From positions 25,234,001 through 25,298,000 of the forward strand of contig CM075985.1 of the NCBI GenBank assembly GCA_038087875.1: a stretch of 64,000 nt of DNA. Direction: 5' to 3'. Origin of the DNA: Malacoraja senta (lineage: Eukaryota). Of the stretch, positions 1-64,000 are shown piece after piece. Positions within the stretch are counted from its first letter, which is position 1. The number at the start of each line of letters is the position of its first letter. Position numbers and translations under genes: made by a program. The notes beneath the pieces were generated by a model that was not told where the DNA came from, did no database searches, and was given only the letters and a program-made list of their open reading frames with translations.

Positions 1-1827
1 GGTTGGGTGTTCTCCTTGCCCCTCACCACTATAGTTTATCCTTTGTCTATCTTAACATTTCCACCAGGAATTTCATTGCTACAACAGAAAAGCAGTGATT
101 TGACTCCCATACCCCCTCCCTGTTTCCCTTGCTGGTTCAACATGATCTGTGGAAGTGAATGCATGAAGCCTACATATCTCACTTCAGGAAAATTGTTGTC
201 ACTCAGTCTTTACCTGTTTATCTCAACTTTAGCATATAGATGGACTTTTTTATTCATGGAAACCAGTAATTAGTCTGAAAACAATCCAAATGTATTCATG
301 AGGTTATTTTTAGTTGAGCATCCTCTTAATACCCGTTTGCATTCTTTTCTCAAAATAATCTGCAGGATCTATTTCCTTGGGAGGTTCCTGCAGGAGACTT
401 TCAATCCGTTGTGTGCATTATGTCCAATTGTATTTTGATTACGTGGTTATGCAACTTTGCATGATACGTCGACATACTTTGTGTAAAGAAACACTGGGTA
501 AATTTTGCAGCCCCTTCTTCCTCATTTCGGTGCCAGGCTGAAATTGAGATATTTAGTTCCCTAACTTCTCAGTGTTCAGGAATTATCCAGCTTTCAACAG
601 AGACTCAAAAAGCTGAATGTCAATATTGACTGTTTTTATTTTAAGAGATTGGTAAGTTGTTACCGTGAGGTGAAGACAAAGGAGAAGTGGAAGCCAGGGC
701 TTATTCTCCATCCACAAAAACTGCAGAATCAGAAAACAGGTTGAATTACACCCATATTAACAGAAAAATGTCCCACTTTATTCTTGAAACTGAATTTAAA
801 ACACCTCGTTTAAACTAGTACCCATAAACTAAAACCATAACCTGGGCCAACCCTGAAGGTCTCACAAACTATTACTGTGACAATTTGCCAAATCATCTGT
901 TAATTCAGAATGGTATTTAATATTGTAGTATGCAAACTTTTTTCAAGAGTGGGAGATAGAACTATGAATGCAAATGAGAACTAGTCTTCATCAACTATTT
1001 TGAACTACAAGCAGTAAGCAGTTTGAAATTAAAAACACAGCTGCCTAAAAAGGTGTCACTGTTTGTGGAGAGCTGAGTACTGACCCACAGCAGAAGGCTA
1101 CCAAGGAGATGTGGTTTGTGGAATGATATATCCATGAGGCATTCTCAAAAGCAATGGTCAAATATAAGACAATGGGCCTATTAATTGGCCTACATCAAAC
1201 CAGGCATCATATGGCTTCAGCTAAGATACTTTGCACAATTGTGAAAGAGATCAAGGGAAATTTCCTCACTGGTTATTTGTCACCTAGAACCACACGATCA
1301 GAGCAATATTGTTCCATCAATTAATAATTGGGATATTTATGTACCCAGAAAGTCAGCCCTCACAACATTATTTTTAGATGCTTGAGGTTTCTGTCCTTTG
1401 AAGCTTTCAGTCAATTAATGTGAGGTCCTTTGTCTCAACAGTTATGTGGTCTTGCCAGTAAAGATGTTTTTCCTTTGTAAATACATAATTTGATGGAACC
1501 ATATGTAATCTGTTAGGTGTAAATATTTAATTTGTATTCAATCATCGGCTGCAAAGTTTGCTCTCAAAAAGTATCAAACCTTAATATGCTTTGAATTCTA
1601 CTGGGAAATTCTTCCAGGAGAAAGTGTTCCATGAGATCTTCTCTTGAATGCAGTGAATAAAGACTTATTACAGCTGCATCTCTACTCTCTGTGTCACGCA
1701 TATCCAATTCTAAACATTCAACCTTCCCACAACAGCCCTCTCATGCCTCTTACAATTCCTTTCCAGCTTTTAGCTGTTAAAAATAACTTTGTATTTGAAA
1801 ATAACATTGTTTCACAGAGGTGGTTGG

Positions 1828-2095
1828 TGGGAACAGTGGTGCAGTGGTAGAATTTTTGCCTTACAGCACCAGAGACCCAGGTTCAATCCTAATTACGGGC
1901 ACTGTCTGTATGGAGTCTCCCTGTGACTGCGTGGGATTCCTCTGGATGCTCGGGTTTCCTTCCACACTCCAAAAACAAACAGGTTTTTGGAGTGTGGAAA
2001 AATTGTAAAATTTTCCCTAGTGTGGGGTGTAAGGGGTAATTACTGGTCGGGCAGACTCAGTGGGCCGAAAGGCCTATTTCTGCATTGTACTTCTA
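1828..2095 (+). mobile_element. tRNA-derived SINE (HE1/V-SINE-like)
   Basis: A-box-like agtggtgcagtggtag and B-box-like ggttcaatcc, central ggtttccttccacactccaaa core, and a CR1-like tail gggccgaaaggcctatttctgcattgtac. Confidence 0.75.
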
Positions 2096-2759
2096 AAGTC
2101 TAAAGATTATTGAACCTTGTCTCTGAACAGTAGTTAGACACTCAGTAACCTATTGAAATCCATGTGAACTGAATTTACAAATCTATAATGGTATGTGCAG
2201 ATATGGTTAGTGTGACTTATGCACAGTCACCATCCCCGTAGATTGTTCAGGAAACAATGTCCCCCTTGTGTTTCAACTCATAGGAATCTATACAATGCAT
2301 ACTTATAATTTTGAAGTAGTTTAGAACTTTCCTGATCCTCCATTTGAAGTATGCTGAGTGATGGAGGTTTTCTTCCACGCCTGACATTTGAGTCCAGCCT
2401 AAATCTGTCCCGGTGGAGTAAAAACTGACCAAGCTTACAGAACAACACAACCCAGTGCTCCCTTAAAAATGTATTGAGACCGAGTAAAATAATAGATACA
2501 TTAAATACTTGTACAAACCAGATGTTTATGAATTACTGAAGATAATACAATTCAAAGTACTATAAATTGTTGTACAGATAACCCTTTGTACATATAGCCC
2601 ATTAAAGGTGAATGGTAACTATTATTGCCGATTTACTGAGTGATGGATTTGCTCAAACCACCTACTGCATGAGACAAGTTGTTTTAAAATACAACGTTCT
2701 TTTTAACAGCTACAAATGTATTTTTGTCACTGTGAGTTAAAAGTATCAAAGGGTGTTTG

Positions 2760-3297
2760 TTACAGTTTTGGACCTAATTTGAGGAAGGACATCCTTGCGA
2801 TTGAGGCAGTGCAGCGTAGGTTCACGAGATTGATCCCTGGGATGGCGGGACTGTCATATGAGGAAAGATTGAAAAGACTAGGCTTGTATTCACTGGAGTT
2901 TAGAAGGATGAGGGGGATCTTATAGAAACACATAAAATTATAAAAGGACTGGACAAGCTAGATGCAGGAAAAATGTTCCCAATATTGGGCGAATCCAGAA
3001 CCAGGGCACACAGTCTTAGAATAATGGGGAGGCCATTTAAGACTGAGGTGAGAAAAAATGTTTTCACCCAGAGAGTTGTGAATTTGTGGAATTCCCTGCC
3101 ACAGAGGCCAGTGGAGGCCAAATCACTGGATGGATTTAAGGGAGAGTTAGATAGAGCTCTAGGGGCTAGTGGAATCAAGGGATATGGGGAGAAGGCAGGC
3201 ACGGGTTATTGATTGGGGACGATCAGCCATGATCGCTGGCTCGAAGGGCCGAATGGCCTCCTCCTGCACCTATTTTCTATGTTTCTCTATGTTTCTA
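2760..3297 (+). mobile_element. CR1-clade LINE 3' fragment (end of ORF2 + 3' UTR)
   Basis: Translates to PNLRKDILAIEAVQRRFTRLIPGM...LYSLEFRRMRG and FTQRVVNLWNSLP; (tttctatg)-like tail. Confidence 0.92.
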
Positions 3298-3949
3298 ACG
3301 AGGGTAGACTGTACTCTAATTGGACGCCTGCACCTGCTTTAACTATTAAGTGTAATTAAAACATCCACTCATCTTTCAGATTCCACAGTGTGTCAACTCC
3401 ATTGAAAAGCATCTTTGAATTCTTTTGGTTACAGTGTTAGAACCTCAAATTTCTGTTCAATTTCCACTTCTTGTCCATTTCAAACAGCAGCTTATTTGTA
3501 AAATGGTAATAGACTCTGATGAAATTGAAAAGTAATTTAGGGGCAGCAAATAAACCACTGATTTGAACCACAGTCTGAGTGCTTTAACTATGACCCTTCC
3601 TTAAAGGGACCACCGCAGAACGCTTTTACAGATTCATTTCAAATTATATTTATGTGACGTTTGTCCAAATTTAGCAATAGATTGTGTATACCATAAAAAA
3701 TGTGGCACTAAACATTAGTATTTATTTTGTGCATGTTTTCCTGTTTATTTGGGATTTTGCCATAACATCGTATAACAAAGTAGCATGGGAAAGGTTAGGT
3801 TTAATGATTTATGTAAGTTAACATGTTTGATCCTGAAAAACCGGATAAATCTATTTCAAGTCTTCTCCTTTGTTCTTTTAATTTCCCTCCGTTAAGATAT
3901 TCACATTACTCAGAAGTATTGTTAAAGACAAATTTTTGTTATTAAAATA

Positions 3950-5120
3950 CTGGGTGGTATTGTCGATAACAAATATAGTTATCAGAAATTACAGCAGGAT
4001 GTTGATCAGTTTGGCAAATGAGCTGAGGAATGGTTAATGGAGTTTAATGCAGATAAGTGCAAGACATTACATTTCGGAAAGTCAAACCAGGGCAGGATGT
4101 TCACAGTGAATGGGCAATGTTGTAGAGCAGAGGGATCTATGAACATAGAACACAGAGCAGTACAGCACAGGAACAGGCCCTTCTGCCCACAATGTGTGTG
4201 CCATGCATGATACCTAGTTAAAATGATCTCATCTGCCGGTACATAATCCACATCCCTTTATTTCCCTTCACTTCTATATGCCTATCTAAAAGCCTCTTAA
4301 AAGTAACTATCGTATCTACCTCTACCACCACCCTTGGCAATGTGTTCCCCCGCCACTATTTGTTTAAAAATCTTGGCCCGCACATCTCCATTAAACTCTC
4401 CTCCTGTTGATGGGACTGGTAATCATACTTCAAGTCTCCCTCAACATCTGACGTTCCAGAGAAAACAATCCAAGTCTATTCAACTTCTTTCTTCAGCTGA
4501 AACCATTTAATCCATGCAACATTCTGGTAATCCTCCAATGCACCCTCCCAAAGCTTCCACATCTTTCCTGTAATGGGGTGGTGACCTGAACTGCATGCAA
4601 TAATCAAAATCTTATAGAGCTACATTATGACTTCCAGACTCTTATATTCAATGCCCCAAGCAATGAAGGCAAGCACACCATACTATAAGCAGTTCCTTGA
4701 AAGTGGCATCACAGGTAGATAGGGTGTACAAGAAGGCTTCATCAGTCAGGGTACTGAGTATACAAGTTGAAATGTACAAGATGTTGGTGAGGCCACATTT
4801 TCAGTATTGGGTACATTTTTGGGTCACTCTACTATAGTAAAGATATTGTTAAGCTTAATAGAATGCAGAGAAGATTGATGAGGATGTTGCCAGGACTTGA
4901 GGGCCTGAGCTCCCACACTTGAGGGCCCGAGTTCCCGCACTGAGGTCCTGGTTGTACTCACTGGGTTCTATTGGCCAGGTTATGTTTCACATGGATATGC
5001 AAGGAACGGAGGGATATTGATCTGTGCAGATAGATGAGATTATTTTATTTTAGCATCATGTTTGGCACAGACATTGTGGGCCAAAGGGCCAGTTCCTGAC
5101 CTGTATTATCTATATTCTAT
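3950..5120. mobile_element. Degraded plus-strand CR1 interrupted by a minus-strand CR1 3' fragment (~4140-4685)
   Basis: Plus-strand RT remnant (W..EFNADKCK.LHFGKSN) stops at ~4140 and resumes at ~4690. Between them is a reversed CR1 tail (acagcacaggaacaggcccttc...). Confidence 0.7.
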
Positions 5121-5266
5121 ATTGCTTACATGGCCACTTCAGAACTCCAGAACAGATCTCTATTTCTGATTTTGTCATGTGAGGAGACTACTAAGAGGAC
5201 AAAGGAAAATATTCAAGTATAAGCTCAAAATCTACTTGAAAGCAACTAACCCTTGAGAACAAAAAA

Positions 5267-5910
5267 AGACACAAATGTTTGGAGTAACTCAATGGGCCAG
5301 GCAGCATCTCTGGATAACTGTAGGTGATGTTTTGAGTCAGAACTCTTCTTCAGATTGATTATGTTGGTGGAGGGTAGAGAGGAGGGGCAGGACAATCCCA
5401 AGTAATAGGTGAGGGAGGTTTTAATAGACAAAGGCCAGAGGTGAAAAGAAAGAATGTGCGAGACAAAATGATTGCAGAGTTGCGAATTGTGATGCTAGAG
5501 AAAGAAATGTAAGTGGAGGGAGAGGGAAAGGGGAGAGATGGGCACTGGGGAGAGAGGGGAAAAAAGGGGGAGGACGATGGGGTCAGGGTTGGATTACCTA
5601 TCTAAAATTGGAGAATTCAGTGTTCATACATTGGGTTGTAAGCTACCCAAGCAGAATATGAGATGCTGTTCCTCCAATTTGCGTATGGCCTCATTGGCAA
5701 TAGAGGAGGCCCAGGACTCAAAGGTGAGTGTAGGAATAGGAGGAGGAGTTCAAATGGTTTGTAACCAAGAGATCCAGTAAGCCTTGATGGACAAAGCGCA
5801 AATGTTCGGCGAAACGGTCACCAAATCTATGCTTGGTCTTGCCGATTTACAGGAGGCCGCGTTGTGATCACTAGGTGCAGTATATGAGGTTAGAGGAGAT
5901 GCATATAAAT
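5267..5910 (-). mobile_element. Penelope-like element remnant (GIY-YIG endonuclease end + terminal repeat)
   Basis: Minus-strand degenerate translation IGKTKHRFGDRFAEHL...RKLEEQHLIFCLGSLQP...EFSNFR, followed by a ggagtaactca..ggcagcatctctgga-type terminal sequence. Confidence 0.7.
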
Positions 5911-6313
5911 ATGCATGTATGTGGGGACGCTCCGTCCACTAGAACTAAAATCTGTTACAAAAGCAGTCTCTAATTATGAGGGTTGACTGTAATACCCTTG
6001 AGGATGTTTCCAAGGCTGGAAAATTACAAATATGAGCAAGTTTGTTCAGACTCTTTGATTTTATTTATTAGTTTTGTGAGGTGAATTTTCTGGCAAATCC
6101 AGCAGTTCTTGCCCATCGCTAACTGCCTTTGATCAGTTGTGAATCACCTTCTTATACTGCTGCAGTATTTCTCTTGAACAAATCCTGTTGTGTTGGCATT
6201 TCCAGGATGTAAACATGTCAGATTCTAATTATTGCTGGAAATATGATCTCACGGAGGAAGTTATTCTTCCTGTCCATTTTATTACTCTTTTAATTGAACT
6301 CTTTCTTCTTTAG

Positions 6314-6742
6314 ATAGACTCGGCTTGTACTCGCTAGAATTTAGAAGATTGAGGGGGGATCTTATAGAAACTTACAAAATTCTTAAGGGGTTGGACAGGC
6401 TAGATGCAGGAAGATTGTTCTCGATGTTGCAGAAGTCCAGAACAATGGGTCACAGTTTAAGGATAAGTGGGAAGTCTTTTAGGACCGAGATGAGAAAAAC
6501 ATTTTTCACACAGAGAGTGGTGAATCTCTGGAATTCTCTGCCACAGAAGGTAGTTGAGGCCAGTTCATTGGCTATATTTAAGAGGGAGTTAGATGTGGCC
6601 CTTGTGGCTAAAGGGATCAGGTATGGAGAGAAGGCAGGCACGGGATACGGAGTTGGATGATCAGCCATGATCATATTGAATGGCGGTGCAGGCTCGAAGG
6701 GCCGAATGGCCTACTCCTGCACCTATTTTCTATGTTTCTATG
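6314..6742 (+). mobile_element. CR1-clade LINE 3' fragment
   Basis: LYSLEFRRLRGDLIETYKILKG...FFTQRVVNLWNSLP; tail ttttctatgtttctatg. Confidence 0.92.
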
Positions 6743-7174
6743 TTTATTGTACTTCTTAATTGCATACAGAACTTGTTTGCTAACTGTTATTTTTCACTTT
6801 GTCTCCACTATAACATTCTCTCCTGGACTGTATTTTTTATTCTTTCAGTCGTTTCTGAGTCCTGAGTTCAAGAAACACCAACAATCTCCATTCAGAGAAT
6901 GTAACCCATGTGTATTATAGTGCAGAAGAGATGTGTTTGTGTTTCTGGATGTCCATGCATTTTAAACCCAAATCATCTAAGATCTGTAAAGTCTAATGCT
7001 GAAAACAAATATCAGATACACTGAGACATCTATACATTTAGCATCTTTAAAATGCACACAGTTTTAGATCTAAAAATCCTCAGGAGTTTCTCAGAGGAGT
7101 TCTTCCCTGCCAGTGAAAGGAACATCCTTTAGTTTTCCTTCAGTCTTCAGTCAAATGATATGAATGGATACTGA

Positions 7175-7560
7175 AGTCATCATCGGCGGTCACTCGAAAC
7201 GAGTATGACTGTCTTCTCGGATGCCTGTGGATGACTTTGTTTAACGTGGGGTGACTTATGTCCTTGACACATTTGGGTCAGGATCCAGTGGCATGGAGTC
7301 CAAGATGACCGGGGACCCATTTCTGCTGCAGCCTTCATCCACCTTGCCAGACGTTATGATGCTCCACTAAAGTCAGTCATCATCCTCTGCCTGTTCCACC
7401 ATTGAGGTCTTGGTTGGAATGCTCTTTGTCAGGGACCCCCCCCTCGACCTTACCACCATGAGTGGCCCGACCAGTAGCATAGCTCCAGACGGCATTGCTC
7501 TCAGTATCTCAGGAACACACAAGCTTCTCCACCATGACAAGGTGACAATCCACGGAGATC
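7175..7560 (-). mobile_element. Probable RTE-related non-autonomous retroelement fragment
   Basis: Minus strand starts ...caccttgtcatggtggagaagcttgtgtg...ggagctatgc, resembling RTE/Expander 5' ends, and ends in gatgatga. Recognised by pattern only. Confidence 0.4.
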
Positions 7561-7780
7561 TACTGAAGTAGTGTATTTGAGAACCCGAGTAAACTTTCTG
7601 GTCTGTTAACTTCAATGGAGTGACCCAATTGAATGTAATAAACTGGAGATTTGGCACTTTTATCGGGACATGGAGTAGATGAATGTAAACTTTAAGAAAA
7701 TCACATTCTCCCCTCTATGCACATATGAATTTAAAATAATTAGATATTCACAACAAAAGCAGCGAATCATATGCAGATTT

Positions 7781-7786
7781 TTTATT
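7781..7786 (-). promoter_or_regulatory. Candidate polyadenylation signal (AATAAA) of the mucin
   Basis: Plus-strand tttatt about 190 nt downstream of the stop codon, in an AT-rich 3' UTR. Confidence 0.55.
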
Positions 7787-7972
7787 ATTTTTTTAGTTTT
7801 GCATTGAATGTTCATTTTGAGGAAAAATAAACTCGAAAGATATATTGTGAAAAGCCATGTAGTTAGGAATAAAAGACTTAGGATTTTTCAAACATCACCA
7901 AGTAATGTTTGCTTAAAATAAATCAAACAGAGGTTAACAAGTAAAAATTGGCATTCAGTTTAAAATTCCATT

Positions 7973-8141
7973 TCACGGTGCACTACTTTCACAAATAGAG
8001 CACTGACATGTTTTTGCAGAAATATATGAGTACAGTTTACTCAATCCATTTCCACACGCCAATGTTACTTCCTTTATTTCAGTCGTTTGTTCTTCGCAGC
8101 ACTCACAGTTGTGTTTCATTTGATCTATTGTGTAGTCAAAC
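7973..8141 (-). CDS. Mucin last coding exon: second half of the C-terminal cystine knot (CTCK)
   Basis: Acceptor ...cattttAG|G TTT GAC (phase 2). Encodes FDYTIDQMKHNCECCEEQTTEIKEVTLACGNGLSKLYSYISAKTCQCSICESSAP-TGA with CxCC and CxC cystine-knot motifs. Confidence 0.92.
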
Positions 8142-11100
8142 CTAAAATGTAAGAAGATCACAATGAAAATCAATCAATATCATATGGCATCTTATGCATT
8201 TTAATTACAACAAAATGCCGCAATTTGCAATGGTATCATGCTGCTGTGGGCCATAGCCTTCATGCATTGCCATAAAGAAGTAAGAACAAAGTAATTTTAA
8301 CAAACCAATGATGTATTTAAACACAATGTTCTGGACTCTCAAAGAAAAAGTATGAAAATAATTTAATCGGTATTAAGTTGTTAAGGTATTAAGTCTATTG
8401 ATCAAATAATATGAGTTTACACCATCACTGAGCCATTACTAGGCTAACAAACAATTTTTCATGACCTCTCTATCATTAATACAGGAGGGGTCGCAACTGC
8501 CTTTTCTCTTGCTAATTGATCGGTGGTTGATATGTGGCCAGATTGGTGAGTTTTGCCAGCTTCCTGGTTCTTGCTCCACCCTACCCCATCATGATTATGT
8601 TTTCTTCGGGAAGTGGTTGTGTGGAGCAATGTAAAATGGGGAAACGCACATTTTGTAGTAAACACCATCCCCGACCTTTCTCTGAGGTCGTATTATCTCA
8701 GTCTTTTTTTTGTTCTTTGATGCATTAAGGGCCTGTCCCACTTAGGCGATTTTTTAGGTGACTGCTGGCGACTGTCATAGTCATAGTCGCAGATAAAGCG
8801 GTGACTGGACCCCCCACGACAATGTTTACGACAACGTACCACCAAGTCGACATCAAGCTACGGCAAGCTACCGACAACCGGCGACCCATTAGGACGTCCA
8901 CCTACGACCACACCTACGACAACCTACGACAACCGAAGTCCACCCGCGACAAGCTACGACAAGCTACGTCCCTGTCGGCGACAACTGAGGACAATTCAGT
9001 TGCTGGTACCTGTCGCCGGTTGACGTAGGTTGACGTAGGTAGTCGCCAATGAAATTCACTGAAGTCAGTACCGGCGACAACCTACGTCACCTGGCAACAA
9101 CCTACAACAGCACCTACGTCAGGAGAAGTCGAGCTACGCTCATTGGCATCAAACCCACTGTCGCTGAAAAATTTGGAACATGTTGAAAATCCAGTGGTGA
9201 CCAGAAAGACACTACGACTCTTTGGGCGACTGAGGAGACTACTCACGACCATACAGGCGACAACCCGGCAACCATGTGGTAACAGCCTAGTCACCTGCAG
9301 TCGCCTAAAAAATAGCCTAAGTGGGACAGGCCCTTTATTCTATTTAACTATCACAAGATTCTTAAATTTACTTACATGGAAAATGAGTTGCAATTTCCTT
9401 GACATGAATTAAGTTCAACTGTTGCGGTACAGTTATCCTTAATGATTGTAAGCGATTTTGGTTGAACTTTACATCTTTTCACTGTTGGGGAAAAACATGG
9501 AAATTAGAGAATTCCACCATTTTATGTTATAGAAACATGTAATTAGAAATAGATTATCTATTTGATATTTATCTCATGACGGACAGACAGACAGACAGAC
9601 AGATGAGCTAACAGACAGAAGAGCTGAAAGAGACACAGGTTTACCTTATTAAAGTTATTGTCATGCGATACAGTAGATGAAGGCATAATGTTTACCTTTA
9701 CTACTATTAATCGAGCTTGGAGCAGAACTGAACAATGAAAGGCCTGTTCATAGATATTGATAGGCAAAATAATTTGTCATTGTTAGAATGGGAGTCTTTG
9801 TTAAAAATCTAGTAGGAATGTGCAAAGATCTGACTGTAGTAGGACAGAACTTCGGACTAATAATGTGTGCCACGAGCCCTGCTGCAACTCCGTGAAATAA
9901 ACTGTGAATCAGCTGCACCAGTTTTTTGTAAAATTGGTGTCAATGTTAATTCAGTGTTAAATGTTAAAGTAAGTACTTTTGAAGTTTGGTCCCTGTTGTG
10001 AAATCAGAAACACCTAACATAAGTATGAAGAGATTTAAGCAGGATAAACATTCTGCAGGGGAAATATATTTTTCATATAAATTGCAGTGCCCAAAATGTG
10101 ACTTCTTACCTGGCTCAGGGCAGTAATAGCAACAGTGACGGTCATCCCATACTTTCTCAACCTAAACGTATAGGAAAAATTAATTGTTATTTCCCATATT
10201 ATTTAACTATCAATCGTGATATGCTATCGTATTGTAAATATGTAATTTTGTGCAGGACCAGAGGACATAGGTTTAAGGTGAACGAGAGAAGGTTTAAAAG
10301 GAATCTGATTGTAACTTTTTCACAGAAAGGGGGGTGGATGTATGGAAGAAGCTGCCAGAGGAGGTAGTTGAGGCAGGGACTATCCCAACATTTAAGAAGC
10401 AGTTAGACAAGTACACGGATAGGACAGGTTTGGAGGGATATGGACCAAATGCTGGCAGTTGGGACGAGTGTAGCTGGGACATGGTGGCCGGTGTGGGCAG
10501 GTTGGGCCGAAGGGCCTGCTTCCACATTGTATCACTCTATGACTCTAATTACACACAATATCCAACCTTAGGCAATAATAATGCCACTCTAACCATAATT
10601 TTTTTAACATTTGTTTTAGAAGATAGCTATATGAATATTTATTCCAGTTAGAAACGCCAGAAATAGAAGCAAGGAATTGTTATTGGCACAATTTCACTTG
10701 GATAGCTAAATACTGGTTAGGCTGAATTTGTATGTCCCAACTTTTAGACATTTAACAACACTTTATTCTGTACTTCTTTTAGTTGGATCCTGGATTCGGC
10801 TGCCTATCTTAATCAACATGAAATTCTGACTACTTTTTAGAATTTTACTTCAGTTTTTTCTTTCCTTTGATTGGCATGTCATTTATCATATGCTCAGTAA
10901 TTTTAAGTAGATATTATGACTGATTTTTCACGTTAAAACAAGGTTGTCGAATTAAGTACTTTTTTTCTAACTAGTGTCAGTAGTAAATCTTCCCAAAAGA
11001 GGATTGATGCAGAAAATAACCGTGTTTCCAATCTCGCCAATGCAATTTTGCTGTAGTTTCAGTCAGCAGCCCATTGTGAACTTGAATGGCAGCTAATATC

Positions 11101-14100
11101 TTGACATGAATTGACATATGGCAGAATTTACATGAATTGCAGTGTTTGGAAACGAGAGGGGGCTATTTTACATACAAAATAGGTTGGCATTTGAAGGGGA
11201 CTTTATCAAATGTAGGTAGGGATTATGTTTGCCCTATTCTGACCCAATAAATTGGAGTAATTCCAATTTAAAAAAACAATCTTTAATAGGTCTGATAGTT
11301 TGTTTTTCACATTGATAGCATGGCAGATTTAAGGGGCTGTCCCACTGCGGCAACCTAATCCACGAGTTAAGAAGAGTGTCTTTGACCTTCAAGCTCGAGG
11401 GCACTCGCCTGGAAAACCTCGAGATGGATCGACCGACCGCACACACACACACACGCACACAAACATTTCGCAAAGGTGGGGGCCAGGGAAAGCGGGGGAG
11501 CGCTGTCTCAAATTCACACCCGCTATGAGAAAGACGGCTGCACAGTAACGGTAAGTAGAGAGCNNNNNNNNNNNNNNNNNNNNNNNNNNNNNNNNNNNNN
11601 NNNNNNNNNNNNNNNNNNNNNNNNNNNNNNNNNNNNNNNNNNNNNNNNNNNNNNNNNNNNNNNNNNNNNNNNNNNNNNNNNNNNNNNNNNNNNNNNNNNN
11701 NNNNNNAAAAGGAGTGGAGAAATTTTTAAGAAGTATAATAAAGTTTAGCGGGCATTTTACCTACCGGTCAATAGACAATAGACAATAGGTGCAGGAGTAG
11801 GCCATTCGGCCCTTTGAGCCAGCACTGCCATTCAATGTGATCATGGCTGATCATCCCCAATCAGTACCCCGTTCCTGCCTTCTCTCCATATCCCCTGACC
11901 ACTATTTTTAAGAGCCCTATCTAGCTCTCTCTTGAAAGCATCCAGAGAACCTGCCTCCACCGCCCTCTGAGGCAGAGAACTCCACAGACTCACCACTCTC
12001 TGTGAGAAAAAGTGTTTCCTCGTCTCCGTTCTAAATGGCTTACTCCTTATTCTTAAACTGTGGCCCCTGGTTCTGGACTCCCCCAACATCGGGAACATGT
12101 TTCCTGCCTCTAGCGTGTCCAAACACTTAACAATCTTATTAGTTTCAATGAGAGACCCTCTCATCCTTCTAAACTCCAGAGTGTACAAGCCCAGCTGCTC
12201 CATTCTCTCAGCATATGACAGTCCCGCCACCCCGGGAATTAACCTTATAAACCTACGCTGCACTCCCTCAATAGCAAGAATATCCGTCCTCAAATTAGGG
12301 GACCAAAACTGCACACAATACTCCAGGTGTGGTCTCACTAGGGCTCTGTACAACTGCAGAAGGACCTCTTTGCTCCTATATTCGATTCCTCTTGTTATAA
12401 AGACCAACATGCCAGTCGCTTTCTTCACTGCCTGCTCTACCTGCATGCTTACTTTCATATACTGATGTAAAAGGACCCCCAGATCCCGTTGTACTTCCCC
12501 TTTTCCCAACTTGACGCCATTTAGATAGTAATCTGCCTTCTTGTTTTTGCTACCAAAGTGGATAACCTCACATTTATCCACATTAAACTTCATCTGCCAT
12601 GCATCTGCCCACTCCCCCAACCTGTCCAAGTCACCCTGCATTCTCATAGCATCCTCCTCACAGTTCACACTGCCACCCAGCTTTGTGTCACCTGCAAATT
12701 TGTTAATGTTACTTTGAATCCCTTCATCCAAATCATTGATGTATATATTGTAAATAGTTGCGGTCCCAGCACCGAATCTTGCGGTACCCCACTAGTCACT
12801 GCCTGCCATTCTGAAAGGGACCCGTTAATCCCTACTCTTTGTTTCCTGTCTGTCAACCACTTCTCTATCCATGTCAGCACTCTACCCCCAATACCATGTG
12901 CCCTAATTTTGCCCACGAATCTCCTATTTGGGACCTTATCAAATGCTTTCTGAAAGTCCAGGTACACTACATCCACTGGCTCTCCCTTGTCCATTTTCCT
13001 AGTTACATCTTCAAAAAATTCCAGAAGATTAGTCAAGCATGATTTCCCCTTCGTAAATCCATGCTGACTCGGACCGATCCTGTTACTGCTATCCAAATGT
13101 TCGGCTATCTCATCTTTCATCGGTTTCCCTTGGACCTGAAAACTCCAATGAGCCAATCAAAATGCCCGGTCAGCAAAGGAGATTGCCTACGGCTGCCCTC
13201 GACTGCCTGTAACTAAATAGCTACCCAACTCCACTGCACTACGAGTTAAAAAGAACCATGCCCACCAAATTTTACGCGCGGAAAATTTTTCAACATGCTG
13301 AAAATCTTTCCGCGACCTAGCTGCGAGTATTTGGGAACTTCCCTCGAGCATGAAGGAGAGTTCCTGTGACCTCATAGTACCTCCTAGGACCCCATGTCGA
13401 CCATGCTGCGAGTCTGAGTCGAGGGCAAACTCGCCTGAACTCGCGGATTAGGTCGCCGCAGTGGGATAGTCCCTTTAGTTTAATTTCATGTCAAATCATG
13501 TATTTTGTTTTCACTGTTGGCTAAATTGAGATAGGCCAATACTATTTTACGCGTAACATAGCAAACAGAAAGTGTTTATTCCATTAGGCAAGTTAAAACC
13601 TTGGTCACTGAGGTGAAAAGACTGCATGGTAATTCTTATAAAGTTGTGACATAGAATTCTCATATAGACGAGGTTTAGCATTTCTTAGCCCCCTGCAAAG
13701 GCATGTTAAATGCTGGCTGTGTGGCTGGCCAATGACTGTCTTCACCCAAGGGCCTTGTTTTGGTATTTATTGGTGCCAAGGGCCACTGCTGAAACATGCC
13801 ACTCAATTAAAGGTGGTTGCCTTACATGATAATATCTTTCCCTTGCCCACTGAAGGAAGTAGTTGGGTCTTACATCACTGTTGGGTCCTTTGGGTTGTGG
13901 GAAAAGGAGAGCGTGAGAGTGGGAGCTATTTAGGGAAATGGTTAGCTGCCAGTTGTGTGATCGATGAGGAGGGCTGAGGTACAGGTCCCTGGGCTCATTG
14001 ATCATCTAAAGATGCCAGGAAGCCAGAGGACTCTGATTGCCAATTGGTAGGGTAGGTTTGGTCATGAGAAGATAGCAAACATGAAGGGTGGAGACAATAG

Positions 14101-17100
14101 GTTATTATTAATTTAGGGTAGTGAGGGAAGGGTTTTGTGGGGAAGGGGTGAAGTTGACGGAGAGTGGAAAATACAATTCATGGGGTTTTAGAGGCAGACA
14201 AATCTTTAATTCATGCCAAAGCAGGCTTCATAGTTCCATTGAAGCTTGCATCTGCTGGTGTGAACTCTTGGGATACATCTCAGAAGCATGGATGAAAATT
14301 GAAGGAAATCCACAGAAATGTATTCAAAATGGTTTTTTTTAAGAAGAATTTGGTCATGTAGTGCAAATGACCATGGTGTTTTGTTGAATAATTTTTAGTC
14401 AAATGTGTTAACCCACCCAGCACCCAATCATTGTTCAGAATGATTTTCATGTTGTTCAATTAATTTTATACAAAGAATTATGAAAAGAACAAATCAATAT
14501 TGCAATGTGAATGTACATCATGATACATGGAACCAGCTACAGTATAATTTGTACAAACCTCATCACAGGTTGAATTATAAAAGCATGTTAATTTTTTCTC
14601 TATCACCGTGCCTCCTGAACATCTGTAGTAATTACATGTATTATTGGGATCAGACCATTCATCACCATCCTGAAAAACAAAAGCAGAAATATCAGCGATT
14701 GTCAACCTGAGTAGCGAAGAGCTCTCTCAAAGATGTTATGTGGGTTGTGGTTGTAAATATTCATGTGGTAAACACAGCTCCACTGATTGCCAAGGAAGCC
14801 AACCTCAGCTGAAGTATTAATAAAATCAGTACAATTATTTGCTGTGGGTTGCAGTGGCAAAATCAGCTACGTTTTTCTGTTCCAAATAATAAGTGTGGAT
14901 GTCAGACACAAAATTGATAACTCTGTTGTAATTCTCCACATCTTGTAACCATCCTTGTCAAACTTCAGATATGAATCTTGGTCTTTATCAGAAGATGCTG
15001 CAGGATAGGTACTGGATTTAAATTAATGCCCCTACATAAATGAAAGTATTGTGACTTTCATAACTGCAAATAAAATTGGAAAATATATTTGGAAAAAATT
15101 GTGAGAAATTCATTAAAGTTTGGGATTTCAGCTGAAAAGAGATATTATGCTTTATAAAATCAGTTCATGTTTGAAAGTAATCATTGGCTACGCATAGAAT
15201 AAGCTATAACATATCTTACTTAGAGTATGCTTTCTTTGCCCAACTGTGGAACAAAAATTAATATCGTTCCTTATTTAATTTTGATTGGAATTGAACAAGG
15301 TAACAAAGGGGTGTATTGGAGTTGACAATTGGAAATCTCTCATGACCAGGTGTTGAAGAAAATCCATGGGAAACAGCAAAGTAGATTAGATGCTTTTACC
15401 TCCTGTCTGGGAATGTGATGAATTGTGAATGGTAAATGTAAATAAGAAATAGAAGAAGATAATGAAGTTTGTTTAACTTTCTCTCAGAAGTTACTGTAGA
15501 TCACGCGCCCCCTATCGCTGGTAGCGTAGATACGTTGCAGTAGATGGGAGGCTTACGATTGGCTTGGAATAATGTCACGAGGCCTTTGTATTGTGTCTGA
15601 ATTGTATTAATCATTTGTTGTTGAATAAGATTAACATAAGCGAACCGTATGCAATGACTAATTAAATCATTGGTACCCATGTAGTAGATAGTATATTTTC
15701 GTATCTAAAAAGTAAACAAAAGCTGTTTACTGCACAGTATAACTGTCAGCTAATTCTGCTGTGAAGTCAGGGAATTGGTGAGCAGTTTTCTGCTGCCATC
15801 TCTCCATGATATCATGTAATAAAGTCTCTTGACACAAACCTGCAAAGTCTGTTACTTTTGGTTTTTCTTTAATTTCCCTCTAAATTAATTTCTTCCACAC
15901 CAAATGTTCAGCAATACTTCCAGGAGAGTTCTTAAGGAAGTGATTATACTTAATTTACAAACCAAGTCATTCGCCCTCAGAACTCCTCTGCAGCCAGGTC
16001 TGGATCTGCCTCTCTGTATATATCCACAATGTTGCCCTTCCGTCACAGATTGTACAATAATAATTGGTAAAGCAAATCCTGGTTGATTTATGAAGAGCAA
16101 TTTATTCAGAAATTTAATCATGGGTTTTCTCGTGCAGTGAAATTCCGTGGTTCAACCTACGCTGAAGGGATTCACACAATTTCAATTGTGGTTGGACAGA
16201 TTGACACTGAAGTGAAATCTGAAGCAACAGCATCAAGCAAATTTAGAAGATTATTCAGTGAAAACAGATACTGTACATCATGCGAGGATCATCTACATAA
16301 CCATCTGGAAAATGAAAGCCGTTTTGTGACTGATGCTAAATATAGGATTCTAAAAGCAAGAGATACAAAATGTAATTGGATATGGTGCAGAGTTTTGCGA
16401 TAATGCCAATGACACAGGCCCCTTGATTTAAAGGAGTGCAGAAGAGAGAGATCCTGTGCATCTAAGGACATCACGTGAGAGGGTGCTCCATGGGTTAAAG
16501 GGGAGACATAATGGCAAATAAAATTACAATCAGTAGATTTATAGTGTAAGCTGCAGAAGACAACAATCTGCCAATACAAGGTAGCATCAGAATGGTGGTT
16601 CACCCCTTGTTTTTTTTGGGAAAGGTTCACGGATCCAGACTAGATCTCAGATCAGCAAGTGAGAGGTAAAGGAAAGGCTGGAATGATGGGGGGGATCGGT
16701 GGAACTGAGAGGGAAACAATTAAGTTAAGAGAAAGGAAGCTGAGAGGAAGGAGTTCTCCCTGTTACATCCTACCTCTGGGATTGCTGCCCTTTCCCAGGA
16801 ACTACCACTGCATCCATACCATTTCTAGCCTGCTGCTCAGGGAAAGTCACTTCATAACAGTTGATGGTTTTACTACGGGCTTGAGAGAAATAGGGGCCGT
16901 GGGGAGTACTTGGTTAGTGGAGATAGAGGCAGAGAATTCTGAAGGATAGAGATAAGGATAGACGAGCAAAGAAAGGAAGAACGTCAAGTGAGAGGCTGTA
17001 GAGGTTGGGGGGATGGAGTGTGAAGGATGGGAGGAGATAGTTTGGAAGAAGGGGAAGAAGTGAAGGTCAATAGATCCACAAGCAAAACATGAACTACTAG

Positions 17101-20100
17101 AGGAACTCAGTGGGTCAGGCAGCATCTGTGGAGACAAAGGGGTGGTCAACTTGACATTTGCTCCTTTTTTTCGAGAAGAGATCCAGCCACCGGACCAAAG
17201 CGAAGGTGAAGGTGGAAACATAGGGCAAAGGCTTCTGTACATAAACATGTGTATATTGAGTGCATATGTCTTGACAGGCACCTGGATCTTGTCCACACAA
17301 ATGTTTGTCTTAACATTCATGTATCAGGCTTGGTCCCTGTCACTTTGTACCCCCTCCTCCTACCACTGTATCAAAACATTACTCTGTAAGTCCACATGGT
17401 TGCCTGGGATGTATTGGCTATCCCAAGTTAAAATAAGTCACAGATTGACAACTTCCATCCCTCAAGATGATGTTGAGGACCTGGACATTCCCAACAGATA
17501 CAGAACTGGAATACACTTTGCTATCATTGTCCAAGCATTCAGAAACCTGGTACTGGCATCACTGCTCTGCGGGTAGTAGGTACATCACCATAGTCACAGC
17601 CATATAGCATGGAAACAGACCCTTCAACCCAACTGGTCAATGCCAAACAAGATGCTCATCCTGCGCCCAGCAGGTAAATATTTCCCTAAAGCTTTCCTAT
17701 CCATGTACATGTTCAGATGTCTTTTTAATGATGCCATCATACCTGCCTTAGGAACTTCATCTGGCAGCTTTTTCCACCTACCCACTATCCACTCTGTGTT
17801 TCCTCTTAGCTTCATGCACTACATGTGCTAGACTGCCCAACATTTCTCTATTCCAATCATGTACCCAATTAACTAGTTCTCTAATGTTGCAGAGCAGCCT
17901 ACCATGTGGAATAGACTATGTCGATGGCCCTGTCATCATCAAAGTTTTTGGTTACTTCTTCCAAAACCTCAATCAAATTTTTGACACAATTTCCCACACA
18001 CAAAACCACGCTGACTATCCTGAGTCAACCCCACTCTTTCCTAATGCTTGTATATCTTATTCTTCAGAATCGTCTCCAGTAACTTTCCTACCACATATGT
18101 TAAGTTATAGGTCTATTGTTCTCATGTTTTCTATGTAATCCTTCTTCATTAGAGGCAAAATATTATCTACCCTCCAATCTTCCAGCACCCTACCTGTGCC
18201 ATAAGAAACGATTCATATATCTCAGTAAGGACTGCTGCAATTTCTTCCCATAATCTTCATGGATAAACCTGATCAAGCCCAGAGATTTATGTACCTTTTG
18301 GATCAGTACGCTGGAAAATGAATACTGTTTTAATAGGTTAAGCTATGTTATCAAGAATGAGCTTGTCTGTTGGCTCGTGAACTTCTCCTCTGAAACAATC
18401 CTTTGGTAACGTTTGTTTGGCAAGTGAGTAGCATAAACTAACTCCGACTCCTCCTCCTGACAAAATACCTGCAGCACAGAGTTGCCATTACCATGTTTTG
18501 ACAAGAGCCAAACACAAGACCTCATTGCAATATACCTGATCCAGATACTAACACCTATTAGATTAGATAATCATATGCATGAGAGACCACAAGAACGTCT
18601 GCATAACCGTCATTGAGTTCCAATTCAATGAGTGATTTTCAGAGATAATTTTAACGCCTGAGAATCCAGAACCTTCAAAAAGCCAGTTGAACATCATGAG
18701 CCAAATTAGCATTTTGTGCAGAAGAACTCAAAGTTATGTGACATAATTATAATAGTGCAATTTTACTAAATGACTATGTGACACCAGAGTTCATTATTGT
18801 GCATTTAAAAGTTTACTCTGAACTCCAGGTAATAAATCTAGAAAACAATCTAAAATTCAAGATGAGTTTCGACTATCATAATATAAGAACTCCGTAACCT
18901 CATGAGGTTTTGCCCTGATATTTGACCACACAAAATAATTTTACTTAAAGTAAAAGTATCAGAAAATACAAAATAATTTTCATGCACTCACATTTCTGAA
19001 GTTTCCTGAGTAGTCTGTGCATTCTGTAGGAAAGAGAGATGTGGAATGACTAAATTTGTGTTACCTTTTTGAGTTGTAGGAGGGCTTTATCTGAATTATA
19101 GTTTATAATTGTTTTACTGTTTTGTGGAAATATAACATACTAGTACATAAAGGAACACATTGTGTCGCATCAAAGAAAAGAATGCTATGTTCAACCAAGC
19201 AGCCAAGAGGAATTCGTACGCAGTTAGGAAACCTCCAACAGGAATTGATCAGCTGTCACATTTTAATAAATTGTTTTACTGTTGACATTTCCTTCATCGT
19301 AGAATCATGTGGGAGGGTATGCTTGCTGCTACATTTCTTCATTTCTGTCAATCTACAAATGACTATTTTGCTGCCATCTCGAACAATCCTCGAACAAGAG
19401 TGGTACTCTTGACACTTCGATTGTGGATTTCATGAAGAATTTACAAGGCGCTTCTTATTTCAGAAGTTGTTCTCCTATTTTCCGACTGAGAATTATTAAA
19501 TATTTGCGGTAACACCATAAACAGGCAAGAGGGAAATATAGAGCTTCACTTTAACGTTACCTACCATATGTAGTGCTGGTAGTGGGCTCAGTTGATGATG
19601 TTGTTGGCGTTGTTTCTTGAGGAAGAAGATAAAGTTTTATCAACCAATGTAGCTGAGAAGAATTAGTATGAAGTTGAAAAAGCTTCAAAAGGAAATGTTT
19701 AAGCTGGGAAATTGCGTCAGAATGTTTTACCCTGTTATTTTCTTAATTGCAGAATAAAGTTGCAGGGCCTACTAAATTTATACCTCACTCTCTCCTTGTC
19801 AATTCAGCAGCTGAATATTTCAGTGCCATCACAAATAATTACGCTCTCTTTCATAGCAGCACGAATATGTTTTTCAGAAATTGCAGCTGATCAGGCATTT
19901 AGTAAGATTGAGTTGGCACAGTTATGCAGCTGGTAGAGCTTCAGCCTCATAGTGTTAGAGATTTGTATTCTATCTTGACCTTGGGTGCTGTCTATGCTGG
20001 GATTGCACGATCTCCCTTTCACTGCCTGTGCTCCCTCCAAGTTTTTAACAGTGGATTATACTAACCTGGAGTAGTGATGGTGGTGGTCCCAGATGTTGAT

Positions 20101-23100
20101 GTAGTTGTTTCTAGTGAAATAAAAGAATGTTATGTTCATCCAAGAGAGCCAAGGAATTGTTATGCAGTTAAGAAACCTTCAACAGGAATTCATCAACTGG
20201 CACCTTTTAATAAAACATTTTACACTTGACATTTCCTTCATTGTAGAAAAAAGTGGGAGGACATAGTATGCTGCTAAATTTCTTTAACTCTGTCAAATAG
20301 CATATTAATATTTCCATGACATCTCGATCAATCCTGCACTCTTGACTCATCGATTGCGGATATCCCTGCGTATAGAAACGCGTCTTCCATACACTGTATG
20401 GTCTTCTTTATGCCATTATTACTAACAGTATAGTTGGATGATTCATGCCCCTAATGTAAGCGAAGATAAAAGAATGGAGCCACAGAGCTGATGTTAGAAA
20501 TGTTGATCCATTGTCTAAAGATTTGCCAATGTTTATTGAAAGTGGTTTGAACTATTTTGAAATTGTGTCGTAATTTGGTATAATTGTTATGAACCAAACA
20601 TTGATATCTTAACATGTATATTTGCACCAATTTATGCCAAAAATGTCAGCAAAGATGCAAGATGGAAGTCACAGAGCTGATGTTAGAAATGTTGTCTCAA
20701 TGTCTTCAATTTGCCAATGTTTATTGAAAGTGGTTTGTCTCACCTGTTGTGGAACTGGAGGTGGACTCAGTTGTACCAGTTGTTGAAGATGTTGTTGGTG
20801 TTGTTCCTGGAGAGCAAATAGAAAAGCATTTACAAATTGAATTGCAAGAGTCACCAATCAATTTCAGTACGATACTGCACATTTTCCTGAGACTGGGCTG
20901 AATTTTAACAATGTTCATTGCTCGTGCCAAACCAAAGGACATTTAGCAGTTAACCAAAATTTTGCTTCGTCATTTATCATGGACCGAAATTATGACAAGA
21001 CATTGTGATTTTTCAAAGAAAGTTCTGAACTCATTTATTGATCCATTTTGGAAAAATCATTGAGCAGAAACAAAACTGTTTAACTGCGTTGCCATGACCA
21101 AAAACTCCCGGAAAAGTGGAAGAGGCGAAGGGAAGAGACCTTTTCTAAAAAAAGTGAAAATCCTTATCCATGTCAACTGAAAAGTGCCAGCCTCAATGCT
21201 GTTTTTAAAATTATTGCAGGCAACCAGCACCAAAAGGCCTCCTTAATTTGATAGTTGCTTCTATATTTTCATGGTGAGATACTACATTTTGAAATAAAGC
21301 AATGAACAAATGTTCATGAAGAGGGTGCTATATAGAGCTTCACTAAACAAAGCACAGTCCTAAAGGAAAAGCTAACAAGATTGATAGTTGATGTTACTAA
21401 CCTGATGAAGTGCTGGTGGTGGTCTCAGTTGTTGGTGTCGTTTCTAGTGAAAGAAAAGATTGCTGTATTCAAGTGGGGCAGCCAAGAGGAATTGGTACAC
21501 AGTTATAAAGCCATCAACAGGAATTCATGAGCTGGCAGATTTTATGAAATTGTTTTAATATGTAGATTGGTGACTTCTTACTAATATAAGCGAAGATAAA
21601 CTGCTCAGCAACAACAGACTGTGTCCCCCGCGGCCTCTCCACGGCGTTCAGCGCCCAGCTCGCCTATTTCACCACCTCCACTCGGTGGGTCTCCGGTGCC
21701 GTCCCCGGTCACTTCCCCGTCACTTCACCAGTGAATTGAATGAAGCATGCGGTCATACTATACGGCTGCATTACTTTTTCCTTGTACATCAGCAGCTGAA
21801 TATTTCAGGGCCATCATAAACAATTTCAAACTCTTAATGTACCAACTTCAGATTTTTTGCAAACTCAGCATTCAGCACCAAAAAGGCCTCCTTAATTCAG
21901 TAGTTGTTTCTATATTTTCATGGTGAGAAACAACATTTTTGGAATAAAGGAATGAACAAATATTCCTGAAGAGGGTGCTATATAGAGCTTCACTAAACAA
22001 AGCACAGTCCTAAAGGAAAAGCTAACAAGATTGATAGATGATGTTACTAACCTGATGTAATGCTGGTGGTGGTCTCAGTTGTTGGTGTCGTTTCTAGTGA
22101 AAGAAAAGAATGCTGTATTCAAGTGGGGCAGCCAAGAGGAATTGGTACGCAGTTATAAAGCCATCAACAGGAATTAATGAGCAGGCATATTTTATGAAAA
22201 CGTTTTACTAGTTGTCACTTTCTTCATCAGTGAATAAAGCATGCGGCCATACTATACGGCTGCATTACTTTTTCCTTGTCTTTCAGAAATTGCAGCTGAT
22301 CAGGCATTTAGTAAGATTGAGTTGGCACAGATGTGCAGCTGGTAGAGCTGCAGCCTCATAGTGTTAGGGATTTGTATTCTATCCTGACCTCGGGTGCTGT
22401 CTATGCTGGGATTGCACGTTCTCCATTTCACTGCCTGTGATCCCCCCCAAGTTTTTAACAGAGGATGATACTGACCTGATGTAGTGGTGGTCCCAGATGT
22501 TGATGTAGTTGTTTCTAGTGAAATTTAAAAAATGTTATGTTCCACTGAGACAAACAAGAGGAATTGTTATGCAGTTTAGAATCCTTCAACAGGAATTTAT
22601 CAACTGGCACCTTTTAATAAAACATTTTACACTTGATATTTCCTTATCAGTGAATAAAGCGTGCGGCCATACTATGCGGCTGCATTACTACTTCCTTGTC
22701 AATCAGCAGCTGAATATGTCAGGGCCATCACAAACAATTTCAATTTCTTAATGTACCAACTTCAGATTTTGTGGAAGCTCAGCAAGTATTCCAAGAACTA
22801 CTGATCAGAAATTTAGAACATAAGGAGCGGTAAAGTGCCACAGCTGGTGCAACTCCTACCTCACAGCACCAGAGACTTCAGATTGATTTGTCCCGTGGGT
22901 GTTGTGTTCATGGAGATTACATGTACTCCCTGTTAGGTGTCCCTTTCCTACAAGTGTCTTAAATATATTGTCACTAACCTGATGTAGTACTGGTAGTGGT
23001 CTCAGTTGTTGATGTAGTTGTTGGTGTTTCTAGTGAAAGAAAATAATGCAATATTCAACCAAGGCAGCCAAGAGGAATTGGTATACAGCTAACTATTGGT

Positions 23101-26100
23101 AGTCAGGAAACCATCAGTAGGAATTCATATGCTGGCACACTTTATTAAAATGTTTAACAGATGGCATTTTTGTTCTTCATAGAATAAAATTGTAGGGCAA
23201 AATATACTTTTGATCAATCAGCAGCTGAATATTTCTGTGCCATCACAAATAATCCTGTGCTATCTATACACCAGTTGCGGACTTCCTGGAAGATCAACCG
23301 TCTTCCAAAGACCGCAAGGTCTACTTAATACCATAATTTCTAATAGTATGGAATGTGTGTACTATGGGTAAGCATGTCTGTTCATATGTCCCATTGATAC
23401 ATGATTCTCAACTTGCATAAAATGTGTTCATATTAATCATGGTTTTGTTTTTTGCTACGGAATGTCCGAAGAAATAGAGAAGCAGAAAACACCAACACAT
23501 ATCCTCCACAAATCTGAACTATTTTGAAATTGTGTCATAATTTGGTACAATTGTTATGAGCCAAACATTGACATCTTAACGTGTATATTTGCACAATTTA
23601 TGCCAATAATGTCAGCAAAGATGCAAGAAGTAAGTCACAGAGCTGATGTTAGAAATGTTGTTTCATTGTCTTTGATTTGCCAATGTTTATGGAAAGTGGT
23701 TTGACTCACCTGTTGTGGAACTGGAGGTGGACTCAGTTGTACCAGTTGTCAAAGATGTTGTTGGTGTTGTTCCTTGAGAGCAAATAGAAAAGCATTTACA
23801 AATTGAATTGCAAGAGTCACCAATCAATTTCAGTACGATACTGCACATTTTCCTGAGACTGGGCTGAATTTTAACAATGTTCATTGTTCGTGCCTAAGCA
23901 AAGGACATTTAGAAGTTAACCAAATTTTGCTTCGTCATTTATCAAGGACCGAAATTATGAAAAGACATTGTGATTTTTCAAAGAAAGTTCTGAACTCCTT
24001 TATTGATCCATTTTGGAAAAATCATTGAGCAGAAACAAAACTGTTTAACAGCGTTGCCATGACCAAAAACTCCCGGAATAGTGGAAGAGGCGAAGGGAAG
24101 AGACCTTTTCTATAAAAGTGAAAATCCTTATCCATGTCAACTGAAAAGTGCCAGCCTCAATGCTCTTTTTAAAATTATTTAGGCAACCAGCACCAAAACG
24201 CCACTTTAATATGGTACAGGCTTCTATATTTTCGTGGTGAGAAACTACATTTTTTTAATAATGGAATGAACAAATATTCCTGAAGAGGGTGCTGTGTAGA
24301 ACTTCACTAAACAAAGCACAGTCCCAAAGGAAAAGCTAACAAGATTGATAGATGATGTTACTAACCTGATGTAGTGCTGTTGGTGGTCTCAGTTGTTGGT
24401 GTCGTTTCTAGTGAAAGAAAGAATGCTGTATTCAAGTGGAGCAGCCAAGAGGAATTGGTACACAGTTATAAAGCCATCAACAGCAATTCATGAGCTGGCA
24501 CATTTTATGAAAGTGTTTTAATATGTAGATTTGTTACTTCTTCAGAATATATGCAAAGATAAACTGCTCAGCAACAACAGACTGTGTCCCCCGCGGCCTC
24601 TCCACGGCGTTCAGCGCCCAGCTCGCCTATTTCACCACCTCAACTCGGTGGATCTTCGGTGATGGCCCCGGTCACTTCCCCGGTCACTTCCCCGTCATTT
24701 CACCAGTGAATTGAATAAAGCATGCAGCCATACTATACGGCTGCATTACTTTTTCCTTGTCAATCAGCAGCTGAATATTTCAGGGCCATCATAAACAATT
24801 TCAATTTCTTAATGTACCAACTTCAGATTTTGTGGAAGCTCAGCAAGTATTCTAAGAACTACTGATCAGAAATTTAGAACATAAGGAGCGGTAAAGTGCC
24901 ACAGCTGGTGCAACTCCTACCTCACAGCACCAGAGAAGTCAGATTGATTTGTTCCACAGGTGTTGTGTGCATGGAGATTACATGTACTCCTGTTGTGTGT
25001 GCCTTTCCTACAAGTGTCAGAAATATATTGTCACTAACCTGATGTAGTACTGGTTGTGGTCTCAGTTGTTGATGTAGTTGTTGGTGTTTCTACTGAAAGA
25101 AAATAATGCAATATTCAACCAAGGCAGTCAAGAGGAATTGGTATACACCTAACCATTGGTAGTCAGGAAACCATCAGCAGGAATTCATATGCTGGCACAC
25201 TTTATTAAAATGTTTAACAGATGGCATTTTTGTTCTTCGTAGAATAAAATGGCAGGCCAAATTATATCTGATCAATCAGCAGCTGAATATTTCTGTGCCA
25301 TCACAAATAAACCTGTTCTCTCTATATACCAGTTGCAGATTTCCTGGAAGATCAACCGTCTTCCAAATACCGCAAGGTCTACTTAATACCATATTTTCTA
25401 ATACCATTATTCGTTGATCCATTTTTGAAAAATCTTTGAGCTGAAACAAAACTGTTTAACAGCGTTGCCATGACCAAAAACTCCCGGAATAGTGGATGAG
25501 GCGAAGGGAAGAGACCTTTTCTATAAAAGTGAAAATCCTTATCCATATCACTGTAAGGTGCCAGACTCAATTCACTTTTTAAATTATTATTGCAGGCAAT
25601 CAGCACCAAAAGGCCTCCTTAATTCGGTAGTTGTTTCTATATTTTCTTGGTGAGAAACTACATTTTTGGAATAAAGCAATGAACAAATAGTCCTGAAGAG
25701 GGTGCTATATAGAGCTTCACTAAACAAAGCACAGTCCTAAAGGAAAAGCTAACAAGATTGCTGGATGATGTTACTAACCTGATGTAATGCTGGTGGTGGT
25801 CTCTGTTGTTGGTGTCGTTTCTAGTGAGAAAAAAGAATGCTGTATTCAAGTGGGGCAGCCAAGAGGAATTGGTACGCAGTTATGAAGCCATCAACAGGAA
25901 TTCATGAGCTGGCATATTTTATGAAAACGTTTTACTAGTTGTCACTTTCTTCATCAGTCAATAAAGCATGCGGCCATACTATATGGCTGCATTGATTTTT
26001 CCTCGTCTTTCAGAAATTGCAGCTGATCAGGCATTTAGTAAGATTGAGTTGGCACAGATGTGCAGCTGGTAGAGCTGCAGCCTCATAGTGTTCGAGATTA

Positions 26101-29100
26101 GTATTCTATCCTGACCTTGGTTGCTGTCTATGCTGGGATTGCACGTTCTCCTTTTCACTGCCTGTGATCCCCCAAGTTTTTAACAGAGGATGATACTGAC
26201 CTGATGTTGTGGTGGTCCCAGATGTTGATGTAGTTGTTTCTAGTGAAATAAAAAAAATGTTATGTTCCACTGAGACAAACAAGAGGAATTGTTATGCAGT
26301 TTAGAATCCTTCAACAGGAATTTATCAACTGGCACCTTATAATAAAACATTTTACACTTGATATTTCCTTATCAGTGAATAAAGCGTGCAGCCATACAAT
26401 GCGGCTGCATTACTACTTCCTTGTCAATCAGCAGCTGAATATGTCAGGGCCATCACAAACAATTTCAATTTCTTAATGTACCAACTTCAGATTTTGTGGA
26501 AGCTCAGCAAGTATTCCAAGAACTACTGATCAGACATTTAGAACATAAGGAGCGGTAAAGTGCCACAGCTGGTGCAACTCCTACCTCACAGCACCAGAGA
26601 CTTCAGATTGATTTGTTCCATGGGTGTTGTATGCGTGGAGATTACATGTACTCCCTGTTATGTGTGCCTTTCCTACAAGTGTCAGAAATATATTGTCACT
26701 AACCTGATGTAGTACTGGTTGTGGTCTCAGTTGATGATGTAGTTGTTGGTGTTTCTAGTGAAAGAAAATAATGCAATATTCAACCAAGACAGCCAAGAGG
26801 AATTGGTACACAGCTAACTATTGGTAGTCAGGAAACCATCAGCAGGAATTCATATGCTGGCACACTTCATTAAAATGTTTAACAGATGGTATTTTTGTTC
26901 TTCATAGAATAAAATTGTAGGGCAAAACATACTTTTGATCAATCAGCAGCTGAATATTTCTTTGCCATCACAAATAATCCTGTGCTATCTATACACCAGT
27001 TGCGGATTTCCTGGAAGATCAACCGTCTTCCAAAGACCGCAAGGTCTACTTAATACCATAATTTCTAATAGTATGGAATGTGTGTACTATGGGTAAGCAT
27101 GTCTGTTCATATGTCCCATTGATACATGATTCTCAACTTGCATAAAATGTGTTCATATTAATCATGCTTTTGTTTTTTGCTATGGAATGTCCGAAGAAAT
27201 AGAGAAGCAGAAAACACCAACACATATCCTCCACAAATCTGAACTATTTTGAAATTGTGTCATAATTTGGTACAATTGTTATGAGCCAAACATTGACATC
27301 TTAACGTGTATATTTGCACAATTTATGCCAATAATGTAAGCAAAGATGCAAGAAGTAAGTCACAGAGCTGATGTTAGAAATGTTGTTTCATTGTCTTTAA
27401 TTTGCCAATGTTTATGGAAAGTGGTTTCACTCACCTGTTGTGGAACTGGAGGTGGACTCAGTTGTACCAGTTGTCAAAGATGTTGTTGGTGTTGTTCCTT
27501 GAGAGCAAATAGAAAAGCATTTACAAATTGAATTGCAAGAGTCACCAATCAATTTCAGTACGATACTGCACATTTTCCTGAGACTGGGCTGAATTTTAAC
27601 AATGTTCATTGTTCGTGCCTAAGCAAAGGTCATTTAGAAGTTAACCAAATTTTGCTTCGTCATTTATCAAGGACCGAAATTATGAAAAGACATTGTGATT
27701 TTTCAAAGAAAGTTCTGAACTCCTTTATTGATCCATTTTGGAAAAATCATTGAGCAGAAACAAAACTGTTTAACAGCGTTGCCATGACCAAAAACTCCCG
27801 GAATAGTGGAAGAGGCGAAGGGAAGAGACCTTTTCTATAAAAGTGAAAATCCTTATCCATGTCAACTGAAAAGTGCCAGCCTCAATGCTCTTTTTTAAAT
27901 TATTTAGGCAACCAGCACCAAAAGGCCACCTTAATATGGTAGAGGCTTCTATATTTTCGTGGTGAGAAACTACATTTTTTTAATAAAGGAATGAACAAAT
28001 ATTCCTGAAGAGGGTGCTGTGTAGAACTTCACTAAACAAAGCACAGTCCTAAAGGAAAAGCTAACAAGATTGATAGATGATGTTACTAACCTGATGTAGT
28101 GCTGGTGGTGGTCTCAGTTGTTGGTGTCGTTTCTAGTGAAAGAAAGAATGCTGTATTCAAGTGGAGCAGCCAAGAGGAATTGGTACACAGTTATAAAGCC
28201 ATCAACAGCAATTCATGAACTGGCACATTTTATGAAAGTGTTTTAATATGTAGATTGGTTACTTCTTAAGAATATATGCAAAGATAAACTGCTCAGCAAC
28301 AACAGACTGTGTCCCCCGCGGCCTCTCCACGGCGTTCAGCGCCCAGCTCGCCTATTTCACCACCTCAACTCGGTGGGTCTCCGGTGATGGCCCCGGTCAC
28401 TTCCCCGGTCACTTCCCCGTCATTTCACCAGTGAATTGAATAAAGCATGCTGTAGTGCGTGGGTCTCGGAATTAAGCACGAAGTCGTGTTTTGAGAAGCA
28501 CTTTTTATTAATATCCTCCCAGTTCTAGGGAAGACCAAACGAGAGGAAGATGGCACCCAAAACCCCTGCCTTTAAAGCCTCCGGCTAAGGGCCGCCTCCG
28601 GACTGAACCTCTCCTGTGCCGAGGGGTTCGACACTATGATGGCACGACCCTTGGGAGCCGCCACAGAACCCCCCCCCAAGAACCAGAGGCACGAAACGCA
28701 CCGGCGGGCGAACGACCCGGCCGGCCCGCGTGCGGAAGTTAGCCGCTAGTGGGGCTTGCGGAGGTATAGGTGGAGGGACAGGACGAGGGACCGGCGGTAG
28801 GACAGGTGGAGTGACAGGCGGAGGGAGCCGTGAAGGGGGGCGCCCTCGAGGCCGAGGTTGGGCAACCAGCACCGGCTGGTCAATGTCCAGGTGTGCCGGC
28901 TTCAAACGGTCAATCGACACTGCCTCCGGCCGGCCCCCCATGTCCAGGACAAAAGTCGACTGCCCGTGTTCCAGCACTCGGAACGGGCCCTCGTACGGCC
29001 TCTGGAGTGGCGTCCGGTGGGCATCACGGCGCAGGAAGATGTACGGGCAGTCCCTGAGGGCTGATGGCACGTGTGGGTGAAATGTCCCATGGCGGGACGT

Positions 29101-32100
29101 CGGGACGGGTGCGAGCCTGCCAACTTGCTCGCGAAGGCGCTTTAGGGTGGATGAGGGCGTTCCCTGCTGCCCCGGCGCCGACGGCACGAACTCCCCGGGC
29201 ACCGTGAGTGGCGACCCGTAAACGAGCTCCGCCGATGATGAGGCCAAGTCCTCTTTGGGAGCGGTCCGGATGCCCAGCATCACCCACGGCAACTCGTCCA
29301 TCCAGTCTGGGCCGGAGAGTCGTGCCTTCAGTGCTGCCTTCAGCTGCCGGTGGAATCTCTCCACCAGACCGTTAGCTTGCGGGTGGTAAGCCGTGGTGTG
29401 GTGTAGCCGCACCCCCAGCAAGTGAGCCATGGCTGACCACAGCTCGGAGGTGAACTGTGGCCCCCGGTCTGAGGAGATGTGCGCTGGCACCCCGAAGCGA
29501 GCAATCCAATGCGCGGACAACGCACGAGCACACGTAACCGTTGAAGTATCAGTCAACGGAATGGCCTCCGGCCACCGCGTGAAGCGGTCCACCATTGTCA
29601 GAAGGTGGGTGATGCCCCGGGATGGCGGGAGAGTGCCTACAATGTCTATGTGGAGATGGTCGAACCGCCGGTGAGGTAGACCAAACTCCTGGAGAGGCGC
29701 ACGGACATGGCGCTGGATCTTTGCCGTCTGGCACGGAATGCAGGTGCGAGCCCAATGGCCAACCTGCTTGCGCAGACCGTGCCACATGAAACGAGCGGCC
29801 ACTAGTGCCGTTGTCACCCGGATTGATGGGTGAGACAGTCCGTGGATCACCTCGAACACCCTCCGGCGCCAGGTGGCAGGGACGATGGGGCGCGGCTGAC
29901 CGGACGCCATACAATGCGGCTGCATTACTTTTTCCTTGTCAATCAGCAGCTGAATATTTCAGGGCCATCATAAACAATTTCAATTTCTTAATGTACCAAC
30001 TTCAGATTTTGTGGAAGCTCAGCAAGTATTCTAAGAACTACTGATCAGAAATTTAGAACATAAGGAGCGGTAAAGTGCCACAGCTGGTGCAACTCCTACC
30101 TCACAGCACCAGAGAATTCAGATTGATTTGTTCCACAGGTGTTGTGTGCATGGAGATTACATGTACTCCTGTTGTGTGTGCCTTTCCTACAAGTGTCAGA
30201 AATATATTGTCACTAACCTGATGTAGTACTGGTAGTGGTCTCAGTTGTTGATGTAGTTGTTGGTGTTTCTACTGAAAGAAAAGAATGCAATATTCAACCA
30301 AGGCAGCCAAGAGGAATTGGTATACACCTAACTATTGGTAGTCAGGAAACCATCAGCAGGAATTCATATGCTGGCACACTTTATTAAAATGTTTAACAGA
30401 TGGCATTTTTGTTCTTCGTAGAATAAAATGGCAGGCCAAATTATATCTGATCAATCAGCAGCTGAATATTTCTGTGCCATCACAAATAAACCTGTTCTCT
30501 CCATATACCAGTTGCAGATTTCCTGGAAGATCAACCGTCTTCCAAATACCGCAAGGTCTACTTAATACCATATTTTCTAATACCATTATTCGTTGATCCA
30601 TTTTTGAAAAATCTTTGAGCTGAAACAAAACTGTTTAACAGCGTTGGCATGACCAAAAACTCCCGGAATAGTGGAAGAGGCGAAGGGAAGAGACCTTTTC
30701 TATAAAAGTGAAAATCCTTATCCATATCTACTGTAAGGTGCCAGACTCAATTCACTTTTTAAATTATTATTGCAGGCAATCAGCACCAAAAGGCCTCCTT
30801 AATTCGATAGTTGTTTCTATATTTTCTTGGTGAGAAACTACATTTTTGGAATAAAGCAATGAACAAATATTCCTGAAGAGGGTGCTATATAGAGCTTCAC
30901 TAAACAAAGCACAGTCCTAAAGGAAAAGCTAACAAGATTGATAGATGATGTTACTAACCTGATGTAATGCTGGTGGTGGTCTCTGTTGTTGGTGTCGTTT
31001 CTAGTGAAAAAAAAGAATGCTGTATTCAAGTGGGGCAGCCAAGAGGAATTGGTACGCAGTTATAAAGCCATCAACAGGAATTCATGAGCTGGCATATTTT
31101 ATGAAAACGTTTTACTAGTTGTCACTTTCTTCATCAGTCAATAAAGCATGCGGCCATACTATATGGCTGCATTGATTTTTCCTCGTCTTTCAGAAATTGC
31201 AGCTGATCAGGCATTTAGTAAGATTGAGTTGGCACAGATGTGCAGCTGGTAGAGCTGCAGCCTCATAGTGTTAGAGATTTGTATTCTATCCTGACCTCGG
31301 TTGCTGTCTATGCTGGGATTGCACGTTCTCCTTTTCACTGCCTGTGATGCCCCAAGTTTTTAACAGAGGAATATACTGACCTGATGTTGTGGTGGTCCCA
31401 GATGTTGATGTAGTTGTTTCTAGTGAAATAAAAAAATGTTATGTTCCACTGAGACAAACAAGAGGAATTGTTATGCAGTTTAGAATCCTTCAACAGGAAT
31501 TTATCAACTGGCACCTTTTAATAAAACATTTATACACTTGATATTTCCTTATCAGTGAATAAAGCGTGCGGCCATACAATGCGGCTGCATTACTTTTTCC
31601 TTGTCAATCAGCAGCTGAATATGTCAGGGCCATCACAAACAATTTCAATTTCTTAATGTACCAACTTCAGATTTTGTGGAAGCTCAGCAAATATTCCAAG
31701 AACTACTGATCAGAAATTTAGAACATAAGCAGCGGTAAAGTGCCACAGCTGGTGCAACACCTACGTCACAGCACCAGAGACTTCAGATTGATTTGTTCCA
31801 TGGGTGTTGTGTGCATGGAGATTACATGTACTCCCTGTTATGTGTGTATTTCCTACAAGTGTCCGAAATATATTGTCACTAACCTGATGTAGTACTGGTC
31901 GTGGTCTCAGTTGATGATGTAGTTGTTGGTGTTTCTAGTGAAAGAAAATAATGCAATATTCAACCAAGACAGCCAAGAGGAATTGGTATACAGCTAACTA
32001 TTGGTAGTCAGGAAACCATCAGCAGGAATTCTATGCTGGCACACTTTATTAAAATATTTAACAGATGGCATTTTTGGTCTTCATAGAATAAAATTGTTGG

Positions 32101-35100
32101 GCAAAACATACTTTTGATCAATCAGCAGCTGAATATTTCTGTGCCATCACAAATAATCCTGTGCTATCTATACACCAGTTGCGGATTTCCTGGAAGATCA
32201 ATCGTCTTCCAAAGACCGCAAGGTCTACTTAATACCATAATTTCTAATAGTATGGAATGTGTGTACTATGGGTAAGCATGTCTGTTCATATGTCCCATTG
32301 ATACATGATTCTCAACTTGCATAAAATGTGTTCATATTAATCATGGTTTTGTTTTTTGCTACGGAATGTCCGAAGAAATAGAGAAGCAGAAAACACCAAC
32401 ACATATCCTCCACAAATCTGAACTATTTTGAAATTGTGTCATAATTTGGTACAATTGTTATGAGCCAAACATTGACATCTTAACGTGTATATTTGCACAA
32501 TTTATGCCAATAATGTAAGCAAAGATGCAAGAAGTAAGTCACAGAGCTGATGTTAGAAATGTTGTTTCATTGTCTTTGATTTGCCAATGTTTATGGAAAG
32601 TGGTTTCACTCACCTGTTGTGGAACTGGAGGTGGACTCAGTTGTACCAGTTGTCAAAGATGTTGTTGGTGTTGTTCCTTGAGAGCAAATAGAAAAGCATT
32701 TACAAATTGAATTGCAAGAGTCACCAATCAATTTTAGTACGATACTGCACATTTTCCTGAGACTGGGCTGAATTTTAACAATGTTCATTGTTCGTGCCTA
32801 AGCAAAGGACATTTAGAAGTTAACCAAATTTTGCTTCGTCATTTATCAAGGACCGAAATGATGAAAAGACATTGTGATTTTTCAAAGAAAGTTCTGAACT
32901 CCTTTATTGATCCATTTTGGAAAAATCATTGAGCAGAAACAAAACTGTTTAACAGCGTTGCCATGACCAAAAACTCCCGGAATAGTGGAAGAGGCAAAGG
33001 GAAGAGACCTTTTCTATAAAAGTGAAAATCCTTATCCATGTCAACTGAAAAGTGCCAGCCTCAATGCTCTTTTTAAAATTATTTAGGCAACCTGCACCAA
33101 AACGCCACTTTAATATGGTAGAGGCTTCTATATTTTCGTGGTGAGAAACTACATTTTTTGAATAAAGGAATGAACAAATATTCCTGAAGAGGGTGCTGAG
33201 TAGAACTTCACTAAACAAAGCACAGTCCTAAAGGAAAAGCTAACAAGATTGATAGATGATGTTACTAACCTGATGTGGTGCTGGTGGTGGTCTCAGTTGT
33301 TGGTGTCGTTTCTAGTGAAAAAAAAGAATGCTGTATTCAAGTGGGGCAGCCAAGAGGAATTGGTACGCAGTTATAAAGCCATCAACAGCAATTCATGAGC
33401 TGGCACATTTTATGAAAGTGTTTTAATATGTAGATTGGTTACTTCTTAATAATATATGCAAAGATAAACTGCTCAGCAACAACAGACTGTGTCCCCCGCG
33501 GCCTCTCCACGGCGTTCAGCGCCCAGCTCGCCTATTTCACCACCTCAACTCGGTGGGTCTCCGGTGATGGCCCCGGTCACTTCCCCGGTCACTTCCCTGT
33601 CATTTCACCAGTGAATTGAATAAAGCATGTGGCCATACTATATGGCTGCATTACTTTTTCCTTGTCAATCAGCAGCTGAATATTTCAGGGCCATCATAAA
33701 CAATTTCAATTTCTTAATGTACCAACTTCAGATTTTGTGGAAGCTCAGCAAGTATTCTAAGAACTACTGATCAGAAATTTAGAACATAAGGAGCGGTAAA
33801 GTGCCACAGCTGGTGCAACTCCTACCTCACAGCACCAGAGAATTCAGATTGATTTGTTCCACAGGTGTTGTGTGCATGGAGATTACATGTACTCCTGTTG
33901 TGTGTGCCTTTCCTACAAGTGTCTGAAATATATTGTCACTAACCTGATGTAGTACTGGTTGTGGTCTCAGTTGTTGATGTAGTTGTTGGTGTTTCTACTG
34001 AAAGAAAATAATGCAATATTCAACCAAGGCAGCCAAGAGGAATTGGTATACACCTAACCATTGGTAGTCAGGAAACCATCAGCAGGAATTCATATGCTGG
34101 CACACTTTATTAACATGTTTAACAGATGGCATTTTTGTTCTTCGTAGAATAAAATGGCAGGCCAAATTATATCTGATCAATCAGCAGCTGAATATTTCTG
34201 TGCCATCACAAATAAACCTGTTCTCTCTATATACCAGTTGCAGATTTCCTGGAAGATCAACCGTCTTCCAAATACCGCAAGGTCTACTTGATACCATATT
34301 TTCTAATACCATTATTCGTTGATCCATTTTTGAAAAATCTTTGAGCTGAAACAAAACTGTTTAACAGCGTTGCCATGACCAAAAACTCCCGGAATAGTGG
34401 AAGAGGCGAAGGGAAGAGACCTTTTCTATAAAAGTGAAAATCCTTATCCATATCTACTGTAAGGTGCCAGACTCAATTCACTTTTTAAATTATTATTGCA
34501 GGCAATCAGCACCAAAAGGCCTCCTTAATTCGGTAGTTGTTTCTATATTTTCTTGGTGAGAAACTACATTTTTGGAATAAAGCAATGAACAAATTTTCCT
34601 GAAGAGGGTGCTATATAGAGCTTCACTAAACAAAGCACAGTCCTAAAGGAAAAGCTAACAAGATTGATAGATGATGTTACTAACCTGATGTAATGCTGGT
34701 GGTGGTCTCTGTTGTTGGTGTCGTTTCTAGTGAAAAAAAAGAATGCTGTATTCAAGTGGGGCAGCCAAGAGGAATTGGTACGCAGTTATAAAGCCATCAA
34801 CAGGAATTCATGAGCTGGCATATTTTATGAAAACGTTTTACTAGTTGTCACTTTCTTCATCAGTCAATAAAGCATGCGGCCATACTATATGACTGCATTG
34901 ATTTTTCCTCGTCTTTCAGAAATTGCAGCTGATCAGGCATTTAGTAAGATTGAGTTGGCACAGATGTGCAGCCGGTAGAGCTGCAGCCTCATAGTGTTAG
35001 AGATTAGTATTCTATCCTGACCTCGGTTTCTGTCTATGCTGGGATTGCACGTTCTCCTTTTCACTGCCTGTGATCCCCCAAGTTTTTAACAGAGGATGAT

Positions 35101-38100
35101 ACTGACCTGATGTTGTGGTGGTCCCAGATGTTGATGTAGTTGTTTCTAGTGAAATAAAAAAAATGTTATGTTCCACTGAGACAAACAAGAGGAATTGTTA
35201 TGCAGTTTAGAATCCTTCAACAGGAATTTATCAACTGGCACCTTTTAATAAAACATTTTACACTTGATATTTCCTTATCAGTGAATAAAGCGTGCGGCCA
35301 TACTATGCGGCTGCATTACTACTTCCTTGTCAATCAGCAGCTGTATATGTCAGGGCCATCACAAACAATTTCAATTTCTTAATGTACCAACTTCAGATTT
35401 TGTGGAAGCTCAGCAAGTATTCCAAGAACTACTGATCAGAAATTTAGAACATAAGGAGCGGTAAAGTGCCACAGCTGGTGCAACTCCTACCTCACAGCAC
35501 CAGAGACTTCAGATTGATGTGTTCCATGGGTGTTGTGTTCATGGAGATTACATGTACTCCCTGTTATGTGTCCCTTTCCTACAAGTGTCTTAAATATATT
35601 GTCACTAACCTGATGTAGTACTGGTAGTGGTCTCAGTTGTTGATGTAGTTGTTGGTGTTTCTAGTGAAAGAAAATAATGCAATATTCAACCAAGACAGCC
35701 AAGAGAAATTGGTATACAGCTAACTATTGGTAGTCAGGAAACCATCAGTAGGAATTCATATGCTGGCACACTTTATTAAAATGTTTAACAGATGGCATTT
35801 TTGTTCTTCATAGAATAAAATTGTAGGGCAAAATATACTTTTGATCAATCAGCAGCTGAATATTTCTGTGCCATCACAAATAATCCTGTTCTATCTGTCA
35901 CCAGTTGCAGATTTCCTGGAAGATAAACCGTCTTCCAAAGACCGCAAGGTCTACTTAATACCATAATTTCTAATAGTATGGAATGTGTGTACTATGGGTA
36001 AGCATGTCTGTTCATATGTCCCATTGATACATGATTCTCAACTTGCATAAAATGTGTTCATATTAATCATGGTTTTGTAGTTTGCTACGGAATGTCCGAA
36101 GAAATTGAGAAGCAGAAAACACCAACTCACATCCTCCACAAATCTGAACTATTTTGAAATTGTGCCATAATTTGGTAAAACTGTTATGTCAAACATTGAC
36201 AGCTTAACATGTATATTTGCACAATTTATGCCAATAATGTAAGCAAAGATGCAAGAAGTTAGCCACAGAGCTGATGTTAGAAATGTGTTTCATTGTCTTT
36301 GATTTGCCAATGTTTATGGAAAGTGGTTTGACTCACCTGTTGTGGAACTGGAGGTGGACTCAGTTGTACCAGTTGTCAAAGATGTTGTTGGTGTTGTTCC
36401 TTGAGAGCAAATAGAAAAGCATTTACAAATTGAATTGCAAGAGTCACCAATCAATTTCAGTACGATACTGCACATTTTCCTGAGACTGGGCTGAATTTTA
36501 ACAATGTTCATTGTTCGTGCCTAAGCAAAGGACATTTAGAAGTTAACCAAATTTTGCTTCGTCATTTATCAAGGACCGAAATTATGAAAAGACATTGTGA
36601 TTTTTCAAAGAAAGTTCTGAACTCCTTTATTGATCCATTTTGGAAAAATCATTGAGCAGAAACAAAACTGTTTAACTGCGTTGCCATGACCAAAAACTCC
36701 CGGAAAATTGGAAGAGGCAAAGGGAAGAGACCTTTTCTAAAAAAGTGAAAATCCTTATCCATGTCAACTGAAAAGTGCCAGCCTCAATGCTGTTTTTAAA
36801 ATTATTGTAGGCAGCCAGCATCTAAAGGCCTCCTTAATTTGGTAGTAGCTTCTATATTTTCGTGTTGACAAACTACATTTTTGAATAAAGCAATGAACAA
36901 ATGTTCCTGAAGAGGGTGCTATATAGAGCTTCACTAAACAAAGCACAGTCCTAAAGGAAAAGCTAACAAGATTGATAGATGATGTTACTAACCTGATGTA
37001 GTGCTGGTGGTGGTCTCAGTTGTTGGTGTCGTTTCTAGTGAAAGAAAATATTGCTGTATTCAAGTGGGACAGTCAAGAGGAATTGGTACACAGTTATAAA
37101 GCCATCAACAGGAATTCATGAGCTGGCACATTTTATGAAAGTGTTTTAATATATAGATTGGTTACTTCTTACTAATATAAGCGAAGATAAACTGCTCAGC
37201 AACAACAGACTGTGTCCCCCGCGGCCTCTCCACTGTGTTCAGCGCCCAGCTCGCCTATTTCACCACCTCAACTCGGTGGGTCTCCGGTGCTGTCCCCGGT
37301 CACTTCCCCGTCACTTCACCGGTGAATTGAATAAAGCATGCGGCCATACTATACGGCTGCATTACTTTTTCCTTGTCAATCAGCAGCTGAATATTTCAGG
37401 GCCATCATAAACAATTTCAATTTCTTAATGTACCAACTTCAGATTTTGTGGAAGCTCAGCAAGTATTCTAAGAACTACTGATCAGAAATTTAGAACATAA
37501 GGAGCGGTAAAGTGCCACAGCTGGTGCAACTCCTACCTCGCAGCACCAGAGAATTCAGATTGATTTGTTCCACAGGTGTTGTGTGCATGGAGGTTACATG
37601 TACTCCTGTTGTGTGTGCCTTTCCTACAAGTGTCTGAAATATATTGTCACTAACCTGATGTAGTACTGGTTGTGGTCTCAGTTGTTGATGTAGTTGTTGG
37701 TGTTTCTACTGAAAGAAAATAATGCAATATTCAACCAAGGCAGCCAAGAGGAATTGGTATACACCTAACTATTGGTAGTCAGGAAACCATCAGCAGGAAT
37801 TCATATGCTGGCACACTTTATTGAAATGTTTAACAGATGGCATTTTTGTTCTTCGTAGAATAAAATGGCAGGCCAAATTATATCTGATCAATCAGCAGCT
37901 GAATATTTCTGTGCCATCACAAATAAACCTGTTCTCTCTATATACCAGTTGCAGATTTCCTGGAAGATCAACCGTCTTCCAAATACTGCAAGGTCTACTT
38001 AATACCATATTTTCTAATACCATTATTCGTTGATCCATTTTTGAAAAATCTTTGAGCTGAAACAAAACTGTTTAACAGCGTTGCCATGACCAAAAACTCC

Positions 38101-41100
38101 CGGAATAGTGGAAGAGGCGAAGGGAAGAGACCTTTTCTATAAAAGTGAAATCCTTATCCATGTCTACTGAAAGGTGCCAGACTCAATTCACTTTTTAAAT
38201 TATTATTGCAGGCAATCAGCACCAAAAGGCCTCCTTAATTCGGTAGTTGTTTCTATATTTTCTTGGTGAGAAACTACATTTTTGGAATAAAGCAATGAAC
38301 AAATATTCCTGAAGAGGGTGCTATATAGAGCTTCACTAAACAAAGCACAGTCCTAAAGGAAAAGCTAACAAGATTGATAGATGATGTTACTAACCTGATG
38401 TAATGCTGGTGGTGGTCTCTGTTGTTGGTGTCGTTTCCAGTGAAAAAAAAGAATGCTGTATTCAAGTGGGGCAGCCAAGAGGAATTGGTACGCAGTTATA
38501 AAGCCATCAACAGGAATTCATGAGCTGGCATATTTTATGAAAACGTTTTACTAGTTGTCACTTTCTTCATCAGTCAATAAAGCATGCGGCCATACTATAT
38601 GGTGCATTGATTTTTCCTCGTCTTTCAGAAATTGCAGCTGATCAGGCATTTAGTAAGATTGAGTTGGCACAGATGTGCAGCTGGTAGAGCTGCAGCCTCA
38701 TAGTGTTAGAGATTTGTATTCTATCCTGACCTCGGTTGCTGTCTATGCTGGGATTGCACGTTCTCCTTTTCACTGCCTGTGATCCCCCAAGTTTTTAACA
38801 GAGGATGATACTGACCTGATGTTGTGGTGGTCCCAGATGTTGATGTAGTTGTTTCTAGTGAAACACAAACAAATGTTATGTTCCACTGAGACAAACAAGA
38901 GGAATTGTTATGCAGTTTAGAATCCTTCAACAGGAATTTATCAACTGGCACCTTTTAATAAAACATTTTACACTTGATATTTCCTTATCAGTGAATAAAG
39001 CGTGCGGCCATACAATGCGGCTGCATTACTTTTTCCTTGTCAATCAGCAGCTGAATATGTCAGGGCCATCACAAACTATTTCAATTTCTTAATGTACCAA
39101 CTTCAGATTTTGTGGAAGCTCAGCAAGTATTCCAAGAACTACTGATCAGAAATTTAGAAAATAAGGAGCGGTAAAGTGCCACAGCTGGTGCAACTCCTAC
39201 CTCACAGCACCAGAGACTTCAGATTGATTTGTTCCATGGGTGTTGTGTGCATGGAGATTAAATGTACTCCTGTTATGTGTGCCTTTCCTATAAGTGTCAG
39301 AAATATATTGTCACTAACCTGGTGTAGTACTGGTAGTGGTCTCAGTTGATGATGTAGTTGTTGGTGTTTCTAGTTAAAGAAAATAATGCAATATTCAACC
39401 AAGACAGCCAAGAGGAATTGGTATACAGCTAACTATTGGTAGTCAGGAAACCATCAGCAGGAATTCATATGCTGGCACACTGTATTAAAATGTTTAACAG
39501 AAGGCATTTTTGTTCTTCATAGAATAAAATTGTAGGGCAAAACATACTTTTGATCAATCAGCAGCTGAATATTTCTGTGCCATCACAAATAATCCTGTGC
39601 TATCTATACACCAGTTGCGGATTTCCTGGAAGATCAACCGTCTTCCAAAGACCGCAAGGTCTACTTAATACCATAATTTCTAATAGTATGGAATGTGTGT
39701 ACTATGGGTAAGCATGTCTGTTCATATGTCCCATTGATACATGATTCTCAACTTGCATAAAATGTGTTCATATTAATCATGGTTTTGTTTTTTGCTACGG
39801 AATGTCCGAAGAAATAGAGAAGCAGAAAACACCAACACATATCCTCCACAAATCTGAACTATTTTGAAATTGTGTCATAATTTGGTCCAATTGTTATGAG
39901 TCAAACATTGACATCTTAACGTGTATATTTGCACAATTTATGCCAATAATGTCAGCAAAGATGCAAGAAGTAAGTCACAGAGCTGATGTTAGAAATGTTG
40001 TTTCATTGTCTTTGATTTGTCAATGTTTATGGAAAGTGGTTTGACTCACCTGTTGTGGAACTGGAGGTGGACTCAGTTGTACCAGTTGTCAAAGATGTTG
40101 TTGGTGTTGTTCCTTGAGAGCAAATAGAAAAGCATTTACAAATTGAATTGCAAGAGTCACCAATCAATTTCAGTACGATACTGCACATTTTCCTGAGACT
40201 GGGCTGAATTTTAACAATGTTCATTGTTCGTGCCTAAGCAAAGGACATTTAGAAGTTAACCAAATTTTGCTTCGTCAGTTATCAAGGACCGAAATTATGA
40301 AAAGACATTGTGATTTTTCAAAGAAAGTTCTGAACTCCTTTATTGATCCATTTTGGAATAATCATTGAGCAGAAACAAAACTGTTTAACAGCGTTGCCAT
40401 GACCAAAAAATCCCGGAAAAGTGGAAGAGGCGAAGGGAAGAGACATTTTCTATAAAAGTGAAAATCCTTATCCATGTCAACTGAAAAGTGCCAGCCTCAA
40501 TGCTCTTTTTTAAATTATTTAGGCAACCAGCACCAAAAGGCCACCTTAATATGGTAGAGGCTTCTATATTTTCGTGGTGAGAAACTACATTTTTTTAATA
40601 AAGCAATGAACAAATATTCCTGAAGAGGGTGCTGTGTAGAACTTCACTAAACAAAGCACAGTCCTAAAGGAAAAGCTAACAAGATTGATAGATGATGTTA
40701 CTAACCTGATGTAGTGCTGGTGGTGGTCTCAGTTGTTGGTGTCGTTTCTAGTGAAAAAAAAGAATGCTGTATTCAAGTGGGGCAGCCAAGAGGAATTGGT
40801 ACGCAGTTATAAAGCCATCAACAGCAATTCATGAGCTGGCACATTTTATGAAAGTGTTTTAATATGTAGATTGGTTACTTCTTAATAATATATGCAAAGA
40901 TAAACTGCTCAGCAACAACAGACTGTGTCCCCCGCGGCCTCTCCACGGCGTTCAGCGCCCAGCTCGCCTATTTCACCACCTCAACTCGGTGGGTCTCCTG
41001 TGATGGCCTCGGTCACTTCCCCGGTCACTTCCCTGTCATTTCACCATTGAATTGAATAAAGCATGTGGCCATACTATACGGCTGCATTACTTTTTCCTTG

Positions 41101-44100
41101 TCAATCAGCAGCTGAATATTTCAGGGCCATCATAAACAATTTCAATTTCTTAATGTACCAACTTCAGATTTTGTGGAAGCTCAGCAAGTATTCTAAGAAC
41201 TACTGATCAGAAATTTAGAACATAAGGAGCGGTAAAGTGCCACAGCTGGTGCAACTCCTACCTCACAGCACCAGAGAATTCAGATTGATTTGTTCCACAG
41301 GTGTTGTGTGCATGGAGATTACATGTACTCCTGTTGTGTGTGCCTTTCCTACAAGTGCCTGAAATATATTGTCACTAACCTGATGTAGTACTGGTTGTGG
41401 TCTCAGTTGTTGATGTAGTTGTTGGTGTTTCTACTGAAAGAAAATAATGCAATATTCAACCAAGGCAGCCAAGAGGAATTGGTATACACCTAACCATTGG
41501 TAGTCAGGAAACCATCAGCAGGAATTCATATGCTGGCACACTTTATTAACATGTTTAACAGATGGCATTTTTGTTCTTCGTAGAATAAAATGGCAGGCCA
41601 AATTATATCTGATCAATCAGCAGCTGAATATTTCTGTGCCATCACAAATAAACCTGTTCTCTCTATATACCAGTTGCAGATTTCCTGGAAGATCAACCGT
41701 CTTCCAAATACCGCAAGGTCTACTTAATACCATATTTTCTAATACCATTATTCGTTGATCCATTTTTGAAAAATCTTTGAGCTGAAACAAAACTGTTTAA
41801 CAGCGTTGCCATGACCAAAAACTCCTGGAATAGTGGAAGAGGCGAAGGGAAGAGACCTTTTCTATAAAAGTGAAAATCCTTATCCATATCTACTGTAAGG
41901 TGCCAGACTCAATTCACTTTTTAAATTATTATTGCAGGCAATCAGCACCAAAAGGCCTCCTTAATTCGGTAGTTGTTTCTATATTTTCTTGGTGAGAAAC
42001 TACATTTTTGGAATAAAGCAATGAACAAATATTCCTGAAGAGGGTGCTATATAGAGCTTCACTAAACAAAGCACAGTCCTAAAGGAAAAGCTAACAAGAT
42101 TGATAGATGATGTTACTAACCTGATGTAATGCTGGTGGTGGTCTCTGTTGTTGGTGTCGTTTCTAGTGAAAAAAAAGAATGCTGTATTCAAGTGGGGCAG
42201 CCAAGAGGAATTGGTACGCAGTTATAAAGCCATCAACAGGAATTCATGAGCTGGCATATTTTATGAAAACGTTTTACTAGTTGTCATACTATATGACTGC
42301 ATTGATTTTTCCTCGTCTTTCAGAAATTGCAGCTGATCAGGCATTTAGTAAGATTGAGTTGGCACAGATGTGCAGCTGGTAGAGCTGCAGCCTCATAGTG
42401 TTAGAGATTAGTATTCTATCCTGACCTCGGTTGCTGTCTATGCTGGGATTGCACGTTCTCCTTTTCACTGCCTGTGATCCCCCAAGTTTTTAACAGAGGA
42501 TGATACTGACCTGATGTTGTGGTGGTCCCAGATGTTGATGTAGTTGTTTCTAGTGAAATAAAAAAATGTTATGTTCCACTGAGACAAACAAGAGGAATTG
42601 TTATGCAGTTTAGAATCCTTCAACAGGAATTTATCAACTGGCACCTTTTAATAAAACATTTTACACTTGATATTTCCTTATCAGTGAATAAAGCGTGCGG
42701 CCATACAATGCGGCTACATTAATTTTTCCTTGTCAATCAGCAGCTGAATATGTCAGGGCCATCACAAACAATTTCAATTTCTTAATGTACCAACTTCAGA
42801 TTTTGTGGAAGCTCAGCAAGTATTCCAAGAACTACTGATCAGAAATTTAGAACATAAGGAGCGGTAAAGTGCCACAGCTGGTGCAACTCCTACCTCACAG
42901 CACCAGAGACTTCAGATTGATTTGTCCCGTGGGTGTTGTGTTCATGGAGATTACATGTACTCCCTGTTAGGTGTCCCTTTCCTACAAGTGTCTTAAATAT
43001 ATTGTCACTAACCTGATGTAGTACTGGTAGTGGTCTCAGTTGTTGATGTAGTTGTTGGTGTTTCTAGTGAAAGAAAATAATGCAATATTCAACCAAGGCA
43101 GCCAAGAGGAATTGGTATACAGCTAACTATTGGTAGTCAGGAAACCATCAGTAGGAATTCATATGCTGGCACACTTTATTAAAATGTTTAACAGATGGCA
43201 TTTTTGTTCTTCATAGAATAAAATTGTAGGGCAAAATATACTTTTGATCAATCAGCAGCTGAATATTTCTGTGCCATCACAAATAATCCTGTGCTATCTA
43301 TACACCAGTTGCGGACTTCCTGGAAGATCAACCGTCTTCCAAAGACCGCAAGGTCTACTTAATACCATAATTTCTAATAGTATGGAATGTGTGTACTATG
43401 GGTAAGCATGTCTGTTCATATGTCCCATTGATACATGATTCTCAACTTGCATAAAATGTGTTCATATTAATCATGGTTTTGTTTTTTGCTACGGAATGTC
43501 CGAAGAAATAGAGAAGCAGAAAACACCAACACATATCCTCCACAAATCTGAACTATTTTGAAATTGTGTCATAATTTGGTACAATTGTTATGAGCCAAAC
43601 ATTGACATCTTAACGTGTATATTTGCACAATTTATGCCAATAATGTCAGCAAAGATGCAAGAAGTAAGTCACAGAGCTGATGTTAGAAATGTTGTTTCAT
43701 TGTCTTTGATTTGCCAATGTTTATGGAAAGTGGTTTGACTCACCTGTTGTGGAACTGGAGGTGGACTCAGTTGTACCAGTTGTCAAAGATGTTGTTGGTG
43801 TTGTTCCTTGAGAGCAAATAGAAAAGCATTTACAAATTGAATTGCAAGAGTCACCAATCAATTTCAGTACGATACTGCACATTTTCCTGAGACTGGGCTG
43901 AATTTTAACAATGTTCATTGTTCGTGCCTAAGCAAAGGACATTTAGAAGTTAACCAAATTTTGCTTCGTCATTTATCAAGGACCGAAATTATGAAAAGAC
44001 ATTGTGATTTTTCAAAGAAAGTTCTGAACTCCTTTATTGATCCATTTTGGAAAAATCATTGAGCAGAAACAAAACTGTTTAACAGCGTTGCCATGACCAA

Positions 44101-47100
44101 AAACTCCCGGAATAGTGGAAGAGGCGAAGGGAAGAGACCTTTTCTATAAAAGTGAAAATCCTTATCCATGTCAACTGAAAAGTGCCAGCCTCAATGCTCT
44201 TTTTAAAATTATTTAGGCAACCAGCACCAAAACGCCACTTTAATATGGTAGAGGCTTCTATATTTTCGTGGTGAGAAACTACATTTTTTTAATAATGGAA
44301 TGAACAAATATTCCTGAAGAGGGTGCTGTGTAGAACTTCACTAAACAAAGCACAGTCCCAAAGGAAAAGCTAACAAGATTGATAGATGATGTTACTAACC
44401 TGATGTAGTGCTGTTGGTGGTCTCAGTTGTTGGTGTCGTTTCTAGTGAAAGAAAGAATGCTGTATTCAAGTGGAGCAGCCAAGAGGAATTGGTACACAGT
44501 TATAAAGCCATCAACAGCAATTCATGAGCTGGCACATTTTATGAAAGTGTTTTAATATGTAGATTTGTTACTTCTTCAGAATATATGCAAAGATAAACTG
44601 CTCAGCAACAACAGACTGTGTCCCCCGCGGCCTCTCCACGGCGTTCAGCGCCCAGCTCGCCTATTTCACCACCTCAACTCGGTGGATCTTCGGTGATGGC
44701 CCCGGTCACTTCCCCGGTCACTTCCCCGTCATTTCACCAGTGAATTGAATAAAGCATGCAGCCATACTATACGGCTGCATTACTTTTTCCTTGTCAATCA
44801 GCAGCTGAATATTTCAGGGCCATCATAAACAATTTCAATTTCTTAATGTACCAACTTCAGATTTTGTGGAAGCTCAGCAAGTATTCTAAGAACTACTGAT
44901 CAGAAATTTAGAACATAAGGAGCGGTAAAGTGCCACAGCTGGTGCAACTCCTACCTCACAGCACCAGAGAAGTCAGATTGATTTGTTCCACAGGTGTTGT
45001 ATGCATGGAGATTTCATGTACTCCTGTTGTGTGTGCCTTTCCTACAAGTGTCAGAAATATATTGTCACTAACCTGATGTAGTACTGGTTGTGGTCTCAGT
45101 TGTTGATGTAGTTGTTGGTGTTTCTACTGAAAGAAAATAATGCAATATTCAACCAAGGCAGTCAAGAGGAATTGGTATACACCTAACCATTGGTAGTCAG
45201 GAAACCATCAGCAGGAATTCATATGCTGGCACACTTTATTAAAATGTTTAACAGATGGCATTTTTGTTCTTCGTAGAATAAAATGGCAGGCCAAATTATA
45301 TCTGATCAATCAGCAGCTGAATATTTCTGTGCCATCACAAATAAACCTGTTCTCTCTATATACCAGTTGCAGATTTCCTGGAAGATCAACCGTCTTCCAA
45401 ATACCGCAAGGTCTACTTAATACCATATTTTCTAATACCATTATTCGTTGATCCATTTTTGAAAAATCTTTGAGCTGAAACAAAACTGTTTAACAGCGTT
45501 GCCATGACCAAAAACTCCCGGAATAGTGGATGAGGCGAAGGGAAGAGACCTTTTCTATAAAAGTGAAAATCCTTATCCATATCACTGTAAGGTGCCAGAC
45601 TCAATTCACTTTTTAAATTATTATTGCAGGCAATCAGCACCAAAAGGCCTCCTTAATTCGGTAGTTGTTTCTATATTTTCTTGGTGAGAAACTACATTTT
45701 TGGAATAAAGCAATGAACAAATAGTCCTGAAGAGGGTGCTATATAGAGCTTCACTAAACAAAGCACAGTCCTAAAGGAAAAGCTAACAAGATTGCTGGAT
45801 GATGTTACTAACCTGATGTAATGCTGGTGGTGGTCTCTGTTGTTGGTGTCGTTTCTAGTGAGAAAAAAGAATGCTGTATTCAAGTGGGGCAGCCAAGAGG
45901 AATTGGTACGCAGTTATGAAGCCATCAACAGGAATTCATGAGCTGGCATATTTTATGAAAACGTTTTACTAGTTGTCACTTTCTTCATCAGTCAATAAAG
46001 CATGCGGCCATACTATATGGCTGCATTGATTTTTCCTCGTCTTTCAGAAATTGCAGCTGATCAGGCATTTAGTAAGATTGAGTTGGCACAGATGTGCAGC
46101 TGGTAGAGCTGCAGCCTCATAGTGTTCGAGATTAGTATTCTATCCTGACCTTGGTTGCTGTCTATGCTGGGATTGCACGTTCTCCTTTTCACTGCCTGTG
46201 ATCCCCCAAGTTTTTAACAGAGGATGATACTGACCTGATGTTGTGGTGGTCCCAGATGTTGATGTAGTTGTTTCTAGTGAAATAAAAAAAATGTTATGTT
46301 CCACTGAGACAAACAAGAGGAATTGTTATGCAGTTTAGAATCCTTCAACAGGAATTTATCAACTGGCACCTTATAATAAAACATTTTACACTTGATATTT
46401 CCTTATCAGTGAATAAAGCGTGCAGCCATACAATGCGGCTGCATTACTACTTCCTTGTCAATCAGCAGCTGAATATGTCAGGGCCATCACAAACAATTTC
46501 AATTTCTTAATGTACCAACTTCAGATTTTGTGGAAGCTCAGCAAGTATTCCAAGAACTACTGATCAGACATTTAGAACATAAGGAGCGGTAAAGTGCCAC
46601 AGCTGGTGCAACTCCTACCTCACAGCACCAGAGACTTCAGATTGATTTGTTCCATGGGTGTTGTATGCGTGGAGATTACATGTACTCCCTGTTATGTGTG
46701 CCTTTCCTACAAGTGTCAGAAATATATTGTCACTAACCTGATGTAGTACTGGTTGTGGTCTCAGTTGATGATGTAGTTGTTGGTGTTTCTAGTGAAAGAA
46801 AATAATGCAATATTCAACCAAGACAGCCAAGAGGAATTGGTACACAGCTAACTATTGGTAGTCAGGAAACCATCAGCAGGAATTCATATGCTGGCACACT
46901 TCATTAAAATGTTTAACAGATGGTATTTTTGTTCTTCATAGAATAAAATTGTAGGGCAAAACATACTTTTGATCAATCAGCAGCTGAATATTTCTTTGCC
47001 ATCACAAATAATCCTGTGCTATCTATACACCAGTTGCGGATTTCCTGGAAGATCAACCGTCTTCCAAAGACCGCAAGGTCTACTTAATACCATAATTTCT

Positions 47101-50100
47101 AATAGTATGGAATGTGTGTACTATGGGTAAGCATGTCTGTTCATATGTCCCATTGATACATGATTCTCAACTTGCATAAAATGTGTTCATATTAATCATG
47201 CTTTTGTTTTTTGCTATGGAATGTCCGAAGAAATAGAGAAGCAGAAAACACCAACACATATCCTCCACAAATCTGAACTATTTTGAAATTGTGTCATAAT
47301 TTGGTACAATTGTTATGAGCCAAACATTGACATTAACGTGTATATTTGCACAATTTATGCCAATAATGTAAGCAAAGATGCAAGAAGTAAGTCACAGAGC
47401 TGATGTTAGAAATGTTGTTTCATTGTCTTTAATTTGCCAATGTTTATGGAAAGTGGTTTGACTCACCTGTTGTGGAACTGGAGGTGGACTCAGTTGTACC
47501 AGTTGTCAAAGATGTTGTTGGTGTTGTTCCTTGAGAGCAAATAGAAAAGCATTTACAAATTGAATTGCAAGAGTCACCAATCAATTTCAGTACGATACTG
47601 CACATTTTCCTGAGACTGGGCTGAATTTTAACAATGTTCATTGTTCGTGCCTAAGCAAAGGTCATTTAGAAGTTAACCAAAATTTGCTTCGTCATTTATC
47701 AAGGACCGAAATTATGAAAAGACATTGTGATTTTTCAAAGAAAGTTCTGAACTCCTTTATTGATCCATTTTGGAAAAATCATTGAGCAGAAACAAAACTG
47801 TTTAACAGCGTTGCCATGACCAAAAACTCCCGGAATAGTGGAAGAGGCGAAGGGAAGAGACCTTTTCTATAAAAGTGAAAATCCTTATCCATGTCAACTG
47901 AAAAGTGCCAGCCTCAATGCTCTTTTTTAAATTATTTAGGCAACCAGCACCAAAAGGCCACCTTAATATGGTAGAGGCTTCTATATTTTCGTGGTGAGAA
48001 ACTACATTTTTTTAATAAAGGAATGAACAAATATTCCTGAAGAGGGTGCTGTGTAGAACTTCACTAAACAAAGCACAGTCCTAAAGGAAAAGCTAACAAG
48101 ATTGATAGATGATGTTACTAACCTGATGTAGTGCTGGTGGTGGTCTCAGTTGTTGGTGTCGTTTCTAGTGAAAGAAAGAATGCTGTATTCAAGTGGAGCA
48201 GCCAAGAGGAATTGGTACACAGTTATAAAGCCATCAACAGCAATTCATGAACTGGCACATTTTATGAAAGTGTTTTAATATGTAGATTGGTTACTTCTTA
48301 AGAATATATGCAAAGATAAACTGCTCAGCAACAACAGACTGTGTCCCCCGCGGCCTCTCCACGGCGTTCAGCGCCCAGCTCGCCTATTTCACCACCTCAA
48401 CTCGGTGGGTCTCCGGTGATGGCCCCGGTCACTTCCCCGGTCACTTCCCCGTCATTTCACCAGTGAATTGAATAAAGCATGCTGTAGTGCGTGGGTCTCG
48501 GAATTAAGCACGAAGTCGTGTTTTGAGAAGCACTTTTTATTAATATCCTCCCAGTTCTAGGGAAGACCAAACGAGAGGAAGATGGCACCCAAAACCCCTG
48601 CCTTTAAAGCCTCCGGCTAAGGGCCGCCTCCGGACTGAACCTCTCCTGTGCCGAGGGGTTCGACACTATGATGGCACGACCCTTGGGAGCCGCCACAGAA
48701 CCCCCCCCCAAGAACCAGAGGCACGAAACGCACCGGCGGGCGAACGACCCGGCCGGCCCGCGTGCGGAAGTTAGCCGCTAGTGGGGCTTGCGGAGGTATA
48801 GGTGGAGGGACAGGACGAGGGACCGGCGGTAGGACAGGTGGAGTGACAGGCGGAGGGAGCCGTGAAGGGGGGCGCCCTCGAGGCCGAGGTTGGGCAACCA
48901 GCACCGGCTGGTCAATGTCCAGGTGTGCCGGCTTCAAACGGTCAATCGACACTGCCTCCGGCCGGCCCCCCATGTCCAGGACAAAAGTCGACTGCCCGTG
49001 TTCCAGCACTCGGAACGGGCCCTCGTACGGCCTCTGGAGTGGCGTCCGGTGGGCATCACGGCGCAGGAAGATGTACGGGCAGTCCCTGAGGGCTGATGGC
49101 ACGTGTGGGTGAAATGTCCCATGGCGGGACGTCGGGACGGGTGCGAGCCTGCCAACTTGCTCGCGAAGGCGCTTTAGGGTGGATGAGGGCGTTCCCTGCT
49201 GCCCCGGCGCCGACGGCACGAACTCCCCGGGCACCGTGAGTGGCGACCCGTAAACGAGCTCCGCCGATGATGAGGCCAAGTCCTCTTTGGGAGCGGTCCG
49301 GATGCCCAGCATCACCCACGGCAACTCGTCCATCCAGTCTGGGCCGGAGAGTCGTGCCTTCAGTGCTGCCTTCAGCTGCCGGTGGAATCTCTCCACCAGA
49401 CCGTTAGCTTGCGGGTGGTAAGCCGTGGTGTGGTGTAGCCGCACCCCCAGCAAGTGAGCCATGGCTGACCACAGCTCGGAGGTGAACTGTGGCCCCCGGT
49501 CTGAGGAGATGTGCGCTGGCACCCCGAAGCGAGCAATCCAATGCGCGGACAACGCACGAGCACACGTAACCGTTGAAGTATCAGTCAACGGAATGGCCTC
49601 CGGCCACCGCGTGAAGCGGTCCACCATTGTCAGAAGGTGGGTGATGCCCCGGGATGGCGGGAGAGTGCCTACAATGTCTATGTGGAGATGGTCGAACCGC
49701 CGGTGAGGTAGACCAAACTCCTGGAGAGGCGCACGGACATGGCGCTGGATCTTTGCCGTCTGGCACGGAATGCAGGTGCGAGCCCAATGGCCAACCTGCT
49801 TGCGCAGACCGTGCCACATGAAACGAGCGGCCACTAGTGCCGTTGTCACCCGGATTGATGGGTGAGACAGTCCGTGGATCACCTCGAACACCCTCCGGCG
49901 CCAGGTGGCAGGGACGATGGGGCGCGGCTGACCGGACGCCATACAATGCGGCTGCATTACTTTTTCCTTGTCAATCAGCAGCTGAATATTTCAGGGCCAT
50001 CATAAACAATTTCAATTTCTTAATGTACCAACTTCAGATTTTGTGGAAGCTCAGCAAGTATTCTAAGAACTACTGATCAGAAATTTAGAACATAAGGAGC

Positions 50101-53100
50101 GGTAAAGTGCCACAGCTGGTGCAACTCCTACCTCACAGCACCAGAGAATTCAGATTGATTTGTTCCACAGGTGTTGTGTGCATGGAGATTACATGTACTC
50201 CTGTTGTGTGTGCCTTTCCTACAAGTGTCAGAAATATATTGTCACTAACCTGATGTAGTACTGGTAGTGGTCTCAGTTGTTGATGTAGTTGTTGGTGTTT
50301 CTACTGAAAGAAAAGAATGCAATATTCAACCAAGGCAGCCAAGAGGAATTGGTATACACCTAACTATTGGTAGTCAGGAAACCATCAGCAGGAATTCATA
50401 TGCTGGCACACTTTATTAAAATGTTTAACAGATGGCATTTTTGTTCTTCGTAGAATAAAATGGCAGGCCAAATTATATCTGATCAATCAGCAGCTGAATA
50501 TTTCTGTGCCATCACAAATAAACCTGTTCTCTCCATATACCAGTTGCAGATTTCCTGGAAGATCAACCGTCTTCCAAATACCGCAAGGTCTACTTAATAC
50601 CATATTTTCTAATACCATTATTCGTTGATCCATTTTTGAAAAATCTTTGAGCTGAAACAAAACTGTTTAACAGCGTTGGCATGACCAAAAACTCCCGGAA
50701 TAGTGGAAGAGGCGAAGGGAAGAGACCTTTTCTATAAAAGTGAAAATCCTTATCCATATCTACTGTAAGGTGCCAGACTCAATTCACTTTTTAAATTATT
50801 ATTGCAGGCAATCAGCACCAAAAGGCCTCCTTAATTCGATAGTTGTTTCTATATTTTCTTGGTGAGAAACTACATTTTTGGAATAAAGCAATGAACAAAT
50901 ATTCCTGAAGAGGGTGCTATATAGAGCTTCACTAAACAAAGCACAGTCCTAAAGGAAAAGCTAACAAGATTGATAGATGATGTTACTAACCTGATGTAAT
51001 GCTGGTGGTGGTCTCTGTTGTTGGTGTCGTTTCTAGTGAAAAAAAAGAATGCTGTATTCAAGTGGGGCAGCCAAGAGGAATTGGTACGCAGTTATAAAGC
51101 CATCAACAGGAATTCATGAGCTGGCATATTTTATGAAAACGTTTTACTAGTTGTCACTTTCTTCATCAGTCAATAAAGCATGCGGCCATACTATATGGCT
51201 GCATTGATTTTTCCTCGTCTTTCAGAAATTGCAGCTGATCAGGCATTTAGTAAGATTGAGTTGGCACAGATGTGCAGCTGGTAGAGCTGCAGCCTCATAG
51301 TGTTAGAGATTTGTATTCTATCCTGACCTCGGTTGCTGTCTATGCTGGGATTGCACGTTCTCCTTTTCACTGCCTGTGATGCCCCAAGTTTTTAACAGAG
51401 GAATATACTGACCTGATGTTGTGGTGGTCCCAGATGTTGATGTAGTTGTTTCTAGTGAAATAAAAAAATGTTATGTTCCACTGAGACAAACAAGAGGAAT
51501 TGTTATGCAGTTTAGAATCCTTCAACAGGAATTTATCAACTGGCACCTTTTAATAAAACATTTATACACTTGATATTTCCTTATCAGTGAATAAAGCGTG
51601 CGGCCATACAATGCGGCTGCATTACTTTTTCCTTGTCAATCAGCAGCTGAATATGTCAGGGCCATCACAAACAATTTCAATTTCTTAATGTACCAACTTC
51701 AGATTTTGTGGAAGCTCAGCAAATATTCCAAGAACTACTGATCAGAAATTTAGAACATAAGCAGCGGTAAAGTGCCACAGCTGGTGCAACACCTACGTCA
51801 CAGCACCAGAGACTTCAGATTGATTTGTTCCATGGGTGTTGTGTGCATGGAGATTACATGTACTCCCTGTTATGTGTGTATTTCCTACAAGTGTCCGAAA
51901 TATATTGTCACTAACCTGATGTAGTACTGGTCGTGGTCTCAGTTGATGATGTAGTTGTTGGTGTTTCTAGTGAAAGAAAATAATGCAATATTCAACCAAG
52001 ACAGCCAAGAGGAATTGGTATACAGCTAACTATTGGTAGTCAGGAAACCATCAGCAGGAATTCTATGCTGGCACACTTTATTAAAATATTTAACAGATGG
52101 CATTTTTGGTCTTCATAGAATAAAATTGTTGGGCAAAACATACTTTTGATCAATCAGCAGCTGAATATTTCTGTGCCATCACAAATAATCCTGTGCTATC
52201 TATGCACCTGTTGCGGATTTCCTGGAAGATCAATCGTCTTCCAAAGACCGCAAGGTCTACTTAATACCATAATTTCTAATAGTATGGAATGTGTGTACTA
52301 TGGGTAAGCATGTCTGTTCATATGTCCCATTGATACATGATTCTCAACTTGCATAAAATGTGTTCATATTAATCATGGTTTTGTTTTTTGCTACGGAATG
52401 TCCGAAGAAATAGAGAAGCAGAAAACACCAACACATATCCTCCACAAATCTGAACTATTTTGAAATTGTGTCATAATTTGGTACAATTGTTATGAGCCAA
52501 ACATTGACATCTTAACGTGTATATTTGCACAATTTATGCCAATAATGTAAGCAAAGATGCAAGAAGTAAGTCACAGAGCTGATGTTAGAAATGTTGTTTC
52601 ATTGTCTTTGATTTGCCAATGTTTATGGAAAGTGGTTTGACTCACCTGTTGTGGAACTGGAGGTGGACTCAGTTGTACCAGTTGTCAAAGATGTTGTTGG
52701 TGTTGTTCCTTGAGAGCAAATAGAAAAGCATTTACAAATTGAATTGCAAGAGTCACCAATCAATTTTAGTACGATACTGCACATTTTCCTGAGACTGGGC
52801 TGAATTTTAACAATGTTCATTGTTCGTGCCTAAGCAAAGGACATTTAGAAGTTAACCAAATTTTGCTTCGTCATTTATCAAGGACCGAAATGATGAAAAG
52901 ACATTGTGATTTTTCAAAGAAAGTTCTGAACTCCTTTATTGATCCATTTTGGAAAAATCATTGAGCAGAAACAAAACTGTTTAACAGCGTTGCCATGACC
53001 AAAAACTCCCGGAATAGTGGAAGAGGCAAAGGGAAGAGACCTTTTCTATAAAAGTGAAAATCCTTATCCATGTCAACTGAAAAGTGCCAGCCTCAATGCT

Positions 53101-56100
53101 CTTTTTAAAATTATTTAGGCAACCTGCACCAAAACGCCACTTTAATATGGTAGAGGCTTCTATATTTTCGTGGTGAGAAACTACATTTTTTGAATAAAGG
53201 AATGAACAAATATTCCTGAAGAGGGTGCTGAGTAGAACTTCACTAAACAAAGCACAGTCCTAAAGGAAAAGCTAACAAGATTGATAGATGATGTTACTAA
53301 CCTGATGTGGTGCTGGTGGTGGTCTCAGTTGTTGGTGTCGTTTCTAGTGAAAAAAAAGAATGCTGTATTCAAGTGGGGCAGCCAAGAGGAATTGGTACGC
53401 AGTTATAAAGCCATCAACAGCAATTCATGAGCTGGCACATTTTATGAAAGTGTTTTAATATGTAGATTGGTTACTTCTTAATAATATATGCAAAGATAAA
53501 CTGCTCAGCAACAACAGACTGTGTCCCCCGCGGCCTCTCCACGGCGTTCAGCGCCCAGCTCGCCTATTTCACCACCTCAACTCGGTGGGTCTCCGGTGAT
53601 GGCCCCGGTCACTTCCCCGGTCACTTCCCTGTCATTTCACCAGTGAATTGAATAAAGCATGTGGCCATACTATATGGCTGCATTACTTTTTCCTTGTCAA
53701 TCAGCAGCTGAATATTTCAGGGCCATCATAAACAATTTCAATTTCTTAATGTACCAACTTCAGATTTTGTGGAAGCTCAGCAAGTATTCTAAGAACTACT
53801 GATCAGAAATTTAGAACATAAGGAGCGGTAAAGTGCCACAGCTGGTGCAACTCCTACCTCACAGCACCAGAGAATTCAGATTGATTTGTTCCACAGGTGT
53901 TGTGTGCATGGAGATTACATGTACTCCTGTTGTGTGTGCCTTTCCTACAAGTGTCTGAAATATATTGTCACTAACCTGATGTAGTACTGGTTGTGGTCTC
54001 AGTTGTTGATGTAGTTGTTGGTGTTTCTACTGAAAGAAAATAATGCAATATTCAACCAAGGCAGCCAAGAGGAATTGGTATACACCTAACCATTGGTAGT
54101 CAGGAAACCATCAGCAGGAATTCATATGCTGGCACACTTTATTAACATGTTTAACAGATGGCATTTTTGTTCTTCGTAGAATAAAATGGCAGGCCAAATT
54201 ATATCTGATCAATCAGCAGCTGAATATTTCTGTGCCATCACAAATAAACCTGTTCTCTCTATATACCAGTTGCAGATTTCCTGGAAGATCAACCGTCTTC
54301 CAAATACCGCAAGGTCTACTTGATACCATATTTTCTAATACCATTATTCGTTGATCCATTTTTGAAAAATCTTTGAGCTGAAACAAAACTGTTTAACAGC
54401 GTTGCCATGACCAAAAACTCCCGGAATAGTGGAAGAGGCGAAGGGAAGAGACCTTTTCTATAAAAGTGAAAATCCTTATCCATATCTACTGTAAGGTGCC
54501 AGACTCAATTCACTTTTTAAATTATTATTGCAGGCAATCAGCACCAAAAGGCCTCCTTAATTCGGTAGTTGTTTCTATATTTTCTTGGTGAGAAACTACA
54601 TTTTTGGAATAAAGCAATGAACAAATTTTCCTGAAGAGGGTGCTATATAGAGCTTCACTAAACAAAGCACAGTCCTAAAGGAAAAGCTAACAAGATTGAT
54701 AGATGATGTTACTAACCTGATGTAATGCTGGTGGTGGTCTCTGTTGTTGGTGTCGTTTCTAGTGAGAATGCTGTATTCAAGTGGGGCAGCCAAGAGGAAT
54801 TGGTACGCAGTTATAAAGCCATCAACAGGAATTCATGAGCTGGCATATTTTATGAAAACGTTTTACTAGTTGTCACTTTCTTCATCAGTCAATAAAGCAT
54901 GCGGCCATACTATATGACTGCATTGATTTTTCCTCGTCTTTCAGAAATTGCAGCTGATCAGGCATTTAGTAAGATTGAGTTGGCACAGATGTGCAGCCGG
55001 TAGAGCTGCAGCCTCATAGTGTTAGAGATTAGTATTCTATCCTGACCTCGGTTTCTGTCTATGCTGGGATTGCACGTTCTCCTTTTCACTGCCTGTGATC
55101 CCCCAAGTTTTTAACAGAGGATGATACTGACCTGATGTTGTGGTGGTCCCAGATGTTGATGTAGTTGTTTCTAGTGAAATAAAAAAAATGTTATGTTCCA
55201 CTGAGACAAACAAGAGGAATTGTTATGCAGTTTAGAATCCTTCAACAGGAATTTATCAACTGGCACCTTTTAATAAAACATTTTACACTTGATATTTCCT
55301 TATCAGTGAATAAAGCGTGCGGCCATACTATGCGGCTGCATTACTACTTCCTTGTCAATCAGCAGCTGTATATGTCAGGGCCATCACAAACAATTTCAAT
55401 TTCTTAATGTACCAACTTCAGATTTTGTGGAAGCTCAGCAAGTATTCCAAGAACTACTGATCAGAAATTTAGAACATAAGGAGCGGTAAAGTGCCACAGC
55501 TGGTGCAACTCCTACCTCACAGCACCAGAGACTTCAGATTGATGTGTTCCATGGGTGTTGTGTTCATGGAGATTACATGTACTCCCTGTTATGTGTCCCT
55601 TTCCTACAAGTGTCTTAAATATATTGTCACTAACCTGATGTAGTACTGGTAGTGGTCTCAGTTGTTGATGTAGTTGTTGGTGTTTCTAGTGAAAGAAAAT
55701 AATGCAATATTCAACCAAGACAGCCAAGAGAAATTGGTATACAGCTAACTATTGGTAGTCAGGAAACCATCAGTAGGAATTCATATGCTGGCACACTTTA
55801 TTAAAATGTTTAACAGATGGCATTTTTGTTCTTCATAGAATAAAATTGTAGGGCAAAATATACTTTTGATCAATCAGCAGCTGAATATTTCTGTGCCATC
55901 ACAAATAATCCTGTTCTATCTGTCACCAGTTGCAGATTTCCTGGAAGATAAACCGTCTTCCAAAGACCGCAAGGTCTACTTAATACCATAATTTCTAATA
56001 GTATGGAATGTGTGTACTATGGGTAAGCATGTCTGTTCATATGTCCCATTGATACATGATTCTCAACTTGCATAAAATGTGTTCATATTAATCATGGTTT

Positions 56101-59100
56101 TGTAGTTTGCTACGGAATGTCCGAAGAAATTGAGAAGCAGAAAACACCAACTCACATCCTCCACAAATCTGAACTATTTTGAAATTGTGCCATAATTTGG
56201 TAAAACTGTTATGTCAAACATTGACAGCTTAACATGTATATTTGCACAATTTATGCCAATAATGTAAGCAAAGATGCAAGAAGTTAGCCACAGAGCTGAT
56301 GTTAGAAATGTGTTTCATTGTCTTTGATTTGCCAATGTTTATGGAAAGTGGTTTGACTCACCTGTTGTGGAACTGGAGGTGGACTCAGTTGTACCAGTTG
56401 TCAAAGATGTTGTTGGTGTTGTTCCTTGAGAGCAAATAGAAAAGCATTTACAAATTGAATTGCAAGAGTCACCAATCAATTTCAGTACGATACTGCACAT
56501 TTTCCTGAGACTGGGCTGAATTTTAACAATGTTCATTGTTCGTGCCTAAGCAAAGGACATTTAGAAGTTAACCAAATTTTGCTTCGTCATTTATCAAGGA
56601 CCGAAATTATGAAAAGACATTGTGATTTTTCAAAGAAAGTTCTGAACTCCTTTATTGATCCATTTTGGAAAAATCATTGAGCAGAAACAAAACTGTTTAA
56701 CTGCGTTGCCATGACCAAAAACTCCCGGAAAATTGGAAGAGGCAAAGGGAAGAGACCTTTTCTAAAAAAGTGAAAATCCTTATCCATGTCAACTGAAAAG
56801 TGCCAGCCTCAATGCTGTTTTTAAAATTATTGTAGGCAGCCAGCATCTAAAGGCCTCCTTAATTTGGTAGTAGCTTCTATATTTTCGTGTTGACAAACTA
56901 CATTTTTGAATAAAGCAATGAACAAATGTTCCTGAAGAGGGTGCTATATAGAGCTTCACTAAACAAAGCACAGTCCTAAAGGAAAAGCTAACAAGATTGA
57001 TAGATGATGTTACTAACCTGATGTAGTGCTGGTGGTGGTCTCAGTTGTTGGTGTCGTTTCTAGTGAAAGAAAATATTGCTGTATTCAAGTGGGACAGTCA
57101 AGAGGAATTGGTACACAGTTATAAAGCCATCAACAGGAATTCATGAGCTGGCACATTTTATGAAAGTGTTTTAATATATAGATTGGTTACTTCTTACTAA
57201 TATAAGCGAAGATAAACTGCTCAGCAACAACAGACTGTGTCCCCCGCGGCCTCTCCACTGTGTTCAGCGCCCAGCTCGCCTATTTCACCACCTCAACTCG
57301 GTGGGTCTCCGGTGCTGTCCCCGGTCACTTCCCCGTCACTTCACCGGTGAATTGAATAAAGCATGCGGCCATACTATACGGCTGCATTACTTTTTCCTTG
57401 TCAATCAGCAGCTGAATATTTCAGGGCCATCATAAACAATTTCAATTTCTTAATGTACCAACTTCAGATTTTGTGGAAGCTCAGCAAGTATTCTAAGAAC
57501 TACTGATCAGAAATTTAGAACATAAGGAGCGGTAAAGTGCCACAGCTGGTGCAACTCCTACCTCGCAGCACCAGAGAATTCAGATTGATTTGTTCCACAG
57601 GTGTTGTGTGCATGGAGGTTACATGTACTCCTGTTGTGTGTGCCTTTCCTACAAGTGTCTGAAATATATTGTCACTAACCTGATGTAGTACTGGTTGTGG
57701 TCTCAGTTGTTGATGTAGTTGTTGGTGTTTCTACTGAAAGAAAATAATGCAATATTCAACCAAGGCAGCCAAGAGGAATTGGTATACACCTAACTATTGG
57801 TAGTCAGGAAACCATCAGCAGGAATTCATATGCTGGCACACTTTATTGAAATGTTTAACAGATGGCATTTTTGTTCTTCGTAGAATAAAATGGCAGGCCA
57901 AATTATATCTGATCAATCAGCAGCTGAATATTTCTGTGCCATCACAAATAAACCTGTTCTCTCTATATACCAGTTGCAGATTTCCTGGAAGATCAACCGT
58001 CTTCCAAATACTGCAAGGTCTACTTAATACCATATTTTCTAATACCATTATTCGTTGATCCATTTTTGAAAAATCTTTGAGCTGAAACAAAACTGTTTAA
58101 CAGCGTTGCCATGACCAAAAACTCCCGGAATAGTGGAAGAGGCGAAGGGAAGAGACCTTTTCTATAAAAGTGAAATCCTTATCCATGTCTACTGAAAGGT
58201 GCCAGACTCAATTCACTTTTTAAATTATTATTGCAGGCAATCAGCACCAAAAGGCCTCCTTAATTCGGTAGTTGTTTCTATATTTTCTTGGTGAGAAACT
58301 ACATTTTTGGAATAAAGCAATGAACAAATATTCCTGAAGAGGGTGCTATATAGAGCTTAACTAAACAAAGCACAGTCCTAAAGGAAAAGCTAACAAGATT
58401 GATAGATGATGTTACTAACCTGATGTAATGCTGGTGGTGGTCTCTGTTGTTGGTGTCGTTTCCAGTGAAAAAAAAGAATGCTGTATTCAAGTGGGGCAGC
58501 CAAGAGGAATTGGTACGCAGTTATAAAGCCATCAACAGGAATTCATGAGCTGGCATATTTTATGAAAACGTTTTACTAGTTGTCACTTTCTTCATCAGTC
58601 AATAAAGCATGCGGCCATACTATATGGTGCATTGATTTTTCCTCGTCTTTCAGAAATTGCAGCTGATCAGGCATTTAGTAAGATTGAGTTGGCACAGATG
58701 TGCAGCTGGTAGAGCTGCAGCCTCATAGTGTTAGAGATTTGTATTCTATCCTGACCTCGGTTGCTGTCTATGCTGGGATTGCACGTTCTCCTTTTCACTG
58801 CCTGTGATCCCCCAAGTTTTTAACAGAGGATGATACTGACCTGATGTTGTGGTGGTCCCAGATGTTGATGTAGTTGTTTCTAGTGAAATAAAAAAATGTT
58901 ATGTTCCACTGAGACAAACAAGAGGAATTGTTATGCAGTTTAGAATCCTTCAACAGGAATTTATCAACTGGCACCTTTTAATAAAACATTTTACACTTGA
59001 TATTTCCTTATCAGTGAATAAAGCGTGCGGCCATACAATGCGGCTACATTAATTTTTCCTTGTCAATCAGCAGCTGAATATGTCAGGGCCATCACAAACA

Positions 59101-62100
59101 ATTTCAATTTCTTAATGTACCAACTTCAGATTTTGTGGAAGCTCAGCAAGTATTCCAAGAACTACTGATCAGAAATTTAGAACATAAGGAGCGGTAAAGT
59201 GCCACAGCTGGTGCAACTCCTACCTCACAGCACCAGAGACTTCAGATTGATTTGTTCCATGGGTGTTGTGTGCATGGAGATTAAATGTACTCCTGTTATG
59301 TGTGCCTTTCCTACAAGTGTCAGAAATATATTGTCACTAACCTGATGTAGTACTGGTAGTGGTCTCAGTTGATGATGTAGTTGTTGGTGTTTCTAGTGAA
59401 AGAAAATAATGCAATATTCAACCAAGACAGCCAAGAGGAATTGGTATACAGCTAACTATTGGTAGTCAGGAAACCATCAGCTGGAATTCATATGCTGGCA
59501 CACTTTATTAAAATGTTTAACAGATGGCATTTTTGTTCTTCATAGAATAAAATTGTAGGGCAAAACATACTTTTGATCAATCAGCAGCTGAATATTTCTG
59601 TGCCATCACAAATAATCCTGTGCTATCTATACACCAGTTGCGGATTTCCTGGAAGATCAACCGTCTTCCAAAGACCGCAAGGTCTACTTAATACCATAAT
59701 TTCTAATAGTATGGAATGTGTGTACTATGGGTAAGCATGTCTGTTCATATGTCCCATTGATACATGATTCTCAACTTGCATAAAATGTGTTCATATTAAT
59801 CATGGTTTTGTTTTTTGCTACGGAATGTCCGAAGAAATAGAGAAGCAGAAAACACCAACACATATCCTCCACAAATCTGAACTATTTTGAAATTGTGTCA
59901 TAATTTGGTTCAATTGTTATGAGCCAAACATTGACATCTTAACGTGTATATTTGCACAATTTATGCCAATAATGTAAGCAAAGATGCAAGAAGTAAGTCA
60001 CAGAGCTGATGTTAGAAATGTTGTTTCATTGTCTTTGATTTGCCAATGTTTATGGAAAGTGGTTTGACTCACCTGTTGTGGAACTGGAGGTGGACTCAGT
60101 TGTACCAGTTGTCAAAGATGTTGTTGGTGTTGTTCCTTGAGAGCAAATAGAAAAGCATTTACAAATTGAATTGCAAGAGTCACCAATCAATTTCAGTACG
60201 ATACTGCACATTTTCCTGAGACTGGGCTGAATTTTAACAATGTTCATTGTTCGTGCCTAAGCAAAGGACATTTAGAAGTTAACCAAATTTTGCTTCGTCA
60301 TTTATCAAGGACCGAAATTATGAAAAGACATTGTGATTTTTCAAAGAAAGTTCTGAACTTCTTTATTGATCAATTTTGGAAAAATCATTGAGCAGAAACA
60401 AAACTGTTTAACAGCGTTGCCATGACCAAAAACTCCCGGAATAGTGGAAGAGGCGAAGGGAAGAGACCTTTTCTATAAAAGTGAAAATCCTTATCCATGT
60501 CAACTGAAAAGTGCCAGCCTCAATGCTCTTTTAAAAATTATTTAGGCAACCAGCACCAAAAGGCCACCTTAATATGGTAGAGCCTTCTATATTTTCGTGG
60601 TGAGAAACTACATTTTTCGAATAAAGGAATGAACAAATATTCCAGAAGAGGGTGCTGTGTAGAACTTCACTAAACAAAGCACAGTCCTAAAGGAAAACCT
60701 AACAAGATTGATAGATGATGTTACTAACCTGATGTAGTGCTGGTGGTGGTCTCAGTTGTTGGTGTCGTTTCTAGTGAAAGAAAGAATGCTGTATTCAAGT
60801 GGAGCAGCCAAGAGGAATTGGTACACAGTTATAAAGCCATCAACAGCAATTCATGAGCTGGCACATTTTATGAAAGTGTTTTAATATGTAGATTGGTTAC
60901 TTCTTAATAATATATGCAAAGATAAACTGCTCAGCAACAACAGACTGTGTCCCCCGCAGCCTCTCCACGGCGTTCAGCGCCCAGCTCTCCTATTTCACCA
61001 CCTCAACTCGGTAGGTCTCCGGTGATGGCCCCGGTCAATTCCCCGGTCACTTCCCCGTCATTTCACCAGTGAATTGAATAAAGCATGCGGCCATACTATA
61101 CGGCTGCATTACTTTTTCCTTGTCAATCAGCAGCTGAATATTTCAGGGCCATCATAAACAATTTCAATTTCTTAATGTACCAACTTCAGATTTTGTGGAA
61201 GCTCAGCAAGTATTCTAAGAACTACTGATCAGAAATTTAGAACATAAGGAGCGGTAAAGTGCCACAGCTGGTGCAACTCCTACCTCACAGCACCAGAGAC
61301 TTCAGATTGATTTGTTCCACAGGTGTTGTGTACATGGAGATTACATGTACTCCTGTTGTGTGTGCCTTTCCTACAAGTGTCTGAAATATATTGTCACTAA
61401 CCTGATGTAGTACTGGTTGTGGTCTCAGTTGTTGATGCAGTTGTTGGTGTTTCTACTGAAAGGAAATAATGCAATATTCAACCAAGGCAGCCAAGAGGAA
61501 TTGGTATACACCTAACTATTGGTAGTCAGGAAACCAGCAGGAATTCATATGCTGGCACGCTTTATTAAAATGTTTAACAGATGGCATTTTTGTTCTTCGT
61601 AGAATAAAATGGCAGGCCAAATTATATCTGATCAATGAGCAGCTGAATATTTCTGTGCCATCACAAATAAACCTGTTCTCTCTATACACCAGTTGCAGAT
61701 TTCCTGGAAGATCAACCGTCTTCCAAATACCGCAAGGTCTACTTAATACCATATTTTCTAATACCATTATTCGTTGATCCATTTTTGAAAAATCTTTGAG
61801 CTGAAACAAAACTGTTTAACAGCATTGACATGACCAAAAACTCCCGGAATAGTGGCAGAGGCGAAGGGAAGAGACCTTTTCTATAAAAGTGAAAATCCAT
61901 ATCCATATCTACTGTAAGGTGCCAGACTCAATTTACTTTTAAAATTATTATTGCAGGCAATCAGCACCAAAAGGCCTCCTTAATTCGGTAGTTGTTTCTA
62001 TATTTTCTTCGTGAGAAACTACATTTTTGGAATAAAGCAATTAACAAATATTCCTGAAGAGGGTGCTATATAGAGCTTCACTAAACAAAGCACAGTCCTA

Positions 62101-63858
62101 AAGGAAAAGCTAACAAGATTGATAGATGATGTTACTAACCTGATGTAATGCTGGTGATGGTCTCTGTTGTTGGTGTCGTTTCTAGTGAAAAAAAAGAATG
62201 CTGTATTCAAGTGGGGCAGCCAAGAGGAATTGGTACGCAGTTATAAAGCCATCAACAGGAATTCATGAGCTGGCATATTTTATGAAAACGTTTTACTAGT
62301 TGTCACTTTCTTCATCAGTCAATAAAGCATGCGGCCATAAAATATGGCGGAATTGATTTTTCCTCGTCTTTGAGAAATTGCAGGTGATCAGGCATTTAGT
62401 AAGATTGAGTTGGCACAGATGTGCAGCTGGTAGAGCTGCAGCCTCATAGTGTTAGAGATTTGTATTCTATCCTGACCTCGGTTGCTGTCTATGCTGGGAT
62501 TGCACGTTGTCCTTTTCACTGCCTGTGATGCCCCAAGTTTTTAACAGAGGAATATACTGACCTGATGTTGTGGTGGTCCCAGATGTTGATGTAGTTGTTT
62601 CTAGTGAAATAAAAAAAATGTTATGTTCCACTGAGACAAACAAGAGGAATTGTTATGCAGTTTAGAATCCTTCAACAGGAATTTATCAACTGGCACCTTT
62701 TAATAAAACATTTTACACTCGATATTTCCTTATCAGTGAATAAAGCGTGCGGCCATACAATGCGGCTGCATTACTTTTTCCTTGTCAATCAGCAGCTGAA
62801 TATTTCAGGGCCATCACAAACAATTTCAATTTCTTAATGTACCAACTTCAGATTTTGTGGAAGCTCAGCAAGTATTCCAAGAACTACTGATCAGAAATTT
62901 AGAACATAAGGAGCGGTAAAGTGCCACAGCTGGTGCAACTCCTACCTCACAGCACCAGAGACTTCAGATTGATTTGTTCCATGGGTGTTGTGTGCATGGA
63001 GATTACATATACTCCCTGTTATGTGTGCCTTTCCTACAAGTGTCAGAAATATATTGTCACTAACCTGATGTAGTACTGGTAGTGGTCTCAGTTGATGATG
63101 TAGTTGTTGGTGTTTCTAGTGAAAGAAAATAATGCAATATTCAACCAAGACAGCCAAGAGGAATTGGTATACAGCTAACTATTGGTAGTCAGGAAACCAT
63201 CAGCAGGAATTCATATGCTGGCACACTTTATTAAAATGTTTAACAGATGGCATTTTTGTTCTTCATAAAATAAAATTGTAGGGCAAAACATACTTTTGAT
63301 CAATCAGCAGCTGTCTATTTCTGTGCCATCACAAATAATCCTAAGCTATCTATACACCAGTTCCGGATTTCCTGGAAGATCAACCGTCTTCCAAAGACCG
63401 CAAGGTCTACTTAATACCATAATTTCTAATAGTATGGAATGTGTGTACTATGGGTAAGCATGTCTGTTCATATGTCCCATTGATACACGATTCTCAACTT
63501 GCATAAAATGTGTTCATATTAATCATGGTTTTGTTTTTTGCTATGGAATGTCCGAAGAAATAGAGAAGCAGAAAACACCAACACATATCCTCCACAAATC
63601 TGAACTATTTTGAAATTGTGTCATAATTTGGTACAATTGTTATGAGCCAAACATTGACATCTTAACGTGTATATTTTCACAATTTATGCCAATAATGTGA
63701 GCAAAGATGCAAGAAGTAAGTCACAGAGCTGATGTTAGAAATGTTGTTTCATTGTCTTTGATTTGCCAATGTTTATGGAAAGTGGTTTGACTCACCTGTT
63801 GTGGAACTGGAGGTGGACTCAGTTGTACCAGTTGTCAAATATGTTGTTGGTGTTGTTC
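7973..63858 (-). CDS. Multi-exon secreted gel-forming-type mucin, 3' portion: micro-exon-encoded PTS domain + VWC-like domain + C-terminal cystine knot (architecture like MUC19/submaxillary mucin or Xenopus integumentary mucin B.1); 5' end outside the window
   Basis: Manual splicing at canonical AG/GT sites gives one frame: (PTS micro-exons)n-ECTDYSGNFRN-DGDEWSDPNNTCNYYRCSGGTVIEKKLTCFYNSTCDE-VEKVWDDRHCCYYCPEP-VKRCKVQPKSLTIIKDNCTATVELNSCQGNCNSFSM-FDYTIDQMKHNCECCEEQTTEIKEVTLACGNGLSKLYSYISAKTCQCSICESSAP*. Intron phases (1,0,0,1,2) all match. Exact orthology cannot be assigned from this window. Confidence 0.9.
8728..9334. mobile_element. Non-autonomous PIF/Harbinger-type DNA transposon (MITE)
   Basis: TIRs AGGGCCTGTCCCACTTAGGC ... 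GCCTAAGTGGGACAGGCCCT, flanked by a TTA target duplication (8725-8727, 9335-9337). Interior is rich in acgacaac/ctacg repeats. Confidence 0.88.
9376..9481 (-). CDS. Mucin exon: first half of the cystine knot (106 nt, phase 1 to 2)
   Basis: tttttccccaacAG|TG AAA AGA TGT...TTT TCC AT|GTAAGT. Encodes (V)KRCKVQPKSLTIIKDNCTATVELNSCQGNCNSFS(M) with the CxGxC motif. Absent from the ORF track. Confidence 0.9.
9579..9620. repeat. (ACAG)n microsatellite
   Basis: ggacagacagacagacagacagat. Confidence 0.8.
10110..10161 (-). CDS. Mucin exon: end of the VWC-like domain (52 nt, phase 0 to 1)
   Basis: tacgtttAG|GTT GAG AAA...GAG CCA G|GTAAGA. Encodes VEKVWDDRHCCYYCPEP with the CCxxC motif of VWC domains. Confidence 0.88.
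10255..10547 (+). mobile_element. CR1-clade LINE 3' fragment
   Basis: RTRGHRFKV...WKKLPEEVVEAGTIPTFKKQLDKY; tail gggccgaagggcctgcttcc. Confidence 0.85.
11564..11706. other. Assembly gap (143 N)
   Basis: Run of n. Confidence 1.
11770..13117 (-). mobile_element. 5'-truncated CR1 LINE, RT domain with a frameshift near 12740
   Basis: QHGF..GKSCLTNLLEFFE, VYLDFQKAFDKVP, GVPQDSVLGP, FAGDTK (FADD motif mutated), RPHLEYCVQFWSP; (ctattgt)n tail. Confidence 0.95.
14559..14669 (-). CDS. Mucin exon: core of the VWC-like domain (111 nt, phase 0 to 0)
   Basis: ttgtttttcAG|GAT GGT GAT GAA TGG...TGT GAT GAG|GTTTGT. Encodes DGDEWSDPNNTCNYYRCSGGTVIEKKLTCFYNSTCDE (GxxW...C...C pattern). Confidence 0.88.
17590..18300 (-). 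mobile_element. Degraded CR1 fragments
   Basis: Reversed CR1 tail (catatagcatggaaacagacccttc) with WKKLPDEVPKAG...LKRHL, plus a further eroded RT-like segment. Confidence 0.6.
18992..19023 (-). CDS. Mucin exon: first Cys of the VWC-like domain (32 nt, phase 1 to 0), linking the PTS array to the C-terminus
   Basis: tctctctttcctacAG|AA TGC ACA GAC TAC TCA GGA AAC TTC AGA AAT|GTGAGT = (E)CTDYSGNFRN. Supplies the exact phase change needed between the phase-1 PTS exons and the phase-0 exon at 14669. Confidence 0.82.
19565..19615 (-). CDS. Last (divergent) PTS micro-exon, 51 nt: (E)TTPTTSSTEPTTSTTY
   Basis: cttcttcctcaAG|AAACAACGCCA...ACATATG|GTAGGT; phase 1-1. Confidence 0.8.
20066..20110 (-). 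CDS. Divergent PTS micro-exon, 45 nt: (E)TTTSTSGTTTITTP
   Basis: atttcactAG|AAACAACT...ACTCCAG|GTTAGT; phase 1-1. Confidence 0.82.
20744..20806 (-). CDS. PTS micro-exon type D, 63 nt: (G)TTPTTSSTTGTTESTSSSTT
   Basis: tttgctctccAG|GAACAACA...ACAACAG|GTGAGA; phase 1-1. Confidence 0.85.
21402..21443 (-). CDS. PTS micro-exon type C', 42 nt: (E)TTPTTETTTSTSS
   Basis: ttctttcactAG|AAACGACA...TCATCAG|GTTAGT; phase 1-1. Confidence 0.85.
22052..22093 (-). CDS. PTS micro-exon type C, 42 nt: (E)TTPTTETTTSITS
   Basis: ttctttcactAG|AAACGACA...ACATCAG|GTTAGT; phase 1-1. Confidence 0.85.
22476..22514 (-). CDS. PTS micro-exon type B, 39 nt: (E)TTTSTSGTTTTS
   Basis: atttcactAG|AAACAACT...ACATCAG|GTCAGT; phase 1-1. 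Confidence 0.85.
22979..23029 (-). CDS. PTS micro-exon type A, 51 nt: (E)TPTTTSTTETTTSTTS
   Basis: ttttctttcactAG|AAACACCA...ACATCAG|GTTAGT; phase 1-1. Confidence 0.85.
23710..23772 (-). CDS. PTS micro-exon type D, 63 nt: (G)TTPTTSLTTGTTESTSSSTT
   Basis: tttgctctcaAG|GAACA...ACAACAG|GTGAGT. Further copies have their low coordinate at 27435, 32614, 36337, 40050, 43744, 47467, 52646, 56362, 60073 and 63796. Confidence 0.87.
24366..24407 (-). CDS. PTS micro-exon type C', 42 nt variant: (E)TTPTTETTNSTTS
   Basis: cactAG|...|GTTAGT; phase 1-1; ACC>AAC variant. Confidence 0.85.
25039..25089 (-). CDS. PTS micro-exon type A', 51 nt (54 nt if the upstream CAG of a CAGTAG acceptor is used): (E)TPTTTSTTETTTSTTS
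   Basis: ttttctttCAGTAG|AAACACCA...ACATCAG|GTTAGT. Confidence 0.85.
25779..25820 (-). CDS. PTS micro-exon type C, 42 nt
   Basis: cactAG|AAACGACACCAACAACAGAGACC...ACATCAG|GTTAGT. Confidence 0.85.
26201..26239 (-). CDS. PTS micro-exon type B, 39 nt
   Basis: cactAG|AAACAACT...ACATCAG|GTCAGT. Confidence 0.85.
26704..26754 (-). CDS. PTS micro-exon type A, 51 nt: (E)TPTTTSSTETTTSTTS
   Basis: cactAG|AAACACCA...ACATCAG|GTTAGT. Confidence 0.85.
27435..27497 (-). CDS. PTS micro-exon type D, 63 nt
   Basis: Same as 23710-23772; the next unit upstream. Confidence 0.85.
28451..28665 (-). repeat. 215-bp 3' LTR of the Gypsy element (TGT...ACA)
   Basis: Minus strand begins TGTGGCGG right after the PPT and ends GCACTACA at the host junction. 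Contains AATAAA at 28504-28509. Confidence 0.88.
28451..29905 (-). mobile_element. 5'-truncated Ty3/Gypsy LTR retrotransposon: integrase, polypurine tract and 3' LTR
   Basis: Abrupt GC-rich insert. Stop-free integrase with HxxxH...CxxC zinc motif (HGLSH...CIPC), D-D-E residues (HIDIVG, SSDRG, NGLVERF) and GPY/F module (PYEGPF). G-run PPT at ~28669-28677. Confidence 0.95.
38395..38436 (-). pseudogene. Type C micro-exon with destroyed acceptor (AG>GG); probable pseudo-exon
   Basis: Plus strand gtttccagtg instead of gtttctagtg at 38437-38438. Confidence 0.75.
48483..49937 (-). mobile_element. Second copy of the truncated Gypsy integrase-PPT-LTR insert
   Basis: Same 446-aa ORF translation and same host junctions as 28451-29905, offset 20032. 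Confidence 0.95.
58420..58461 (-). pseudogene. Duplicate type C micro-exon with AG>GG acceptor mutation
   Basis: Plus strand gtttccagtg at 58462-58463; 20025-bp offset from 38395. Confidence 0.75.
63796..63858 (-). CDS. Most upstream PTS micro-exon in the window (type D, variant TTPTTYLTTG)
   Basis: ctcaAG|GAACA...ACAACAG|GTGAGT. The array continues past the window end. Confidence 0.83.
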
Positions 63859-64000
63859 CTTGAGAGCAAATAGAAAAGCATTTACAAATTGAATTGCAAG
63901 AGTCACCAATCAATTTCAGTACGATACTGCACATTTTCCTGAGACTGGGCTGAATTTTAACAATGTTCATTGTTCGTGCCTAAGCAAAGGACATTTAGAA

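What the first reader, a model, noticed from the sequence alone, without database searches (positions are those of the whole stretch)
19565..63858. Mucin PTS domain built from about 68 freely skippable micro-exons: a potential combinatorial splicing cassette
Seen: the 44-kb array hides Thr/Ser-coding micro-exons of 39, 42, 45, 51 and 63 nt, each with a pyrimidine tract-AG and a GT(T/C/G/A)AG donor. Every exon checked is a multiple of 3, phase 1-1, ends in G and begins AA or GA. The junction codon is therefore always GAA (Glu) or GGA (Gly), and any subset of exons splices in frame onto the VWC-CTCK tail. Extrapolating from the unit gives ~68 exons, ~3.3 kb CDS (~1090 aa), ~7% of the DNA. Known: the MUC2/MUC5AC/MUC5B PTS regions in mammals sit mainly in one large exon, while multi-exon PTS regions occur in MUC19 and in Xenopus integumentary mucins, where alternative splicing gives polydispersity, so the design has precedent. 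Inference: this locus could tune mucin length and O-glycan load by exon skipping. I do not know of a description in cartilaginous fish.
Basis: partly seen in the sequence, partly recalled or inferred. Interest (0 to 1): 0.9.

Follow-up and report, generated by a model that had tools for sequence, protein, structure and literature searches.

The report
Skate mucin core built from micro-exons
The 44-kb repeat is the expressed sugar-carrying core of a skate mucus protein, encoded by 66 tiny exons that are spliced as predicted; this design is already known from frog and chicken mucins, and nothing shows the exons being mixed and matched.

Summary
Observation confirmed. On the minus strand, 19565-63858 holds 66 intact Thr/Ser-rich micro-exons (39, 42, 45, 51 and 63 nt; 3,192 nt; 7.2% of the DNA). 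Two further copies have the acceptor AG mutated to GG. All 66 are phase 1-1, start AA or GA and end in G. Spliced to five tail exons (18992-19023 to 7973-8141) they give one 1,220-codon open frame with 70/70 GT-AG introns.

RNA contigs from three runs, apparently of related species, cover only the exons and join them exactly at the predicted ends. NCBI's little-skate model XP_055509561.1 ('integumentary mucin C.1-like') lies in a collinear locus, 91-93% identical, and uses the same exons and tail. A bamboo-shark relative has the same phase-1 AA/GA...G exon design, so it is old in elasmobranchs.

The combinatorial-splicing reading is not supported. Every junction seen joins exons that are genomic neighbours. 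Exon order differs between the two skate loci, and the 20-kb higher-order copies are 99.5-100% identical. Length change therefore looks DNA-level (block duplication); splicing-level tuning remains possible but untested.

The cystine knot is confirmed; the 'VWC' call is not (no Pfam hit, no significant fold match).

Precedent exists: chicken Muc13 (Lang 2006, with the same splicing hypothesis) and Xenopus FIM mucins. First readers of this scan flagged similar arrays elsewhere in this genome. Verdict: new member of a known kind.

The parts
19565..63858 (-). Micro-exon PTS array: 66 intact and 2 acceptor-dead Thr/Ser-rich exons in 3.72-kb units. It runs off the window's high end, which is the upstream part of the gene.
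23773..43806 (-). One 20.03-kb higher-order repeat made of five units (about 30 exons). The next copy, 43807-63858, is 99.5-100% identical unit for unit.
27435..27497 (-). Exon type A, 63 nt. It starts GA, has an AAG acceptor and a GTGAGT donor (12 copies).
   Evidence: RNA joints at 27435 in X1, X2 and X3
26704..26754 (-). Exon type B, 51 nt, with a GTTAGT donor.
   Evidence: joints 23029|23710 and 22514|22979 for the sister copy
26201..26239 (-). Exon type C, 39 nt, with a GTCAGT donor.
   Evidence: joints at 22514 and 22476 for the sister copy
25779..25820 (-). Exon type D, 42 nt.
   Evidence: joint 22093|22476 (X3)
25039..25089 (-). Exon type E, 51 nt, with a tandem cag|tag (NAGNAG) acceptor that would also allow a 54-nt form.
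   Evidence: joints 24407|25039 and 25089|27435; a 54-nt form is seen in X2 at 23032
24366..24407 (-). Exon type D', 42 nt.
   Evidence: joint 24407|25039 (X1)
58420..58461 (-). D-type exon copy with the acceptor AG mutated to GG (cactgg). It is probably not spliced in, and the frame survives its loss.
38395..38436 (-). The same acceptor-dead D copy in the other higher-order repeat.
19565..19615 (-). Last PTS exon, 51 nt, with a GTAGGT donor. It follows the degenerate terminal exons 21402-21443, 20744-20806 and 20066-20110.
   Evidence: aligned to the skate model
18992..19023 (-). 32-nt adaptor exon (ECTDYSGNFRN). It shifts the phase from 1 to 0 and begins the Cys-rich VWC-like module.
14559..14669 (-). 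Tail exon, 111 nt: the middle of the VWC-like Cys-rich module.
   Evidence: no Pfam hit
10110..10161 (-). Tail exon, 52 nt: the end of the VWC-like module (CCYYC).
9376..9481 (-). Cystine-knot exon 1, 106 nt.
   Evidence: (Cys_knot/DAN partial hits)
7973..8141 (-). Cystine-knot exon 2 with the stop codon (7973-7975). An AATAAA signal lies at 7781-7786.
   Evidence: (MUC2 7qcu E=1e-5; VWF, Norrin)
28451..29905 (-). Intronic 1.46-kb GC-rich insert with an intact 446-aa integrase ORF (28585-29925; rve + H2C2): an LTR-retroelement fragment. A 100% identical copy sits about 20,032 bp higher (ORF at 48617-49957).
11844..13156 (-). Intronic reverse-transcriptase (RVT_1) remnant beside the N gap at 11564-11706.

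Best explanation
The region is the 3' part of a very large, expressed, secreted mucin gene of a skate, read on the minus strand.

Its O-glycosylated Thr/Ser core is not one big exon. It is a tandem array of exon-plus-intron modules. Six paralogous micro-exons of 39-63 nt form a 3.72-kb unit that encodes a 96-aa acidic repeat. Five units form a 20-kb higher-order repeat.

The exons are spliced in genomic order onto a short Cys-rich module and a C-terminal cystine knot. The cystine knot is the dimerisation domain of VWF-type gel-forming mucins.

Every exon is phase 1-1 with a G|AA or G|GA junction, a layout shared with a shark relative and therefore inherited from an ancestral exon. Because of this, the gene tolerates gain, loss and reshuffling of modules.

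The evidence points to DNA-level change as the main way length varies: unequal crossing-over or duplication of 3.7-kb and 20-kb blocks, module reshuffling between species, and exon death by splice-site mutation. Inclusion of all competent exons is the default.

Shown: the exons, their splicing, the frame, the cystine knot, the homology, the recent block duplication and the different exon order in a second skate locus.

Inferred: secretion and polymerisation, O-glycosylation, constitutive inclusion and copy-number polymorphism.
For: - Anatomy: 66 symmetric exons form one 1,220-codon ORF with 70/70 GT-AG introns.
- Transcription: RNA runs X3 and X2 cover only the exon bins (X3 depth up to 4,787, intron-only bins 0). 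Joints fall exactly at predicted exon ends and are CT..AC on the plus strand (C->D 22093|22476, B->C 22514|22979, A->B 23029|27435, E->D' 24407|25039). One 221-nt X1 contig reads A-B-C-D'.
- Annotation: XP_055509561.1 from Leucoraja erinacea uses eight consecutive micro-exons plus the same tail. Its locus L001 is collinear with the window at 91-93% identity, introns included.
- Cystine knot: Pfam gives 32.3 bits against a cut-off of 24 for the skate model. The window's last exon hits the MUC2 structure 7qcu at E=1e-5. The predicted fold matches the VWF CTCK structure 4nt5 (E=2e-6, TM 0.65).
- Age of the design: the Chiloscyllium relative has 57-63-nt phase-1 exons that start AA/GA and end in G.
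- DNA-level dynamics: units are 97-98% identical and higher-order copies 99.5-100% identical. An intronic integrase insert was copied with 1341/1341 identity. Exon order differs between the window (regular A-B-C-D-E-D') and L001 (irregular). Two exon copies are killed by AG->GG without breaking the frame.
- Mild constraint: 3.8% of exon columns are variable against 7.6% of intron columns (Fisher p=0.017; for the counts, for the test).
Against: - The RNA evidence comes from assembled contigs of runs labelled as other organisms (A, B and one unnamed). Contigs drop rare isoforms, so constitutive inclusion is not proven.
- No RNA run of the window's own species was found.
- The N-terminal part of the gene lies outside the window, so secretion and polymerisation are inferred from the tail alone.
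- Between the window and the skate locus, tail dN/dS is about 1.1 (24 non-synonymous against 5 synonymous changes), and exons are no better conserved than introns (92.8% against 93.5%). Constraint on non-Cys residues is therefore weak.
- Near-perfect higher-order copies could partly reflect assembly error in a long repeat.
Confidence: 0.75

Rival explanations
1. The symmetric micro-exons are used as a combinatorial cassette. Regulated or stochastic exon skipping gives a polydisperse set of mucin mRNAs and tunes length and O-glycan load within one animal. Comparable cases are Xenopus FIM-C.1 and, by analogy, titin PEVK exons.
For: - Any subset of exons stays in frame.
- The exons are very short. 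Five of the six exon types have a pyrimidine at donor +3 (GTTAGT, GTCAGT), and type A has an AAG acceptor. These are sub-optimal sites by general knowledge.
- E exons carry NAGNAG acceptors, and X2 holds a 54-nt form.
- Two acceptor-dead copies show that the gene tolerates missing exons.
- There is published precedent for splicing-based polymorphism in FIM-C.1, and the hypothesis was published for chicken Muc13.
Against: - No joint in four runs requires skipping. All joints match genomic neighbour pairs once near-identical exon types are allowed for.
- The NCBI skate model includes every consecutive exon, even one with a GC donor.
- Phase symmetry is fully explained by descent from one ancestral exon, and a shark relative shares it.
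- Skipping a whole unit would not be visible in repeats.
Confidence: 0.2
2. The exons are real, but the size and regularity of the array in this window are partly an assembly artefact. The true gene would hold fewer or differently ordered units, with the 99.5-100% identical 20-kb copies being mis-duplicated.
For: - Units u3/u8, u4/u9 and u5/u10 are 99.9-100% identical over 3.7-5.2 kb.
- The integrase insert is 1341/1341 identical between copies.
- The window contains an N gap.
Against: - u2/u7 differ (99.5%) and u1/u6 differ more (97.6%), which is what real, recent duplication would give.
- The independent Leucoraja assembly also shows a long array running upstream of the gene model.
- First-reader notes report that the array continues for about 60 kb beyond the window (unchecked).
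Confidence: 0.08
3. The array is a non-coding macrosatellite or a decaying pseudogene, and its exon-like pieces are chance or relics.
For: - Tail dN/dS is about 1.1 and exons are no better conserved than introns between the two skate loci.
- Two exon copies have dead acceptors.
Against: - Exon-only RNA coverage is high, with exact splice joints.
- There is no stop in 1,220 codons and all 70 introns are GT-AG.
- All Cys residues of the tail are conserved across six elasmobranch proteins.
- The plus-strand and off-array controls are empty.
Confidence: 0.02

Closest known systems
XP_055509561.1 'integumentary mucin C.1-like', Leucoraja erinacea (NCBI automatic model; locus CM054028.1:13.32-13.35 Mb)
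   Same: - It has the same micro-exon types (A, B, C, D'), the same 32-nt adaptor exon and the same Cys-rich module plus cystine knot.
- It is 80% identical over 273 aa.
- Its locus is collinear with the window at 91-93% nucleotide identity, introns included.
   Different: - The model is truncated. It starts inside the array and the array continues upstream of it.
- Exon order is irregular there (A-B-A-C-D'-A-C'-last) against the regular six-exon unit here.
- I could not decide whether it is the orthologue in another skate or a paralogue.
Xenopus laevis integumentary mucins FIM-C.1, FIM-B.1 and FIM-A.1
   Same: - They are secreted skin mucins with short Thr-rich repeats.
- FIM-B.1 was published as homologous with von Willebrand factor (reference title in PMC7177656).
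- FIM-C.1 is described as highly polymorphic through alternative splicing (PMC7177656).
- NCBI names the skate and sawshark relatives after them.
   Different: - FIM-A.1 and FIM-C.1 carry TFF modules (PMC7177656). By my own knowledge, FIM-B.1 carries sushi repeats. Neither is seen in this window.
- Alternative splicing is not shown here.
- Orthology was not tested.
Chicken Muc13 multi-exon PTS domain (Lang, Hansson & Samuelsson 2006, PMC1552070)
   Same: One PTS repeat corresponds to one exon, and the exons are nearly identical. The authors explicitly proposed that splicing could regulate PTS length.
   Different: Muc13 is a transmembrane SEA-domain mucin with at least 12 repeats. The gene here is a cystine-knot, secreted-type mucin with 66 exons in the window and six interleaved exon types in a higher-order repeat.
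MUC6/MUC19-type gel-forming mucins (no fourth VWD after the PTS; Lang et al. 2016, PMC4948705)
   Same: The PTS runs straight into the C-terminal Cys-rich tail with a cystine knot, with no VWD-C8-TIL in between.
   Different: - The closest tail homologues include proteins that do have VWD-C8 before the same tail: Mobula 'mucin-2-like' and a Narcine model.
- The tail therefore does not place the gene in MUC19.
- The N-terminal domains and synteny lie outside the window.
Mammalian mucin VNTRs held in one large exon (MUC2, MUC5AC, MUC5B and others)
   Same: A tandemly repeated Thr/Ser-rich O-glycosylation domain whose length changes by repeat copy number.
   Different: Here the repeat unit contains introns (93% of the unit is intron), so the VNTR is a 3.7-kb or 20-kb macrosatellite of exons rather than an intra-exonic minisatellite.
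Titin PEVK exons (analogy only, from my own knowledge)
   Same: Many short, phase-symmetric, near-identical exons encode a low-complexity extensible segment.
   Different: Differential skipping of PEVK exons is documented. Here it is not. The proteins are unrelated.

Membership tests
Secreted VWF-type (gel-forming) mucin | Long Pro/Thr/Ser-rich (PTS) domain | tested here: met
   The conceptual PTS of 1,067 aa is T 59%, S 19.5%, P 5%, E 10%.
Secreted VWF-type (gel-forming) mucin | C-terminal cystine-knot (CTCK) domain | tested here: met
   Pfam Cys_knot scores 23 bits on the last exon alone and 32.3 bits (cut-off 24) on the 88%-identical skate model. The last exon hits MUC2 7qcu at E=1e-5. The predicted fold matches VWF CTCK 4nt5 (E=2e-6, TMt 0.65).
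Secreted VWF-type (gel-forming) mucin | N-terminal VWD-C8-TIL assemblies (D1-D2-D3) and a signal peptide | not testable with these tools
   The 5' part of the gene lies beyond the window's high end.
Secreted VWF-type (gel-forming) mucin | VWC domain before the cystine knot | tested here: inconclusive
   There is no PF00093 hit even at E<=10. The model of the 66-aa module has pLDDT 67, and its best PDB matches are not significant (FnI and collagen-IIA VWC at E about 1.4-2.7). The Cys pattern ends in CCxxC as in VWF C domains, and it is conserved in six elasmobranch proteins.
MUC19 / MUC6 type (no D4) | No VWD-C8-TIL between the PTS and the C-terminal tail | tested here: met
   The last PTS exon joins in frame through a 32-nt exon to the Cys-rich module. 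The skate model shows the same. The introns were not searched exhaustively for hidden VWD exons.
MUC19 / MUC6 type (no D4) | Phylogenetic placement of the N-terminal D domains, and conserved synteny | not testable with these tools
   Both lie outside the window. The nearest tail homologues are a mix of proteins with and without D4.
Multi-exon PTS mucins (chicken Muc13 / Xenopus FIM design) | Each PTS repeat is encoded by its own short exon, and the exons are near-identical paralogues | tested here: met
   Six exon types recur 11-12 times each. Spliced contigs confirm them.
Multi-exon PTS mucins (chicken Muc13 / Xenopus FIM design) | Transcript length polydispersity through alternative use of repeat exons | tested here: inconclusive
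   No skipping joint was found in contigs of X1, X2 and X3, and none in the NCBI model. Contigs cannot show rare isoforms, and skipping of whole units cannot be seen in a repeat.
Xenopus FIM-C.1 orthologue | TFF (P-domain) modules between the Thr-rich repeats | tested here: not met
   The 1,220-aa conceptual product has no Cys-rich module before the tail (PTS Cys 0.1%). Pfam finds only Cys_knot in the skate model. The upstream part of the gene was not seen.

The most novel reading that the evidence does not exclude
Elasmobranchs may run a PEVK-like system for mucus. Tissue- or condition-specific skipping among about 170 phase-symmetric micro-exons of this gene, and of several paralogous arrays nearby, would set mucin length and glycan load within one animal. 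The weak +3-pyrimidine donors and NAGNAG acceptors would act as the tunable elements.
Probability: 0.15. Interest if true: 0.75.

Novelty: new member of a known kind. Interest (0 to 1): 0.42.

Why it matters
Mucin cores are usually described as VNTRs inside one giant exon. Here a cystine-knot mucin has its whole visible core, at least 1,064 aa, split into 66 micro-exons. A 3.7-kb intron-bearing unit is the evolving repeat, and a distant shark relative shares the same phase-1 G|AA / G|GA junction.

This bears on three things:
- Annotation. Gene finders truncate such genes: the NCBI skate model keeps 8 exons of an array that continues upstream.
- Mucin evolution. The multi-exon design may be ancestral, as Lang et al. 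suggested for Muc13.
- A clean test system. It could show whether mucin length is tuned by copy number or by splicing.

It does not open a new category, because both the design and the splicing hypothesis are already in print.

Tried and rejected
- Tandem Repeats Finder at score >=200 found nothing because the period exceeds 500. A k-mer offset histogram gave the 3.72-kb and 20.03-kb periods instead.
- The sequencing-run searches mostly returned DNA runs. X4, X5, X6 and X10 cover the introns, so they gave no splicing information. No RNA run labelled with the window's own organism was found.
- The X1 joint 19615->22052 looked like a three-exon skip. I rejected it: the contig has 5 mismatches in 43 nt and the proper E exon lay outside the laid stretch. 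With E included, the same kind of contig sits on the normal D/D'-E junction.
- The X2 A->C joint looked like skipping of B. I rejected it as evidence because A->C is a genomic adjacency at 20744->20110 and in Leucoraja L001 (11544->12046).
- Pfam VWC did not hit the typed 69-aa module. The second structure model and its PDB fold search were non-significant.
- Rfam found nothing in one 10-kb stretch of the array.
- The search for homologous proteins with the skate tail returned only the query, because of the length window.
- I did not search with the low-complexity 96-aa repeat as typed letters, so transcript-derived PTS fragments in the protein collection were not mined.
Full report
**What is in the sequence.** The window has a 3.72-kb periodicity nested in a 20.03-kb periodicity from about 19.5 kb to its end (k-mer offsets; composition). 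Reading 19.3-23.6 kb shows that the Thr/Ser-coding pieces lie on the minus strand. An example is ...ctcaag|AAACAACG...CATATG|gtaggt at 19615-19565.

A loose scan and a strict scan give 66 exons between 19565 and 63858. Twenty-two are 51 nt, twenty 42 nt, twelve 63 nt, eleven 39 nt and one 45 nt. All are multiples of three, all are open in the phase-1 frame, all start AA (54) or GA (12) and all end in G. Donors are GTTAGT, GTCAGT, GTGAGT or GTAGGT, and the acceptors are pyrimidine-rich.

The controls are clean. The same filter finds nothing on the minus strand outside the array. On the plus strand it finds only eleven copies of one GC-rich intronic motif.

Two further D-type copies (58420-58461 and 38395-38436) are intact except that the acceptor AG is GG.

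**Unit structure.** One unit is A(63)-B(51)-C(39)-D(42)-E(51)-D'(42) = 288 nt = 96 aa, with introns of 350-690 nt. Units are 97-98% identical to each other. Units one higher-order period apart are 99.5-100% identical.

One unit in five carries a 1.46-kb GC-rich insert in the E-D' intron. The insert has an intact 446-aa integrase ORF (rve + H2C2), and its two copies are identical at 1341/1341 positions. The 20-kb block was therefore duplicated after that insertion, very recently.

Among non-redundant units, 3.8% of exon columns vary against 7.6% of intron columns (Fisher p=0.017; for the counts, for the test). This is a mild sign of constraint.

**The tail.** Downstream, at lower coordinates, a 32-nt exon (18992-19023) takes the frame from phase 1 to phase 0. 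Exons of 111, 52, 106 and 169 nt follow, ending in a stop at 7973-7975 with AATAAA about 190 nt further on. Joined to the 66 exons this gives one ORF of 1,220 codons and 70/70 GT-AG introns. The core is T 59%, S 19.5%, E 10%, P 5%.

The last two exons are a cystine knot:
- Pfam Cys_knot gives partial hits on each exon.
- The last exon matches the MUC2 structure 7qcu at E=1e-5, and also VWF and Norrin.
- The predicted fold of the 88%-identical skate tail matches the VWF CTCK crystal structure (E=2e-6, TM 0.65-0.71).

The module before it has eight conserved Cys and ends in CCxxC, but it does not hit Pfam VWC. Its separate model gave no significant fold match. I therefore call it VWC-like only.

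**Is it transcribed and spliced?** Yes. Of the runs that hold the terminal exon, X4, X5, X6 and X10 are DNA, because they cover the introns. X3 and X2 cover only the exon bins: X3 depth reaches 4,787 while intron-only bins are 0. X1 holds a 221-nt contig that reads A-B-C-D'.

The joints fall on the predicted exon ends to the base and are CT..AC on the plus strand, which is GT..AG on the minus strand: 22093|22476, 22514|22979, 23029|23710 (or 23029|27435), 24407|25039 and 25089|27435. These runs are labelled as other organisms than the DNA runs that match the window best, so this is evidence from close relatives. It is not from the window's own species.

**Relatives.** An exhaustive HMMER search with the last exon found, at 89% identity, XP_055509561.1 'integumentary mucin C.1-like' of the little skate Leucoraja erinacea. 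Its 305 aa are eight micro-exons of the same types followed by the same adaptor exon and tail. It is 80% identical to my conceptual product over 273 aa, with no gap at any predicted junction.

Its locus (L001) is collinear with the window at 91-93% identity, including introns and the 3' flank. The micro-exon array continues upstream of the model's start, so the model is truncated. The model uses every consecutive exon, including one with a GC donor.

Exon order in L001 is irregular (...A-B-A-C-D'-A-C'-last), unlike the regular unit here. Modules have therefore been reshuffled at the DNA level between the two loci.

More distant tails of the same kind occur in Mobula and Narcine models that carry VWD and/or C8 domains ahead of the same tail, in a sawshark 'FIM-B.1-like' protein (CysD + PTS + the same tail), and in Chiloscyllium. 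In the Chiloscyllium locus L002 the PTS is likewise split into 57-63-nt exons that start AA/GA, end in G and are phase 1-1. The junction design therefore predates the skate-shark split.

**Combinatorial splicing?** The arithmetic is right: any subset stays in frame. I found no observation that needs skipping.

B and E, and D and D', are near-identical, so contigs are placed on whichever copy fits best. Read that way, every joint is a neighbour pair.

The apparent three-exon skip disappeared when the E exon was included in the laid stretch. The A->C joint in X2 corresponds to genomic A->C adjacencies at 20744->20110 and in L001.

One X2 contig carries a 54-nt form of a B/E exon, consistent with use of the upstream AG of a cag|tag acceptor. 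That is a 3-nt wobble, not cassette use.

Contigs suppress rare isoforms, and skipping of a whole unit cannot be seen in a repeat. The model is therefore untested rather than refuted.

What the data do show is DNA-level plasticity: near-perfect 20-kb copies, different exon order in the second skate locus, and two splice-dead exon copies that leave the frame intact.

**Selection.** Between the window and L001 the tail has 24 non-synonymous and 5 synonymous differences (dN/dS about 1.1). Exons are as diverged as introns (92.8% against 93.5%). Even so, all Cys residues are conserved across six elasmobranch proteins. The gene is expressed and intact, but apart from its cysteines and its Thr/Ser composition it evolves almost freely.

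**Comparison with what is known.**
- Lang et al. [quoted passage not shown] - Xenopus FIM-C.1 is described as highly polymorphic through alternative splicing (PMC7177656).
- Lang et al. 2016 list Muc2, Muc5, Muc6 and three Muc19 paralogues in the ghost shark, without exon-level description (PMC4948705).
- I found no paper on micro-exon mucins in skates or sharks in the held library.
- Automatic annotation already contains such exons.

First-reader notes of this scan report several similar arrays in the same genome and say this array continues for about 60 kb beyond the window. I could not check them.

**Verdict.** The mechanism that gave the finding its high score is unsupported. This is a large, well-preserved new example of a known design, a multi-exon PTS in a cystine-knot mucin. 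It has a notable macrosatellite organisation, and its length most likely evolves by block duplication.

Noticed in passing
window 28451-29905 and about 48483-49937 (ORFs 28585-29925 and 48617-49957, minus strand): An intact 446-aa integrase ORF (rve + Integrase_H2C2) sits in a 1.46-kb GC-rich insert inside the E-D' intron of every fifth unit. The two copies are 1341/1341 identical, which dates the 20-kb duplication to after the insertion.
   Followed up: partly
window 58420-58461 and 38395-38436 (minus strand): Two D-type exons have their acceptor AG mutated to GG. An upstream acag acceptor would give a 61-nt, frame-breaking exon. Which choice the spliceosome makes is a ready-made test of skipping.
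   Followed up: partly
window E-type exons, e.g. 25039-25089 (acceptor cag|tag); X2 joint at 23032: The E exons have a NAGNAG tandem acceptor. One RNA contig in X2 carries a 54-nt form of a B/E exon, which would add one codon (Val-Glu instead of Glu).
   Followed up: partly
window 7973-19023 compared with L001: Tail dN/dS is about 1.1 (24 non-synonymous, 5 synonymous changes) between this gene and the little-skate model, with every cysteine conserved. Exons are no better conserved than introns (92.8% against 93.5%).
   Followed up: yes
L001 about 13059-13121: A Leucoraja A-type micro-exon has a GC donor (ACAG|GCGAGT) and is still included in the NCBI model.
   Followed up: no
window 11844-13156 (minus strand), beside the N gap 11564-11706: A reverse-transcriptase remnant (RVT_1, E=2e-13) lies in the 4.4-kb intron between the two VWC-like exons.
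   Followed up: partly
window 22333-22531 and 21537-21735 (and the same places in every unit): Intronic pieces reach very high word depth in the DNA runs (up to 16,622 and 4,085 in X4). They are a SINE-like element and a GC-rich repeat that are high-copy genome-wide. Rfam found no family there.
   Followed up: partly
L002 2001-4550 (Chiloscyllium punctatum BEZZ01001905.1): The bamboo-shark relative has PTS exons of 57-63 nt, phase 1-1, starting AA/GA and ending in G. Further unannotated candidates lie at 1335-1391 and 2824-2868.
   Followed up: partly

What the first reader, a model, noticed from the sequence alone, without database searches (positions are those of the whole stretch)
23710..27434. 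The unit of coding expansion is a 3.72-kb exon-plus-intron block encoding a 96-aa acidic repeat
Seen: each unit gives D(21)-A(17)-B(13)-C(14)-A'(17)-C'(14) = 96 aa, about 76 Thr/Ser, 10 Glu, 5 Pro, and no Lys, Arg or Cys. Introns are about as conserved between units as exons. Inference: a protein-level VNTR is being run as a genomic macrosatellite under concerted evolution, so copy number probably varies between individuals in steps of 96 aa per 3.7 kb.
Basis: partly seen in the sequence, partly recalled or inferred. Interest (0 to 1): 0.7.

Follow-up and report, generated by a model that had tools for sequence, protein, structure and literature searches.

The report
Skate mucin core: micro-exon macrosatellite
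The 3.7-kb repeat is real: each copy carries six tiny spliced exons that add about 96 sugar-carrying residues to a giant skate mucus protein, and the copies are kept alike within the species, but the design is already known from other mucins.

Summary
Observation confirmed. On the minus strand, 23710-27434 is one 3,725-bp unit. It has six phase-1/phase-1 exons of 51, 39, 42, 51, 42 and 63 nt, 288 nt or 96 aa in all: T56 S19 E10 P5 G3, no K, R or C. At least 11 full units run from about 19.6 kb to the window end.

New here:
- Contigs of two runs of a sister species (labelled 'RNA? (probably DNA)' by the tool, but behaving as RNA here) cover the exons, skip the unique introns, and join exons at the predicted GT..AG borders.
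- A little-skate RefSeq model strings the same exons onto a VWC and cystine-knot tail.
- Units differ by 2-3% within this genome. Sister-species units differ by about 7%, with differences fixed across all copies, which is the signature of concerted evolution.
- Exons are about half as variable as introns, not equally variable.
- The repeat is nested: exon plus flank, then a ~1.4-kb half-unit, then the 3.72-kb unit. The newest event is a ~16-kb near-identical block at a 20.03-kb (five-unit) offset, tagged by a retrotransposon fragment.
- Not every unit gives 96 aa.

Copy-number variation between individuals could not be tested.

This scan has already reported the same array further on and paralogous arrays elsewhere in this genome. 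It is a new member of a known kind.

The parts
19565..64000 (-). Micro-exon PTS array of a gel-forming mucin gene: 68 candidate exons, running off the window's high end
   Evidence: period 3.72 kb; D exons at 20744, 23710, 27435, 32614, 36337, 40050, 43744, 47467, 52646, 56362, 60073, 63796
23710..27434 (-). The unit of the finding (U1): 3,725 bp, six exons, six introns of 380-689 bp, 7.7% coding
26704..26754 (-). exon A, 51 nt, phase 1-1
   Evidence: the A->B and D->A joints are seen in RNA-like contigs on the equivalent exons of U2
26201..26239 (-). exon B, 39 nt, phase 1-1; identical in 10 of the 11 units (U0 has one synonymous change)
25779..25820 (-). exon C, 42 nt, phase 1-1
25039..25089 (-). 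exon A', 51 nt, phase 1-1
24366..24407 (-). exon C', 42 nt, phase 1-1
23710..23772 (-). exon D, 63 nt, phase 1-1, GTGAGT donor
24003..25403 (-). Half-unit carrying A' and C'. It is an older duplicate of 25414-27070, which carries A, B and C; identity 91-94%
22692..38862 (.). Near-identical block: about 16.2 kb with 10 substitutions and 2 indels against its copy 20,03x bp further on (42.7-58.9 kb)
28453..29906 (-). 1,454-bp LTR-retrotransposon fragment (integrase zinc finger plus core; 446-aa open frame) in the A'->C' intron of unit U2
48485..49938 (-). Second copy of the same retrotransposon fragment in unit U7, 1454/1454 identical
38395..38436 (-). exon C of unit U4 with acceptor AG changed to GG; the exon body is intact
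58420..58461 (-). exon C of unit U9 with the same AG>GG acceptor change
7976..19616 (-). 3' end of the same gene. Last diverged PTS exon 19563-19616; VWC-like exons 18992-19021, 14556-14726 and 10114-10161; cystine-knot exons 9375-9482 and 7976-8140

Best explanation
This is the Pro/Thr/Ser-rich (PTS) core of a secreted, gel-forming mucin gene of a skate, read on the minus strand. The core is not one giant exon. It is written as hundreds of 39-63-nt exons, all in phase 1-1, so any number of them can be added, lost or skipped without breaking the frame.

Six such exons and their introns form a 3.72-kb unit of 96 aa: about 78% Thr and Ser as O-glycosylation sites, and 10% Glu, half of it made by the split codon at exon joints.

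The unit multiplies and is homogenised as a whole, introns included, by unequal exchange and gene conversion between misaligned copies. Units therefore stay 97-98.5% alike within the species while drifting about 7% from the sister species.

Shown here: the anatomy, splicing of the exons in a sister species, the C-terminal VWC/cystine-knot tail, within-species versus between-species similarity, the mosaic pattern, and a very recent five-unit-register duplication or conversion.

Inferred: heavy O-glycosylation, that array length sets the length of the mucin rod, and that copy number is polymorphic.
For: Anatomy.

Splicing: contigs of runs X21 and X23 (sister species B) have depth only in bins holding exons or transposon-like sequence. 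They have zero depth in the unique intron bins, which both DNA runs cover. Their joints are 28132>30218, 28132>31381 and 30268>32614, all with CT..AC ends (GT..AG on the minus strand), plus 31419>30218, 27498>28093 and 32675>28090. These are the junctions A'->C', B->C, D->A, A->B and C'->D. The DNA runs X1 and X3 show none of them.

Annotation: the best relative of the last exon among 1.84 billion representatives is RefSeq XP_055509561.1, 'integumentary mucin C.1-like', from Leucoraja erinacea. It chains the same D, A, B and C exon peptides to a VWC and cystine-knot tail. That tail maps exon by exon onto 19616-7976 of the window and matches the solved MUC2 C-terminus at E=5e-14.

Concerted evolution: unit contigs of species B carry 161 other letters in 2,304 aligned (about 7%) at collapsed depth 380-530. 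Full-depth differences sit at 30591, 30754 and 32566, with indels at 27904, 30167, 30764, 31619, 31912 and 32031. At all of these places the units of this genome agree with each other.

Exchange between units: 39% of informative site pairs fail the four-gamete test. Neighbouring sites fail in only 17%, below all 300 shuffles.

Recent multi-unit event.
Against: The runs that behave as RNA are from a sister species, and the tool itself labels them 'RNA? (probably DNA)'. Expression in this species is therefore inferred.

Short-read contigs collapse repeats and drop rare variants. 'Fixed' therefore means fixed in the majority path.

The C->A' joint was not among the rows shown. A/A' and C/C' are too alike for the aligner to tell apart.

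Recent independent re-amplification in each species would give the same within-versus-between pattern as ongoing conversion.

The N-terminal D domains lie outside the window.
Confidence: 0.85

Rival explanations
1. There is no ongoing concerted evolution. Each species re-amplified the array recently from one or a few founder units (birth and death), and the units have simply not had time to diverge.
For: Units are uniformly 97-98.5% alike with no clear gradient by distance. One very young multi-unit duplication is visible, so amplification does occur.
Against: A single burst predicts a star-like pattern with few conflicting sites. Observed instead: 39% of informative site pairs conflict, and compatible sites cluster locally. 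At 30726 and 30734 units U4 and U9 keep the sister-species letters while the other units share a derived state. That points to spread among pre-existing units. The two models are not exclusive.
Confidence: 0.25
2. The near-identical 16-kb block at the 20-kb offset is an assembly artefact: two haplotypes, or a mis-joined repeat, laid in tandem rather than a real duplication.
For: Identity of about 99.94% is in the range of allelic difference. The array is hard to assemble. The two retrotransposon copies are 1454/1454 identical. No read-level check was possible (one search gave contigs only).
Against: The block is flanked on both sides, in the same register, by sequence with ordinary between-unit divergence of 1.9-4.3%.
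Confidence: 0.15
3. The array is a combinatorial splicing cassette. Because all exons are phase 1-1, cells choose different subsets to tune mucin length, and intron conservation reflects splicing control.
For: All 68 exons are frame-symmetric. Lang et al. 2006 raised the same idea for chicken Muc13 (PMC1552070). The little-skate model strings exons in an order that differs from the genomic unit.
Against: No alternative joint could be told apart from mis-placement among near-identical exons. Introns are twice as variable as exons and consist partly of transposon fragments. No known RNA family lies in them. Whole-unit homogenisation explains the intron similarity without any selection.
Confidence: 0.1
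4. It is a non-coding satellite or a dead mucin pseudogene whose exon-like pieces are relics.
For: Only 7.7% of each unit is exon. Thr-rich low-complexity frames arise easily.
Against: 66 of 68 exons keep AG and GT and an open phase-1 frame. Spliced contigs join them at exactly those borders. The one indel seen inside an exon in the sister species is 3 nt (place 31912). Exons vary less than introns. A RefSeq model uses them.
Confidence: 0.03

Closest known systems
Chicken Muc13 and chicken MUC2 PTS domains encoded by multiple exons (Lang, Hansson & Samuelsson 2006, PMC1552070; Jiang et al. 2013, PMC3549977)
   Same: The PTS tandem repeats are spread over many small exons, with near-identical exons each encoding a repeat unit. 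Muc13 has at least 12 repeats of 20 aa, one per exon. The repetitive element of the chicken MUC2 PTS domain spans exons 32-45.
   Different: Here the repeating genomic block holds six different exons (96 aa) in 3.72 kb. The array is an order of magnitude larger, is nested, and belongs to a secreted mucin with a VWC/cystine-knot tail rather than a membrane mucin such as Muc13.
RefSeq model XP_055509561.1, 'integumentary mucin C.1-like', Leucoraja erinacea
   Same: It has the same D, A, B and C exon peptides and the same C-terminal exons, with 89% identity in the last exon. It is very probably the orthologue, so the exons are already annotated as coding in a sister skate.
   Different: The model is a 305-aa fragment. 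Its start maps into what is an intron here (about 20886-20918), and it shows nothing of the array's size or unit structure.
Mammalian mucin VNTRs (for example the 30-bp VNTR of human MUC19)
   Same: The length of the O-glycosylated rod is set by the copy number of a tandem coding repeat. In humans that copy number is polymorphic and moves in multi-repeat blocks; one variant adds four segments of 106 repeats (PMC10557577).
   Different: The human MUC19 VNTR lies inside one coding exon of about 12 kb. Here more than 92% of each repeat unit is intron.
Intragenic coding macrosatellites such as the LPA repeat, listed as an intragenic tandem repeat in Brahmachary et al. 2014 (PMC4063668)
   Same: Kilobase-scale tandem units that include whole exons, so unit number sets the number of protein modules (the details of LPA are from my own knowledge).
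   Different: Those units encode folded domains. This one encodes a disordered glycosylation scaffold in micro-exons. Polymorphism is documented there and untested here.

Membership tests
Gel-forming (VWF-related) secreted mucin | Long Pro/Thr/Ser-rich repetitive domain | tested here: met
   75 of 96 residues are Thr or Ser and 5 are Pro, with no Cys, Lys or Arg. At least 11 units lie in the window.
Gel-forming (VWF-related) secreted mucin | C-terminal cystine-knot (CTCK) dimerisation domain | tested here: met
   The two exon halves score 23.3 and 17.8 bits against Pfam Cys_knot (cut-off 24) when searched apart. The orthologous model P0001 scores 32.3 bits and matches the MUC2 C-terminus 7qcu at 5e-14 and the VWF CTCK 4nt5 at 9e-9. 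The joined window exons were not searched.
Gel-forming (VWF-related) secreted mucin | Three N-terminal VWD-C8-TIL assemblies | not testable with these tools
MUC19/MUC6-type architecture (no fourth D domain; definition from Lang et al. 2016) | No VWD-C8-TIL unit between the PTS domain and the VWC/CTCK tail | tested here: met
   The little-skate model goes straight from the last PTS exon to VWC and CTCK. Its exons map in order onto 19616-7976. No other Cys-rich open segment with a Pfam match lies between them. More distant relatives of the CTCK (P0002, P0003, P0004, P0008) do carry VWD or C8 domains, so this rests on one fragmentary model.
MUC19/MUC6-type architecture | Phylogenetic placement of the N-terminal D domains with Muc19 | not testable with these tools
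   The N-terminus is outside the window. The 'MUC19-type' label comes from earlier scan notes and was not checked here.
Multi-exon PTS domain (chicken Muc13 kind) | Repeat units of the PTS domain are each encoded by separate, near-identical, frame-compatible exons that are spliced together | tested here: met
   All exons are phase 1-1 with AG/GT borders. Spliced joints are seen in RNA-like contigs.
Coding macrosatellite / protein-level VNTR | Tandem kilobase units, each an integral number of codons | tested here: met
   3.69-3.73-kb units with 288 coding nt each.
Coding macrosatellite / protein-level VNTR | Copy number differs between individuals | not testable with these tools
   All runs on offer are kept as contigs, with no raw reads or long reads.
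Concerted evolution of a tandem array | Paralogous units within a species are more alike than units between species, with species-specific changes present in all copies | tested here: met
   2.3% within against about 7% between. Full-depth differences in species B fall at sites that are invariant among the 10-11 units here. Caveat: the contigs are collapsed.

The most novel reading that the evidence does not exclude
The array grows and shrinks in multi-unit jumps. The visible jump has a five-unit register: 20 kb, about 466 aa. Individuals of this skate would then carry mucins that differ by hundreds of residues. Units with a broken acceptor (U4, U9) or a shortened polypyrimidine tract (U8) would be silently skipped, so the genomic macrosatellite and splice-site decay together tune rod length. 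Homogenisation of whole units, introns included, would then be what keeps hundreds of micro-exons spliceable.
Probability: 0.3. Interest if true: 0.5.

Novelty: new member of a known kind. Interest (0 to 1): 0.3.

Why it matters
Mucin cores are among the hardest coding sequences to assemble and annotate. This locus shows cleanly how a vertebrate can build one from a macrosatellite of spliced micro-exons rather than from one giant exon. It also gives direct sequence evidence that such an array is homogenised within a species. For annotators, a '3.7-kb satellite' in cartilaginous-fish genomes can be about 200 real exons. For mucus biology, the locus offers a place where protein length variation could be read from array length with long reads. 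It does not reveal a new mechanism.

Tried and rejected
- Tandem Repeats Finder found nothing because the period exceeds its 500-bp limit; k-mer offsets were used instead.
- Rfam found no RNA family anywhere in the window, so conserved introns are not explained by snoRNA or miRNA hosts.
- There is no ORF of 80 aa or more in the unit on either strand; the longest is 76 aa.
- Pfam on single VWC-like exons gave nothing.
- Copy number from depth was rejected: all runs are contigs and the tool warns that depth is not copy number. The ratio of ~400-750 to ~20 between collapsed and minor contigs is only a hint of some tens of copies.
- A stable five-unit higher-order repeat was rejected. U5 against U10 (97.7%) and U0 against U5 (97.0%) are no closer than other pairs, so the 20-kb register reflects one recent event.
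- The retrotransposon fragment could not be used to date the event across species. Only the empty site is seen in species B, and the filled junction was not among the rows shown for either species.
- The joined (spliced) exon model was not searched.
- The Lang et al. 2007 paper is not held. Frog and shark precedents named in earlier scan notes were therefore not verified.
Full report
**What is there**

K-mer offsets show a dominant period of 3,72x bp, with secondary peaks at 5,179 and 20,032 bp. A binned dot plot puts the array from about 20.5 kb to the end of the window. Nothing repeated lies before 19.5 kb.

I scanned the minus strand for AG-exon-GT segments whose phase-1 reading is open and at least 60% Thr/Ser. 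The scan gives a strictly periodic set of exons. Inside 23710-27434 they are:
- A 26704-26754
- B 26201-26239
- C 25779-25820
- A' 25039-25089
- C' 24366-24407
- D 23710-23772

Their lengths are 51, 39, 42, 51, 42 and 63 nt, which is 288 nt. Every exon begins with two bases and ends with one base of a split codon. That codon is G|AA (Glu) at five joints and G|GA (Gly) before D. The unit encodes 96 residues: T56, S19, E10, P5, G3, and I, N and L once each, with no Lys, Arg or Cys. Introns are 380-689 bp, so only 7.7% of the unit is coding.

**Is it a gene?**

The exons have good acceptors (a pyrimidine run followed by cactag) and donors (gttagt, gtcagt, gtgagt).

I used the one reads call on unit U2 (27400-32700) with two runs that hold a small share of the gene's 3' end and two DNA runs. 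The first two runs are X21 and X23 from sister species B, guessed to be RNA. Their contigs have depth only in bins that hold exons or transposon-like sequence. They have none in the unique intron bins, which both DNA runs (X3 of species B, X1 of this species) cover.

Their joints fall on the predicted exon borders:
- 28132>30218, 28132>31381 and 30268>32614, all with CT..AC ends, which is GT..AG on the minus strand
- 31419>30218 (goes back), 27498>28093, and 32675>28090 (goes back)

In transcript order these are A'->C', B->C, D->A, A->B and C'->D. One contig in each run chains D-A-B-C. Neither DNA run shows any of these joints. The tool labels these runs 'RNA? (probably DNA)', but at this locus they behave as spliced RNA.

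Two limits apply. The evidence comes from a sister species. And A/A' and C/C' are too alike for the aligner to separate, so the C->A' joint was not seen among the rows shown.

**Which gene?**

The last exon (7976-8137) was searched against 1.84 billion representative proteins. The best hit, at 89% identity, is RefSeq XP_055509561.1, 'integumentary mucin C.1-like', from Leucoraja erinacea.

That 305-aa model strings the same D, A, B and C peptides and then a VWC-like segment and a cystine knot. tblastn maps its tail exon by exon onto the window: 19563-19616, 18992-19021, 14556-14726, 10114-10161, 9375-9482 and 7976-8140. The two knot exons hit Pfam Cys_knot just under threshold when searched singly. 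The model as a whole passes and matches the solved MUC2 C-terminus and the VWF CTCK.

So the array is the PTS core of a secreted, VWF-related mucin with no fourth D domain before the tail. That is the MUC19/MUC6 layout as defined by Lang et al. 2016. The N-terminus lies outside the window, so family placement beyond that was not tested. The joined spliced model was deliberately not searched; the exons were handled one at a time by reference.

**Structure of the repeat**

Eleven full units (U0-U10) were aligned. They are 97.2-98.5% identical, and U0 at the array's 3' edge is about 96-97% identical to the rest.

The unit is nested.
- Every exon with about 100 nt of flank resembles every other at 75-81% identity.
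- A ~1.4-kb half-unit carrying A'-C' (24003-25403) duplicates the half-unit carrying A-B-C (25414-27070) at 91-94%.
- The 3.72-kb unit repeats at about 98%.
- One block of about 16.2 kb (22.7-38.9 kb) recurs 20,03x bp further on with only 10 substitutions and 2 indels. The sequence on both sides, in the same register, shows ordinary 1.9-4.3% divergence.

That block carries a 1,454-bp fragment of an LTR retrotransposon. The fragment has Integrase_H2C2 and rve domains and a 446-aa open frame, and lies in the same sense as the gene. It sits in the A'->C' intron of U2 (28453-29906) and, letter for letter, in U7 (48485-49938). The other units, and the collapsed units of species B, have the empty site.

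U5 against U10 and U0 against U5 are no closer than other pairs. I therefore read this as one very recent five-unit-register duplication or long conversion, not as an established higher-order repeat. An assembly artefact cannot be excluded without reads.

**Not every unit is 96 aa**

U0 lacks A' and predicts 79 aa. In U4 and U9 the acceptor of exon C is GG instead of AG while the exon body is intact. If that exon is skipped, those units give 82 aa, and the frame is unaffected. In U8 the pyrimidine run before exon C is 7 nt shorter than in its twin U3.

**Exons versus introns**

Mean pairwise difference among non-redundant units is 1.1-1.5% in exons and 2.3-2.7% in introns. Variable columns are 8/288 against 216/3436, Fisher p=0.014. 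Introns are thus nearly, but not quite, as conserved as exons.

The high intron similarity is explained by whole-unit homogenisation. No Rfam family and no ORF of 80 aa or more lies in the introns, and parts of them are transposon fragments with very high genomic depth.

**Concerted evolution**

I could approach it through the DNA contigs of sister species B.

Its unit contigs lie on every bin at collapsed depth 380-530 and carry 161 other letters in 2,304 aligned, about 7% (table 8). Several differences are at full depth in B and absent from this species' contigs: 30591, 30754 and 32566, and indels at 27904, 30167, 30764, 31619, 31912 and 32031. At all of these places the 10-11 units of the window agree with each other. 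The indel at 31912 lies in exon A and is 3 nt long.

At 30726 and 30734, species B has the letters that here survive only in U4 and U9. This suggests an older state that has not yet been overwritten.

Among the units, 39% of informative site pairs fail the four-gamete test. Neighbouring sites fail in only 17%, below all 300 shuffles. That is a mosaic, as exchange between units would leave.

The six-exon layout predates the species split, because both the A->B and the A'->C' joints occur in species B RNA. Units are nonetheless far more alike within than between species. This supports concerted evolution. Recent re-amplification in each species is a partial alternative.

**What could not be done**

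- Copy number in different individuals: only contigs were available.

**Comparison with the literature**

- Chicken Muc13 has a PTS domain with one near-identical exon per repeat, and its authors already proposed length control by splicing (PMC1552070).
- The repetitive element of the chicken MUC2 PTS domain spans exons 32-45 (PMC3549977).
- The human MUC19 VNTR sits in one exon of about 12 kb and varies in large blocks (PMC10557577).
- Macrosatellites that contain exons are a recognised class (PMC4063668).

**Earlier scan notes and verdict**

This scan has already reported the continuation of this array and several paralogous micro-exon mucin arrays in the same genome.

The finding is real and well described. 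It now has splicing and cross-species support, but it is a further example of a known design.

Noticed in passing
window 28453-29906 and 48485-49938: LTR-retrotransposon fragment (integrase zinc finger plus core) with an uninterrupted 446-aa frame, in the same sense as the mucin gene. The two copies are 1454/1454 identical. There is no obvious target-site duplication. In empty units a single base stands at the site.
   Followed up: partly
window 38395-38436 and 58420-58461: Exon C of units U4 and U9 has its acceptor AG changed to GG while the 42-nt exon body is unchanged. This is probably a silently skipped exon.
   Followed up: partly
window 54759-54775 versus 34727-34745: Unit U8 has a 7-nt shorter pyrimidine run before exon C than its near-identical twin U3. 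It is one of only two indels in the 16-kb young block.
   Followed up: no
window 30726 and 30734 (columns shared by U4 and U9): Two sites where the minority letters of U4 and U9 equal the full-depth letters of the sister species. They are possibly ancestral states not yet homogenised.
   Followed up: partly
window 31117-31293 (equivalent to about 25930-26110 in U1) and 28285-28461 (equivalent to about 24586-24720): Intron segments with 10-20 times the depth of the rest of the unit in both DNA runs. They are a SINE-like element and a G+C-rich repeat fragment that were part of the unit before it multiplied.
   Followed up: no
window 11841-13156 (minus), 2716-3212 and 6325-6660 (plus): Reverse-transcriptase fragment (Pfam RVT_1) and two further ORFs that share its C-terminal motif. 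These are retroelement debris in and after the gene's last introns.
   Followed up: partly
window 11564-11706: A run of 143 N, left untouched.
   Followed up: no
window about 20886-20918: The first 11 residues of the little-skate RefSeq model XP_055509561.1 map into what is an intron here. That model is a truncated fragment of a much larger gene.
   Followed up: partly
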